Of a stretch of 64,000 nt of DNA, positions 1 through 64,000 are shown in pieces (positions within the stretch are counted from its first letter, which is position 1; every line of letters begins with the position of its first letter). The position numbers and the translations under genes are program-made. Source of the DNA: Thalia democratica (lineage: Eukaryota); contig CBDBBG010000087.1 in the NCBI GenBank assembly GCA_965202585.1, positions 1 through 64,000 on the forward strand, given 5' to 3'. The notes under the pieces are model-generated. The model was not told the DNA's origin. It worked only from the letters and a program-made list of their open reading frames with translations, and made no database searches.

Positions 1-1899
1 AATTCTGATATTTTATTAGTTGCAGTGTACTTCAAACGGCTTTATTTTAGGCTTATTTTAGGCTTTTAGGCTCATTTTGATTGTTCTTTTTGATTTTCAT
101 ATCTCGCCACTTACTCCTTTAACAGCAGACTCAAAATTTTGCAAACACTTTGTTGAGTAAAAAATAAGTTGTGTTGTATATGTTTTGAAACAAGCTTTAT
201 TTTTTTTTTCTATTTTAGTTTTATAATGTTACAATTTAAGATTGATAATTAACAGGAAATTTTATTACGTTTAGGTTTACATGAATTACTGAAGTTTCCA
301 TAAAAAACAACTACTTGCAGTAGTATGAGAAATTTACAGCTTTAGTATAAATAAAATCAGTTTTCAAAGTACATAATCTTTAAAAGTTGTGCTGTATTAT
401 AGTTAACGTTCAGTAACAAATCTTTATTGAAAATAACAATCAGTAAAAATAATTCTTATTTCTAAAATATTTTACTTTGTTGCATTAAATAAAAAGTTTT
501 CATTTTATTAAGAATATTTTTTTTGTGTAATGTTTGTATCATAACATAAAGTTTCAAAAACACTTTTTTTTATTTTAATTGAGTTTTGTTTTTTATACTA
601 TAGTTCACTTTAAAACATTGTTTAAATGATTTAAAATGTTTTAATAGCTTTGAATTTAGTTGTGCAATTAGAAAATTTAGCTATGCACAATTGTTTACTT
701 TAAGCTGCAGAGGGGAGTGATTATTAAATTTATAAAAAAGTCATAAAACTTTATACCAAAATAAAATATTATGCTTCAAACTGGCGTAGAAATTTTTATT
801 TTTATTAAAGTTACTATTGTCGTCGTTAAATAATATTTTAAGGTAGCTGAGCAGTCGTGATTTAATAAAATTTATTTTTGAACTGCTTTAAATTAAAAGC
901 TTTATACTAAGAACATTTATTAATTTTTGAAAACACTGCTTCAGACGAACTAAAATTTATTATCTATTATTTAACTGACAATATTTCAAATACATTGTTT
1001 CTGTTCAGTTAAATTTCTCTCCTATCAAAAAACTATTCACTACAAGTAGCACTCCTTTTTTTCATTATGTTTTAACAAGATAAACTACACAAAACTAACG
1101 TTTTTATCAGTCTTGTTTTAAAAATAATATAATTTTCAATCAAGAAACAAAGTGAAAATACTTAGTCATGTTTCATTTCGACTACTAAAGTCGTACTAAA
1201 GACTATTAAAGTCCTGGACAAGACGTTAAAAGGTATCAAAGTGGTGTGCGACTTGATAACCGAAAGTTTTCTTCGTATACCCGTTCCAAGGATTAAATAT
1301 TTTAAGCGTTTTTTTATCGTTTAATGAACTATAGTATTGAAATAATTTATACTTGCTAGCAAATAAATGGAATTAGAAATACTTTACTCGATGATAAGTG
1401 TTTTTAACTTTAATACTATAAAAACTTAAAAAAACTTTAGCCTGCAGAACACTTTTTCCTTTTAGGCCTGCGGAAAATTTGGATGCCGAGCGCTTATATA
1501 TATCAAAGATTTTATTTGCGAATTAATTTTTTTCATTTTTCTAAGTCTAAAAGTATGTTTTATAAAAAAAATTAAAAAAATTGTTTTATTTACAATTATG
1601 ATCTCGTTTTAAGAAACTAAGTAAGCATTAATCATTAAAGATCTAAAATAACAAATTAATATATACCTTTTATAGGTACCATTTAAAGCCGTATTACTAA
1701 GAAATTTTTTATAGAAAGATTTTTTTGGTCAAAAATAAAATTATCAGAAACACGCACATGTTTATCAGAATCAGCATAAAATTAAAAAATCTGGCAAAAT
1801 CGCCATAAATCAAGAATTTTTCGTTGCCTTTATTCCTTGTGTCAACATATCTCACCACTTTCTATCCCCGTTGACTTGTAAATACCCCCTTATTACGTA

Positions 1900-2330
1900 T
1901 GACAGCCACTTAAAAGATAAAAAGCAGCGACTTTTAACGACATACAAGTCGCACTTCTCTCTTGTCAGCAGAAGCCACACACGACAGTGAAGGAGAGAGG
2001 CGACAGAAGAAGCGGCTTTTGACGTCGTTGGAAGAACTTTGTGACGTCACAAGCAAAAAAGTGGTCGTTTACTTTTTCTTCTTGTTTGAAACTTGTCCTT
2101 ATTGGTTCTTAGCTCCGATCGTAACGAGATTGTATTCGAGATTTCGCCATCAAGTAGTTGGCTTCAATTGCGTTTTGTGACATCACAAACTAAAAAGTCG
2201 TATTTTGCTTTCGTCTTATTGTTCGAAACTCGCGCCTTATTGGTTGTATTTGCTCCGCTCCTTTCGAGATTGTTTTCGAGATTCCACCGTCGAGTAACTG
2301 GCTCAAATAGCGTTTTTGTTTCGTCGCAAT
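1900..2330. promoter_or_regulatory. CRE/CCAAT-rich promoter-like element with an internal 136-bp tandem duplication (single partial copy at 29640-29890)
   Basis: GTGACGTCAC at 2041 and GTGACATCAC at 2177; each unit contains CCTTATTGGTT. Confidence 0.55.
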
Positions 2331-3244
2331 TGTAATGAGTATGAGATCATTGTATTTATGTTTTTCAAAATTTACTATGAAATTTAAATGACAAATACTT
2401 GTAGGAGTTTTTAAGCTATATAAGCGTGTTTTATTAATAATAAAATGAGAACTTTTTTTTAAATATTTCTTGCTTTACATTGTTTCTAAAAATTACGAAC
2501 AACTTTAATCAGTAAATATTATAAATTTAAATCAATTTAAACTGCTTGAAAAACGCTTTATCGAAACACTAAAAGTTGAACAAAGTAACATTACAAACAA
2601 ACTTTCAACAATTGAAGCTATTAGTTTATGACGTATACTTTAAAAAAGTCAAAAAAAAAAAGAACTTAAGATACTCTAAAGACTAAATTGAATACAGGTT
2701 TTAAAAATGTAAATAAATTTTAATTCTAAATTTTAAAAAGCTTAACAGATGTTTATCAGTATAAACGTTTTACGTTAAGGAAAGTAGTATAAGAAAATTA
2801 AGCTTATGAAAGTTACTAGTTACAAATTTGGACAAAAGTTCATAAAATACTTTTTCAAGCTTTGTATTTATTTCTTTTAAATAAAACCACCGGTACTTTT
2901 AACAAGGAAGACTATCCTGGCAACGAAACGAGAAATTACATTAAGTTTCGAACTTGTGATTGATGGGTGAATAAAAACTTGTTTTTAATTTTTTTTTTTA
3001 ATTTTCATTATTACTCAGTTTCTTGTGTTACTTAATTAACATCTGAAATTTGCAACATAATTAGAATCGGCTTACTTCTACCACGGACTTTGTAAGAAGT
3101 TTTTAGAGTTCTTATAACTTGCTGTTGTTTAATAATTTATTTAAAAAGTTATAAAATAGTTTGATACAAAGTTCGTCTCGTTCCGACAACTCACTAAAAC
3201 AATTTAATCTTCTTTAAACTACGGAAGTGATAACTGACAGTTTT

Positions 3245-3375
3245 GTTTCTAAGCAACCATGCCACCTTAGTTGCTACGTGAGATGAGATCCGCGCTTATC
3301 TGCTTAATTTGATTACACATTTACTTGTCCGTTGCTTAGCAACCGTTGCCAGCGAACAAAATGCTTGAAAAGAAA
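3245..3375 (+). promoter_or_regulatory. Module D copy in ghost paralog P1a
   Basis: AAGCAACCATGCCACCTTAGTTGCTACGTGAGA...TTATCTGCTT; X-box GTTGCTTAGCAAC at 3331-3343. Confidence 0.72.
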
Positions 3376-3909
3376 CGGTTTTGTCAGTTTAGCATGTATG
3401 ATGTGTAATTCCACTGGTTACTAGACACTTATTGTTTTTATAAGTACAGAAACATACTTAGTACATCGATCTTGTTTTATTTAGATTTTATATTGTGTTA
3501 GATATGGTAATAAATATGCAATTTAATAGCAGAACATTTTATTAAATTTTAATTTTTGATAAAACCACTTTAGCTTATTAATATGTGCTGTACAGAATGT
3601 ACTGTTTAAGTTTCAGTGGAAGTTATTGATTTGTTTCATAGTTTCTAAATTATCAATTTTATACACATACACTTAAGGGAAATTTAAAAAGTCTGGCTTT
3701 TAATAAAAACATAATCCTTTTAAAGTTATACAACTCTGTGTATTTGTTTACATTAAAAGTTACTAGAGTTTAAAGCTACAGTGATTTAAAATATGAATAT
3801 TTTTTTGGTTACAATAAACGATACGCTAAATTCAAGGAAACTTAGCGGCTAGTTACTTAAGGTTATAGGTCTTTTAAAAGTAAAAACATGATAATTGTTT
3901 GATATTTAC

Positions 3910-4561
3910 CAGTGGCGTCGCGTGGTATTTTTCTTAGGTGGTGCAGAAAAAAAAAACCGAGTTGAAGGTGATCGATTTGCCCCTACTTGAGTTGTCTCTG
4001 CTCGAGTTGCCTTTGCTAGAGTTGCTTCTGCGTGAGTTGCTTCTTCTCGAATTGCCTATTCTCGAGTTGCTTCTTATCGAGTTGCTTCTTCTTGAGTTGC
4101 TTCTTCTCTAGTTGCCTTTTCTCGAGTTGCCTCTTCTCAAGTTGCTTCTGCTCGAGTTGCTTCTTCTCGAGTTGCCTCTGCTTGAAATGTTTTTGCTCGA
4201 GTTGTCTCTGCTTGTATCGCCTGTGCTCTGCTTAGATTTGTTTTCATTTTTTGTTTACAATAACTTGTGGAATGATACTTAAACCTCTATTTTTTCAGGG
4301 AACTTTCAACTTAGCTTACTTACCGCAAGATATTGATTTTGCGGTAATTCTTGAAGAAATTTTGCTGTTTTGAGTTTATTTGCGGCAGTCAGCTAAGAGT
4401 TTGCGGCAGTGAAGTGACCAAAATGGTCGTTTTCTAATTTGGAGTTTAATAAGAGATTTTGTTCTAAAAACTAACGAAAACGTACTAGATACTTAATTTT
4501 TTCTTAAACAATTTTAAGGTGGTGCAATTGCGGCAGTGCAACACCCCACGCGAAGCCAATG
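3910..4561. mobile_element. Non-autonomous hAT-type element (MITE), 652 bp
   Basis: TIRs are CAGTGGCGTCGCGTGG and (reverse complement of the right end) CATTGGCTTCGCGTGG. An 8-bp TSD ATATTTAC lies at 3902-3909 and 4562-4569. The paralogous site near 31670 is empty (single ATAATTAC). Confidence 0.9.
3986..4212. repeat. 15-bp minisatellite (consensus CGAGTTGCTTCTTCT), about 15 units, inside the MITE
   Basis: Directly visible tandem units; they explain the SCFFS-repeat ORF at 4032-4235. Confidence 0.92.
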
Positions 4562-4754
4562 ATATTTACTAAAATAAATTTACATACATTTTTAGCTTTG
4601 ATAAGTATTTGCTTTTATAAGGACTAAATACATAAAATAGGATATTTATACTACTGTTTTAAATGATTTAGAACTGAAATGAAGGCAATAAAGTCAAGTT
4701 AAAGTTAAACACTTTTCCTTCGGAGAGCAACAATTGAATTTTTTAATCTTAGAA

Positions 4755-4900
4755 CCAACTCAATCATTAACAGCTGGTTTCCACGAAAAAAAAAAGATTC
4801 ACTTCCTGTATGACGTAATAAAAGAAACATAGTTTGAATTTAAAATACTTTGGTGACCACTCACTCATCGTTTGTATAAGCCACTAAGCGAGGGTTAATA
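4755..4900 (+). promoter_or_regulatory. Module E: non-coding remnant of exon 2 in P1a (other copies at 31865-32000 and 43545-43690)
   Basis: CTCAATCAT..CAGCTGGTTTCCACG...AGATTCACTTCC..T.TGACGT aligns with coding exon 20417-20251, but the frame is broken. Confidence 0.7.
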
Positions 4901-5271
4901 CTCATAAAAACAAAGTTGTTATTGATTTGTGATTTTTCTAAAAAGTTCAAAGTTTTTAACTTTTTTTTTCAATTTGTATATTTCTTGTTTTCCTTTTAAC
5001 TTTGCAGATGTTCATACTGTTTCAGTAGCTGATTTTAATATTTTTTGATGATTTTATTAAATATTGACTAATTTATTTTTTAGTAACAAAAAAACTAATC
5101 AACAGTATCATTAAAGTAAAAAAACTACTTAAAAGTTTTGTTTAAATATTTTCTTTTTAATTTTAATGTATAATTAATTTTTTGTTTTGTAATTTTAAGT
5201 ATTATAAACTATTGAAAAATCTTCATACGACTTAAAAATTTAATTAAGTAGAATATCTCCCTTCCTGTTTG

Positions 5272-5500
5272 ATTATCAACCTTTCAAAGCTGCTACCCTG
5301 ATCGACAGATTGGGCGAGAAAGAATATCGTTGCCAGGGAAACGCGTCAACGTGATTACGGTGAAAAACTGTGGACAACATCAGGTTTAAAAGGCAATCGA
5401 GTTTCAATCTCGCCCTTTTTGAGTTGCTTCTAAAAGACTTATTTGAATTTGCGAAGCAATGGTAGGTAAATTGAAAAAATAAACGAAGTTTCTTTGCAAA
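5272..5500 (+). promoter_or_regulatory. Module F0 with X-box (other copies at 32338-32572 and 44118-44340; degenerate at 52295-52400)
   Basis: GTTGCCAGGGAAAC at 5329-5342; the P2c copy has GTTTCCATGACAAC at 52333-52346. Confidence 0.65.
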
Positions 5501-6129
5501 CTCATCAGACTTAAGTGTCGAGAAGTTGATCATTTCTTTTTCAGCCTTTTTGCTTGCAAGTATTTTATTATCTGCTACAAGTTATTAAAAAATGCACAAA
5601 CCCTTTTTTCTTCGAGTTTAAGAAAAACTGTAGTTTTGTCGTAAACCTAGTAATCTATTTTTATTTAATAACAGTAAAATAGAACTAAATGAAAAGTAAA
5701 ACACTTAACTATTATATCAATATGAAGTCATTAAAATTTCTCCAACTATTTTTTCAAAGTTTTAAAGGCGGCATAATAAAAAACAATATTTGCAAAACGA
5801 GATTACATAGCATAAAAACACTTAATAACAACTGTCAAAATTTTCATCTTACCACTTTACTTATAAGCAACTTTCAGCTTTTTTTGCTTATTATTTCTGA
5901 GAAATAAAAATACCTAAAAGCCTGTTTATACAAGCAAGCGAATTAATCCACTGAAATGTTGTGAATATAACAGTTATGCTTATAATCGACTCGATGTTCG
6001 ATGTTGTGGTTTCTTACAACTTTAATAATTGTGAGCCACACGAATTTTTCACTTCAGCGGGTACCAACGAAACTACTAATGCTTACTGAAGCTCATATGT
6101 CATGCCTCGTTCCTTGATTTAAAACTTTA

Positions 6130-6620
6130 CTGTCACCTTCTTCTGCTTTTCATTGACAACCTCCGTAGTTGGATTTATCATAAATTTATCGATTGACGAG
6201 AGCTTTCTCGTTTTGTCCAAGTTTCATTTTAAACCTTCGGCATATTGCTTACTTTCACGACGATAATTTTTTACAAAGCTAATGCGAAATCGAAAAAATG
6301 GCTTGCGAGAGTAAAATTTTTCCGATCAAAATGCAGCAGTATAGTAAAAAAAAAACTGTCGAAGATGCTTACTGAGGCTTATTTTTATTTCACAAAAGTC
6401 ACAACTTTTATACGGCTGTTTTCCATTGACAATCTCCGTCGTTGGATATTTTTGAAGTTTATCGATCGACAACAGCTTTCTCGTTTTGTCCAAGTTTCCT
6501 TTTAAACCTTCGGCCTGTCGTTTACTATCACGGCTTTTTGTTTTGGCGAAGCTAATGCGAAGTCGAACGAATGGCTTGCGAGAGTAAAATTTTTCCGATC
6601 AAAATGTAGCAGTGCTGTTT
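6130..6620. repeat. Tandem duplication, period about 273 bp
   Basis: CATTGACAA at 6151 and 6424; TTTCCGATCAAAATG near 6320 and 6592. Unit 3 has one copy near 45890. Confidence 0.85.
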
Positions 6621-6829
6621 AAAGTGCGTTTTGTTGATTTAGAGCCAGTCTGACTAACGTAAAAGCTAAGATTTCTAAATCATAGTCAAAATAATTACAA
6701 AAAAAGTATATATAGTTATGTTCTGTATTAAACATATAAAAGTTTGAAGTCAATTTAAAATCATCTGTAAACTTAAGTGTCTTTAAATTAAAAATTTGAA
6801 TTTAGATTTTAAATATACGTAATCTTAGT

Positions 6830-7060
6830 ACGACAGATTGAACTAGGAAATTTCAATTATGAAAGCCGAAGTCAGATTTCAGACTTCAATTTTCTTCATT
6901 TCAAGTTCTGAGTTTTTAATTTCCAATAATTTAAATGCGACATTTAAAGTTGTGACGTGTAGATTACGACAATTCCAAATATGGGTAATTCAAACTACGC
7001 AAATGTAAATTACGTCAATTCAAATTACAAAAATCGAATTTACGAAAAACTTCGTCAAAT
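6830..7060. repeat. Degenerate short-period repeat, probable transposon remnant (paralog at 46245-46500)
   Basis: Recurrent AATTCAAA(C/T)TACG and CGACAA units, similar to the ends of the 59268-59701 element. Confidence 0.4.
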
Positions 7061-9719
7061 TAAATGTTGGCATCTCATTTTCTTAGTTCAAACAACCAAC
7101 TATAAATATATGTTTGTTCATTTGATATATAACATTTTGTTCAACACAACTGTTTTATTAAAAAATATAAAATGTTTTGTTTGGCCCTTAAATAAAAAAT
7201 AAAACTAGCATTTTTAAATCAAAAAATTTTTTATTGGGATGTCAAATTTAAAAAGCTCTAAAACATTTAAAGCTCATACTATCTATATGTAGTACTTTTA
7301 AAACAAATGCCTAAAGTTTTTAAATATGTACTTGAAAAGTATTGAAATTTGTTTGAAATGAAAAACATTTTAAGTTTATATTGAAAAAAAAATATTAAGA
7401 ACTGTTTGTTTTATTAGCAATTTCAAACACATCACTTTACAGTTTACAGCCTCAAGATAAGACAAACCAAATAAGCCTTAGGTATTATTTATAAAATTTT
7501 TCAAGCATTTTGGTTTTTTTAGTCTGTCTAAGTTTACTGATTGAATACTTGAAATATAACTTAAACAACTATAATTAAGTTAAGAATAAAGTTAATATTT
7601 TAAAGTAAAGTACTTCTACACTTGATTTAAACTTAAAAAATAGTAAGTTTTTTTAAGTTTTAAAATGCTTTGTTTTTTTTTTATGAAGTTAATTTTTTTA
7701 GGAAGTCAATTTATAATTATTTTCCATGTAGATTTTTGTGATGGTTAGCTTTTATTGAATCTTTTTATAAACCTAAAAACGATTTAAAATTTATAAAAAT
7801 ATATATAAACTGACTATCAAAACCAAGGTCACTCAGATAACCAAGTTTAATAGCCTAAATGAAACATAAAAATTCTTCTCTTAAACTATACTTTTTCGTA
7901 ATTTTAGCTTAATTTTGTGCCAAGCAAGCTTTATAAATTGAGCTTAACTTTATTTTCACCATCAGCTCGATTACATCAATCTTGTGTGCGCACATAAAAA
8001 TAAAACCTAACTTATTTACCCATGATTTTAACAATTACCACCTAAAAATTGTGCAAAAATTTTTGCGCTTATTCTACCATATACAATGATTTTCATCAAC
8101 TGTTTAACTTATTATATTAAAACAAACAGACTATCTAAAATAGACTATTAAAAATTAAAAAAACAAATATTTTCTTGTTTCAAATTTTCTAGTAGCATAA
8201 TGATGTTTCAAGTATATTTTTAAAGAACAAATTACTGCAAAATTTAAAACTCAGGTTTTAAACCGATAACTTGTGCAGGTTTTCTTGGATCATAAACTAT
8301 ACAGAAATGTAAGAAGTTTATATAGTTTTAGTAGAAATGAGGCTATTAAAAATAAGCTTTGTTTTTACTTATCAGTTTTTCTGTTAATTTATCAATAAGT
8401 TTAAATAATCGTAAATTACTTAGTTAAACTTATTTGTAAATTTGTTTTTTGTAGAACACTTAAAATCGTACTTAATGTAATTTAAACATACTTGTAAAAC
8501 AAACAAAGAAAACATACGAAAAAATACTACAACGGATGTTTAGAAACTAAATCTCTGAAAAAAAAAAACTGTTTAAAGCTTTATTTGTTAAGAAAAATTC
8601 ACACAGGATATTTTCTGTATAAAATATCACTTACTTTTTACAACAACAAGTAAAAAAAGTTAATATTATACAATTCTCAATTAACGTAATATTACTGAGT
8701 AGTTTTCACAGCAAGCACAAGTCAATATTTCCGTCAGAATTTAAGCTTGAATTACATATATATGATCTCGTTTGCATTTTCTCCTTCGGTGGTCAGTTTG
8801 AAAATGTTGCTTAATGATAAATTTTATAAAATCTAGGATTTTAAGCGTACGTAAATATTTTTCAGAAAGACATTAGAGTGTATAAACGTTATAGATAGGC
8901 AACTTATACATTTAATTCAAAAGTTAATCATTTAACATAAGTATTAGATTTAAACAATAAGTTATTTAAATCGAAAAAATTACAAAAATACTTTATTAAA
9001 GGTCTTAAAACTTAAGAAAAATGTATTTGACAATTTTGGCAGACTTGAATGATTTTCAAAGTTGCCGAAATATCTTAACTATTATTTAATATATTAAACG
9101 ACAAAACCAATTCAATTAAAAAATGCTTGATCCAAGGACCTAGTGTGTAAAAAACTTTCAGTTGACAAGTAGTACACTAAATGGATACAGTTTAGCGTCT
9201 TCTCTAGGACAATTCAATGTTAATGCGCAATTATAGATGTGCACAAATCAAGCGATTATTAAAGATTTATGACTTAAAATCAGAAAGTATAATATACAAA
9301 ACTAATTATGCGTTAAATTATAAAAAAGTTAACATACTTGAATATTTAAGGCTTGTAGAGTAATAAGCTTAGAAGATAAATTGAGTTTATATAAATGTTC
9401 GAACTTAATTGCTTTAAATTTTTGTGACTATTTTTTTACAATCACCATACAATAAACACTTCCAAAATCTATTATTTGAAATATAAGTTAATTAAATCAA
9501 CAAGACTAGTTTATATTAACCAAGTAACTGAAGATTAAAGACAAATACTTAAACTTCTATTATTCTAAAAACATAAGATTTGATTTAAAAAAAGAATACA
9601 ACAAAAAAGCTTTTACAACGAACTCATAAAGACTGTATCGAAAAATGTTGCATTAACAATTCCTGACAAGCAAGTGAACTTCAAAAAACAATTTCAAAAG
9701 TTCAATGAAAATTCAACAT

Positions 9720-10130
9720 TCGAATATCGACGAGCAAAAGGCGGCATTCTGACGAGCTGCGCAATTTTCAACTCAACAATAAAACAACCAGCAATTTTCT
9801 ACGACGAAATTCATTTCCCCCCTCTCAAAGCGACAACACAACAATGAAATCTCGAATTTTCTTTCTCAGTTTCACGAGTAACAAGGCAGCTTGCAAGTGA
9901 ACGAAAAGCGAAAGGGGATAATCTCAGCAAGAAAAGAAGCAGCGAAATTAGGTGAGGGCAAGTTATATGTGAATGATTGGCATCAATTTTGTTTTTTTTT
10001 CTAAAAGCTCCTTATGCCGTTAATTAGAGAGGCAGCGAATATTTGCTGGCAGCGGAGGTTTACTGTTGGCACGATCAACACAAGAAGCTCTAAGGTGTAT
10101 TTCGTGCGCCTTAGTAACCTTTCACCAAAC
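9720..10130 (+). promoter_or_regulatory. Module B, inverted copy (orphan promoter region P2a)
   Basis: Near-identical to the reverse complement of 23830-24050. Confidence 0.75.
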
Positions 10131-10439
10131 GTCTTTGAAAAGTTTTAATTTTAATTCATGTCACCGAGATATGTCATGATGGTAGTACGTTTTCTTTGTT
10201 TATACTTTTTATTATATTTGAATAACTGTAAATTAGAGGAAATACAATAATAACAATTTTGTGCAATAAAAAGTTTATAAGTCAGTTGTAAACCGTTTTC
10301 TTTTCTTTTTTGATAAAAATGAAACATGTTTCTCAAAATAAAATTAGTGCATGAAGCTGAAAATTTGAAAAGTTTCCTTCTGAAAAAAAAAATGAAATAC
10401 AGTCGAATAGCTTCATATTGATTTCCGAACACAAAGCTA

Positions 10440-10920
10440 GAAACGTCGCCGACCTCGCAGGCTTTCACCTCGTCTTTTTATCTGCTTCTAAACGCATCGA
10501 GTTTTCAACACGAGGTGCTACCACACACAACGCGTCAATTACCTTTTTCCGCCAATCGAGCGCTCGGTAGATAGGCTTATTTTTGGCGAAAAAACGAAAA
10601 CAAAAGCAGGTAGTTAGAATTTAGTTAGTTTACGTTTCGTTTGTTTATTTTGCATTGAAATTGTTCGCACAGCGTCGTGCTGATCTTTCACTTTTTACAC
10701 TGCACTTGCTGATGTGAGGTCAAATTTTATTCTTTTCGCTGGCGATTGCCGATCAATGACGACCGCGCGATTTTCCGTGGCGCGGTGATGCTTCTGTCGT
10801 AAAAAAATTGTCAAAAATAATTTAGCAAATTTCATCACCGCTTCTAATGCGTGGTCGTGATTGGTCGTGACCGTCGTCGGTTGTCGCCGTGGCTGATTTC
10901 GGTTGCCATGGTAAGTACAT
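10440..10920 (+). promoter_or_regulatory. Module C, inverted copy (P2a)
   Basis: GTCGCCGAC, GCTACCACACACAACGCG and GTTGCCATGGTAA match the reverse complement of 22860-23355. Confidence 0.65.
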
Positions 10921-12189
10921 CGGGTCACGTAGTTTGACTTGAGCTCTTAATAAAAAGTTCTAAATAATTCTTTTAAGTTGAAAAAGGTTTTTAACTTTTT
11001 TTCAGAATATATTTTTTTTTTAAGTTTTCTCTTTGTTTGTCTATACTTATCTAGAATATTTTTGTTAAACTTAGGTACTAATGTTCAAAAAATTTAGTTC
11101 AAAAACTTAGTCTACAAAAGGTTGACACTCTAAAAGTTATTACTGTGGATTGAATTTTACTAATTATTTTTAACAAAAAGTTATTTTAATAAATGTTATT
11201 AATATTATGTAAATTGTCTAATAAGTAAACTTAAAAAAATGTTTTTATGCAAATTTACTTTAGTAAAGTTTAATACTTAAAGTAAAAAAAAGTAACAAAC
11301 AAGATTATAGTTTATGTTTTTTATTTACCTTTTCTACAATCTGTATATTGCTATTTGTAAAATCGATTTATTGAAACTGAAAATTGTTGTATTTTAGCTT
11401 TTATGCACAAATTTTGAATATATAACATATATATATATATATTATTATATTATTATTTTACTTTAATAAAAAGGTAATAATACTTTTTTTTTTCTAATTT
11501 ATTTCATTTACTAACAAATAATGAAACAAAAGGAGAATTTCAATTTTTATTTCGTTACTGGTTTCGGTAGCCTAAACACCGACCTTGACAAAAAACAAAA
11601 CAGTAAATAGTATTGAAAAAGTGGCAGTTACAAAAATTTATACTTAGAAATCGTGGAAAAAAAAAAACTTGTAAATTTATAATTACAAAGTTAAACGAAA
11701 TTTAAAGTCATAGAATCAGAAAATAACTAAAAATTAAAGAGTTAAAACACACAATAGAAACTATACCTTACTAGCAAAATTTGATACAAGTAGACATTTA
11801 TACTGTTGTAAATATATTTTAATTTTTATCTAGCTTAAAACAAATAAAAAACGGTAGATAACGCAGCAATACTCTTTTTATTTGATCATAAAAAACTTTA
11901 GATAATTATATTTACTAATGAAATATTCATTACTCTTTAAATCTTTTTAATAATGTTAATTTATAACAGAAAAATCTAGTTAAAAAGTCACATAAAAAAG
12001 CAGCAAAATAAGATACATTTAGTTTAATTTCTTAACAACTTATAGAATAAGGCAGAATTCACAAAACAAGCCTAACTAATTGTTAAGATTTTCGAATATA
12101 ATTTAAAAGATTTTATATAGTTTAAGCGCTTACAGAGCAGAACAAACAACCTATCCAATTAGCTACAAGTAATTCAGTTTTAGTTTTAA

Positions 12190-12775
12190 GTAAGCTGTGT
12201 AAGCGAATAAAGAGAAAAAAAACAAATAAAAAGAGAAGAAAGGAAAAAGAAAAATATAGTTCAGTTTCGATATCGATGAATAAGAAACTTTAGAAGTGCC
12301 GTGTAAGCGACTAGAGACGTAAAATTTGAATATAAAATTTGCACAGTAATCTTGTTTAAATCTCGGGTTTTACCCTGAATCGGTAAATAGTAACGTAATT
12401 AAATTTTAAACAAACTTCAGATTTATAAGTTTATTTTTGCACATAAAAAAACAAAGTTTGTCGATCTAGTAGCACACATTAAAGAACTGTTAATAAACTA
12501 ATGTTTATTTTTACTAATTTATTTTAACTGAGTAAAAATGATTAAAAACCACAAAATAAAACTGCTTTTATAAACATCAGAAAAAAGACAGTCGATAGAA
12601 AATAACTATCTACTAAATTAAGATATGACAAAAACAAACATTGTAAAAAAGTAACTCATTTGTACTTCAACAACAGAAGGTAAACTTAAGAAGCGCCGTG
12701 TAAGCAAATAGAGACGTTAAATTAAAATTTGCACAGTAATCAAATTTCATTGCTGGGTTTTACACTGAATCGTTA
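12190..12775 (-). repeat. Local duplication of the gene A stop codon/proximal 3' UTR segment
   Basis: 12290-12385 matches 12688-12775 (GCCGTGTAAGC..TAGAGACGT...AAAATTTGCACAGTAAT...GGGTTTTAC.CTGAATCG). A third fragment GTGTAAGCGA lies at 12197. Confidence 0.8.
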
Positions 12776-13430
12776 AGAGGTGAGGAGGGTGAATGATGAG
12801 CTTCGAGGATGAAGAAGTACGACCCCAAGTGACGGTGAACGGAGGAAATGAGGGTGTGAGCGTGACCCAGTTTCATTTGCAACATGTTCAAGCAAGAGTC
12901 TTCGGTAACTAACGGGAGTGAATGGCCATTGATGCCATTGTCAAGAAAGATCTGTTGTTATGGTTACAATTTAAAAAATTATATTTTTTTTCGTGTTGTG
13001 GAACAAACAACAGCTTTAAAAACTTTAATTTAAAAAATATTGAACTTCTTTTTTTTTTTATGTTTTAATTTTAAGTAAAAATCTTTTAACTACGTTAAAA
13101 TTTAATTTCAGAAACTGTTAAGAAGTTTCTAAGTAAAATGGTGTATTTAGAAGTAAATATTTTCAACTTACTTGTTTATATTGCCCCAAATTGATTTCGT
13201 CCAAATACTGACCAACTCTTTCACAACTCCATTTGCTCATTTCATCGGATTTTTTCAATATTTTTTCCATGGTATCTTTGTCAGCAGACATGAAAGATGT
13301 CTTGTTCTTAGCTTCACCCAGCAGTGAAGCGTTTTTTGATGAAGTGTGAGACACAGGTTCAGTTTCTAGCATTGTTTTATCGGTCTGAAGTTTAAAGTTC
13401 TTAAAAGAAGCGCCTTCTAAAGAGGAATTT
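12760..13430 (-). CDS. SAMD11: SAM-domain exons of gene A (13430-13172, 12951-12760)
   Basis: Spliced translation WSCERVGQYLDEINLGQYKQ|IFLDNGINGHSLPLVTEDSCLNMLQMKLGHAHTLISSVHRHLG fits the SAM pattern (W..E.V..yL..i.l..Y...F....I.G..L..l.....l..l.mklG). Confidence 0.9.
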
Positions 13431-16400
13431 CTGTACAACAAAACAATTTTAGTTCATTTTTAAATAAATAACTTTATATCTTACCTACTATAAACTTACA
13501 AGTCAAATAGTGAACGAGAAATTCTTGGCTTTTTTGTTGCTTCTTTAAGTTTTCTGAAAATAAAAAAATTAAATTCTTCTTTTACAAAAACTACTTTATT
13601 TTTACACATCATTGCAGAAGAAATTATTTTTACCACATCAGCTTTACAAAATGAAAATTTTATAATTTTCTTTAACTAAGTGATACAAAGTATGCATTTT
13701 TATTTCATTGAACTATATCTTTATTAATATTTAAGTATATAACTAAATGAATTGTATAAAATATACTTACATAGGAACACTACTTGGTCTTTTTACGTTC
13801 TTTTGTATTGACTTTTTAACAACATCCTCGTTTTTCTTGTTTGAATTGCTAAAATAAAAGTTAAAAAAATAAACCTGAAAAGTATCAAGTTGTATGCTTT
13901 AACAGCTATCAAGTTAGCTATAACAGCCATATTAAAGATAAAATTGAGTATATGTTTTTTAGCTTTATAGTTAAATTTTTAGCCGTATCAGTTGATACTA
14001 ACTATGCTTTAAACTTATGTATGATTTTATTTTTAATAAAAACTAAAAAAAACTCATTGCAGCTTCTTAGGGTTTTTTTGCTTATAGAAAATTAGATTAA
14101 GCTAAAAATAAAGTTTTGTAACAATAAAACTGCCTACTTTTCTGAAATTTCAGCTTGTTCTTTTACATCATTTGAGTTATTTTTCAGATTTAGTTCAAAA
14201 GATTTTAGTTCTTCTGATTGGTAAACTTCTTCTTCTATTTGAGACTTGCAGTTTACGTTAACATTTTCAAGTAAATTTGGCTCCAATTGTCCGAATGCAG
14301 CTGCTATGTTCTTTATAACATTCGAATGTTCCAGCGTCAATCTGTAAATAAAAGTTAAATAATGAAAATATTAAAAGTAGCTTAAAACAGTTATGATTAA
14401 ATGTAGCATCTTTTTCTTAGGAAACATAACTCGTTTTTTTAAACTAAAACTGTAACTAACTCTAAATTACATATAAATGTATATACACAAACAATTGTTT
14501 TTAGGTTCTTAGCTTTTCTATAAAAAAACCTAATGTGAATGAAAATTAATCCACTCAAATAAGATCTAATTTAGATAAACTTTAAACATAAACTTTTCAA
14601 AATATTTAGTTAACAGTATATTTGGCAAAACATATGTGTAACATTAATAAATTTTAATTAAATTCTAAAATGTAAATAATAGTTTTACTAAGGTAAGTTA
14701 AATCTTTTATTCAGTTTAAATTTAAGTAACAGCAAATTGACTACTTAATTATGCAGTATTAAGAGTAGTCTATCTATGTTTGATTATTTCGAAAAAGTTA
14801 ATGTAATATTTATTTTTAACATCAAAAAATTTTTAGCATTTTTTCAATAACAGCTTTTCGCATAGCAAAATAAGTTGGCTTGAATAAAAACATTAACAAA
14901 AAAGTCTTCATCTACAGATAAAGAACACAAAGAAAGTTATTTTTAAAACAGAATATTATCTGCGCAAAGATGTTGACGGAAATTTTTACTTTGTACAATT
15001 TGCTGATTTTTTGTAGAGCAACTGTGAGCAATTTTACGAATAATAAAATAAGATAAATTACTTACTGTTTATGGTCGAAGTTTATTGAATTTTCGTGTAA
15101 ATTCGACAGAAAATCTAAAAAAATGTGTACTTTAATATCGTAAATTCGTTATGCAATTTTAGTTGTTCAAATTTTTTTTTTTTTGTAGCGCTAAAACATA
15201 TGCAGATTTAAAAAAAAAATTACTTAGTTTGTATAATCAAATAATTAAAAATAAACCGTTTTTAACTTTTGATTTCTTGTTAACAGTTGGATGAACTTCG
15301 TCAGCTTCTTCGTGAAACTGATCCTGCAAGAAAAAAAAAGTTGTAATTTGGTGAACAAATATTTTCAATGTGATATTTGTCGCATCCAAATAAATTTCCT
15401 ACCTGATTTTGTTCAAAGTTGTGTGATCTTTTTCTAGAAGCTGCATCTTCATTTGCTGAAGGACTTTCAATTTTTTTATCAGTCGAACATGGAGATTTTC
15501 GTTGCATTTGTGACGGAGAAGCTCTGAATAAAAACTCTATTATTAAAAAAGTACTCCTCAACTTCAAAACCGTGAAACTTTATCTACATTATTTTGTTGG
15601 TCATCTTTTAAAATTACAATTACTTTTAATGCACTTTTTTTATAGAAAAAGACACGTAAAACTTTAGAAATTTAATTACACAGTGATAAAAAAGGTATAT
15701 AGATCGGAAAAAGTAAAATATTATTTTAATGAAAAAATGAGCAACATACATTTTTCTAGACGGCAGAACGCAAGTGAAAGCGGAATTTCTCGTCGCTGAT
15801 TCGCTGATTTTGGCCAGCAATGGCGAGTTGTCGAAACCCATCAAAGAAGAGCTGGGAAGGTTGCTTGGCAACGAAACCAGCGGTTGCCATGCACTGACTT
15901 TATCAAGATCTTCCCGCTGGTTGTTTATGGTGGAAGGAAAAATATGGCTGATTTTATTTGGCATTTCACCTTCAGCAGCACTTGTCTGTTTGATAATTTT
16001 GCTGACTTATAAAAGTTTAAAAAACAAATCTACACCAAATATTGATTAAATCAAAAGTTTAAAATACTAATCAGTATTGTTTGACCCTTAGTGCTGTTAA
16101 GTAGAATCCTTTATTTTTTTGATAACTTTTTTAAAACTTTGTTTTTATTCGTATTGAAAGCACTGTCTATTTTTTACTTTTTTATAAGACAAAATTTATA
16201 TTGGTCACCATTTTTTGTACTATGTTAAAATGAAAAAAAAAGTCGTTGCAGTTTAAGATTGCTACCAAGTAAATAGTCTCAAATACAAACATGCTGTTGA
16301 GAGAAGAAAGCGATGTTCTTCAGACACCATTCACATTCGCATTCGTTCTGATGATGAATGATAACCGATTTTGACATGAGAGCTTTCAGACTCTTCCCGT

Positions 16401-19400
16401 GATGTCTGATGCTTCTCTTCCAATCCTTGGCAGTCTCCCTCCCGCTTATTGCTTGAAACTCGTTGGGATGCATCCAGCTTTGCTTGCCCCCAAGCTCGTA
16501 TAAAATTGATTTTCCTGTAAAGTTGAGATCCGTAAATTTCAAAATAAATGTAACGTTGAAAAAACTGTTGAGCTGCTTATTTTCTTTGTAATAAAACAAT
16601 TTAAAAAATTATATGAAAAAGTTTATTTTCATTAAATACTCTAAATATAACGTATAAAATATAAAACAAATAATTACAGTAATACCATTTAACTTCGCTC
16701 TGTTTTGTTTTACGTAAAAACGTTTATACAACTAACAGATAGAGACGGCACTCCGTGCAAAAATCGACTTAAACATGAAAAGAAAACTTCTCTAAAAAAT
16801 CACGAGCGGCCGGATTGAATGGAATTTCACGTTCTGGCCGAACAAACGAAAAAAAACGAGGCGATGCATAAGGAATAGTCTGCATTGCGAGAAAGTAATT
16901 AAATTGCAACGAAATAATTTTGTGCGTAAGCAGCTAGTGTGTTTTTTTGCGCTCGTGATTTTGGTTTGCAATATTCTTTGCAGAACTTTAAACTGTGTGT
17001 CAATAACAACATATTTTAAACCTATATTTTACTATATTTTACATAAGCCTATAAATAATTTACTACATATTTTTAAGTTTTGAAGTTCTTTATAGGTTTT
17101 GTTTAAAACTGATATCGACTTTTATTATTTACTGTTCTTGACAACGTTTATATTAAATATATAAAACATCTATTGATACAATGTTTATGCATACTTAAGA
17201 CAAATAGATATAAGAGCTATTACAATGGTTTTGCACAGTGCATTAATAATTTCAAAATATGTTTTATATACATTTAGGTAAACTTTAAAAGTTATTACGC
17301 TTGCGTTTTGTTTGAAAGACAATTTAAGTTATTTGAATAGACTATTTAACATTTTTCTTTTTAATTAAACTGTTTTTACAAACTTTATTAGGACCACAAA
17401 TTCGTAAAATTAAAAATAAAATAAAAAAAGCTTGAATATTGTATACTTCTATAACAAATCAATTTTTTATTTGAACAAAAATATAATTTTGCTCCTATGT
17501 AGCAAAGGAGTTAAATAGGAAAGAACAAAGTATCCTACCTAAATCAATATTTAGCAGCTTTAAACATTGCATATTTATAAAAAAATAGAAAAAAATATCT
17601 AATCCGATTTAGTTTTATTTTTATAAAAATGTACTGTCTTTTAACTTTAAATAATTTTTTCATAACGATAACAATTAATTCCAACTAATTTAGTTTATAG
17701 TTTTTTATTTATTCATGTATGGATTAAGTAAGGAACATAAAAATTCAAAATAATATAAAACCTAAACAAATATTTATTAATATAACCCCACCTTTGCTAC
17801 CCTGGCTGAGTCTTGCGATGTAGAGGAGGGCATTGTTGTCGCCACAAGTCACCTCCAAAAACTCCTCTCCTCCTTCGTCCTTCTTAACTTCCACCTCCGA
17901 GCTGCTCACGTGACCTTTCGGCAGGTTCACCGTCCACCTGCAACCCTCCGTTGCGACGTGGTGATGGCTGGTTGCCCCTAACAACCGGTTTTGAAGCCTC
18001 ATTTTGCTCACTGAACTTTCCATCAAATCTGCGGATGTTTTTAAATTGCGTTTTAGGAGATTTCAATTTTAAGTTTTAATAAGTTTATACATTAAAATTT
18101 TATCGTTTTAGAAATAAATGTATGTATTATGTCTGATCAAAATCGTCTTTGTTAAGCTTTTTAGCCTGTTTTGCTTAAGAGTTCTATGATCAGACTCACT
18201 TGTAATAATTTAAGAAATGAAAATCTTAAACTTTTAAATTTTTGATTGAGCACCCAATAGTAATTACATGTTTTCAAATACTCACCGACGACAGTTGCCT
18301 TTCAGTTTCAATTTACTTTCTGAGAAAAAAAAAACAAAATGAAAAGGCAAACACTCGCAAGTTGCGATTTGAAAGGAAGCTTGAACGGAAAGGAAGCTCG
18401 TAAATCGATAAATTAGACACGGAAGACAGCCAATGGTGACCTCTAGCAACGCTTCTATCGACAAAGGTTGCCATTGGCAACGCAGAAAAGACGAGAAGAA
18501 AAAACCGAAGAGATAAGCTGCAATGACGTGACAAAGGATTAAGAGCGGTGATAAAAAGTAGAAGCGACGGCAGCAGATAATCTCGACGCGGAAGGAAGCG
18601 AATAAACCTAACCAGTTTTCAATGTTTGTATTTCGTAGCTGCCTGTAGGAACAAAATCGAATTTTTGCGGTGTCAACGCGGGTGCGAAATACAAACATTG
18701 ACGGCATTTTGCGAAAAAAAAGAGAACGCCGCTCGACGCTTCGTGCTAATTAGAAAGTTTTTGGCCGCCGCTAGCACGCCAAACAACGTTCGCTGTGACG
18801 TCATAATGGTCTCTGTGTCAAATGTGATCGCTCTCGTCACACAACAGGCTTTCCAGTTTTCTTTGTTACAAAACGCCGCCCGACAGCTGAGGATCGAACG
18901 ACGAGAAGCTTTTATTCATTATTTATCGCCGCGCCAAATTTATATTCGCTTCTTTTCGCTGCGGCCGTTTGAAACTCTCTCTTTATTGAGACGTGTGAGG
19001 CGAACAATGCGAGAATAATTACCGCTGAAATTCGCTAAATGATTGAACGGCAGATAAGAAGCCAACTTAGCTCGCTGCGCCACTCAGAGCTTTTAGCCAA
19101 TTTCAGAGGCGTGTTCCGTGATTTAACGCTTTTCAAAAACACTTCGCGCGAGACAAGTCGACATTTCAGTGTTTTAAAATCGCGCGAGGTGCAGCTTAAT
19201 TAGTAAGGCAGAAAGTAAAAGGTTTTGCGAAATCTTTTAGCAAAGAAAAAACTTGGAATTTTTTCATGCTTGATTTTGCCTACCCGCGAACCTTTCTGTC
19301 ATTCATTTTTTGTTGCTAGCTTTTTATTTTAGATATATAAAAACAAAAACTACAGTAAAGTTTTAATAGAAGAGTAAAAATTTTTGATTAAACTAATAAA

Positions 19401-22125
19401 GTTGATCAAGCTTACATTTTTGTATGAAAATCAAAGAAAACCATAAAAAAATACAAGAAAAGCGCTTCAATAATCCTTAAACGAAAATATGCTGGAAGTA
19501 AGCTCTTCTGTATTAACCTGTGCCCGCATATCGCGAGCAGCTTTTTGTTGAAAACCGCAAACAACAAAACAACAAGAAATCTCTTCTCTGCTTCTCGCCT
19601 GAAATAATTAATCACATCAGCGTGGCGCAGTGTCGGATTTTACTGTGCCGGGGAAGATTTGAACAAAGAGGAAGGTTAGCGCTAATCCGCGGTGTCAGCC
19701 TTTGGCATCGGAGTTACTGAAATCTCCTTTGAGCCGAGCACCTAAGTACGCACGAGTTTGTACGACCGACAAGTTGAATTTAAACTTGGCTAAAATGTTC
19801 AAAGCTTGTGCGTCTGACAAAACTTTATGAAAGTTGTCTAATGTAAGTTAAAAATATTTCAATTGTTAAACTTTGTTTGCACATTTATGCACTTGATATC
19901 ATTTTGTTTAGTAGTTAATGCTTTTAAACAAGTTCAAACATTAAGAATTAAAACAATCGTTATTTTCTATTAACCTTTAAAAAACTGAAGTAAACTTAAT
20001 AGCCTTTTAACTTGTTTCAAATAAGCTTTCTTTAAATGCAGTTTGTTACGTTTTTCTTTACGAAGTCTGAAACGATTATTTTACTTCTAACAAATGAAAA
20101 TGACATACGTTTATATATAAAGAAAACACTATATAGATAAAACTGATTTAACTTAATAAAAAAAAGCTTAATACAGATGAGAACTTTCAAATTCAAATCG
20201 ATTTTTTTCATCATATGCACACAACACTGTTTGGTTCAACAAAAACTAACTGTTGTTGTTAGGAGTAACGACTCTTTTTCCGTTGCTGCTAGTTACAACC
20301 GGAGGCTGCTGACTTTCAGCAACGGAAGTCGTGGATGACAGCTCTGGCAATGACGTCATAGCGGAAGTTGATCTCTGCTGCGTGGAAACCAGCTGAAGAT
20401 GATTGAGCTCGTTGTTGCTGTGTAAAAGAAGAGAAATAGAAAATATTATAAAAAAAGGAATTATTTAGAAGCAGTACTAAGGTTAAAAAATGTTTTATTT
20501 AATTGTTCATAAATTTCAAAACTTTCATTTGGAACCAAAATATTTTTTATTAAGTAAAAAAAAAATATACTTCAAATAATCTCAAAAACTAATGTTAACT
20601 ACTTTTCTTTAGTTATAAATTTATTAGTTCAAATTTTTACCGTGAAAATATTGTGTTGTCGAACATTGGCATATTAGGAAAAGGCAAAATACTTTCTTGT
20701 TTTTTATTCAAGTTCATCAGATTTAGAACTTGTAACCTGAAAGCATTAGTTTTTAAACAACAAGAAACTCCATTTTAGAAATTTAGTATACTTTCATAAA
20801 AATTTTAATCTGTTCGTTGGAAAGTTTCAAAAAGTATAAAAATTTATAGTTTTATGTTTTAAAGATGTTTTAGCCAGCAAAACTTTAAAATACAATAACC
20901 GACATCAAAAAAAAATACACATATCGAACAAAAATGAAAGTTTTTGACAATAGTTGAATACATAAATTAAACGAAAAATATTTTTTTTTGCAAACAGCGA
21001 ATATATCGATGGTACAAGCTCTTTGTTGTTACAACTAAACAAGTCAGCAGTTGCCATAGCAACCAGCCACACACGCGGCAGTAAAAACACATCCGAGGAG
21101 CCCACCACGTCACCATGTAAACAACCTCCTTAGCAACGGTTGCAAAGTTGCGAGTTGCAATGAAGCAGATAAACACTTTTGGTCTCTCGCATGGTAACCA
21201 AGGTGGCATGGTTGCTTGGCAACCGGGTCGTCCCGCTTTCAGCACCTCCGCACTTTTAATTAATCAGCCTCGACGAAAATCAGCGACGTCTGCGAAGAAG
21301 GCTTTAAGTTTCCTTCAGACGCGGTAAAGTAAACCATATGTCTAAAATTTCAAGTTTTTTCTCAAGAAAAAGCTTTTTTGATGTAAATGTTTTCGAGAAT
21401 TAGTTTTCTATAGTCTATACCGGTGAATTTTGAAAGACACAACTTTATCAGTTGGTGTTACTTCGAAGTTAATCAGTTTATTATTGTTTAAAAAAAGTTC
21501 AAGTATATTTACTAGTCCTTTATATTATCTTTCAAAAAAATGTTGTGCCCTATTGAGTCAAATAATTTAAATTTTTTCCAGTTCTGTAGTAAAATTTATG
21601 TTTGTTAATAAGTTCATATGTTTGTCTTTTGACCTGTAATATCAGAGTATAAATATATTTAAAGAACTACCACACAAAAAAGCTAAACAATAAAACTTGT
21701 TTAAAAAAATCTAAACACTAAAATTAGTACAATTTTTTGAAGTTTGAAAAATACAAAAAACTTAACTTTGATAGTCATTTTCAACAGTTGATAAAAAGAC
21801 ATTTTGTTTTTATTTTACTTTAGTGTTTAATAGTTTATTTAAATACTCACCAGTTAACCTGGTTCGGGCTTCCGAATCGTTGCGGGTCGAACCCGGAAAT
21901 TTCATCACCTTTTTGCGGCTTAGCCCCATTCAACCCACCGAAATTAGAGGAAGTGTGCGGAAATCCCCCAGGAAAGGGGTTACCAGGCAACATGGCTGCC
22001 GGGTTGTTAAGCATCCACATACTGGCAAGGTCGGATTGAGAAAAAATGTCCCCGAACTCGGCACCTGATTGGCTTAAAATTGTCGATAAATCAGTAGAAA
22101 TACCCGGAACTGCTGAAGAACCCAT
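12760..22125 (-). CDS. SAMD11: Gene A: SAND-domain + SAM-domain protein, SAMD11/SAMD7-like, 13 coding exons, 720 aa
   Basis: Exons (minus): 22125-21851, 20417-20251, 18028-17792, 16514-16291, 15985-15750, 15523-15403, 15323-15257, 15114-15066, 14341-14138, 13848-13771, 13553-13500, 13430-13172, 12951-12760. All introns are GT-AG and phase-compatible. The exons sum to 2163 nt (720 aa + TAA). The SAND segment LEVTCGDNNALLYIARLSQGSKG...PNEFQAISGRETAKDWKRSIRHHGKSLKALMSK matches the SAMD11-type SAND as I recall it. A SAM domain lies at the C-terminus. The symbol means SAMD11-like; orthology is untested. Confidence 0.88.
16291..18028 (-). CDS. SAMD11: SAND-domain exons of gene A (18028-17792, 16514-16291)
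   Basis: KDWK SAND signature followed by a Cys-rich CECEWC tail; phase-1 intron in SKG|KSI. Confidence 0.95.
18280..19250 (-). promoter_or_regulatory. Module G: CpG-rich internal promoter/enhancer candidate in gene A intron 2 (homologues at 53480-53890, 5930-6620, 45650-46090)
   Basis: Shared block CCATTG...CTCCGT...AATTTATCGATT(G/T)ACGAG; X-box-like GTTGCCATTGGCAAC at 18467-18481; CRE at 18796-18803. Confidence 0.6.
21040..21300 (-). promoter_or_regulatory. Module D, X-box-rich element in gene A intron 1
   Basis: GTTGCCATAGCAAC (21050-21063) and GTTGCTTGGCAAC (21211-21223). The core AAGCAACCATGCCACCTTGGTT is shared with other copies. Confidence 0.72.
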
Positions 22126-22859
22126 ATTTAGAATATTTTTGTTTTAATTAAAAGTTTTATTTTTTTACTGAATACCTGTATTATAAGTGATTACCAAATG
22201 TTTGTAATTAAAAAATGTATTCTTCGCAAGGTGTATTATTTTTTGAAACATTACAAAAAACAATTTGTTTAAAATTTTATTTTTATGTTACAATATTTTT
22301 TACAATTCTCAGTTTTATTCTATTTTTTGTATGATATACACAAGTACTTATGATTAACTTAAAAATAAGTATTATTTTACAAACAAATAAAATAAATATA
22401 AGATAATTGTTATTTTCAATGTACCTAGAATAATTTATAACAAACAGTAAATATTATAACTATTACTAAATACTAGTTTAAAACTGTGTAAAAAAAAATT
22501 GAAAAAGATATTTAAAAGTCTACAAAAATATTTCTTTTCAATGCATTATACTTTAATGCCTCTAACCTAAACACTACCTAAACGACAACTTAAGCAACAA
22601 CTTTAAAAGTTGTGAATACTACACTTACGCGTATTGAATAATTAAAAATGATATTTAAGAATTTATACTATAAAAAAACGGTTTTACATATATTATTTAT
22701 TGAAAGCAAAGCACTGTAAATGTTCAATTAAATTTAATTAAGCATAAAGTACCTAAGACACTTTAGAAAACAATATACAACATTGCATCCAACCACTTTT
22801 AGAAAGAAAAAAAAACTTTAGAAAAATCATAATCTAGAAGACTTGAGACAAATGCGCTC

Positions 22860-23355
22860 CTCTCAGCATCTCGTTACCATGGCCACCGACTTCGACCGTG
22901 GAGACGACCGGGAAGGAGGCACCAAGGAAGACAGATTGCGGTCAGCTCCGTTGCCTGGCAACTGGTTATCGTGATGAGCGATAATTAATTCAATTTGTTT
23001 CGCGGTAAGGGACCTCGGCGAAACGGGCGAAATCGTGTTAGCAGTAGCGCGCTGTGTAAACACAAAAAACCGAGCACCGCGTTGTGCGAAAAACCGCAGC
23101 TCTCTTCATTGTTTGTGTTTGCGATAAAACACGCAACCGAAAACACAACGAGCAAAAATCACCGCCCCTTTGAACAGCATTTTTTCTTTCTTTAAAAGAA
23201 TAAAAACAGCGACGGCCTCTAATGAGCTGACAATTAGCGAGAGAAGAAATCAACTGCGCGTTGTGTGTGGTAGCTGAAAGCGATTTTTAAATCGCGTGTC
23301 TTGAGGTTAGCGGATAAAGAGGCGAGGTGGCATTAGCGATGTCGGCGACAGATTG
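22860..23355 (-). promoter_or_regulatory. Module C, CpG-rich proximal promoter candidate of gene A
   Basis: CpG-dense patch about 0.7 kb upstream of the 5' UTR acceptor. It has X-box-like GTTACCATGGCCAC (22873) and GTTGCCTGGCAAC (22950), and shares the block GCTACCACACACAACGCG with three other copies. Confidence 0.65.
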
Positions 23356-23739
23356 ATTTTTTTTGTACGGAAACTACAGGCGACAGATTTCGGCATACCA
23401 CTTGTCTGTCTCGATTTTTTTTTTACCTTCTCAAGTATTTTCGCTTTCAGCCAGTATGCTGATTTTTTGTAAAAATATTTTTAAGCTGATGGAATACCGT
23501 GCATTGAAAGTGAATGATTTTGAGTGCTCAAAAACTATGTTAATTGCTTAGAAAATATTCAGTTTTATAAAAATACTAATCAGTGGTACATCAGTTAAAA
23601 TTTTGCGTGCTAGATAAGCCTTTTTTAATTTATCCAAAGCGCAAGGAAAAATATGTTATGAAAGAAATCCGTAATTTTATTTAAATCTCGAGTAAAAATA
23701 GGAAACTAAAGAAATCCGTATGGCTTCTGCTAGCATTCA

Positions 23740-24200
23740 AAACGCCCATCAGAGATTATAACTTTATGAAAGTAGCCAACATCAACCTCCAAACGCAAAA
23801 CACGAGCTGCCAGCTAAACGCCTGCTAATTCGGCACCTTTAATTAGCGGCATGTGAGGAGTTGCCTTCACTTGGAAGCCATAAAAAGAAGGCTCGAGTTC
23901 AAAACAAAGTCGATGCCAATCATTCACATACAACTTGCCCTCACCTAATTTCGCTGCTTCTTTTCTTGCTGAGATTATCTCTTCGTTTCGTTCACTTGCA
24001 AGCTGCCTTGTTACTCATGAAGCAGGAAAAAGCAGCTAGCTGCTGAGATAACGCGTTGTGTGCGACGACGCTTTAAAAGGGGGGGAGGTGGTTTTAAAGG
24101 GTCGCTAATGAAGTCTCGCTGGTGGCTGTTGTGTAAGATGAGCTTTTTTTCGTTGAAGTTTTTAAAAATCCCGAAGTTCAACAACCCTTTAAATGTTTTT
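23740..24200 (-). promoter_or_regulatory. Conserved module B upstream of gene A
   Basis: Core GAGTAACAAGGCAGCTTGCAAGTGAACGAAA...GATAATCTCAGCAAGAAAAGAAGCAGCGAAATTAGGTGAGGGCAAGTT.TATGTGAATGATTGGCATC. It contains a CCAAT box, TAATTA and a donor-like AG|GTGAGG. Confidence 0.75.
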
Positions 24201-25049
24201 ACGGCGTCAATTAAAAAGGTGAACATTTTCTTACTTTTGTTTAATCAGTCTACTTATTCGCTACGAAGTAAATATTTTACGTTTTTATTCAATGCTTAAT
24301 TAACTTACTATAATTGTTTGTCTGCCAGTGAACATTGCAGTAATAGAACATAAATGACAACATGCTATAAAGTTGTTAGTTCAGGCTTTTAAGGTAAAAC
24401 TATTCTATAAATTCAACAGATTTAACATTTAGCAATAAGAAAACATAAAAATATATATATAATGGTTTTAATTTACTTTGTGGTTACTAAATATTTTTTT
24501 TTTAAAGTTTCCATTAAAATTGTTCGCATTATAAAGTTTAGTTGTTTGAATTTGTATTTTTATTTGCTTATGAAAATTTAAAAAAACAAAAAAAAAATTT
24601 AATACATTAATATTGTAGATAAAAAGAGCTAATAATTATAATTCGAGTACATCAATTATCAATAATTTACTGTATGGTTTTCAATCTTTAAAAACTTTAA
24701 TTTAAAAAATAATTTGCTAAAATCTTTTAAAAAGTGTTCCAAATTAAATTACTTATTATTTTCATTTAGTTTACTCTGAAAAACATTGTAAAGTATTTAA
24801 GTTTGATTTTCAACATAATTACAAAACCTGAAATAAAACTTTTTAAAAAACTTAAGGTACTTTTTTTTTAATTTTGATCATATCATCGTTTAAGTAAACA
24901 GTAAAGTTAATCTATTTACTTGAAAAATCTAAACTGAAACTTTTTAGCAACAAAAAATCCTTAAAACAAAGCTGAATAGAAGTGTAAAACAAAAACTTTC
25001 AAAAGAAACAGCTCATAAACCGCCAACGACGGCAATCTCAATTTTCAAA

Positions 25050-25925
25050 ACTTCGACAAGCTTCCAAAGCTGCCGTCTCGCTTTGCTTCTGCCTACATTA
25101 AAAGCTTCTGCTCGTCGACTTGCCGTCGAATGCACTTCTTTCCGCCGCTCGCCTCTCTCCGTGTCGCCGCCGCTTTTTACAACGCGCAAGTTTTTAACCG
25201 CAGCCGCTGCGAAAGTGAAAAGAGAGAGAGGCGACGAAGCATCAGATCACACACGACCCTCAAACGATGCCGCCACCCCTCCAACTTTCGCCCGTGCAAA
25301 CAAAAAGCTGCTGCCGAGCTACGAGGGGTCGTACTTGTTTTAGGTGGTCGCAGAGAGACATAGGAAGCAATAACCTCGCTGCATGCTCGGTTGGGAGAAA
25401 CTCGCTTTTATCGCCGCCTTTTATTGCCTTCTTTTTTTTCTTTGTGCCGACGTCGCGTTTCAAACACACAAGTGCTTTTTTACGGTAAGTGGCTGTTTGT
25501 TTTTATTTTTTTGAAAGTGAACAAGTCTGCCGTAGTGTTTAGTTTTAAAGTCTTAAAATTTAAGTTCACTGTTTAGTTCTAAAAAGTGTGCAAAAAATTC
25601 ATGAAGGTTTTACTTTTTAATTTTCCGTAAAAGTTTCTCATTAAAGTAACTTTGTTCAAAATATAAAAAACTAAACAAAAATCGTCTAATAAAACGGGAT
25701 AAGTTTTAAACGACCAAAAAGCAGTGTGGCAAAAATGTTTTGTTAAGCCATCTGCTATTGTGACGTCACTATATGCTCTGCATGACCCGAACTTTAATTT
25801 TCCGAACGAAACAACAACCGATCGCACGTTCGTGAAAAAAAAATTCATAAATCAAATTGAAGCCTCACTGGAATTTCGAATTTTGAGCGGGAAATATTTC
25901 CCATGGGAGAGGATAAACCGCTAAT
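25050..25925. promoter_or_regulatory. Modules A and H: CpG-rich distal elements about 3 kb upstream of gene A (copies at 37890-38700 and 38705-39425)
   Basis: CpG-dense and conserved between units; GCCATCTGCT..TGTGACGTCA with a CRE at 25761-25768. Confidence 0.55.
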
Positions 25926-26007
25926 CTGCAGTGCATTCAGTTACATGCTGATATGCTACCTGTTATTAGCGCTTCAAAGCTCGTTGAACATCATTTCGCA
26001 AAGTTCG

Positions 26008-28640
26008 GTGGCAGTTAAACCGCGAGGTCTTTTTTCGCGCCATAGTAGATAAACTAAACTTGAATTCCTTAAATGAAAGTTGCAAAAGTAGAATGTAATA
26101 TTGAGTGAGTGGCGATGTAGTAAGGCCTTTGGGAAAATCGAATTACGATTCCCTTACAGTCACTTTGGTTAGCTTTCTGGTTTAAAGCGTGCTTTGGTGC
26201 CAAGATATTCCAATTTTGATATTCTATTAGTTCAGTGTACTTCAAGCGGCTTTAAAATGAGTTTTTAGGCTTATTTAGGTTGTTCTTTTTAATTTTTATA
26301 TCTCGCCAGTTACTCCTTTAACAGCAGACTCAAATTTTTGCAAATACTTTGTTGAATAAATAGCAAGTTGTGTTGTATATGTTTTGAAACAAGATTCATT
26401 GTTTTTTCTATTTTAGTTTTATAATGTTACGATGGTAGATTGTTTTTTACGTTTAGGTTTACATGAAATACTTAAGTTTCTAAAAAAAAATTACTTGCAG
26501 TAATATGAGAAATTTACAGCTTTAGTATAAATAAAATCAGTTTTAAAAGTATGTAATCTTTAAAAGCTGTGCTGTTTTATAGTAACAAATGTATTATACT
26601 TAACGTTCAGCAACAAATCTTTGTTGAATATAACAATCAATAAGAAGAATTCTTATTTTTAAAATATTTTACTTTGTTGCATATAAATAAAAAGTTTTAA
26701 TTTAATTAACATTTTTTTTGTGTAATGTTTGTATTATAACATGAAATTTCAAAAACTTTTGTTTTAAATTGAGTTTCGTTTTTTATACTATAGTTCACTT
26801 TAAAACATTGTTTAAATGATTTAAAATCTTTTAATAACTTTAAATTCGGTTGTGCAATTAGAAAACATAGCTATGCACAATTGTTTACTTTTAGCTGCAG
26901 AGGGGAGTGATTATTGAATTTATAAAAAAGTCGTAAAACTTTATACCAAAATAAAATAATATGCTTTAAAATGGTGTAGAAAATTTTATTTTTACTAAAG
27001 TTACTATTGTCGTCGTTAAATAATATATTAAGCTAGTTGAACAGTCGTGATTTGGTGAAAACTATTTTATACTAAGAACATTAGTTAAATTTTAAAACCA
27101 CTGCTTCAGACAAGCTATAAAAACATATTTTATAAGACGTAACTCATAAGGATATATTGAAAATAAAATAGTTATACCATGCAAGTATTTTATTGTTTTT
27201 AGAGATTTAGTTTACTTACAGTTATAATTACTTAATACTTTATTACAGAATTTTAAACCAATAACAAAAAATCAACAATTAGGTTCAAAAAAAACCATAG
27301 ACGGTGGCAGTTAATCCACGAGATCATTTTTCGCGCCATAGTAGATAAACTGAACTTAAATTCCTTAAATGAAAGTTGTAAAAGTAGAATGTAATATTGA
27401 GTGATTGGCGACCTTTGGGAATCTCAAATACGATTCCCTTACAGTCGCTTTGGTCAGCTTTCTGGTTAAAAGCGTGCTTCGGTGCCAAGATATTCCAATT
27501 TTGATATTTTGTTAGTTGCAGTGTACTTCAAGTGGTTTTAAAATGAGTTTTTAGCCTTATTTTGGTTGTTCTTTTTAGTTTTATATCTCGCCACTTACTC
27601 CTTTAACAGCAGACTTAAATTTTTGCAAATAATTTGTTGAGTAAATTATAAGTTGTGTTGTATATGTTTTAAAACAAGCTTCATTATTTTTTCTATTTTA
27701 GTGTTATAATATTACGATGGTAGATTGATAATTAACAAGAATTTTTATTACATTTAGGTTTGCATGAGTTACTTAAGTTTCCAAAAAACAATTACTTTAA
27801 GTAATATGAGAAATTAACAGCTTTAGTATAAATAAAATTAGTTTTCAAAGTACATAATCTTTAAACCTGTGCTGTTTTATAATTAACGTTCAGTAACAAA
27901 TACTTGTTAAAAATAAGAATCAATAAGAAAGATTGTGATTTAAAAGATACTTTACTTTGTTGCATATAAATAAAATGTCTTAATTTTACTTAAAAAGATT
28001 TATATAAGTAAACTTTTTTTTTGTGTAACTTTTACACTTAAGTTATAGAACTTAAAAAACAAAAAAAAATTAAATTGAGTTTTGTTTTTTATATTACAGT
28101 TAACTTTTAAAACATAAAAGTAATGTTTTTGACATCTTTAAACTCAGTTGTGCAGTTAGAAGTTTCAAGTATTCACAATTGTTTACTTTTATCTGCAGAG
28201 GGGAGTTACTATCAAACTTATAAAAGTGTTATCAAACATAATACAAAAATAAGATATTTTGCTTTAAACTGGTTTAGAAATATTTATTTTACTAAAGTTA
28301 CTATTGTCGTCGTATTCTATGCTAGTTGAACAGTCGAGATTTACTAAAAACGATGTTTTAACTAATCTAAATAACAAAAATAACCTATATAAGATTAATC
28401 GATTTTCGAAAGCTCTCTACTAAGCACAATTGTTAAATTTTAAAAAACACTGTTACAGACGAACTATAAAAACGTGTTTTATAAAACGTAACTCATAATA
28501 AAAAAAATGAAAATTATAATACGCAAGTATTTTACTGTTTTTAGAGATTCAATTTACTTAAAGTTATAGTTACTCAATATTTTATTTTGAATTTTTAAAC
28601 AATAAAAAACAATCAACGATTAGATTTAGAGAAAACCAAA
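26008..28640. repeat. Tandem duplication, period about 1295 bp
   Basis: GGTGGCAGTTAA...TTTTCGCGCCATAGTAGATAAACT starts at 26008 and 27303; collinear for more than 1 kb. Confidence 0.9.
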
Positions 28641-29245
28641 GACTAAGATTTTTTTCACATTAAATAAAGTTTTACAAACATACAACAACATTTTTGACCA
28701 GTACACATTTTTCCGTAACGACAACTTCTACACTAGTAAATACTACAATAGAAAAGATAAAATTTGTTGTATATCATTTTACTGAAAAAAATTCAAATAC
28801 ATTGCTTCTGTTCAGTTAAATTTCTCTACAATCGAAAAATTATTGACTACAAGTAATATTTTAACAAGATAAAATGCACAAAACTAACATTTTTATCAGT
28901 CTTATTTTAAAATGAATATAATTTTCAATCAAGAAACAAAGCGAAAATACTAAGTAAGGTTTCATTTCGACTATTAAAGTCTTATTAAAGACTATTAAAG
29001 TCCTTGACAAGACGTTAAAAGGTATCCAAGTGGTTTGCGACTCGATAACCGAAAGTTTTTATCGTACATCAGGTCCAATGATTAAATATTTAGGGGGTTT
29101 TTTCGACCTTTATAAACTATAGTATTAAAATAATTTATACTTGCCATTAAATTTATTGGGTTTGAAATGTTTTACTATATGGTAAATGTTCTTTAAGTCA
29201 AACTTAAAAAAAAGTAGCCTGTAAAACACTTTTTCCTTTTAATGT

Positions 29246-29276
29246 GGCCTGCGGAAAAATCGGCTGCCGAGCCCTG
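29246..29276 (-). mobile_element. Solo hAT-like terminus (paralogous remnant at 1465-1494)
   Basis: The reverse complement reads CAGGGCTCGGCAGCCGATTTTTCCGCAGGCC, resembling hAT/Charlie ends; no partner end was found. Confidence 0.35.
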
Positions 29277-31004
29277 ATATATATCAAAGTTTTTATTTGC
29301 AAATTATTTTAACTTTATTTAACTTTTCCAAGCCTGAAAGTAATATTTAAAAAAGATTTTTTTAATTTTCAATCATCAATTTTGATCTCGTTTTTACAAA
29401 CTAACTATACATTAATCAATAAAGATCTAAAATAAAAAATTACAATATACTTTTTATATGTTTCATTTAATACCATTTTACTAAAAGTTTTACAAGGAAA
29501 TTTGTTAGACTGATTTTTTAATCCAAAAAAAAAATCAGAAACTCGCACATGTGTATTAGAATCAGTATATACCAAATTTTGGAAAATGGCTAAAAATTAA
29601 GAATTTTTTGTTGCCGTTATTCCTTGTGCCAACATATCTCATCACTTTCAATCCCCGTTGACTTCTAAATGCCCCCTTATTACGCATGGTAGCCACTTAA
29701 AATATAAAAAGCAGCTACTTTTGAAGACACACAAGTTGCACTTTTCTCTCGTCAGCAGAAGCCACTCACGCCAGTGCAGGAGAAAGGCGACAGAAGAAGC
29801 GGCTTCTGACGTCAGTGGCAAAATGTGTGACGTCACAAACCAAAAATCGTCGTTTACTTTCTTCTTATTTTTCAAAACTCGCGTCCTGATATATAAATGA
29901 GTTTTAAATGAGTTTATCAATAATAAAATGAGAATTTTTCTAAAATTTTTCTTGCTTTTTCATAGTTTCTAAAAATTACGAACAATTCTAATAAGTAAAT
30001 GTTATAAATTTAAATCAATTTTAACTACTTGAAACGAGTTATCGAAACACTAAAAGTTGAAAAGAGTACCATTACAAAAAAAAAAGAACTTAAGACACTC
30101 TTAGGACTAAATTGAATACAGGTTTTAAAAATGTAAATGAATTTTAACTAAAACTCTTTAAAAGCTTAACAGATGTTTATCATCATAAAAGTTTTACGAC
30201 AAGGAAAGTAGTAAATGAAAAACTAAACTTATGAAAGTTACTGTTTAGAAATTTGGACAAAAGTTCATAAAATACCTATTTGAATTTTGTATATATATTT
30301 CTTTTAAATAAAAGCTACTGGTACTTTTTCATTAAGGAAGATTATCCTAGCAACGAAACGAGAAACTACATAAAGTTTCGAATTTGTGATTGATGGGTGC
30401 ATGAAAAAATTGTTTTCAAATTTTCTTTCAACTTTCGTTATAACTCAGTTTCTTGTGTTACTTAATTAACACCAGAAATTAGCAACATAATTAAAATCAG
30501 CTTACTTCTACCACGGAATTTGTAAGAAGTTTTTAGAATTTTTATAACTTGCTGTTCAGTTATATTAGCTGTTTGTAATGCGAAATGTGGTATCTAGTTT
30601 GTAATTACCTTTTTTATAATGTATCATCGTTCAATGTGTTTTAAATAAGGAGCTGTTTTTTAGAATTTAAAAAAAATAAGTGCAACACTTTTAGTCTAGC
30701 CTTTTAAGTTTTTTTCAAGGAACATCAAAGTTCTGTTAATCTAGAGTTTTTTGAAAGTTTACTAGCGTTTAAACCAGAAAAAATGCAAAATACTAAAACA
30801 TTTCGGCAAAAACATTAACATGTTATTTTGAATTAATTCTAATGACTTCATTTGAATATTGAATAACTTTATATTAGTTAACTATAAATTTTGTATAAAA
30901 TTTATTTAAAAAGTTATAAAAAAGTTTGATACAAAATTTGTCACATACCGACAACTCACTAAAACGATTTAATCTTCTCTAAACTACGGAAGTGATGACT
31001 GACA

Positions 31005-31135
31005 ACCGTGTTGCTAAGCAACCATGCCACCTTGGTTGCTACGTGAGATGCGATCTGCGCTTATCGGCTTAATTTGATTACAGATTTGCTCGTCCGTTGC
31101 TTAGTAACCATTGCCAGCGAACAAGTTGTTTGAAC
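31005..31135 (+). promoter_or_regulatory. Module D copy in P1b
   Basis: Matches 3245-3375; GTTGCTAAGCAAC at 31010-31022. Confidence 0.72.
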
Positions 31136-32572
31136 AGAGACATTTTTGTCAGTTTAGCTTGTATGATGTGTAATTTCACTTGTTACTAGACACTTATCTT
31201 GTTTATTAGTCTCAACTAAAACATACTTGGTACATCGATCTTGTTTTATTTAGTTTTTATAATGTTTTGTATATGATAATGAATATGCAATTTAGTAGCA
31301 AAACATATTATTAAATTTTATTTTTCTATAAAACCACTATTGCGCATTGATATGTGCTGTATAGAATGTACTATTTAAGTTTAAGTGGAAATTATTAATT
31401 TTCTTAATTGGTAATAACTTATCAATTTTATACACATACACTTAAGGAAAATTTCAAAAGTCTGGCTTATAATAAAAATATAATACTTTTAAAGTTATAC
31501 AATGCTGTGTATTTGTTTACATAAAAATATACTAGAGTTTAAAGCTACAGTGATTTAAAATATAAATATTTTTTGATAACAATAAACGATACACTAAATT
31601 CAAGTAAACTTAGCGGCTAGTTACTAAAGGTTATAGGTTTTTTAAAAGTAAAAACATGATAGTTGTTTGATAATTACTAAAATAAATTAACATACATTTT
31701 TAGTTATGATCAAGTATTTGTTTTTATAAGGACTAAATACATAAAATAAGATATTTATACTACTGTTTTAAATGATATAGAACTGAAATGTAGGCAATAA
31801 AGTCAAGTAGTTTAAGTAAAACACTTTTACTTTGGAGGGCAACAAAAGAATTTTTGAATTTTATAAACAACTCAATCATCAAAAGCTGGTTTCCACGAAA
31901 CAAAGATTCACTTCCTGTGTGACGTAATAAAAGAAACATAGTTTGAATCACATATACTTTGGTGGCCACCCATCGTATAAGCCACTAAGCGAGAGTCAAT
32001 ACTCGTAACAACAAAGTTGTTATTGATTTTTGATTTTCTAACGAGTTTAAAGTTTTTTAATTTATTTCTTTCCAATTCGAATATTTCTTGTTTTCCTTTT
32101 AACTTTGCAGATACCCGTGTTGTATTTATTGCTAATTTTGTTATTTTTTGATAAGTTATTAAATACTGACTAGTTTATGTTTTAGTGTTACAAAACCAAT
32201 CAACAGTGTCATAAAACTAAAAAAAAACTATTTATATAATTTATTTTTTGTTTTATAATCTTAATTATTATAAATTATCGAAAAGTCTACATACGACTTA
32301 AAACTTTTATAAAATAGAATATATCCCTTCCTATTTGCTCATCAACCTTTCAAAGCTGCTACTCTGATCGACAGATTGGGCGAGAAAGAATATCGTTGCC
32401 AGGGAAACGCGTCAACGTGTTACGGTGAAAATTTGCTTATAAACTCCCCAACATCAGATTAAAAAGGCAATCGAGTTTCAATCTCGCCCTTTTTGAGTTG
32501 CTTCTAAAAGACTTATTTGAATTTGCGAAGCAATGGTAAGTAAATTGAAAAATAAACAAAGTTTCTTTGCAA

Positions 32573-32672
32573 NNNNNNNNNNNNNNNNNNNNNNNNNNNN
32601 NNNNNNNNNNNNNNNNNNNNNNNNNNNNNNNNNNNNNNNNNNNNNNNNNNNNNNNNNNNNNNNNNNNNNNNN
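32573..32672. other. Assembly gap (100 N)
   Basis: N run; the left flank matches about 5500 and the right flank about 19552 of unit 1. Confidence 0.99.
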
Positions 32673-33401
32673 AACCGCCACTAACAAAACAACAAAAAGC
32701 CTTCTCGATGTGTCACGAAATAATTAATCACCTTCTCTAAACATCAGCGTTGCGCAGTGTCGGGTTTTACAGCGCTGAAGATCAGAATAAAGGGGAAGAT
32801 CAACAACAATCCGCGGTGTCAGGACTTGGCACCAAAGTTACTGAAATCTGCTTTATTTTAGCAGAATAGCAATTAAGTACGCGCGAGGTTGTACGGTTGA
32901 TCATTTGAATTTAAATTTGTTGAAAAACCATTGCGCTTATTAAAAGCTCGCGAGCCCGAAAAGCTTTGACGAGTGTAAGTTAATATGAGTAAACTTCATT
33001 TATATATTCAAGCGCTTATTGACATTTATTTACATTAAAAATTTAATATATTTTCACCAGTAGTTAATGTCACAAACAAATTCAAGCTGGAGAAAGTTAA
33101 AACCGCTGCTCGCTTCAATTAATTTTCAAAGAACATAAATAAATTTATCAGAGGCAAAGTTTGTTCCAGATATGCAAGTCTAGAGGCTAATGGCCTTGCA
33201 TATCATAATAATCCATAACCATTTTTTAGAAAATCAAAACAGATTATAAAAATGTTTGAAAATATAAACGATACATATATATATAAATATATATATATAT
33301 ATACACATTTATAGAAAAAGTTGTACTAAATATAAATGAAAACTTTAGTTTCGTATTGACTTTTTCATCGTGTTACACTATATAGTTCAACAAAAACTAA
33401 C

Positions 33402-35028
33402 TGTTGTTATTAGGAGTAACGAATACTTTTTCGTTGCTACTAGTAAAAACCGGGGGCTGCTGACATTCGACAACGGAAGTCGTGGATGACAGTTCTGGTG
33501 ATGACGTCATAGCGGAGGTTGATCTCTGTTTCGTGGAAACAATAAGATCTTGATTTAGCTGAATATTGCTGTAAAAAAATAATAACTAAATTTACTGTGA
33601 GTAAAAGTTATAGTTTTTTGTATTAAAAAAAAGCTAACAAAAAATGATTTAGTAATAGTTTTATAAATTCAAAATTTTACCGTTTAAATGATGTGTTGTC
33701 GAACATTGGCATATTAGGAAACGGCAGCATACTTTCTTGTTTCTTGTTCAGGTTCATCAGATTTAAAACTTGTAACCTGAAAAAGTTCATTATTAAGCAA
33801 TTAAAAATTTATACGGCGTTTGTGAAAACTAATATACTAAGTTATCTCAAAAACACATAACTTGAATAAAAGGAAAGTTTAATATACAGTTTAATACATA
33901 GATTAAACGAAAGAAAGCTTTTCTCAAACAGCGTGTTAACCAGTAGTTATTTTTTTGTTGTTACAACTAAACAAGTCAGTAGTTTCCTTAGCAACCAGCC
34001 CACCACGTCCTATGTAAATGACCTCCTTAGCAACGGTTGCTAAGTTGCGAGCTGCAATGAAGCAGATATACGCTTGAGGTCTCTCGCATGGTAACCGAGG
34101 TGGCATGGTTGCTTTTCAACCGCTTTCAGCACTTCCGCACTTTTATTAACCAGTTTTGACGAAAATCACCGACGTCTGCGAAGGCGGTATTAAGCTTCCT
34201 CCAGACGCGGTAAAGTAAACCATATTTTTATAGTTTCAAAAAAAAAACTTCAAGAAAAAAGTTTTCTTGATTTACGCTTATTATAAGGGTTTTAAGCAAG
34301 AACTACTTCAAAACGAAACAATTGGATTTAGCTAGTATTACTTTGAAGTTGTAAGTTTTGTTATCGCATAAAAAACGTGTATCGATATTTATTGGTAATT
34401 TATAAATACTTCCATAACATTTGAAGCAGATTAAATTATTAATTTTAACTTTGTTTGTAGAATTTTTAAATCTCTTTGAGCCAAGTAAAAATACGTAAAG
34501 TAAGTTTTATGGTGATAATTAATTTTTTTAATTTCGTTTTTTAACCTGTAGTGTTATAGTATAAACACATTTGAAGAATTACCGCACAAAAGAGCTGAAC
34601 AACTATATTCATTTTGAAGCTAACACTTCTTTGTCAATTGAAAAAATTACAGTTCCTTGAAGTTTAATAGTATTTTAAACGACGTCTTTTTCAAAATAAA
34701 TTTTCAATAGTCGATAAAAAACAATAGATTCTACTTTCTTAAGTATATAATAATTTAATTTTTGCCAAATTACTTACCAGTCAAATTGATTTTGGCCTCC
34801 AAATTGTAGCGGGTCGAACCCGGCAAATTCACCACCTTTTTGCTGCTTAGAGGGAATTTGCAAAAATCCCCCAGGAAAGGGGTTACCAGGCAACATGGCT
34901 GCCGGGTTGTTAAGCATCCACATACTGGCAAGGTCGGGTTGAGAAAAAATGTCCCCGAACTCAGCACCTGATTGGCTTAAAATTGTCGATAAGTCGGGAG
35001 AAATACCCGGAACTGTTGAAGAACCCAT
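33402..35028 (-). CDS. SAMD11: Gene A-prime: exons 1-2 of a second SAND-SAM paralog; remaining exons presumably lost in the gap
   Basis: Exon 35028-34778 (MGSSTVPGISPDLSTILSQSGAEFGDIFSQ...) has an in-frame 8-aa deletion versus gene A. Exon 33568-33402 is 167 nt like gene A exon 2, with an open frame and the same phases. Confidence 0.8.
33960..34225 (-). promoter_or_regulatory. Module D in A-prime intron 1
   Basis: Direct match to 21040-21300. Confidence 0.72.
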
Positions 35029-35729
35029 ATTTTAAATATTTTAAATACCTGTAATTCACGTGATAACTAATTGTTTTAAAATTACAAAACATTCTTTGTA
35101 AAGTAAAACATAGTTTGAAAATAATTGTTAGTTTGAAACAAATAAAGCAATTTGTTTAATATGTAGTTTTCATTTAAAAATAATTTTAATGACTTAAAAT
35201 TTTAAGAAATTTGCAAGATTTAAGCAAGTACTAATGAATAATTATCACATAATTATTATTTTACTATGAATTAAATGAAAATAACTGTTACTCAGTTTTA
35301 CTAGGTAACAAATGAATAGTTTATAACAGATAGTAAAATTGATTAATATTTAAGTATAGTTAGCAAAAAACTGTAAAAATCTTTTTTTTTTAATTAAACT
35401 TTTGTTAGAAAATGTTTCTTTAATTAAGACATTACCTAAACCAGCTTGTTCTTACATTTAGAGTTGTAAATACTAATGTTTTGCATATCAATTAATTAAA
35501 AACTCATTACACATAAAACGTACAATTAAGAAAATGTATTACGATAGTGGCTTTTACGTTTCCTTGTATATTATAAAAGCAAATTACAGTTAATGTAATA
35601 TTAAAACAACTAAAAGCTTAACGTATCTCTAACACTTTCAAAATAAATTTCAAAACGTCGCATTCAATCTCAATTCAAAAAAGTACCAAAAAAAAAAAGT
35701 TCAATGGAAAATTCTGATCCATTAGACTT

Positions 35730-36300
35730 GAGACCATCGCGCTCCTTTCAGCATCTCGTTCCCACGGCAATCAATTTCGACCGTGGCGACGACCCGGGAG
35801 GAGTCACCAAGGAAGACAGATTGCAACCAGCTTCGTTGTCAGCAACCAGTTGCGGTGATGCGGTTACGGACCTCAGCGAAAAATGAAAACGAGGCGAAAT
35901 CGTGTTAGCAGAAGCGCGCTGTGTAAACAACTAAATCCGAGCGCTGCGTTGTGCGAAAAACCGCAGCTCTCTTCATTGTTTGTGTTTGCGATAAAACACG
36001 CAACCGAAAACACACCGAGCAAAAATCACCGCCCCTCTTCTTTTTCACAGCTTATTATTCTTTTAAGTAGAAAAAACCAGCTAGGGTCTCTAACGAGCTG
36101 ACACTTAGCGAGAGTAAAAAATAGCAGCGCGTTGTGTGTGGTAGCTGTCTGTGAAACAGCTTTGAAATTGCATGTATAGATTTTAGCGGATAAAGAGGTG
36201 AAATTAGCGAGGGCGGCGGTAGATTGATTTTCCAAGTTCGGAAACTTAAGAGAAGGCGACAGTTTTCGGCATACAACTCGTCTGTCTCGATTTTTTGTGT
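35730..36300 (-). promoter_or_regulatory. Module C of A-prime
   Basis: Direct match to 22860-23355. Confidence 0.68.
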
Positions 36301-36589
36301 TCCCCTTCCAAAATTTTTTTTCGCAAGCCGACACACTGGTTGTCGTTTAAAAGATTTCTTATGGAAGACCTAATGTATGGAAAGTGAATGAAAAGCTTGC
36401 CACGAGCCTATGAGGATTTTTGTGCTGCAAAAAATTATTTTTTGCCTTAAAAAAGTACTTATTCTGAACAAAAGTGCTGTTAAATTATATATTACTTGGA
36501 ACGAAAGTAATTAAAATATAAGCAAAACAACATTTTACTTATAACCCTTTTGAATTTATTTAAAGCTCCAGTAAAAATAAAATACTAAC

Positions 36590-37060
36590 GAAATCCGTAT
36601 AGCTTCTGCTACCATTCAAAAGTACGCCCATCAGAGATTATAACTTTATGAAAGTAGCCACCATCAAATTCCAAACGCAAAACAAGAGCTGCCAGCTAAA
36701 CGCCTGCTAATTCGGCGCCTTTAATTAGCGGCATGTGAGAAGCTGGCTTCACTTGGAAGCCATAAAGAGAAGAGTTCAAAACAAAGTCGATGCCAATCAT
36801 TCACATACAACTTGCCCTCACCTAATTTCGCTGCTTCTTTTCTTGCTGAGATTATTCCTTCGTTTCGTTCACTCGCAAGCTGCCTTGTCATTCTTGAAGC
36901 AGGAAAAGGCAGCTAGCTGCTGAGATAACGCGCCGTGTGCGACCACGCTTTAAGGGGGGCCGGTTTTAAAGGGTCTCTAATGAAATCTTGCTGGTGGCTG
37001 TTGTGTAAGATGAGCTTTCGTTGAAGATTTGAGAGCCCGAAGTTCAACAATCATTTAAAA
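36590..37060 (-). promoter_or_regulatory. Module B upstream of A-prime
   Basis: Direct match to 23740-24200. Confidence 0.75.
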
Positions 37061-38169
37061 GTTTTTACGGCGTCGCTTAAAAAGGCAAATTTTTTCTTAC
37101 TATTGTTTATTTCGTCTACTTATTCGCTAGTATGTAAAACTATTACGTTTTTAATCGATGCTTAAGTAATTTACAATCATTATTTTTCTACCAGTGAACA
37201 TTGCTGTACTCAAGTCATAGCGCACAAATGACAACATAGTACAATTTCTTTAGTTCAGACTTTTAGAGTAAGACTATTCTTAGAAGTAAATATGTTTACA
37301 ACTAGCATAGATGAAACAAAAATATATATACAATAATGTTAATTAACTTTATTATTATTAAGAAAAGTCTAAAAACACTACCATACAAACTGTTTGCATT
37401 ATAAAATTTATTTGTTTAAAATTGTACTGTTATTTGCTTGTAATAAGAATTAAGAAACAATAAGAATTCAATACGTTTATACTGTAGATAAAAACTCTAG
37501 TATTTATAAGTCTAGTACATAAATTATCATTAATTTTTTTTATGATTTTCAATCTTCAATATTTTACTATAAAAAGCAATTCGTTAAAATACTTAAAAAT
37601 TTTTCCAAATCAAGTAAGTTATTTAAATTTCGATTAATTACCGATAAAAAAAAATTAAAGTTTAAAGTCTCGTTATTCAACATAGCTACAAAACATGAAA
37701 TAAAACTTATTAAAAAACTTTAACTATTTATTGAACTTTTAGTCATACCATCGTTTAATTAACAGTAAAACAATTCTATTTACTTAAAAATCTAAACTTA
37801 AACTCCTAAACAAGAAATAAATATCTAAAAACAGAAAGCTAAAAAAAAAGTAATTAGAACAAAAACTTTTCAAACCAGCAAACTGCTCATTAACCACCTA
37901 CGAAAATAGAATCTCGATATTCAAAACTTCGACAAGCTTCCAAAGCCGCCGTCTCGCTTTGCTTCTGCTACAAAATAAAAAGCTTCTGCTCGTCGACTTG
38001 CCGTCGAATGCACTTCTTTCCGCCGCTCGGCTCTCTCCGCTGCGTCGCTCATCAAACTTTTAATCGCCGCCGCCGTTGCTCGAAAGTGAAAAGAGAGAGA
38101 AAGGCGACGAAGCATCAGATCACACACGATCCTCAAACAAAGCCGCCACCCCCACTTTCGCGCCCGTGC

Positions 38170-39425
38170 GACCGAAAAGCTGCTGCTGAGCAACAAAAAA
38201 GTCGTGTGTTTAGGGAGGCACAGGAAGCAATAACCTCGCTGTGCGCTTAATTGCGGGGAAGAATGAAATTTTATCGCCGCGTTTTGTTGGCTTTTAACTT
38301 TGTGCTTTTGGTCGACATCGCGTTTTCGTGCTTTTTATTAGTAAGTGGCTGTTTTTCGGGAAAGTGAAAAAGTCTGCAGTAAAGTGTTTAGTTTTTAAAT
38401 CTTAAAACTTTTAAGTTGAATGTTTAATGTGCATATTTTTTAATTTTAAAATTTTAAAATTGAAAAATGTTAAAAACGTTTTACTTTAAAAAAAAACGGA
38501 ATACAATGCAAATAAACAAAAAAGCAGAGTGGTAAATTTTGCAAAGCTCTCACCGTTCAGCCATCTGCTTTTGTGACGTCATAACTTGCCTTGCATAACC
38601 CGAGCTCTAATTTTTTTCGGTGGAAAAAAACCGATCGCGCGCTCGTGGAAAAACATCATATATCAAACAAAATCATCACTGGGTTTTTGCGTTCGCATTT
38701 CGAGCGACCGAAAACCGGCTGCTGAGCTTCAAAGGGTCGCGATTTTGGGTACACGCGAAGCAATAACCTCGCTGTGTGCATGGTGTGGGGAGAATTTTAG
38801 CTTTTATCGCCGCCTTGACCTTTTCTTAGTGCTTTCGGCCGACGTCGCTAGTTTTCTGCGAGTGCATTTTTCTTGGTAAGTGATTTTTTTACGGGAAAGC
38901 GAATAAGTTTTTAGGCAGTTTTTAGTTTCCTAAAAATTTTGAGTTGGTTTTTTATTATAAGTTTGCAAAAAAATTCATTCAAGTTTTTTTTTTTTAGTTT
39001 TTGTAAACTTTTTCGTAAAAGCCAGTTTGTTAAAATTATAGATAGTTGAACAAAAATCGTCAAAAAAAGGCATAAACTGTGAACGAACAAAAAAAAAACA
39101 GCATTTTAAAGATTCACAGCTTTTTATTGTTAAACAATGATACGTTGAAAAAAAATCAGAATACAGAGCGAAAAAAAAACAGAATGGATAGATTTTTTTT
39201 TGCAATTTTGCTCAAACAGTGTGTTACAAATTTCGCAATCTCACAGTTCAACCATCTGCTTTTATGACGTCACAATGCGTGACCCGAGCTCTAATGTTTT
39301 TTCGGTGGAAAAAAGCACCGGTCGGGCGCTCGTGGAAAAACATAATAAATCAAACTGAAGCTTCAATGGGATTTTGCGTTCAAATTTGTAAAATATTTCC
39401 CATGGGAGAAGGATAAACCGCTAAC
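38170..39425. repeat. Tandem duplication of the module A tail + module H
   Basis: GAAGCAATAACCTCGCTG near 38224 and 38758; CCATCTGCTTTT.TGACGTCA near 38561 and 39252. Unit 1 has one copy. Confidence 0.85.
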
Positions 39426-40354
39426 CTGAACAGAAATTCGCGTGTAAAAGTAGAATATAATAAAGTGAGTAGCGGTGTAAGAAGGCCTTTGGGAAAATCG
39501 AATTAAGATTTCCTCACGGTCGTTCTGGTTAATAAAGGTTTTAAAAGTCGTCGCTTACTGGTTAGCTTTCTGGTTTAAAGCGAGCTTCGGTGCCAACATA
39601 TTTTATTCGTAATACTATTTTACCTGCAATGTGCTTGAAGCGGCTTTGTATTGTTGAGATGCTTTTCTTTTGGTTTTACTTCTTTTATAAGTTCTCGACA
39701 CTGACTCCTTCAACAACAGACTGAACTTTTGCAAACGAATAAGTTTTCAAAAAGAACTAGTTGCAATAATAAAAAAAAGTTCAAAGTTTCAGTGAAATAA
39801 AAACAATAACAGTTTTAAATTTAATTTAACATTAAAAGTTATGTTATTTTAAAGTTCATGTTCAGTAACAAGTCTGTGTTAAAAACATTTAATATAAAAA
39901 TATTTTATTTAATATATGTTCTACTTTGCTGCATATCAATAAAAGTTTTTATTTAGTTAAAAAGAAAATTTAAACAAAAAAAAATAAAAATATATATTTT
40001 ATTTTAAGTTTACGGTTTTAAAAAAATTTAATTTCTATAAATATAGTTTTGTTCTCTATATAAAAATTTATAAAAGTTGATCTTTTCTATAGCTTTAAAC
40101 TTATTTTTACAGCTAGAAACTAAGTTATGCACAATGTTTTATTTTTAGTTGCGTAGGTTAGTGATTATTAAACTTATGATACAAGACATAAAACTTATCA
40201 CTAAAATAAAACGTTATGCAAAAACGATGGTATTTTTTTCATTTAAACTACTACTTTTATCGTAAATAATTTTTTATATTAATCAAGCAATCGAGATTAA
40301 GTAAAAAACATTTAGTTTGAATAAAAAACTAACCAATCTAACGGTGTACGAGTG

Positions 40355-40450
40355 TTGCACGCCTCGATAACCGAAAGGTTTTTTTGTACACCAGGTCTTT
40401 AGTCCAAACTTTCTGAGCTCTTTTTTGTCGTTCAATAAACAACAGTACTC
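40355..40450 (+). repeat. Same interspersed repeat (weaker copies at 1250-1300, 29035-29085 and inverted at 9125-9175)
   Basis: CTCGATAACCGAAAGGTTTTTTGTACACCAGGTC...GTCGTTCAATAAACAA. Confidence 0.8.
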
Positions 40451-42884
40451 TAAGACAAATATACATTTGAATGTTAGCATATTTGTTCATTTAAAAAGAA
40501 AACTGTTAAAGACGAATTAAATTTTTTTTTTATCCTTAAACCAAAAAAAAAAACATGCTTATAGTACGCAAGCATTTTGTTTACACCGTTTATAAAAATT
40601 TAAATTATCTTTATAAAGTATAGTTACTGAAAAGTTTCTACTTAATTTTTCAAACAATAACATAAAACAAAATTTTACACTTACTCTGTAACTGTAGTTT
40701 CTACAGTAGTAAATGCTAGAAAATAAAACATAAAATCTATTATATCGTATTTCACTTACCACACTCCAAATGTATTATTAATGTTCAGTCAAATTTCCTT
40801 ATTTGATTTGGCTTGACACTTTTATATGTTGTTGCTGCACTAAAACTTTAGTACTTAATAACATATCTACAGATATAAATCAGTTTAAATTATTAACAAC
40901 GTTCTTTACAAACAAAGAATTTTTTAACAGAATAAAACTGTAAGGAATCTTTTAGTAATAGTTTTTGTCTTTAATCGACACTTGGTAAAAAATTATAAAT
41001 TAAAAAGAATTTGATCATACAAAAAAAAAGTAAGTAGAATACTGGCATTAAAATTTGTAAAAACAACCTAGTTTATTAATTTAAAAGTCAAAAATTGTCA
41101 ATAAAAGAGTTTTGTGTAAAATATTAGAACTATAAAAATAAAAAAGGAGTTTGTTTAACTTACGAAATTTATTGTTTAGAAACTTCGACGAGGAAATTTT
41201 TTTATTAACTCCTTGAATTGTGTTTTTTTTTTATCTCAGGTAAAAGCATTGCTGTTTTTTAGTAACAATGAAGATTGTCATAGCAACGAAACGAGAAACA
41301 AAATTAGGTTGAATTTTGAGTCTATGATTGATGAGTGCACAAAAAACTTGTTTTGAATTTTGTTTTATTTTTCCTTCTAACTCAGTTTCTTATATTACTT
41401 TTTAAAAATATCATACTAGAAATGGATATTTGTGGTCAAATCGCTTGTTATTTTTTTTAGCCTCTTAAGAAACTCATAAGATTATTGATAACTTTAAAAT
41501 ACTTTACTTTTCGTCCGTCTTACCGTCTTTTCACGTAACTTTTTGTTTTAATTTGTAATATTTCAATGTATCATTTTTTAACGTGATCATTAATAAAGCA
41601 TTTCAGTTTAGAATTTTAAAAACATACTTAATGCTTAGTTGAAAGTAGTTTTTCATTAAAGCCTTATTTTTTATTTCAAAGTTTTAACTTATTTAAACAT
41701 TATTACCAGAAAATAAAGAAAATAGTAACTAAATACATTCCTGCAAAGACATTAGAACATTGCTTGCAAAAAAAGTATATAAATTTCTATATAATAAGTA
41801 GACATAACATTAAACAGATTTCACAAATTTCCATTAAAATAAGCTTCTAAATTTTTCTTTGAAATTAATTTTATATCCAATAACTAGTTTATGCTTTTTT
41901 AGAGCTTTTTTATTTCTTTTTAAACAAAAATCAATAATTTGTTAGTCTTTTTCTTTAAAAATGAAGTCCTATGAACTTTAAAGATTAACTTTACTTTCAC
42001 CAGAGTTAAATTACACAGTCACCATTTTTTATTAATTCAGTTTGTTTTGATGAGTACAAGTGAGTAAAGTATCAAATAGTTTAAACGTCATACGATTCAA
42101 ATAATAAAATAAAAATCTTTATTTTGATATTAAATAATTGACTATTATAATAAAATAGTTTTAAAAAATGTAAATTTCATTTATAGTTTAAACTTCTCTG
42201 TGTATTCAATTTCAATTTAACTTCAAGGTGTTTAGACAACTTAAAATCCAAAAAAAAAAAAGCTTTTACCTTTTACAAATAATATGCTACGCGCAAAACA
42301 AGTTTAAAGGCAATTAATTTACAACAACACCTTTTTGTTTATACCAGCAGCTTAAAAAACTCGGCTAGTTTTATTAAAAATTTCAAACAGTTACAAAGAC
42401 TTCAATTTTTTTTTAAAGGTTTTCAAATAAAAAATACTTAATATTTTATTTCAGCAGACTATAAATATTAGAATTAACAATTGTAAAGCAAAAAATAACA
42501 ACATATCCAATTATATTTAAACAGCAAATAGGTAATATTTAAATAGTATTTAAGTGTTAAAGTATTCTATATACTATTGAAACTATTAATAAATGTCAAT
42601 CAGTTAGTTCTTTCAAAAAAAAAAATTGTTATAGTTGTAATTTTTTTTAACTCTTTTAATTTAGTACGCTTTATTGTTCCATAAAAGAATTAAAGAATAC
42701 TTTAGCACAAAATATTTTACTCTAATTTTTTTTTAAATACTAATTTGACTTAATAGTTATATATATATATATATATATATACAATCTTTAAGCTAACATA
42801 TCCTTTTCAGACGAATCTCGCTGCCTAACTTTGCATCGTTCCGCCATCTAACTATAACCTACAAACTGATGAAGAACTGACAAA

Positions 42885-43010
42885 CTTAATGCTAAGCAAC
42901 CATTTCACCTCGGTACATGAGATTCGATCTGCGCTTACTGGCTTAGTTTGATTACAGATTTGCTTTTCCACTGCTTAGCAACCGTTGCCAGCGAACAAGT
43001 TGTTTGAAAA
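42885..43010 (+). promoter_or_regulatory. Module D copy in P1c
   Basis: Matches 3245-3375. Confidence 0.68.
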
Positions 43011-46000
43011 GAGACAGTTTTGTCAGTTTAGCTTGTATGCTGTATAATTTTGCTAGTTATCTTATTTATAAGTAACAACAAAAACATATTTAATTGGTGT
43101 TCCTTCTTTTAAACGAAGCTTGTTTTGTGCTTTATTTTGACATTTTGGTAGATACGGTAATAAAAAGGCAGTTAAGTAGCTGAAAACTTTATTAAACTTT
43201 TGTTACTTTAAAGTTTTTTAGCTTACTAATATTTCTACAAGAATGTTCTGTTTCAGTTTCACTTGAAACTTTTGAACTTTAGAATTTGCTTATAACTTTA
43301 GAAGTTTATGCACATGAGAAAAACTTTCAAATATCTTGCTTTTTCTAAATATTAAATAGTAATTTAAAAATTCAAAGTTTCTGTGCATAGTCTTTTCATA
43401 CCATTATAAGTATACTTTGTAAAACACAGAAATTTAGGATACGATTACACAAAATACTTAATAAAAGCAAAATTAGCTTAAGATATAATAATGTTTTCTA
43501 TTACGTAAAAACAAGTCTAGTAACTAGTTACTATTGGTTACTTTAGCAACAACTCAATCATCATCAGCTGGTTTCCACGCAACGAAGATTCACTTCCTCT
43601 GTGACGTATTAAAAGTAGCATAGTTTAAAGTATGCTTCAGTGGCCATCCATCGTTAGTATAAGCATTTAAGCGAGGGTCGATAGCCGTAACAACGAAAAT
43701 AGGTTTTTATAATGAGAAATTTCAAAAGTTTAAACTACTTTGTAGTAAATTTTAGACTTTTTGTTCTTGTGTTATAGATTTTGTAGATATTTATACTCTA
43801 TTAGTTTCTGTTTTATTAGTTTAAAAAAATTATTGACAAATTTAGTTTATATTTTTTTTTACAGAGTATTAAAAATTACTTAATGCTTTTAAAAATATTA
43901 CAATAAAAGTGAACTTAAAGTCTACGTATAAGTATTGATAAAATGTTTAGAAGTATTTATTTTGTTTTTTTCTTAAAGCTATTTTTATGAATAACTGTTT
44001 TCTGTTTTATATGTGTAAGAAATAGTTTAAAATTTAACATAACGTAATTATTTTGAAAATCTGTAAACGATCTTAAGAATTTGCACGACTGATTCTGAAT
44101 TTGTTCCTTCGTTTTCGCTTATCAACCCTTCAAAGCTGCCACCTTGATAGACACAATAGGTGAGGAATAATCTTGTTGCCAGGACAACGCGTCAACGTGT
44201 TTACGGTGCAAACTTGCTTTTCATCAGATTAAAAGATCGAACGAATTACGCTCTCGACTCTTTTGAGTTGCTTCTAAAAGACTTATGTGAATTTGAGAAG
44301 CAACGGTTCGTAAAAAGAAAACGAAGTCTTTTCTGCAAAACACATCTGGAATAAGCGTCAAAATAATATCTAAAATAGTTTAGTTGTTAAACATGCAGCT
44401 TTCTTTTCATTAACTTAAAACTTTCTGTTTGCGCTCAAACAGCAACAAGCCTGTTTTCCGAAAACTGATCATTCTTAAGCTTGGTTGCCGCGCAGGTAGA
44501 AAGACGAAAACTAACATATTTTATATAATAATACTAAATAATAATAACACCTATTAATAAAACTTCATGCGTAGAGAGGTACTTAGAGTATAACGCTGAT
44601 CTAGAGAGCTCACAATGGATTTTAATAATTATAAGTGACTAAAAAAAGCAAGAAGGCTTTTTGTTGTTTTATTGTTGACGGTTTTCAAACAAAATCTGTT
44701 TGCGATATTTGCACACAGGTCAATGCAGACGACTGCCAACATATAGATGAATTTTAGTATTTCGTTAAGGATTATGAAATTTTATATATTAGTTTTTTTC
44801 TTTTTTGGTTAATTGTGTTAGACAGAATATAAAGTACTAACTCAGTTAGTAACTCAAAAATAGTTAAACAGTTACAAGGATTTTTAAAAAGTCAAATTTT
44901 GGTTACATTTAATAACAACTAGTTATCTAATATTAATGTTACTAAGATTAAAAACACTACATTTTAACAAAATTTATCCTTACATTTCATATTTACAAAA
45001 ACTAATTTTAGATAGTCATTGTTTACAGTTGTACATTTAAAGTTAAATTTTAATGCATTTTAGTTTTTTGTTTAGCACAGCAGCCATTAATTAATAAGAG
45101 TCACTACCAATCACGAAAACTGTAGATTCGAGTATAATATTTTATTTTAGTTGAGAGTAATTAGCGAGACAATTGAATAACTTGTTTCGCGAATTGAACG
45201 ATCGGTTTGTTTTAGAATCTTTACCACCACTACGAATTGACCGAAAAGCAGAACTGTTTGAGGTTTTAAAAGAAAGGCAAACGTTAATTAAGTAGCAAGT
45301 ATTTTTGTAAACTGCTTCGAATCATTATGGGTTGTAAAAGAATATTTTTCCCCAAATATTGTAAAATTTCGTAATCGATACCTTGTATTGGTTTACAAAA
45401 CTGTAAAGGAATTGCTTATTTTTATCTACACAAAACATTAAAATAGTTTGATTACTTTACAAAGTATTATAGGGTGCTAAATAAAAAAAGTATATAAACA
45501 AAACACATTATAAACAAAATGAAATTTAAAAGTGTAAAAGCACTTAGTACAACTGTCGATATTTGCTTTCCAACACTTTCCCTGTAAGCAATTTTTAGCT
45601 GTTAAATTTTGTTTCTCGTAGAGATAATCCTTGAAAGCCTAATCATAAAAGCAACCTAGCATCACGACTGAAATGTTGTTGATACGAAATTGAAACGACG
45701 TGCGGTGTTGTAGTTTGCTCGCTTGTTTTAAATTTAAATGTTTGCCGAACTCGCGTTTACCACTTTTTTCTATTCGATTTCGCTTAAACAAGCAAAATGT
45801 ATTAACCAAACGCCAAAGCTAACTAAAGCACATATTTTATACCTCGTTCCGCCGTTCACAACTTAGCTGTCACTTTCCTCTCCCTTCCATTGACAATCTC
45901 CGTTGTTGGGTTTCTTTTGAAGTTTATCGATTGGTGAGAGTTCTCGTTTTGACCAAGTTTCCTTCTATACCTTCGGCCCGTCTTTTACTTTCACGGCGAG

Positions 46001-48089
46001 TTTTTTTGTTATTATCATCTCGATGTTAATGCAAAATTAAAGGAAAGCTTGCCAGAGTAAAAGTTGGTTTTATTGAAAATTTTAAGCAGGAATGACATAT
46101 AAAGTGCGTTTTGTAAATTAAGATAATCAAAAACAAAAAAAAAAGTATTTGTAGCAATATTTTGCGTTGAAAATAAAAAATTAAGCTCAATTTTAAACCA
46201 TTAGTCAATCAAAGTTCAAATTAAATTAGTTAGAAAGTTTTTAAAACTCCGACAACTGTAATACGACAGATCAAGTTATATAAGCCGAAGTCAGGCTTCA
46301 TACTCAAGTATCGAATTTTTAATATATGCTAATTTAAATTTAATACTTAAGTTCTGACATTCCAAAAATACGACAGTTCCAAACACGATAATTCAAACTA
46401 AACTGTTTTGAATTACGAACTTTAAACTACGTAATTTCAAAATACAAAGATTGAATTTATGAAAAAATTCGTCAGTTTAAGTTTTGACATTTCAATTTAT
46501 TAGTTCAAACAACGACACTGTAAAAGCTAAAGCATAAGTATCTGTTAAATGTTTTGATACATAAGCTTTGATTCAAGAAGTATTCCGTTAATAAACAATA
46601 TTTTTTTAGTTGTTAAATAAAAAATAAAAGTATGCAGTAATAAGACAAAAAGAAGTTTTAGTTAAATTTATTAACAAAAATGTTGAGTCTAAGAATCAAC
46701 GATTTCTGGTATCATGTATATAGTGCTTTTTTATAAACAATTTTTTAAGGTATATAAATATTTCGTATAAAAAAATTTAAACCTTAAAACATTGTAAGAT
46801 TGTATTTAAAGTTAAAGGTTCTGATTTAAATTGTTTGTTTGAATAAGAAATTTCAAACACATTATTTTACAGTTTATAGACTCAAGACAAAGAGAACTAA
46901 GTATGTTTTCATAAATTTTAAAGAACATATTATTGTTTTTAAGCTGTCTAAGTTTAATGTTAAACATCCTAAACAATAGTTTAAAGAACTTAGGAAGGAA
47001 GTTTATCTTTAAAAGTGAAGTGGTTCTACATTTTACACCTAGGGTTTAGACCAGAAAAATAATAAGTTTATTAAGAAGTTTGACAGTTTAATCACTATCT
47101 GTTTCTTTGTAAACTTAATTTATTAGAAAGTCAAGTTGAAATATTGTTTTTAATTAACCTTTTTGAAGATTAGCTAGAACTTGGCATGTTTATGAATGCA
47201 ACAACAGTGTCTAATTTAAACAACTTGAAATATATAAATACTAACCATTAAAGCCGATGTCACTCGGATAACTCAGTTAAATTATCTACTTAAAACACGA
47301 AAGCAGTAAACAAACTTTTTCATTGTTTCAACAAAACTTCGTGCCAAACAAGCTGGTTTTATAAACCCGATTTCATTTTCAGTCTCAGCTAAACTGGACG
47401 ACCGAAAAATACTTTGAGTCTTTATATTTTTTCAGTAAAATTTAATAACTACTTATCACAATAAAGCATAAGTATTCAAAGTTGGTTCGGAAATCAGGGC
47501 ATAATTTGTGTAGATTGAACTTCATATTTTAGCTAGTATTAATGAATGGTGTTGAAAGAAAACTTTCAATTTTCAGTTAAATTCTTAAATAAACGAAACT
47601 TAAAAGCAATTTGACACTTATAGTTGGTTAAGAAATGTGAGCATTTATTGAAATAAATATCAAAGCTTGAATCAAGGTAGGTAAAAATACAACATTTTTT
47701 GCATTAATTATACAAAATTTGTTAAAGTTAGCTACTTTAAGCTAAATAGCAAACAAACATATATTAATAATGGAGTTTATGGAACTTTACACAACTAGTT
47801 GTTTGTATTTTTTGTGACCTACTATTTAAAATACAATACTACAAAGTATTCTACAGTTTACTTAAAAATAAAGTCAAGTTTAGTAAAACATTTGTGAAAT
47901 TTTCTAAAGAACAAAATCTTAAAAAATATTTAAATACGTTTTATTCATAAAAAATGTTAATAAAATAAGAAAAATTGTACAATTAAAGAGCTTTTACAAC
48001 AAACTCATAATAATGCCTAGAAAAACATTGAAATAATAATTTCTGACCAGCTAGTAAATTTTCGAATATAGTTTGAAGATAGTTCATCT

Positions 48090-48550
48090 AAAATTCAACA
48101 TTTGAATATCGACGAGCAATAGGCGGCATTCTGACGAGCTTCGCAAATTTCAACTCAACAATAAAACAACCAGCAATTTTCCACGACGAACTTCATTTCC
48201 CCCCTTCAAAGCGACGTCACAAATACGAAATCTCGAATCTTCTTTCCATCTTTCATGAGTGACAAGAGATAGCAGTTTGCAGATGAACGAAACGAAGGGT
48301 ATTATCTCAGCAAGATGAGAAGTAGCAAAATTAGGTGGGGGCAAGTTGTATGTGAATGATTGGCATCGACTTGGTATTGAACTCACTTCAGCTTTTCTTC
48401 TAAGCAAAAGCTCCTTATGCCGTTAATTAGAGAGGCAGCGAATTAGCAGCGGATTTTTTGCTGGCAGCGGTGGTTTACTGTTGGCACGATCGCCATAATA
48501 GCTCTTAAGTGTATTTCGCGCGCGTTAGTAACCTTCCACACATACGTGTT
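48090..48550 (+). promoter_or_regulatory. Module B upstream of P2c
   Basis: Direct match to 9720-10130. Confidence 0.72.
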
Positions 48551-48854
48551 TCAATAACTTTAGTTTTGCTTCTTATCACCGAGACATGTTATGACGGTAT
48601 TACGTATTCTTTGTTTTCAACTTTGATTCTACTGGATATAAAAAAAAATATGTAACTTAAAAATCAAAACTTTAAAGTAAAACATTTAGAGCTTATAAAT
48701 CACTTTTAAAATACTTTTTTTGTGCCTAAATAGATAAAAAAATTATTTAAAAACCAACTAGCGCATGAAGCAGTAAACTTGAAAAAATCCTTATGACAAA
48801 ATAAAAAATGAGTTACAGACGAAAATCTTTACGTCTATTTCCGAACACAAAGCT

Positions 48855-49245
48855 CAAAACGTCGCCGACCTCGCAGGCTTTCACCTCACCTTTTTATCTG
48901 CTTTTAACCGCATCAAGTTTTCAACACGAGGTGCTACCACACACCATGCGTTAATTACCCCTTTCCGCCTATCGTGCGCTCGTTAGATAGGCTTATTATT
49001 GGCGAAAAAACGAGAAAAAAAACAAATAGTTAAACTTTAGTGAATTTACGCTTCGTTCGTTAACTTCGCATTGAAGTTGTTCGCACAGCGTCGTGCCGAT
49101 ATTTCACTATTTGCACACCACTTGCTGATGTGAGGTCAAGTTTTTCTTCTTTACACAGGTTATTGCCATCAGAAGAAAATTAATTACCATGCAAACTTTA
49201 AACACATTTCAATTTGCGACTAGCATTGGTTGCCGTGGAAGCTAA
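48855..49245 (+). promoter_or_regulatory. Module C of P2c
   Basis: Direct match to 10440-10920. Confidence 0.65.
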
Positions 49246-49942
49246 GTATTGTAAAGGTCACGTAATTTAGAAGTTATAATTAGGCTTTTAGTCTTTTTTA
49301 TTTTAAGTTTTTTCGTTTTTATATTTAGTTTTGATTTAGAGGGATATTTAGATGTGTTGTAGTTTGATTTGTTAAAAATGGTTATTAGCAAAGTTCAAAG
49401 TACTGTTGATCTTTTTTACAAAGTATTTTAAAGCTGGATTTTGTAAAAGTATAATAAACTAAATCTTTTACAATTGTTAATTTATATTTGATGTGTGTTT
49501 GTTTAATCTAAACATTGTAGATCAATAATTTCAGTTTAATTGTTGTTTTAATTTTAGAACATGTGTACATAACAATAACCTTAATTGATTGTTATAACTT
49601 TAATAGTAGTATTTAAAAAAAATTACAATATCGATTTTAGTTACTTTGCTATTTATTTTATAATGTCTTGAGAGTGATAAATTAAAATTAAGTACGAATC
49701 ACTTAATTTTACAAAAGCATAAAAATAAAACATAATTGGTCATTTGTAACCTTTAAACTATTTTCTGCTAATATAAAAACTTTCTGATCAAAAAATTACT
49801 AACTACTAGATATTTTTTTATTGTACAACCTAGTTTTACTTATTACGTAAAACTCTAAAACAAATTTATTATAATTAAAAGTTTTCTAAAATAATTGAAA
49901 CATTTTATAAAAAAAGGAACTAGTTTTTTTTTAAAGTAATTA

Positions 49943-51964
49943 ATGGATTCTTCAGCTATTACAGATGTTTCTCCCAGTTTATCGACAATTTTTAGCCAAT
50001 CAGGTGCATAGCATAGGGATATTTTTTCCTCAACCCGACTTTGTCAGTATGTGGGTAACTACCCGGCAGCTATGTTGCCTGGTAACCCTTTTCTTGAGAT
50101 ACTTCGCAAATTACCCCTAATTTCAGTGGGATTAATTATGCTTGGGCTAAACATAAAAACGGTGATGAATATTCGAGGTTCGACCCGCTACATTTTGAAT
50201 GCCAAAATCAGGTTAATTAGTGAGTTCTTAAATGACCTCGACAAAGAAATAAGTAAGTTAGGTTTTTGATAGAACTTTTTTTTCTTCCCCATTTAAATTA
50301 AGTAGAATTAATTTTTTAAAGTATCGAATAACTTAGGAATTCTTTAGAAATAGTTTAGCTTTTTCTCGCCAATTTGTGAAGTTCGATGTTTTTAGAATTA
50401 AAGTTGTATAAAAAGTTCTATGATAATACAGCTATGATAAATAATACAGCACATCAAAGCAGCTTAAAATGTGTTTTAACTCGTATTTTAACTGCCAATA
50501 AAGCTTACTTATATTACTACACGTTTAGCTGTTTAAATAAAAGCCGTTGCCATTAACTTTTCAAAAACCTATCAAAATAACACGTTTGTTTTTTGACTAA
50601 ATTAAAAACAATAAAATAAAAAAAAACATCAGAGTTGTCAGGTTATTTTTAACTCATCATACAAAAATTTAGACTAATTTGAAAAAAAACGAAAATTTTT
50701 ATTAAATTAGCAGGACTGTTTTAGAGTAAAAATAAAAGTGCACATAGAGTTTAAAAACATTAGTAAAATTAAAAAAAAAACAATTTTGCCAAACATACTT
50801 CAAGAAATTTATTCTTTTTGATTTTTTTTATGTCTGTTGAAAAAAAAGTCTCTAGCCCCATTATAATGAGTTTTGTTGTTTTCGATCAACTTCAGACCTA
50901 TTTTTCAACAAACTTAGTTCTTTTGTCTATCATCAGTACAATACCGACGGTAAACTATTATCCTGCTTTTCACCGAAGCTACTTATCTGTCAACTGAAAA
51001 GATGAACATTTGACACCATTTTTGCAGATGAACTGCAAAGTCACCCTGGTTGCCACGTGATTAGTTGTCACGTGATAGATTATCTGATGAACGATCGCGT
51101 TACCATGTTGATCATTTCGTTTTTATCTCGTAATTATTAAAAATAATTAGTTGATCAAAAGTATTTGTTGATATAGTTACTTATTATTCTTCATAAGATG
51201 TTACTTAATGAAAAATGACAGTTTTAGTTTAATTTATTGACACATGGCTAAAGTGTTTTAGATATTTTTGTTGCGTTTTATCTACATTTGAAAACAAGCC
51301 TAAACGTGTACAATGATTAAATGAAAATGTAGAGAAAATTTTGCATGTACAAGTTTTGTATTACCACCAAACAAACCATTGCCTTTTAAGTTTGCAAACA
51401 TTGAACCTGATATACCAGAAAAATTCAAATCAGAAACAGGAAAATATGATGAACTTTCCAAACTTACCACTATTTGAAAACAGCACATTTTCTACGGAAG
51501 TATTTTTTGATGTGTTCAAAATTCTAGCGTTAAAGAAAGTATTGTTAATAATTTTTATATTGATAAAAGCTTATTTTTTGAGTACAAAATAAATGTTTTA
51601 AATTTACAACAAAGTACTTTAAAACAAAAATATATATATGAAATTAAACTAATAATGTTTTTTTATATAAATATTTGGTAAATTGAAATTTAAAACACAC
51701 AATAAACCAAAATTTAATAAAAATTTTATTTAAGGTGTTATAGAACTTTTCAAAATATACAACTTTTATCCACAACAACTATTAACTTTAAAACTTTGAA
51801 ATTTTTAGTAGCAACCATAATCTGGTCATCACTCAGCAACAATCAAATTCTACTGTGACGTCACCAAAACAAAAGTTTGTCTGTCAAAACAGCCAACTTC
51901 TGGTATCAGAGGACTACAGCCCAGAGTTCCAGTAGCAACGGGGTGGAAACCGACAACAACAACG
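49943..51964 (+). pseudogene. Decayed exons 1 and 2 of the plus-strand paralog P2c
   Basis: 49943-50219 aligns to gene A exon 1 (MDSSAITDVSPSLSTIFSQSGA*), with TAG at 50009-50011 and frameshifts. 51812-51964 aligns to exon 2 but is 153 nt (frame-incompatible) and has an in-frame TAG. Confidence 0.85.
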
Positions 51965-53350
51965 GTTGGTCATTATAAAATTATTAATGTGGAGGGACAT
52001 GTTGAGAAATCAATGTAGATTTAGCTGTCTAAGCTGTTTTTTATATAATCTTTTTATAAACAATTACTACGACGATGTACAAAAGGTTTGAGACAAACTA
52101 AAACATTTTTTATCAAATAGTAAGTCTACAAAAAGAAGTGGAATAATTTTAAAGTAGGTTACATTCAAGGGGAACTGAGTAATTTTTTATGTAATTCCCC
52201 AAGCAAATGAACAACAGCTTCGAGCAAAAATCTGATTTTGCACGCTAAAGATTTTAAAATTTCTCTATAACTTGTTAGTTGACCCTTCAGAAAATCAAAC
52301 CCCGATCTAAGAAAGCAACCAAATAACGTTCGGTTTCCATGACAACGCACGGCGTTTGTTTACGGATGAAACTCCCCTGTCAGATTGGCTACCACTCGAG
52401 TATTTTTTCTCCTTTTTTTTTATTATTTGAGATCGCTTATACTTTTTGCCTGAAGTTTTGTTTTAGATAATTAATTATCAGTAGAAGTGTAGGGTTGTTT
52501 TACATGTCAAGTTGTTTTTTGTTCTGTTTCTCGTTTCACTATTGATTTTTGACGTTTTTTTAGCAACGAGTTAAAAGTTCACAGTAATCTAAATTTCTAT
52601 CAAAAGTCATTTTTGCTGCGCATAGGCAATTTTGCGCCTAAACTAGATACAATTGACAAGTTAGACAAATTCTGATTAATCTTCTCTAAATCCCGACTGT
52701 ATAGAACTACACACGGTGAGCAAAAATGCCGCTGTGTTCAGAAAGACTTTTGACTAATTATTTTCTAAAATTTCCAGACACAGCAGAAAGGCTTCTCACA
52801 TCGCGGTTGTTACGCGTTGCAGTTTTCAAAAAACAAAATGCGCGAGGAGTTTTGTAAGGTCAATACAGACGGGTTTGCTGCCAACATCGCAGATAATTTT
52901 GTGTGCAAAGGGATTATGAATTTGCTTTTTTGTTTTTTTCTTTTCAATCATTTTGCTCGAGGTTGATGTTTGCCATGCCGTTTCTCGAAAGAATTGACCA
53001 GGAATATCGATTTTACAAGAAGCCTTTTCGCTACCCAAAATTTCAGGGTTATTTTGGTTGAGCTAAAAAGAAAGTTAAAAACTTAGAACGCACGAAAGAT
53101 AAATGTCAGATTAAACCACGAAAAAGCTTAAAGCTGTAAATTATGATATGAGTGTTGTTTTGTGGTTTTTTAGATATATCAAGGATAAAAATGTTTACAT
53201 AAACTTTGATTTCAAATAATCAGTTTTCAAGCAAAGAAAAAGATTAAGGCTTTTGAACATCTTTTAAAGCTTAGTTCTTTTTCTTCGTTTTAACTTTTTG
53301 ATAGAAAATTAAAGGAAAAAATAATTCAGGTTTTATTGCAGATTTTAATT

Positions 53351-55950
53351 ATGCAACTAACAAAACGTAAGTACGTAGAAGAAGTTACTTTAAAAAAAGG
53401 CTAAAAATGTTTAAAATTAGAAACATGTTTTTGTTTACAACCTTGTTGAAGAAGCTTATTTCTGCAGTCGCGATAAAATACATGAAAGCGTGGTTAAGAA
53501 AGTCTTACGCAATCGCTTTCGACACAAATCATTATGACGTCACGATAAGATGTTTTTGATGTGCGGGTAAACAGCGAGCGATAGGCGCGAAACGAAATTG
53601 ATTTACTAATACAAGTGTCGATGTTTGTATACCGCTCGCGCGTTGACACCGCTAACATTTTTTGTAAAAGCAGCAAGGCGAATGTTTTGAATCTGCTGTT
53701 TAAAGTTGTCACCAGCGACAATTACTGATTACCGCTTCCATGGTCCTTACATAATCCCACTACCGTATTAGCGATTTACGGCTTAGCTGCTGTCTCATCC
53801 GCGTTGCTGAAGGTCACCATTGGCTCCGTGTCTAATTTATCGATTGACGAGCTTCCTTCCCGTTCCAGTTTAGAATTAACTTCGTCGGGTGCTATTTTGA
53901 CTTTGCTGAAGAAATTTTAAGTTTAAACTTGTACAAAAATTTTTGTACTTAAGTTAAAACTTAGCTGTCGAGGAATTAGTTTATTAATAAACATTTTTCT
54001 CAGAGAAGTTTGAAAAGTTAAGTGTCTATGATTAAGTTTTAAATAATTTTGAATATCAATTATTTTATTATATATTTACTTTTTTGCTTGGTGTTTCTAT
54101 ATGTAATTTCGTTTAATTTAGTTTTAAACTTTAATTTTTTATTTTAAATAAGGACAGTAATTATGAGTTGTTTTTTAGAATAAGTAATTTCAGGTTGTTG
54201 AGGTTATAAAGTTTTATTTATGACAATTAAAATTACAATAGTTAACAAAAAAAAAAGTTACGACAACTAAATTACTACAATTAAGTTTCATGACAATTCA
54301 ATGTGAAAATTCAAACTATTTCAACCATAAAAACAAAAAAATAAATACTTTTATTCAACAACACCTTATTTGATTGTTTATTTTATTGACTTAAGAAAGG
54401 AAGAAAAATTCTCTTTTGGCAACTTGTTTTTGATATTATGTAATAACTATATATTTTTGCCTAAAGGTCACGTGAGCAGCTCGGAGGTAGAAGTGAAGAA
54501 GGACGAAGGAGGAGAGGAGTTTTTGGAGGTGACTTGCGGCGACAACAATGCCCTCCTCTACATCGCAAGACTCAGCCAGGGTAGCAAAGGTGGGTAGTTA
54601 AAATTAGTTCAAATAAAAACATTTTTTAGAAGGAAGCAGAAAGTTAAAGTATAGATTAGTAATCTATTTATGCGCTTAGTTATAAAAGTCAAAACTATTC
54701 ACAAACATATAGTTTTTAGAACAAGTTTAGCTATTTACGAATGTACGTTCACTATATTTTTTGAGCTTACAGAGTAATTTTAAAAATTTTTTAGCGGCTT
54801 TTATTCTTTTCTTATGTAGAACTATTGAATAAAAATGTTTAAAAGGTAAGTAAGAGTCTAAACTATATCTTATAAACTTGTATGTGTATTTCTTATACTA
54901 ATAGAGCAACAGCTAATAACACTTATCTGAATTTGTATGATAAAAAAATTAATTTCACTCATAAAATTGGCAAAGTTATTGCACTTGTTCAGATAGTACA
55001 ACGTTACAAATAGCTCGAAAGGTTTATGACCTTTGTGTTGCCATTTAATTAACCCACTAGCAAGGCGCGTATTTAAAATTTATAAAAGGAAGAACTACAA
55101 ACGAATAAAACGACTCACGCTTCTCGTTTAATCTCATTACTAACAGTGTGTCGTCTTTTCCATAACTTTACGCACTGCAGTATTGCGAGAAGTTAGTTTT
55201 TACAAGCACAGAATTATTTTTGTGTTAACTCTAAAATTTGTCATAAAATTTTATCTAATTTTCTTTTAATTCGTGTGCGCTGAATTATGCTTTAACTAGA
55301 ATCGGTAGAACATACTTTTAAGGTTTTTATTTCTCATGATCAAGCTAAAGAAAACATCCAAGAACTTTCAAAAGTTCATAAAATACAAAAAAAAAACAGC
55401 AAACATCAATCTCTTTCATTAACTCAGGCAAGTCAATTTTGTACGAGCTTGGGGACAAGCAAAGCTGGATGCACCCCAACGAGTTCCAAGCGATAAGCGG
55501 GAGGGAGACTGCCAAGGATTGGAAGAGGAGCATCAGACATCACGGGAAGAGTCTGAAAGCTCTTATGTCAAAATCGGTGATCATTCATCATCAGAACGAA
55601 TGCGAATGTGAGTGGTGTCTGAAAAACTCTGCTTTGTTTACTGATTCTGTAAGTGTTTTCAATCTTATAAGTCGTTTATAAAATGTAGTGTAGTAAAATG
55701 TAGGTTTTACTTATAGAAAATTCAAACACTTCTATCTAAACTTTCTAAACACACTTTACTTAGTTTGATATATTTATTCAAATCATTTAAATATTTTTGG
55801 ATTAATAGTCAACATTTATATAGATTATATTATTACTTAGAACTAAATTTTAAAACACAGGGTAAACTTATCGAAGACGCAAATAAAATAAGCCACATAT
55901 ATCTATCAACCCTCAACAACAACAAAAACCAAGATGACGTAGCTGTCTGA
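53351..55950 (+). CDS. P2c SAND-domain gene; predicted 149-aa short form MQLTKR-HVSSSEVEVKK...SAND...NQDDVAV*
   Basis: The SAND exons 54467-54589 and 55428-55648 are near-identical in protein to gene A (high confidence). The first coding exon 53351-53366 (ATG, donor GTAAGT, phase 1) and the last exon 55861-55950 (TGA) are inferred. Confidence 0.6.
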
Positions 55951-56231
55951 CAACCGTTGGTTTCGTTGCCAAGTAACTTTAACATGTCCCCTTTACCCGT
56001 GATGGGTTTCAACCAATAAAATTCCCTTTCGCCGATACAAGAATTAACGACCACTAGGAGCTCTGCTTTCACTTTTGTCCGACCATTATTAAATAAATTA
56101 GCTGCTTTGCATAAAGTTTATGCAAAAAATGACTTTATTGTTTAGGGAAAAAAGTAACTAAAAGAATAAATTTTGTTACTAGACTTTTGTAACAATATTT
56201 AATTGAAGTTTGCGAACTTCTCAATATGCAG

Positions 56232-56748
56232 CCAAAATCTATTCTCCGGAGAAATCTTCTTCATCTAAACCTGCGAAAAAAAACAAGAAGAAGTCCGAAG
56301 CAGTTCTTAAATAATAAATTTCTACTAAATACCCCAAATACAGATGATGATCAAGGCAGTGGTAAAAATCAGGTTAAACATTTCTATATTTAATATGTTT
56401 AAATTAATAAAAAATAGACTTATTTCAGTTTAAACATTACAGATGAAGTCACAAAACGATATTATTGATATGTATTCTGCTGCTAAAAAGAAGTCAATTT
56501 ATCAAAACGGTTAGTAAATAGAATAAAGAGTTATAATTTTTAGTTTAAAACATAGAAAGTACGTTTTAAGATCTTTTACTAAACATCAAAAACAATATGT
56601 GATTATTAGTTAATTTTCGAAAATAAATTAAAAAAATTATTTTAGCTGTATTACGTTGTATGGCAAATAGAAATTATTGTAAAAATCAATAATTTGCAGA
56701 ATCTTCGTCGAAATTAAAAGAAAATCCAGTCACTTTTGAACACAACAC
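56232..56748 (+). CDS. Three downstream P2c exons homologous to gene A exons 6-8
   Basis: 56232-56372 (141 nt), 56443-56509 (67 nt) and 56700-56748 (49 nt) have GT-AG sites, open frames and compatible phases. The last two equal gene A exons 15323-15257 and 15114-15066 in length. ESSSKLKENPVTFEHNT aligns with DFLSNLHENSINFDHKQ. Confidence 0.5.
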
Positions 56749-57742
56749 GTAAGGAAAACTGTTATTTTAATTTATTTAATGTGAAATTATTCAAAGCTGT
56801 CTTTTTAAATGTTCAACAAGATCGTTCTATGTAAATATTTCTGTCAACATTTTAGCTAATAAAATATACATTTAAATCGTTAATGTTGTTATTTGTTTTA
56901 ATGCTTTTTTTTATGCACGTCACATTGTTCTTACAAAGAAAACAATCTGAATTTTTAATAAACTATTATTTAAAAAGTGTTTATTAAATAATTGTTTAAA
57001 AGTATCAGACAAAAATAACTAGTAATTGTTTTAGTTAGAAAATTTATGACGTTTTACAAAACGCTTTTGCTATCGATTTTTAAGCTTACAAAAATATACA
57101 AAACTAGATATCTTCATGTTTGAAAATTTACAAAAAAGAAATTCTAGTGTACAAACTTTTTTTTAGACATAACTCATCATATAACCTACTAAAAAACATA
57201 AGAAACAAAGCATACAAAGAAAACACTAAAGTTAATCTGTTTCTTACCTAACAATATTAAAAAAAACACATTTTGTTATTGTAATTTGTACAAACATTAA
57301 ATTTAAATGATATAACAGAATACATTTCATTTTTCTTAAATTTATTTTAGTACTTTCGTAATAACGCTCATCAAAAATTGTATCTTACTGAGTTAGAATG
57401 AATAGAAACTGAAATAAAGTCATACTAAAGTTTAAAATATAAAATTAGTAAATAATCTAATGTTAAAAATCAACTAATTACTTATGCTGCTGTATACATT
57501 TGGTATACTAATAAAACCCGTTAGATTGAAAACAATCTAAAATAAAGCAGCGATAAAAATTAAAAATAAAACTACACTTTAAAATAAAACTTAACAAGAA
57601 ACTAATTACTATAATATTACTTAAAATAAGGATTTAAAAAGGTTAGTTTGGTATACGAACTTTTTCTGCTTACATAAACTGGGCCTTCAAGATTGAATAC
57701 ATAAGGCTTCCAGAATATGCAGTTGAAAAGAGTTATCCGCTC

Positions 57743-57842
57743 NNNNNNNNNNNNNNNNNNNNNNNNNNNNNNNNNNNNNNNNNNNNNNNNNNNNNNNNNN
57801 NNNNNNNNNNNNNNNNNNNNNNNNNNNNNNNNNNNNNNNNNN
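57743..57842. other. Assembly gap (100 N)
   Basis: N run between the 3' ends of P2c and calsyntenin. Confidence 0.99.
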
Positions 57843-58325
57843 ACTAGGAGCTTTATTTTTATTTAATAATTATTTATTAAAAAAAGTATTTACTTTAACA
57901 AAAATAGAAAAACTTTAGTCTGTTTCCAGTAAAAAAAGTTTATTAAAATAATTTTCTTATGGACAAAGAACTGTAAAGTATTTTATAAAATATAAATATA
58001 TATATTTTTTTTTCATTTTAATGTGTTGAAAATATGAACCTTTTTATATTTGTTTGATTTTAATAAAACTAAACTTTTTGATAACAAGTTTTATTTTTCA
58101 AATGTTTTAAGTTCATAAAAACTTCAAACTTAAAATTTAAAGGAATTATTTACAAAAGAATGTTTCTTCCTGTAGGAATTTTCAATTTTAATTTAAATCC
58201 AAAGGTTTTTTGTACACTAGGTCATGGGAACAAGTATTTTAAAGTCTTTTTTTCTCGTTCAATAAAAATCTATAACTTTTTTTAAAACCATACATAAAAT
58301 CTTAAATTTAATATTAAACCTGTAG

Positions 58326-61300
58326 CTACTCCTTGAACTCAAGCTGAGAAAAAATAATTGTTCTCTTATAATAAGTTTTCATAAAAATCTGACTTACAAT
58401 GAGGGGATTCACAGTGATGGTCATTGCAGAGTCATCCCAATCCATGTCATCGTCGCTTTTTGCTGCCACCTCGTCGGTTAGTTGGTGAGTGCTGTCTTCA
58501 GAAACTTCGCGGTTGTGAAGCTTACTGTGGATGAGCGCGGCTATTGCCAAAACAACTAATAGGACAACGCAGATTCCTGTAACAACAAAAGGTACAGCAT
58601 TTTGTTGATCTTTTTTGTGAACTGCTGCAGAACTGTATCTTTTAATTGGATTATTTTGATGGTTAACGTCGTTGTTTTTTGTTTCAACTGATGGTTTTTT
58701 ATCGTTGTTAAAAACTAGTAGACCCTGAGGCTTGTTTAGGTCGTCATCAATATATAGATTTTTCTTATTAGGCTCTGTCTTTGTTTGATATTCTAGAAAG
58801 TGGTATTGAAGTAGTAAAAACCTTCTTTTTACTTAACTTTACAAGTTTACTAAAACTTACTAAAGATAAAAATATTAATCAAATAATACGTTTTTTAAGT
58901 GGTTCTCGAAAACTGAACTATTTACTTGTGCTACCTTTGTTTGTAAGAAGTTCTTTTGACACTTTGATGTGATCTTGAACTTTTGAAGGAGTTGGTTTAA
59001 CATCATACAATTTTTTTGTAGAAGTTATCAATTTGTTTTCGACTGTAGTGTAATGATCTACTGTACTTTCGTCTAAAACACTAGATTCTGTACTTCCTTC
59101 ATTATTCGATTTAAAATCAACCTTTATGAACAAAACATATACTCAAAGTAAACTTTAATTATCTAAATAATATAACAACATGATAATATAGTAAATAATA
59201 ATACAATATAAATATAAATAAAATTAACGATAAATTTTAGAGAACAATGTAATAAATATAATACATCATAGATATGGGGTGCACGACTATTCAAATTCTG
59301 ATATTTAAAGTTCCGAAAACTTAAACTCTGATAATTTTGAATTAGTTTGATTTATCGTATTAAAAATCTACTTATATCAAAATATTTTTAACCATCATTA
59401 TTTTATTTTTTTAATTAGATATACATGAACCACTTTTTTTTTCAAAATATAACTTTTTTTTTGTAAAATAGCTGAATGAGTTGTAATATTAACAAAACAT
59501 GGCTACTTTTAGTTTTTTATAAATATTTACTTCATTTTATTCTATTAATTAAATCATAACAACAAGACCTACATTAGCATTTCTTATTTGTATCAAGTTT
59601 AAGTATTTTTTGAGATGTGGTCGTTGTAAAATTTTTATAAGAGTTTAAATGGTCAGAATTTGAGTTGTCGGATTTGAATTGTTATGTAACCACATATATG
59701 TACATTACATCCTCAATGATTTTGATCTTATTGAGTTCATTATGTATTATTATGGTAAAGTGTAAATTAGTGATGTAAAAGTTTGATTTAAAAAAAAAAA
59801 TTAGTTGATACTTTTTTTAATTTGTTAAATACTAGATTATAGGTAAATTTTACAATCAAAAAATACTCTATAAGTTACTTTAGGCTTACTTTAAGTGGAA
59901 AATTTTTACTAAAAGAATTCGCTTTTCCTTTACATTCTATGTCAAAAACTAAAGACTTTTCGTTAATGGAGGTAGACCTTTTAATTAAAATGCTTCTTAG
60001 TCCTTCCTGGTATGTTTCCAAAGTTGAATCTCCTTAAACATTATTGATAACAATTTTTTTCAATTTCTAAGGTTTTTATTAAAATTCAAACAACAAAGCA
60101 ATATTAACATTTAACAAATGAGGCTAATCCCTTAGTTGTTTTTTTTTAAAGATTATTTAGAAAAAATTATTATAATTGTTTTTATTTTTAAAACTATTGT
60201 ACTTTGAAATATTTTATTGCTAATGCTTTAAAAATCCGGACTGAATTACGAGCTGATATATTTTATACAGAAAAAATACTGTATTACATAGACTATATTT
60301 TTCAAACAGTCTGTGCCGTACTGTTTTTTATAATATTAATTTAAATAAAAAATTTATAAATTCTAATAAACATATTTCTCTTACTTCCTGAAAGAATATA
60401 AATATTTTTTTGTTTTTTAAAAATTCATGCTTTTTTTCTTTAACCATTTTTTGTTCAAATGTAACAAAGAGCTGTTAGAGTTTTCTCCTTTTACAGTTAC
60501 TTCGCAACGTCTTATTTTTTCTTTTGAATCTGTCGAATAAATTAAAATCCAGCTACTTAAAATTAAAAGTTAAACAAACCACATCAACTTAAAGACCTAT
60601 AAAATTTTGTTTTAACTAAACAACCTTTCAAAATCAAACAAAGTTAAAAAAGCTTTTATATTTCCATAAGTTTCTTTAATATCAAAAAAACCTAATGCAA
60701 GCTCATTTTCTTCGGAACTTTTAAGTCTTATTAGTACATCTTGAAACGGACTGACATCTTCTTTAAGTGGTAACACGACGTTTTTATAGTTTAAACCTAC
60801 TACATATAAATAATTAGGAACATCTAGTTGTAGTTGAAGTTTAATCGAAACGGGCTTTATTTTAGGACAGTCTTCTGAAAATTGTGCTGGACAACTAAAA
60901 GTATTAATTAGTAAATTTAAAATATTATTCTTTCCATTCAATTTAAAACTCACTTGAGCTTAGTAGATAAAATAATAGTTCGATTTATAACTTCAAGATT
61001 CTTTAAACTATTTTTATACTTTAAAAATCCCATTTTAAGAGGTAGTTCAGACAAATTTTCTAAAATTTTCGTTTCTTGGTAGCCCTGTCGAAAAATTAAA
61101 AATTAATAATCTTTAATTTAGTTAAATAGTGTCTTATACCGTATCATATAATGGTTATGCCATAGCTGCACAAAATACTAGTTAAGTTTTTTTATTTTTA
61201 AAACTTTCAGTATAAACAAAAGTTTATAAAAAATATATTAAATACAGATTTCATTGAAATACAAACATTTATCACTTACTGTATAAAAAATAAGTAATTG

Positions 61301-63897
61301 TTTTTATTATTTTTCATCATTTTTACTTGTTTTAAATTACTGCATTAAACTTTTTTTTCGATAGTACTAAATAAGCGTTTAGATTAAAAAAAATCATTTT
61401 ATATAGTAAACAACTTAGAACATACTAATATTAGTTAATATAGTCATTAATAAAAATCTGAATTGATAAAATACTAGTATTTAGACACAAAAAGTTATAT
61501 GCATATTTTTTTTTTTAATCTCGGCTAAGTTCTGATTTTGCTGCTTATCTTGTTTTAAAACATTGATCGTTTTATGAATATCAAGAGAAAATGGTTTCAA
61601 CGTATACAAACCTTTGAAACGATAACATTTTTTGATTTTTCTAACCCCAAAACTTGATACCTTCTTGGCAAAATGTTAAACATTGTCTTTCATTTTTTGA
61701 CATTAACTTACCATGACTTACTAGTAATTTAGTTATTTTACCATAAAAGTGTTGATTATAAATGGATTCTTTTCCTGAAAAATAACTAAAATATTGTTTT
61801 AATAGAATACTTTCAAGATATTTTACTGGTTAGTTATTGTCAAAAAGATGAATAGTTGATTTAATTTTATACACAAAAGAGTACTTTCAAAAAACTGAAT
61901 AAAACAAATACTATTTCTATGCTATTAGTTTAAACTTTTGTTATACGAGATAGCTTAAAATATACTTAATAAACTTATGTAAAAACACGTTTTAGTTTAT
62001 TAAGTGTTTTTGATGTAAATAATACATAATTCACTTACAAAAAGCTCAACTTTATTTTATAACAATAATAGTGTTTCTTAAGATAGGTAAATTAAGTAAC
62101 TTTAACTTTTAGACCTTCCCAAGCAGCTCCAACGCTCCAAACAGTAGAAGAAACTTTACTTAAGTGCAAAGGATAATCGTCAGCTATAAGAAAAGGCTTT
62201 TTACTCACATTGTTTATGTACAAACTGATATTTGGGTAATCAATGTTGAGTAAAACTTCGTATTTTATGTTGTTACAGTTTCCATCCTTAAAAAATTAAA
62301 CAATTATGAGTCATGTTTGAAAAAACTGAATTATACTTTTTTGTAAAGCTTTTCAGCTTTGTATTGAAACAGTTCTTCTTTAACAGCCTAATCTAGATAT
62401 CTAAGCAACACCAATTAAAAACGTTTCAATTGTTTAGATGCAAGTTAATAATTTTTACTATCAGTTTTTCATGCTTTTTTTCATATCCATTTTTTATTAA
62501 ACTATTTCATTAATAAACAATTTTTAAAAATTTGAATTAAAATGTCGTTATATTTATTATTTAAACCATTTTTAAAAGTATCAACAAGTTTAAAGTTTTT
62601 TAACTTGTTTTAATACCTTAAAACTCAAACGACTTATTTAACAACAACAGTAAAACTGCATACAGTAATAAAAAAATTATTTTACTTATCCAAGTACTTT
62701 TGTAAAAAGCCAAGTTTTATAATTTGAAGTGTGAACGATTATGTAAAAATTTCAAATGTTTAAAGGTAAAGCATTTAAAGGTTTTTCAAAAAATTTAGAC
62801 ATTGTTTTGTTTATAAATAATAAAAAAATTCAAGCGTTTAAAGGTTTTTCAAAAAAAAAAAACACATTTTTTTCTGTTATAAATAATAAAAAAATTCCCT
62901 AAAGAAGTGTAGCGCGATATATTATTTAATACTTACTATACCAAAGAACTTTTTAAATTAGACTGAAATCTATAAGAAAGTAATAATTAATTTTCTATTA
63001 AAAGCTTACACAAAACAAGTCAACATAGATTTGAAATTATTTAAGATTTTTATCGGTAACAAAGGTAAAAAATGTCTGAGCTTCACTTGAAAATACTAAA
63101 TTATGCATAAGTATGAAGAACGTCATCTTAAAATAAACTTCAGCATTTTCAATTTATAATTCAAGCTTCGAATTTTAAAGTTTGTTTTGAGTGTTTATTT
63201 TTACGAATATATAAAAATAAAAATTTGAATAAAATTTAAGTATTATGCAAAACTTGTCCAAACTTTGGTTTGCACTTAATTACCAAAAGTATTAAGTAAT
63301 CCTGGGCATGACGTTAAGCTGTTCTGGTATATGACTCGATAACCGAAAGGTTTTTTGTACACCAGGTCCTTGGACCAAACCTTTTGAGCGTATTTTTCGT
63401 CGTTCAATAAACAATAAACAATAATGCAAGTCAAAACAATTTTATTGTATAAGATTTCTAATACTTCGAAATTAATAGATTTCATTTTTATTAGAAATGT
63501 AGTTAAAAAAACTTAAAAATACGTTTAATATTACAAAAAATAAACTATACACGTTGTACAAACAAAAATAAGTAATAAGGGGTTTGCTACTATATTTGAA
63601 TTTTTTTTTAAACAACATCTACCTTTATGTACTATGGAAATAATAACTGATAAACATATCAGTTTTAAAAGTTAATAAAAAGTACATATTAAAGTACAGC
63701 TTGTATAAAAGACCTGTTAAATCTAAACTTTAAAATACTTATAACTCTAACACTCTCGTCGTTTAACTTCCAATGCCACTCAGCTGGATTTTGTTGCTTT
63801 ATATCTAGTCGATTTTTGTATCCATTTGGCTTTTTCCTAATCAATAACATAAGATGACAATTTTGCACGTAAATCGCTATATGGTGTCGATTATGAC
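58326..63897 (-). CDS. CLSTN: Calsyntenin-family gene, 3' half (LamG-like region to TM helix and tail); two apparent 1-nt frameshifts; 5' part outside the window
   Basis: Exons: 63897-63752, 62286-62115, 61774-61612, 61084-60954, 60894-60692, 60529-60385, 60032-59890, 59121-58926, 58792-58398, 58343-58326. Recognisable calsyntenin motifs are HNRHHIAIYVQNCHL, PAEWHWKLN, LNIDYPNISLYI...DDYPLH...VGAAWE, CLTFCQEG, CEVTVKGE, the TM helix VPFVVTGICVVLLVVLAIAALI, and MDWDDSAMTITVNP. Confidence 0.88.
59268..59701. mobile_element. Probable degenerate MITE in a calsyntenin intron
   Basis: Imperfect terminal inverted repeats: ATATGGGGTGCACGACTATTCAAATTCTGA versus the reverse complement ATATGTGGTTACATAACAATTCAAATCCGA. 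No TSD could be resolved. Confidence 0.5.
63330..63425 (+). repeat. Short interspersed repeat with an AACC-GAAA-GGTT hairpin core
   Basis: Near-identical to 40355-40450, which lies in a different genomic context. Confidence 0.8.
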
Positions 63898-64000
63898 CTT
63901 AAAATTATTTATGTTTTTTTTTTAAGTTGTAGCTATTATACTATAAATTGTTATAATGTTATTAAAGAAATATGGCAATTAAATCTATAAAATCTTATTT

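Follow-up and report, generated by a model that had tools for sequence, protein, structure and literature searches.

Repeated SAND-SAM segments on an unplaced Thalia democratica scaffold: a probable slice of a SAMD11-like gene cluster

Vertebrates have one copy each of SAMD11 and SAMD7, cell-identity factors associated with Polycomb. In SAMD11 and SAMD11-like proteins of vertebrates, Ciona (LOC100176298) and amphioxus, a SAND domain with a KDWK motif comes first, then a CxCxxC motif, and a long linker leads to the SAM domain at the C-terminus; the genes described here share this layout. Human SAMD11 carries SAND at its N-terminus and SAM at its C-terminus (PMC11450717). The same paper describes it as a PRC1 component; according to literature cited there, PRC1 association and transcriptional repression are known just for vertebrate SAMD11 and SAMD7. 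Unlike the Ciona locus with its one gene, T. democratica has at least 14 clustered copies. Its locus resembles lineage-specific tandem or inverted clusters formed by segmental duplication and unequal crossing-over, in that blocks of several genes recur in mixed orientations, stubs and spacer relics occur, single units carry repeat insertions of their own and the identity between copies is a mosaic. It differs from such clusters in its unusually uniform DNA-binding domain.

The window analysed (64,000 nucleotides) is the start of the unplaced scaffold C96, which is built from three contigs joined by 100-N gaps. Segment P1a begins at base 1 of C96 and is hence cut on the left. An earlier note on this DNA had described seven segments derived from SAND-SAM genes. 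All seven were recovered in the order that it gave (Table 1), with self-alignments of 64–97% identity. For P1 the gene-derived origin is tentative, being based on three short colinear modules (58–90 nt, 75–82%). Overall, the observation of repeated segments was confirmed in part, and the interpretation of the array was partly supported.

Table 1. Features of the window, with positions counted from its first nucleotide.
Feature	Position	Strand	Remarks
P1a	1-5499	+	spacer unit; 79-88% identical to P1b
P1a exon-2-like module	4753-4819	+	
P2a	6078-10924	+	P2-type gene stub: upstream region and module B (9917-9995); abuts gene A 3' flank
Gene A	12769-25928	-	SAMD11-like SAND+SAM gene; Pfam, tblastn, open exons, C1 match
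Gene A SAM b	12769-12957	-	tblastn with tunicate homologs
Gene A SAM a	13169-13267	-	Pfam, tblastn
Gene A middle exons	~15300-15960	-	
Gene A SAND b	16324-16515	-	tblastn
Gene A SAND a	17772-17966	-	tblastn
Gene A coding exon 2	~20251-20419	-	
Gene A N-terminal exon	21850-22125	-	ATG at 22125
Gene A module B	23895-23985	-	5' exon with donor
Gene A upstream region	to ~25900	-	G+C-richer
P1b	25930-32572	+	spacer unit, stops at contig end; 26212-32572 aligns to P1a
Assembly gap 1	32573-32672		100-N placeholder between P1b and A'
A'	32673-39428	-	5' half of A-type gene; 71-84% identical to gene A (19553-25928)
A' N-terminal exon	34777-35028	-	open; in-frame 8-codon deletion
A' module B	36772-36862	-	
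P1c	39749-44732	+	most diverged spacer copy
P2c	45815-56750	+	inverted P2-type paralog of A
P2c module B	48293-48384	+	
P2c N-terminal exon	49943-50216	+	one stop and frameshift
P2c SAND a	54458-54594	+	intact
P2c SAND b	55427-55618	+	intact
P2c middle exon	55882-56085	+	two stops
Interspersed repeat	57302-57742		closes second contig; >35 copies, 84-88%, on many scaffolds
Assembly gap 2	57743-57842		100-N gap between P2c contig and calsyntenin contig
Calsyntenin gene, 3' part	57843-64000	-	outside array; Pfam CLSTN_C in 58326-58550(-)
Inverted block, module B	A 23806-24021 / P2c 48252-48468		
Inverted block, N-terminal exon	A 21837-22125 / P2c 49943-50233		
Inverted block, SAND a	A 17787-17923 / P2c 54458-54594		97%
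Inverted block, SAND b	A 16304-16517 / P2c 55425-55638		93%
Further inverted block, middle exon	A / P2c		

Gene models were based on homology and open frames. Every exon listed for gene A is open, those encoding SAND and SAM included. The Pfam SAND model (PF01342) was matched with E=1.6e-14 in gene A and E=3e-14 in P2c, and SAM a of gene A lay above the SAM_2 cut-off (20.9 vs 20.5 bits) when this exon was scored alone; exons were searched singly and unjoined, SAM a and SAM b being scored separately and not as a whole domain. SAM b aligned to the SAM region of the homologs P0020, P0022, P0158 and P0163 (tblastn, E down to 9e-10). With tunicate homologs as queries, tblastn located all four domain exons (SAND a and b, SAM a and b) in gene A and just the two SAND exons in P2c. 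The KDWK motif is present in both genes, where the peptide reads ...SGRETAKDWKRSIRHHGKSLK....

The comparison with vertebrates made in the earlier note was rejected: SAMD11 is the right family name, but the best matches over the full length come from tunicates (Ciona, Phallusia, Clavelina and Styela), along with a sea urchin protein, all of them with SAND and SAM; further ones are SAMD11 of turtle, rodent and amphioxus. Both domains are present in all full-length top matches scanned with Pfam. Named matches were SAMD11 or SAMD11-like (turtle, rodent, amphioxus, Elysia), those of tunicates being uncharacterised, and a few lower matches were named DEAF1 or Sp140-like. The SAND b exon is 62–66% identical to tunicate, turtle, rodent and amphioxus SAMD11-like proteins. 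As judged from these matches, the nearest named relatives are SAMD11 and SAMD11-like proteins and not DEAF1, GMEB, Sp100/140 or AIRE.

Self-alignment of A(-) with P2c(+) revealed four or five common inverted blocks with E-values far below chance. Relative to A, SAND b of P2c differs by ten synonymous and one non-synonymous change and SAND a by four and none. Two non-SAND exons of P2c hold stops, and its coding status is thus only putative. P2a (6078-10755) is 64–77% identical to P2c (45815-49171) in self-blastn. The earlier note had proposed that unit 1 lost the P2 body. P2a is indeed a real truncation, because its junction with the 3' flank of A recurs on C1, where 80168522-80176185 is colinear with window positions 4603-12390 (83% over 7.8 kb); this junction and the P1/P2 adjacency were found again in L019, L026 and L030. 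In the module B tree P2a groups with C1:80170876. The window gave no match to Rfam and no tRNA, so module B is not a known RNA gene.

P1a, P1b and P1c are three copies of one 5–6 kb spacer, as seen by self-blastn and a repeat search. Between P1a and P1b, an interspersed-repeat insertion in P1a (3910-4557; more than 40 genome-wide copies at 82–91%) is missing from P1b, and P1b contains an internal tandem duplication (26006-27075 and 27302-28365, 79%). P1b positions 28389-32572 match C1:80180000-80175301 at 81–97%. In P1c, positions 39749-44359 are 66–72% identical to P1a and P1b, and the modules at 43545-43607 and 44646-44732 match A 20353-20419 and 19504-19593, respectively.

At least 14 SAND b exons with 83–99% amino-acid identity are present genome-wide (besides the two in the window, ten fall in C1:79.91-80.19 Mb and one each at C1:82.06 and C2:22.45), as are at least 14 SAM b exons; the genome-wide DNA search scores part of the candidates (one 92% match was missed), and its lists were used for coordinates, not for absence. 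The first two contigs of C96 are colinear with C1:80.134-80.195 Mb in the same segment order (83–99.7%). The repeating P1-P2(+)-A(-) block of the earlier note is supported. This colinearity spans A, P1b, A', P1c and the 5' end of P2c, with windows of 96–100% and elsewhere 70–90%; identity runs from 99.7% (up to 100% in 300-nt windows) down to about 70% in the P2c body. Gene A is nearest to C1:80190543 (about 8% divergence), and window positions 12397-19000 are 92% identical to C1:80194631-80188058. Around module B, A' differs from C1:80156503 by 0–0.6%; the divergence between A and A', by contrast, is about 29%. Positions 34241-43376 (A' to P1c) match C1:80159154-80150001 at 92% overall and at 99–100% across 36595-39588, and the 8-codon deletion of A' is common to C1:80158364; A' positions 35374-35409 were masked and left out of later comparisons. 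The 5' part of P2c (45003-49190) is 85% identical to C1:80148465-80144308. The P2c body reaches just 64–81% identity to the two other P2-type genes, and P2c is placed on long branches as sister to C1:80137674. For P1a-P2a, no counterpart above 84% was seen in the C1 pieces compared, which were alternate 10-kb pieces of C1:79.87-80.22 Mb (half the cluster). The uneven identity to C1 and the lack of a close counterpart of P1a-P2a among these pieces argue against C96 being a simple haplotig.

A tree check proposed in the earlier note was run on SAND b (±600 nt), the N-terminal exon and module B. A-type and P-type copies formed separate, fully supported clades; therefore, the inverted A/P2 pair predates the block duplications. 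Across the 13 copies compared, the SAND-exon peptide is invariant in nearly all, in contrast to the diverging synonymous sites, N-terminal exons and spacers (SAND b dN ~0, dS 0.3–0.9; N-terminal exon dN/dS 0.3–0.8). This invariance despite synonymous divergence indicates, from substitution patterns, strong purifying selection on the copies, the SAND exons of P2c included.

The earlier note had mentioned the 100-N join between P1b and A' but had not recognised that homology stops at both of its edges, and it had missed gap 2. In self-blastn the left edge of gap 1 is the end of P1a homology and the right edge the start of gene A homology (from 19553), and the gap falls where the SAND/SAM half of A' would come next. 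Between the flanking points lie 14.05 kb in unit 1 (from 5499 to 19553) and about 14.3 kb in the colinear C1 copy (80175301 to ~80160950); some 14 kb, made up of a P2 stub and the SAND/SAM half of A', would thus be absent from C96 at this point. No SAM exon of A', the 3' half of which would fall in gap 1, was found within the assembled C96 sequence, nor was one of P2c by tblastn with tunicate homologs; the latter would be expected about 3 kb further downstream, past gap 2. On C1, the counterparts of both A' and P2c are complete and carry SAND as well as SAM exons.

Gap 2 comes right after the interspersed repeat, and the calsyntenin contig beyond it is 96.4% identical to C1:54443816-54449976, the match beginning at 57843, the first base past the gap. 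The 1.44 kb that adjoins this stretch at C1:54443816 is not matched by any sequence left of gap 2. As the calsyntenin counterpart (C1:54.44 Mb) lies 25.7 Mb from the SAND-SAM cluster (C1:79.9-80.2 Mb), the adjacency of array and calsyntenin is probably an artefact, the contig having been joined by a scaffolding error. C96 resembles haplotigs with chimeric joins in being unplaced, in having colinear chromosome counterparts that are near-identical in stretches and in its 100-N joins, and differs from them by its patchy identity (70–100%) and by one unit without a close counterpart.

We favour, with a probability of about 0.78, the reading that the window captures one part of a lineage-specific SAMD11-like cluster grown by duplication of the P1-P2(+)-A(-) block, that C96 is a divergent haplotype or very recent duplicate, and that calsyntenin was misjoined. 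An old inverted duplication evidently gave rise to A-type and P2-type genes, and later segmental duplications of the block evidently copied both types; the latter may have proceeded via unequal crossing-over between units. One block type would have lost its P2 body earlier, leaving the P2a stub. C96 would then be either a second, divergent haplotype of the cluster end at C1:80.134-80.195 Mb or a duplicate of it that arose very recently. The predicted products carry an N-terminal SAND DNA-binding domain with KDWK and a C-terminal SAM domain.

The earlier note had instead proposed that a P1-P2-A block was triplicated in place, that its units met four fates (intact, rebuilt, promoter-only, enhancer-only) and that the array ends at calsyntenin. 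Three units do agree with the segment order on the scaffold, the recurring junction makes P2a a true stub, and P2c has decayed N-terminal and middle exons next to intact SAND exons. We nevertheless consider this course of events very unlikely, as every unit is closer to a C1 copy than to its neighbours in the window and the genome holds at least 14 copies. Moreover, contig ends cut A' and P2c exactly where the missing exons would come, and gap 2 lies across the border with calsyntenin. Of the four claimed fates, two thus fall at contig ends of a scaffold that is itself unplaced, as does the array boundary, and these should not yet be taken as biology. That the units of the window are uncollapsed haplotypes of each other, or an assembly duplication of one unit, would agree with C96 being unplaced and gapped, but was rejected as extremely improbable: they differ by 12–35%, carry private insertions (the repeat in P1a, the duplication inside P1b) and occur in the same multi-unit order in the independent assembly of C1.

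An alternative to which we give somewhat more weight, though it too appears improbable, is that C96 is a locus of its own: the right-hand end of the C1 cluster would have been copied recently by segmental duplication, and the copy would really adjoin a duplicated 3' part of calsyntenin. C96-C1 divergence is mostly 4–17%, above that of typical alleles, the C1 pieces compared contain no close counterpart of P1a-P2a or of the P2c body, and calsyntenin differs by 3.6%. Against this, stretches of 99–100% over 3 kb alternate with divergent ones, as in alleles of polymorphic arrays, and two independent duplications 25.7 Mb apart would have to meet exactly at an N gap after a repeat. A slice of the C1-type cluster with a misjoined calsyntenin contig therefore remains our preferred reading.

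By analogy with vertebrate SAMD11, the cluster copies may be DNA-targeted chromatin repressors with one common DNA specificity that differ elsewhere. A wider reading is rather doubtful: this pelagic tunicate would have amplified a SAMD11-like Polycomb-linked regulator to at least 14 genes with an invariant SAND surface and fast N-termini; some P2c-type copies might be SAND-only competitors for the common DNA site, and the P1 relics might be shared enhancers in which just a 60-nt block with an E-box and a CRE-like motif is kept. For the study of how gene families and chromatin regulators evolve, a cluster of at least 14 copies with a frozen DNA-binding domain in a sister group of the vertebrates is a genuine, if modest, curiosity. 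Outside the cluster, a separate gene at C1:52.117-52.124 Mb has a SAM domain 50% identical to that of Ciona, compared with 36–40% for the cluster copies, and is probably the direct ortholog.

The window is a genuine but unexceptional part of a gene-family cluster specific to its lineage, and several inferences of the earlier note are confounded by assembly gaps. Within the assembly of 801.8 Mb it forms bases 1-64000 of the unplaced scaffold C96. It is AT-rich (G+C ~28%) and contains two 100-N gaps (32573-32672 and 57743-57842), which divide it into three contigs (1-32572, 32673-57742 and 57843 onward). Self-alignment bore out the seven related segments in the order previously described: P1a, P2a, A, P1b, A', P1c and P2c, where P1 denotes a spacer unit, P2a a stub of the 5' end of a P2-type gene, A a SAMD11-like SAND and SAM gene, A' a copy of its 5' half and P2c an inverted P2-type paralog. 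The segments have a block structure with shared junctions. Inverted blocks common to A(-) and P2c(+) are the 5' exon-like module B, the N-terminal exon, SAND a (97%), SAND b (93%) and one middle exon.

The proposed derivation of P1 from the gene rests on a weaker link, namely three short modules of 58-90 nt (75-82% identity) whose order and spacing agree with those of A in its 5' half. All P1 copies, including those on chromosome scaffold C1, keep only the first ~60 nt of coding exon 2. This stretch, which includes CAGCTG and TGACGTCA, is possibly a regulatory block inside the exon. Within P1b, 26006-27075 and 27302-28365 form a tandem duplication. Only P1a has the insertion at 3910-4557, an interspersed repeat of roughly 650 nt with a 15-nt tandem array and >40 copies genome-wide. 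Another interspersed repeat, of roughly 117 nt with dozens of copies at 92-97%, lies in a calsyntenin intron (about 63300-63417).

Pfam identified SAND in ORFs of both A and P2c and, in A, also the beginning of a SAM domain. When the SAND b exon was used as query against 1.84 billion representative proteins, the best long matches were full-length SAND+SAM proteins: uncharacterised tunicate proteins of Ciona, Phallusia, Clavelina and Styela, a sea-urchin protein, and SAMD11 or SAMD11-like proteins of turtle, rodent, amphioxus and sea slug. As to the animal itself, the evidence consists of these tunicate best matches and of marine-metagenome runs that contain the sequence; no RNA run among those searched contained the locus. 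Human SAMD11 is described as a PRC1 component that carries SAND, a DNA-binding domain, at its N terminus and SAM at its C terminus (PMC11450717). By analogy, the products of the cluster may be DNA-targeted repressors of one common specificity. Exons were searched singly by reference, without joining them into a spliced model; tblastn with SAND+SAM homologs placed SAND a and SAND b alone in P2c, and no SAM. The N-terminal exon has an open frame in A and in A' (the latter with an in-frame 8-codon deletion); that of P2c has one stop and one frameshift, and a middle exon of P2c two stops. Module B has an AG|GTGAGG donor and 89-98% conservation, with ~40 nt past the donor also conserved and a conserved TAATTA-containing block nearby; it gave no Rfam or tRNA match.

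Features of the window and aligned intervals on chromosome scaffold C1
Feature	Position	Strand	Remark
P1a	1-5499		spacer copy
P1b	26212-32572		spacer copy; 79-88% identity to P1a
P1c	39749-44359		spacer copy; 66-72% identity
P2a	6078-10755		matches P2c 45815-49171 at 64-77%
A vs A'	19553-25928 vs 32673-39428		71-84% identity
Module B copies	23895-23985, 36772-36862, 9917-9995, 48293-48384		
~60-nt exon-2 block	20350-20419; 4753-4819; 31871-31928; 43545-43607		
A SAND a	17772-17966	-	tblastn with SAND+SAM homologs
A SAND b	16324-16515	-	tblastn with SAND+SAM homologs
A SAM a	13169-13267	-	tblastn with SAND+SAM homologs
A SAM b	12769-12957	-	tblastn with SAND+SAM homologs
P2c SAND a	54458-54594	+	tblastn with SAND+SAM homologs
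P2c SAND b	55427-55618	+	tblastn with SAND+SAM homologs
Gap 1	32573-32672		100 N; between P1b and A'
Gap 2	57743-57842		100 N; between second contig and calsyntenin contig
Calsyntenin C-terminal exon	58326-58550	-	Pfam
Aligned interval	12397-19000		C1:80194631-80188058; 92%
Aligned interval	28389-32572		C1:80180000-80175301; 81-97%
Aligned interval	34241-43376		C1:80159154-80150001; 92% overall, 99-100% over 36595-39588
Aligned interval	45003-49190		C1:80148465-80144308; 85%

In self-alignment, P1b-P1a homology ends at 32572, the left edge of gap 1, and A'-A homology begins at 32673, its right edge, equivalent to position 19553 of A. The points flanking the gap are 14.05 kb apart in unit 1 of C96 and ~14.3 kb apart in a colinear C1 copy (80175301 to about 80160950). 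This C1 interval contains a P2a-type stub (module B at 80170876) and also SAM b (80167952), SAND b (80164193) and SAND a exons belonging to a gene whose 5' half matches A'. The simplest reading of A' is therefore a complete gene interrupted by gap 1, not a 5'-only relic. In A, as in P2c's counterpart on C1, the SAM exons follow SAND b at a distance of ~3 kb; in P2c they would fall past 57742, so that their absence coincides with the contig end. An interspersed repeat of roughly 440 nt (57302-57742; >35 copies) terminates this contig. Beyond gap 2, the calsyntenin contig matches C1:54443816-54449976 with 96.4% identity from its first base, and nothing to the left of the gap corresponds to the adjoining 1.44 kb of C1. 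As the relatives of the second contig lie at C1:80.14-80.16 Mb, 25.7 Mb from the calsyntenin counterpart, the supposed end of the array against calsyntenin is unsupported and probably a scaffolding artefact.

Comparison with the C1 cluster, covering half of the cluster sequence, revealed the window order in reverse from C1:80.195 to 80.134 Mb: an A-type gene, P1, a P2a stub, an A'-type full gene, P1 and a P2-type gene. The independent assembly of this order on a chromosome scaffold supports the reality of the array and its order across gap 1. That the units of the window are haplotypes of one another was ruled out by their 12-35% divergence. C96 is no simple haplotig, as identity of the P2c body to each of the two other P2-type genes reaches only 64-81% and no counterpart of P1a-P2a exceeds about 84%. 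Most plausibly the scaffold represents a second haplotype of this end of the C1 cluster, divergent and with a different structure, or else a very recent duplicate of it. A stretch of 488 nt immediately upstream of SAND a in P2c (53802-54289) recurs with 98% identity at C1:79885863-79886349, on the far-left edge of the cluster, where no SAND exon was detected.

Trees were built from three regions: SAND b with 600 nt on either side, the N-terminal exon and its flanks, and module B with 400 nt on either side. A-type copies were separated from P2-type copies in clades of 100% support, so the inverted duplication behind A and P2 is old. A was sister to C1:80190543 (branches 0.04 each) and A', around module B, to C1:80156503 (branches 0 and 0.006). 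P2c was sister to another P2-type copy in each tree holding one (C1:80137674 for SAND b, C1:79958391 for the N-terminal exon), with long branches of about 0.3 each for SAND b. P2a grouped with C1:80170876, which places its truncation before the duplication yielding both stubs. Since the three units of the window are not each other's closest relatives, the local tandem triplication previously proposed does not hold; the cluster may have grown by unequal crossing-over between units.

SAND is under purifying selection. Nearly all copies share one SAND peptide, with dN about 0 and dS 0.3-0.9 in SAND b. P2c and A differ by 10 synonymous and one non-synonymous change in SAND b, and by four synonymous and no non-synonymous changes in SAND a. 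The dN/dS ratio is 0.3-0.8 in the N-terminal exon and 0.06-0.3 in SAM b. SAND a has a dS of 0.08-0.25 versus 0.3-0.9 in SAND b, and its DNA in P2c is 97-99% identical to several A-type copies (54458-54594 compared with 17787-17923 and C1 copies) although the flanking introns are no longer alignable. This suggests exon-limited gene conversion or synonymous-site constraint. Conversion may also account for the comparison of A with its closest copy (16324-16515 and C1:80190543-80190734; ~8% overall difference), in which SAND b has 12 synonymous changes (dS 0.46) but SAM b a dS of just 0.075. The exon phylogeny is star-like and that of the flanks hierarchical.

A genome search found 14 close copies of the SAND b exon (83-99% amino-acid identity), ten in C1:79.91-80.19 Mb on both strands, one each at C1:82.06 Mb and C2:22.45 Mb, and two in the window; SAM b exons also number 14. 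At least one cluster member is a pseudogene, given a stop codon within SAND a at C1:80082629-80082822. A separate SAND+SAM gene at C1:52116752-52123973 is probably the direct SAMD11-like ortholog, since its SAM is 50% identical to that of Ciona and those of the cluster copies only 36-40%. Synteny was inspected in Ciona, where a single SAND-to-SAM gene lies beside filamin and there is no array within 10 kb. The current annotation (Ciona intestinalis AP043578.1, 6.93-6.96 Mb) divides this gene into two neighbouring models on one strand, one of 488 aa with SAND and one of 590 aa with SAM; older models join both parts into about 1141 aa.

What the first reader, a model, noticed from the sequence alone, without database searches (positions are those of the whole stretch)
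2900..6620. Ghost paralog: ordered regulatory modules retained in three copies with no visible coding exons
Modules D (3245), E (4755), F0 (5272) and G (5930-6620) occur on the plus strand in the same order as in intron 1, exon 2 and intron 2 of the SAND-SAM gene. No exon 1 or SAND exon could be found around them. The set recurs at 31005-32572 and 42885-46090, with the modules clearly better conserved than the AT-rich spacers. Inference: an ancient duplicate lost its protein but its cis-elements were kept and re-amplified. They may act as a bank of shadow enhancers for the surviving genes or drive a non-coding transcript.
Basis: partly seen in the sequence, partly recalled or inferred. Interest (0 to 1): 0.8.

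Follow-up and report, generated by a model that had tools for sequence, protein, structure and literature searches.

The report
Decayed gene fragment keeping regulatory-looking blocks
The stretch is an old, non-coding leftover of the front half of a SAND-SAM gene; it sits in the spacer between two such genes, was copied passively along with them at least ten times, and keeps a few short blocks that look like gene switches, a function that remains untested.

Summary
The observation largely holds. Window 2900-6620 carries blocks D, E and G. They match, on the same strand and in the same order, intron 1, exon 2 and intron 2 of the live SAND-SAM genes. Profile searches in both directions confirm this.

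- **E is a frame-broken relic of exon 2.** Only its first ~70 nt are well kept; they contain E-box, ETS and CRE-like words.
- **F0 has no counterpart in the gene.** A further collinear block, F, exists in copy 3 but is missing from copies 1 and 2.
- **No other exon relic was found:** no exon 1, SAND or SAM.

All relic copies split from all gene copies by one long branch, so the relic arose once. It was not re-amplified on its own. It lies in the spacer of a roughly 26-kb gene-bearing repeat unit and multiplied with it. At least 10 sets exist, all inside the gene cluster.

Across five old lineages, D, E and the G core are better conserved than spacers. GC content does not explain this, because G/C sites decay faster in spacers. 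Young copies show weak or no constraint. No RNA or chromatin data were available.

Verdict: a real relic, plausibly regulatory, and a new example of a known kind. Other notes of this scan flagged similar cassettes on other DNA of this genome.

The parts
1..9870 (+). Spacer copy X1. It lies between an upstream gene copy (off the window) and a truncated first-exon block B(+).
   Evidence: Collinear with 26006-32572 and 39443-48251. Also collinear with spacers on contig C1.
3211..3500 (+). Module D. Holds two X-box-like palindromes, an ETS-like CGGAAGTG and a GATA-like TTATC. Counterpart of gene intron-1 element D' (21109-21256, minus strand).
   Evidence: Mean identity 0.77 across five old lineages, core 0.84, against spacer 0.59. 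Alignment with D'. nhmmer E 1e-6 to 1e-13.
3910..4559 (.). MITE insertion specific to copy 1. It has ~14-nt inverted ends, an 8-10 bp target duplication (TGATATTTAC) and an internal 15-bp tandem array.
   Evidence: Dozens of copies at 81-91% genome-wide. Depth ~1e5 in reads. Empty site in copy 2. Tandem array.
4750..4915 (+). Module E, a decayed relic of coding exon 2 with its acceptor AG. The 5' ~70 nt (CAGCTG, ACTTCC, TGACGT(A/C)A) are kept and the rest is decayed.
   Evidence: Alignment. tblastn matches exon-2 residues 2-21 in every relic copy. Relic-to-gene identity is 0.71 in the 5' part and 0.42 in the 3' part; consensus comparison p=4e-4.
5250..5520 (+). Module F0. Specific to the spacer, with no counterpart in the gene, and weakly conserved. 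Its 3' end in copy 1 is a deletion junction.
5930..6620 (+). Module G, holding a 273-bp tandem duplication (6143-6340 and 6416-6613). The core around TTTATCGATTGACGAG matches gene element G' (18279-18421, minus strand). A GT is kept where G' has a GTGAGT donor.
9871..9995 (+). Truncated first-exon block B(+) that follows X1. No plus-strand gene follows it.
30967..32572 (+). Copy 2 of D (30967-31185), E (31814-32001) and F0 (32316-32572). Cut by the N gap at 32573-32672, which was not filled.
42875..46065 (+). Copy 3, upstream of the plus-strand gene B. D 42875-43049, E 43543-43678, F0 44097-44359, F 44592-44810, G 45815-46065.
18279..21256 (-). Parent-type segment in live gene A. D' 21109-21256, exon 2 20241-20430, F' 19403-19677, G' 18279-18421.

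Best explanation
**What is shown**
- Window 3200-6620, with its copies at 30967-32572 and 42875-46065 and at least seven more on other contigs, is an old non-coding relic. It derives from the intron 1 - exon 2 - intron 2 segment of a SAND-SAM gene.
- It lies, always in the same orientation, in the ~10-kb spacer upstream of a first-exon block B. The spacer separates head-to-head SAND-SAM genes.
- The relic arose once, before the family expanded. It was then multiplied passively each time the ~26-kb unit (gene + spacer + B) was duplicated or inverted.
- Its exon-2 copy is frame-broken.

**What survives, in order**
1. D, an intronic element rich in RFX-type X-boxes, with ETS-like and GATA-like words.
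2. The first ~70 nt of exon 2, carrying E-box, ETS and CRE-like words.
3. F, an intronic conserved block, lost again in the lineage of copies 1 and 2.
4. G, the core of an element that in live genes sits just upstream of the first SAND exon and ends in a splice donor.

**What is inferred**
These cores were kept because they bind the same transcription factors as their counterparts in the live genes. They would then act as extra, redundant cis-regulatory modules for the flanking genes. G may also start a transcript.
For: **Array structure**
- Map of the array and its units.
- All module copies lie inside the gene cluster, so they are not dispersed repeats.

**Homology to the gene**
- Profile matches are collinear and on the same strand in both directions: gene profile against spacers and spacer profile against genes.
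- Hand-checked alignments of D, E, F and G.
- The relic-versus-gene split has support 1.0 and a branch of 0.56-0.59 substitutions per site.
- All relic lineages share frame-breaking deletions in E.

**Conservation**
- Peaks across five old lineages: D 0.77 (core 0.84), E 0.79 and G 0.73, against spacer 0.59.
- G/C sites are identical at 0.66 in modules and 0.37 in spacers.
- Among windows with GC of 0.3 or more, modules exceed spacers (Mann-Whitney p<1e-4). There is no correlation between conservation and GC.
- Decay within the former exon 2 is uneven. The consensus is 78% identical to the gene in the 5' part and 50% in the 3' part (p=4e-4), although both halves are 0.87-0.88 identical among live genes.

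**Motifs**
- The window holds 19 X-box consensus sites against 0.63 +/- 0.74 in dinucleotide shuffles. They fall in D, D' and G' and in exons of the family, exon 2 included.
Against: **No functional data**
- No RNA-seq run holds the stretch or the gene.
- There are no chromatin data.
- No cross-species comparison was possible.

**Weak recent constraint**
- Copy 1 against its C1 relative: modules differ by 9.0% and spacers by 11.7%.
- Copy 3 against its C1 relative: modules 10.7%, spacers 8.9%.

**Modest excess over gene introns**
- Intron background of the adjacent genes in the same units is 0.66-0.78 identical, mean 0.70.
- The modules as a whole (0.73) are therefore only slightly above that benchmark. 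Only the cores of D and E clearly exceed it.

**Sequence exchange between copies**
- G of one otherwise old lineage is 91% identical to copy 1. This inflates apparent conservation.

**Unverified motif names**
- The transcription-factor names rest on remembered consensus sequences, not on a tested motif library.
Confidence: 0.6

Rival explanations
1. Neutral relic. The blocks are only the slowest-decaying or most recently homogenised parts of a dead gene fragment. Gene conversion and unequal crossing-over between the many copies, plus easier alignment of less AT-rich sequence, create the look of conservation. The blocks have no function.
For: - Young pairs show little or no deficit of substitutions in modules.
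- Modules overall (0.73) are close to the intron background of neighbouring genes (0.70).
- There is clear mosaicism. G in C1:80095361-80095812 is 91% identical to copy 1 in an otherwise ~60% identical lineage.
- A 125-nt patch of B at 9871-9995 is 93% identical to the A-type B.
Against: - Conversion among relic copies cannot explain the similarity kept towards the gene counterparts across a branch of 0.56-0.59 substitutions per site.
- It also cannot explain the sharp difference between the two halves of the former exon 2.
- G/C sites are the fastest-decaying sites in spacers (identity 0.37), yet they are kept at 0.66 in modules.
- GC-matched spacer windows are less conserved than modules.
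Confidence: 0.25
2. Transcribed unit rather than enhancer bank. G, and perhaps D or E, acts as an alternative distal promoter and first exon for the downstream plus-strand gene, or for a non-coding RNA. The relic exon-2 acceptor and the GT retained in G would serve as splice sites.
For: - G' in live genes ends in a GTGAGT donor, and the aligned GT is invariant in all five relic sequences aligned.
- The acceptor AG before E is kept in most relic lineages.
- The relic always lies upstream of B, in the same orientation as B.
Against: - No RNA run was available to show any transcript.
- There is no Rfam match.
- Several relic copies, including copy 1 and at least three on C1 (80.07, 80.13 and 80.17 Mb), precede only a truncated B with no gene behind it. 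What follows copy 2 is hidden by the N gap.
- The donor-like ATGGTAGGTAAA in F0 of copy 1 is a lineage-specific deletion junction, not a conserved site.
Confidence: 0.12
3. The blocks are fragments of a mobile element that inserted independently into the spacer and into the gene introns.
For: - The stretch does contain one true mobile element, the MITE at 3910-4559.
- Part of the upstream spacer (about 1194-1333) has scattered weak copies.
Against: - D, E, F0, F and G have copies only inside the SAND-SAM cluster.
- D, E, F and G keep the same order, strand and spacing as in the gene.
- E includes a coding exon with its acceptor.
Confidence: 0.03

Closest known systems
Exonic remnants / regulatory coding exons that survive loss of a duplicated gene (teleost whole-genome duplication; PMC2831330, Nucleic Acids Res 2009)
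   Same: A duplicated gene copy has lost its coding function, but an exon piece stays conserved as non-coding DNA next to surviving genes. This implies that a regulatory signal overlapped the coding sequence. Here the 5' ~70 nt of exon 2 survive while the rest of the exon has decayed.
   Different: The origin here is a local duplication inside a tandem and inverted gene array, not a whole-genome duplication. The relic also keeps intronic elements in order and has been multiplied at least 10 times with the array. There is no reporter or cross-species evidence here.
Exonic enhancers (dual-use coding exons; PMC13216554, Nat Commun 2026)
   Same: Live exon 2 carries conserved E-box, ETS and CRE-like words and an X-box consensus. 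This is the same part that is retained in the non-coding relic.
   Different: Enhancer activity has not been measured for this exon or for its relic.
Shadow (redundant) enhancers (recalled from the Drosophila literature, not read here)
   Same: Several similar modules with the same motif content lie near the same genes.
   Different: Shadow enhancers are defined by overlapping activity in reporter assays. Nothing of the kind is shown here, and the redundancy arises from segmental duplication.
Unprocessed (duplicated) pseudogene fragment in a tandem gene array evolving by unequal crossing-over and gene conversion
   Same: There is collinear homology to the parent gene including introns, frame-breaking indels, and copy number tied to the array unit. 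Identity patterns are mosaic.
   Different: Decay is strongly uneven. Short cores shared with the live genes persist across a long branch, while all other exons and intron sequence have become unrecognisable.

Membership tests
Gene relic (unprocessed pseudogene fragment) of the SAND-SAM gene | Collinear, same-strand homology to the parent gene, including intron sequence | tested here: met
   D, E, F and G match gene profile positions 4358-4505, 5161-5279, 5986-6295 and 6953-7429 in order. The reciprocal search agrees.
Gene relic (unprocessed pseudogene fragment) of the SAND-SAM gene | Loss of the reading frame | tested here: met
   All relic copies share a 4-nt and an 8-nt deletion in the exon-2 relic, plus stop codons. 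Live copies differ only by in-frame changes, for example a 9-nt deletion.
Gene relic (unprocessed pseudogene fragment) of the SAND-SAM gene | Remains of the other exons, which would show that a whole gene was once present | tested here: not met
   No exon 1, SAND1, SAND2 or SAM relic was found at E<=10 by nhmmer or tblastn. A partial duplication of ~3 kb is therefore equally possible.
Conserved non-coding element under purifying selection | Slower evolution than neighbouring neutral DNA after allowing for composition | tested here: inconclusive
   Met for D, E and the G core across old lineages. Weak or absent in young pairs. Only a small excess over the neighbouring gene introns. Conversion between copies confounds the test.
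Conserved non-coding element under purifying selection | Conservation at the orthologous locus in other species | not testable with these tools
   No related eukaryote genomes can be searched. Contigs labelled as a second organism cover too little of the stretch.
Enhancer / shadow enhancer | Open chromatin, factor occupancy or reporter activity | not testable with these tools
   No such data are reachable. The only support is motif content: 19 X-box sites against 0.63 expected.
Transposable element | Dispersed copies outside the locus, with terminal repeats and a target-site duplication | tested here: not met
   D, E, F0, F and G have copies only in the cluster. The feature is met only for the insert at 3910-4559.
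Known non-coding RNA gene | Match to a curated RNA family, or RNA reads | tested here: not met
   No Rfam match at gathering score and no tRNA. No RNA run holds the stretch, which does not prove that it is silent.

The most novel reading that the evidence does not exclude
A dual-use coding exon and its neighbouring intronic X-box element outlived the death of their own gene copy. They were then carried along to at least ten places in a fast-evolving SAND-SAM array. There they would act as a bank of RFX/ETS/CREB-responsive redundant enhancers, or as alternative promoters through G, that tune the dosage of the surviving paralogs.
Probability: 0.3. Interest if true: 0.6.

Novelty: new member of a known kind. 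Interest (0 to 1): 0.4.

Why it matters
If the cores are active, this locus would be a natural experiment that separates the regulatory signal of a coding exon from its coding role. It would do so in an invertebrate tandem array rather than after a vertebrate whole-genome duplication. It offers at least ten replicated copies of different ages, some next to intact genes and some next to truncated ones. That would make it possible to ask directly how long orphaned cis-elements persist, and whether they buffer expression in rapidly duplicating gene families. If the cores are inactive, the locus is an ordinary decaying fragment. It would then be a caution that module-like conservation in multi-copy arrays can arise from uneven decay and gene conversion.

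Tried and rejected
- **RNA evidence.** Two run searches, one with the stretch and one with gene A exons, found only three DNA-like runs and no RNA.
- **Laying those runs.** This confirmed the sequence and the high copy number of the MITE. It gave too little cover from the second organism label for an orthologous rate test.
- **Known RNA genes.** The Rfam and tRNA scans were empty.
- **Gene model from homologs.** A whole-library protein search with the SAND exon found no full-length close homolog. The best hit was a 141-aa fragment. Exon borders therefore rest on comparison of paralogs.
- **More of the cluster.** Four or more relic sets at 79.88-80.07 Mb were seen only as hit coordinates.
- **First alignment run.** One MAFFT run timed out and was repeated with a faster mode.
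- **GC content as the cause of module conservation.** Rejected.
- **Mobile-element origin of the modules.** Rejected.
- **F0 as a first exon with an ATG and a donor.** Rejected, because that site is a deletion junction specific to the copy-1 lineage.
- **The N gap at 32573-32672.** It was left as it is. Copy 2 is described only up to the gap.
Full report
**Setting**

The window is the first 64 kb of an unplaced scaffold (C96) of an 802-Mb genome; the window itself averages about 29% GC. Pfam finds SAND-domain halves at 17745-18026 and 16279-16599 on the minus strand, and again at 54370-54597 and 55439-55681 on the plus strand. A SAM start lies at 13163-13441 on the minus strand.

A self-comparison gives this map:

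| Window place | Feature |
|---|---|
| 1-~9870 | Spacer X1 |
| 9871-9995 (+) | Truncated first-exon block B |
| ~12400-25900 (-) | Gene A |
| 26006-32572 | Spacer X2 |
| 32573-32672 | N gap |
| 32673-39428 (-) | 5' part of a gene copy |
| 39443-48251 | Spacer X3 |
| 48252-48468 (+) | Block B |
| from 49943 (+) | Gene B |

The finding therefore lies in the spacer between head-to-head genes. The repeated unit is gene + spacer + B. A collinear array at 82-92% identity lies on contig C1 near 80.13-80.20 Mb. I did not use it to fill the gap.

**Checking the observation**

- **Recurrence.** D (3200-3420), E (4700-4900), F0 (5250-5520) and G (5930-6620) recur at 30967-31185, 31814-32001 and 32316-32572, where copy 2 is cut by the gap. 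They recur again at 42875-43049, 43543-43678, 44097-44359 and 45815-46065.
- **Copy number.** Genome-wide, each module has 9-14 matches. Almost all lie in the SAND-SAM cluster: C1 79.88-80.21 and 82.05-82.07 Mb, one gene copy on C2, and scaffolds C96 and C1567. The cluster holds about 14 closely related SAND exons and about 20 B blocks. Every relic set lies upstream of a B in the same orientation. There are thus at least ten sets, not three, and they are not dispersed repeats.
- **Foreign insert.** The only mobile element in the stretch is 3910-4559, a MITE. It has imperfect inverted ends, an 8-10 bp target duplication and a 15-bp tandem array. Copy 2 has an empty site. The element has dozens of copies elsewhere and a read depth near 1e5.

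**Relation to the gene**

BLAST gave short inverted matches to gene A for D and E, each about 65 nt at 74-75% identity with E ~2e-6, and a weak one for G. I then built a profile from seven A-type genes and searched ten spacers with it. All significant hits were on the gene strand and in gene order:

| Module | Gene profile positions | Gene A, window | E-value |
|---|---|---|---|
| D | 4358-4505 | 21256-21109 | 1e-6 to 1e-13 |
| E | 5161-5279 | 20481-20350 | down to 2e-12 |
| F | 5986-6295 | 19677-19403 | down to 3e-41 |
| G | 6953-7429 | core 18421-18279 | weak, but recurring at the same coordinates |

The reverse search, a spacer profile against genes, gave the same picture. It included single alignments spanning D to E and F to G.

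- F is present in copy 3 (44592-44810) and three other lineages. It is deleted in the lineage of copies 1 and 2.
- F0 has no counterpart in the gene.
- No trace of exon 1, either SAND exon or the SAM exon was found by nhmmer or tblastn at E<=10. The exception is an unrelated SAM fragment in one C1 spacer.

**What E is**

The alignment shows that E is the whole of exon 2 with its acceptor AG.

- Live copies keep an open frame and differ by in-frame changes.
- All relic copies share a 4-nt and an 8-nt deletion and contain stop codons.
- The first ~70 nt carry CAGCTG, ACTTCC and TGACGT(A/C)A. There the relic-to-gene identity is 0.71, or 78% for the consensus.
- In the remaining ~105 columns the identity is 0.42, or 50% for the consensus. 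The difference has p=4e-4.
- Both halves are 0.87-0.88 identical among live genes.

**D and G**

D aligns with the intronic D' over two X-box-like palindromes, a CGGAAGTG word and a TTATC word.

G aligns with G' around TTTATCGATTGACGAG. G' ends in GTGAGT in most live genes, and the aligned GT is kept in all five relic sequences aligned.

The window holds 19 matches to the X-box consensus, against 0.63 +/- 0.74 in shuffles. They lie in D, D' and G' and in several exons of the family. The factor names are my reading of remembered consensus sequences, not a tested assignment.

**History**

Trees of D and of E separate all relic copies from all gene copies by one branch of 0.56-0.59 substitutions per site, with support 1.0. 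F is less divergent between the two classes. The relic therefore arose once, before both classes diversified. Its present copy number comes from duplication and inversion of the whole unit, not from separate re-amplification.

**Is conservation more than composition?**

Across five old spacer lineages, pairwise identity is 0.51-0.66. The background median is 0.44, and there is no correlation with GC (rho -0.07).

| Class | Aligned-only identity |
|---|---|
| D | 0.77 |
| E | 0.79 |
| G | 0.73 |
| F0 | 0.64 |
| Spacers | 0.59 |
| G/C sites in modules | 0.66 |
| G/C sites in spacers | 0.37 |

Among windows with GC of 0.3 or more, modules exceed spacers (p<1e-4).

Three cautions apply:
1. Introns of the adjacent genes in the same units are 0.66-0.78 identical, mean 0.70. 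Only the cores of D and E clearly exceed that benchmark.
2. Young pairs show weak or no deficit in modules: 9.0% against 11.7%, 9.8% against 14.0% and 5.5% against 10.9%, but 10.7% against 8.9% for copy 3 and its C1 relative.
3. Copies exchange sequence. G in one old lineage is 91% identical to copy 1.

**Function**

No RNA run holds the stretch or the gene exons. There is no Rfam or tRNA match. The three available runs behave like low-coverage DNA. Regulatory or promoter activity is therefore inference from uneven decay and motif content.

**Comparison with what is known**

The closest described case is the set of exonic remnants that survive loss of one paralog after the teleost genome duplication. 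Those were read as regulatory coding exons (PMC2831330). Recent work on exonic enhancers (PMC13216554) fits the idea of a dual-use exon 2. The differences here are the local tandem origin, the retention of ordered intronic elements, the passive multiplication and the lack of any functional test.

**Verdict**

The relic is real and its anatomy is now defined. A cis-regulatory role for D, the E core, F and G is plausible, at about even odds. The 're-amplified bank' wording overstates what the sequence shows.

Noticed in passing
window 3910-4559: MITE insertion private to copy 1. It has ~14-nt inverted ends, a target duplication TGATATTTAC and an internal array of about 22 units of 15 bp. There are dozens of copies at 81-91% on all large contigs.
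   Followed up: yes
window 6143-6340 and 6416-6613: A 273-bp tandem duplication (84% identity) inside module G. Both units hold the conserved G core.
   Followed up: partly
window-wide, e.g. 18436, 18467, 20282, 21050, 21211, 21979, 22873, 22950, 34882, 50074, 53803: X-box (RFX-type) consensus sites are about 30-fold enriched: 19 against 0.63 in shuffles. They also occur inside coding exons of the SAND-SAM genes.
   Followed up: partly
window 9871-9995 versus 23901-24021: The truncated B(+) after copy 1 is 93% identical to the A-type B of gene A. The surrounding 9543-10755 is only 77% like the B-type region 47924-49171. This looks like a short conversion patch.
   Followed up: no
C1:80130001-80230000 (loci L011-L020) versus the window: A collinear array at 82-92% identity. 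Scaffold C96 may be a very divergent haplotype or a recent block duplicate of that region, so genome-wide copy counts may double-count.
   Followed up: partly
window 16300-16518 and 17787-17942, and their paralogs: SAND exons are 89-99% identical in DNA among copies whose introns are only 66-78% identical. This fits strong selection, gene conversion centred on the exons, or both.
   Followed up: no
window 691-870 (also 26830-27068, 28128-28372, 40089-40306): An AT-rich (13-28% GC) but well conserved block in the upstream part of the spacer. It is tandemly doubled in copy 2. Its nature is unknown.
   Followed up: no
window 20620-20770 (minus) and 51401-51493 (plus): A conserved block between D' and exon 2, with an open frame shared by genes A and B at 45% amino-acid identity. 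It may be an additional small exon, in which case 'exon 2' is misnumbered.
   Followed up: no
window 18279-18421 (minus): Element G', ~340 nt upstream of the first SAND exon, ends in a consensus GTGAGT donor in most live copies. It could be an internal alternative first exon.
   Followed up: partly
C1:80123549-80123641 (locus L026): A 93-nt SAM-exon fragment (93% identity) sits inside a spacer just upstream of its D module. This is a local rearrangement.
   Followed up: no
window 58326-58550 (minus): An ORF with a match to the calsyntenin C-terminal family, right at Pfam's cut-off (27 bits; E 2.7e-6). It is probably an exon of a neighbouring unrelated gene.
   Followed up: no
window 49943-54458 (gene B) and C1:80134000-80145200: B-type genes lack the intronic D' and have only a weak exon-2 match. 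They carry the relic with D and E upstream.
   Followed up: partly
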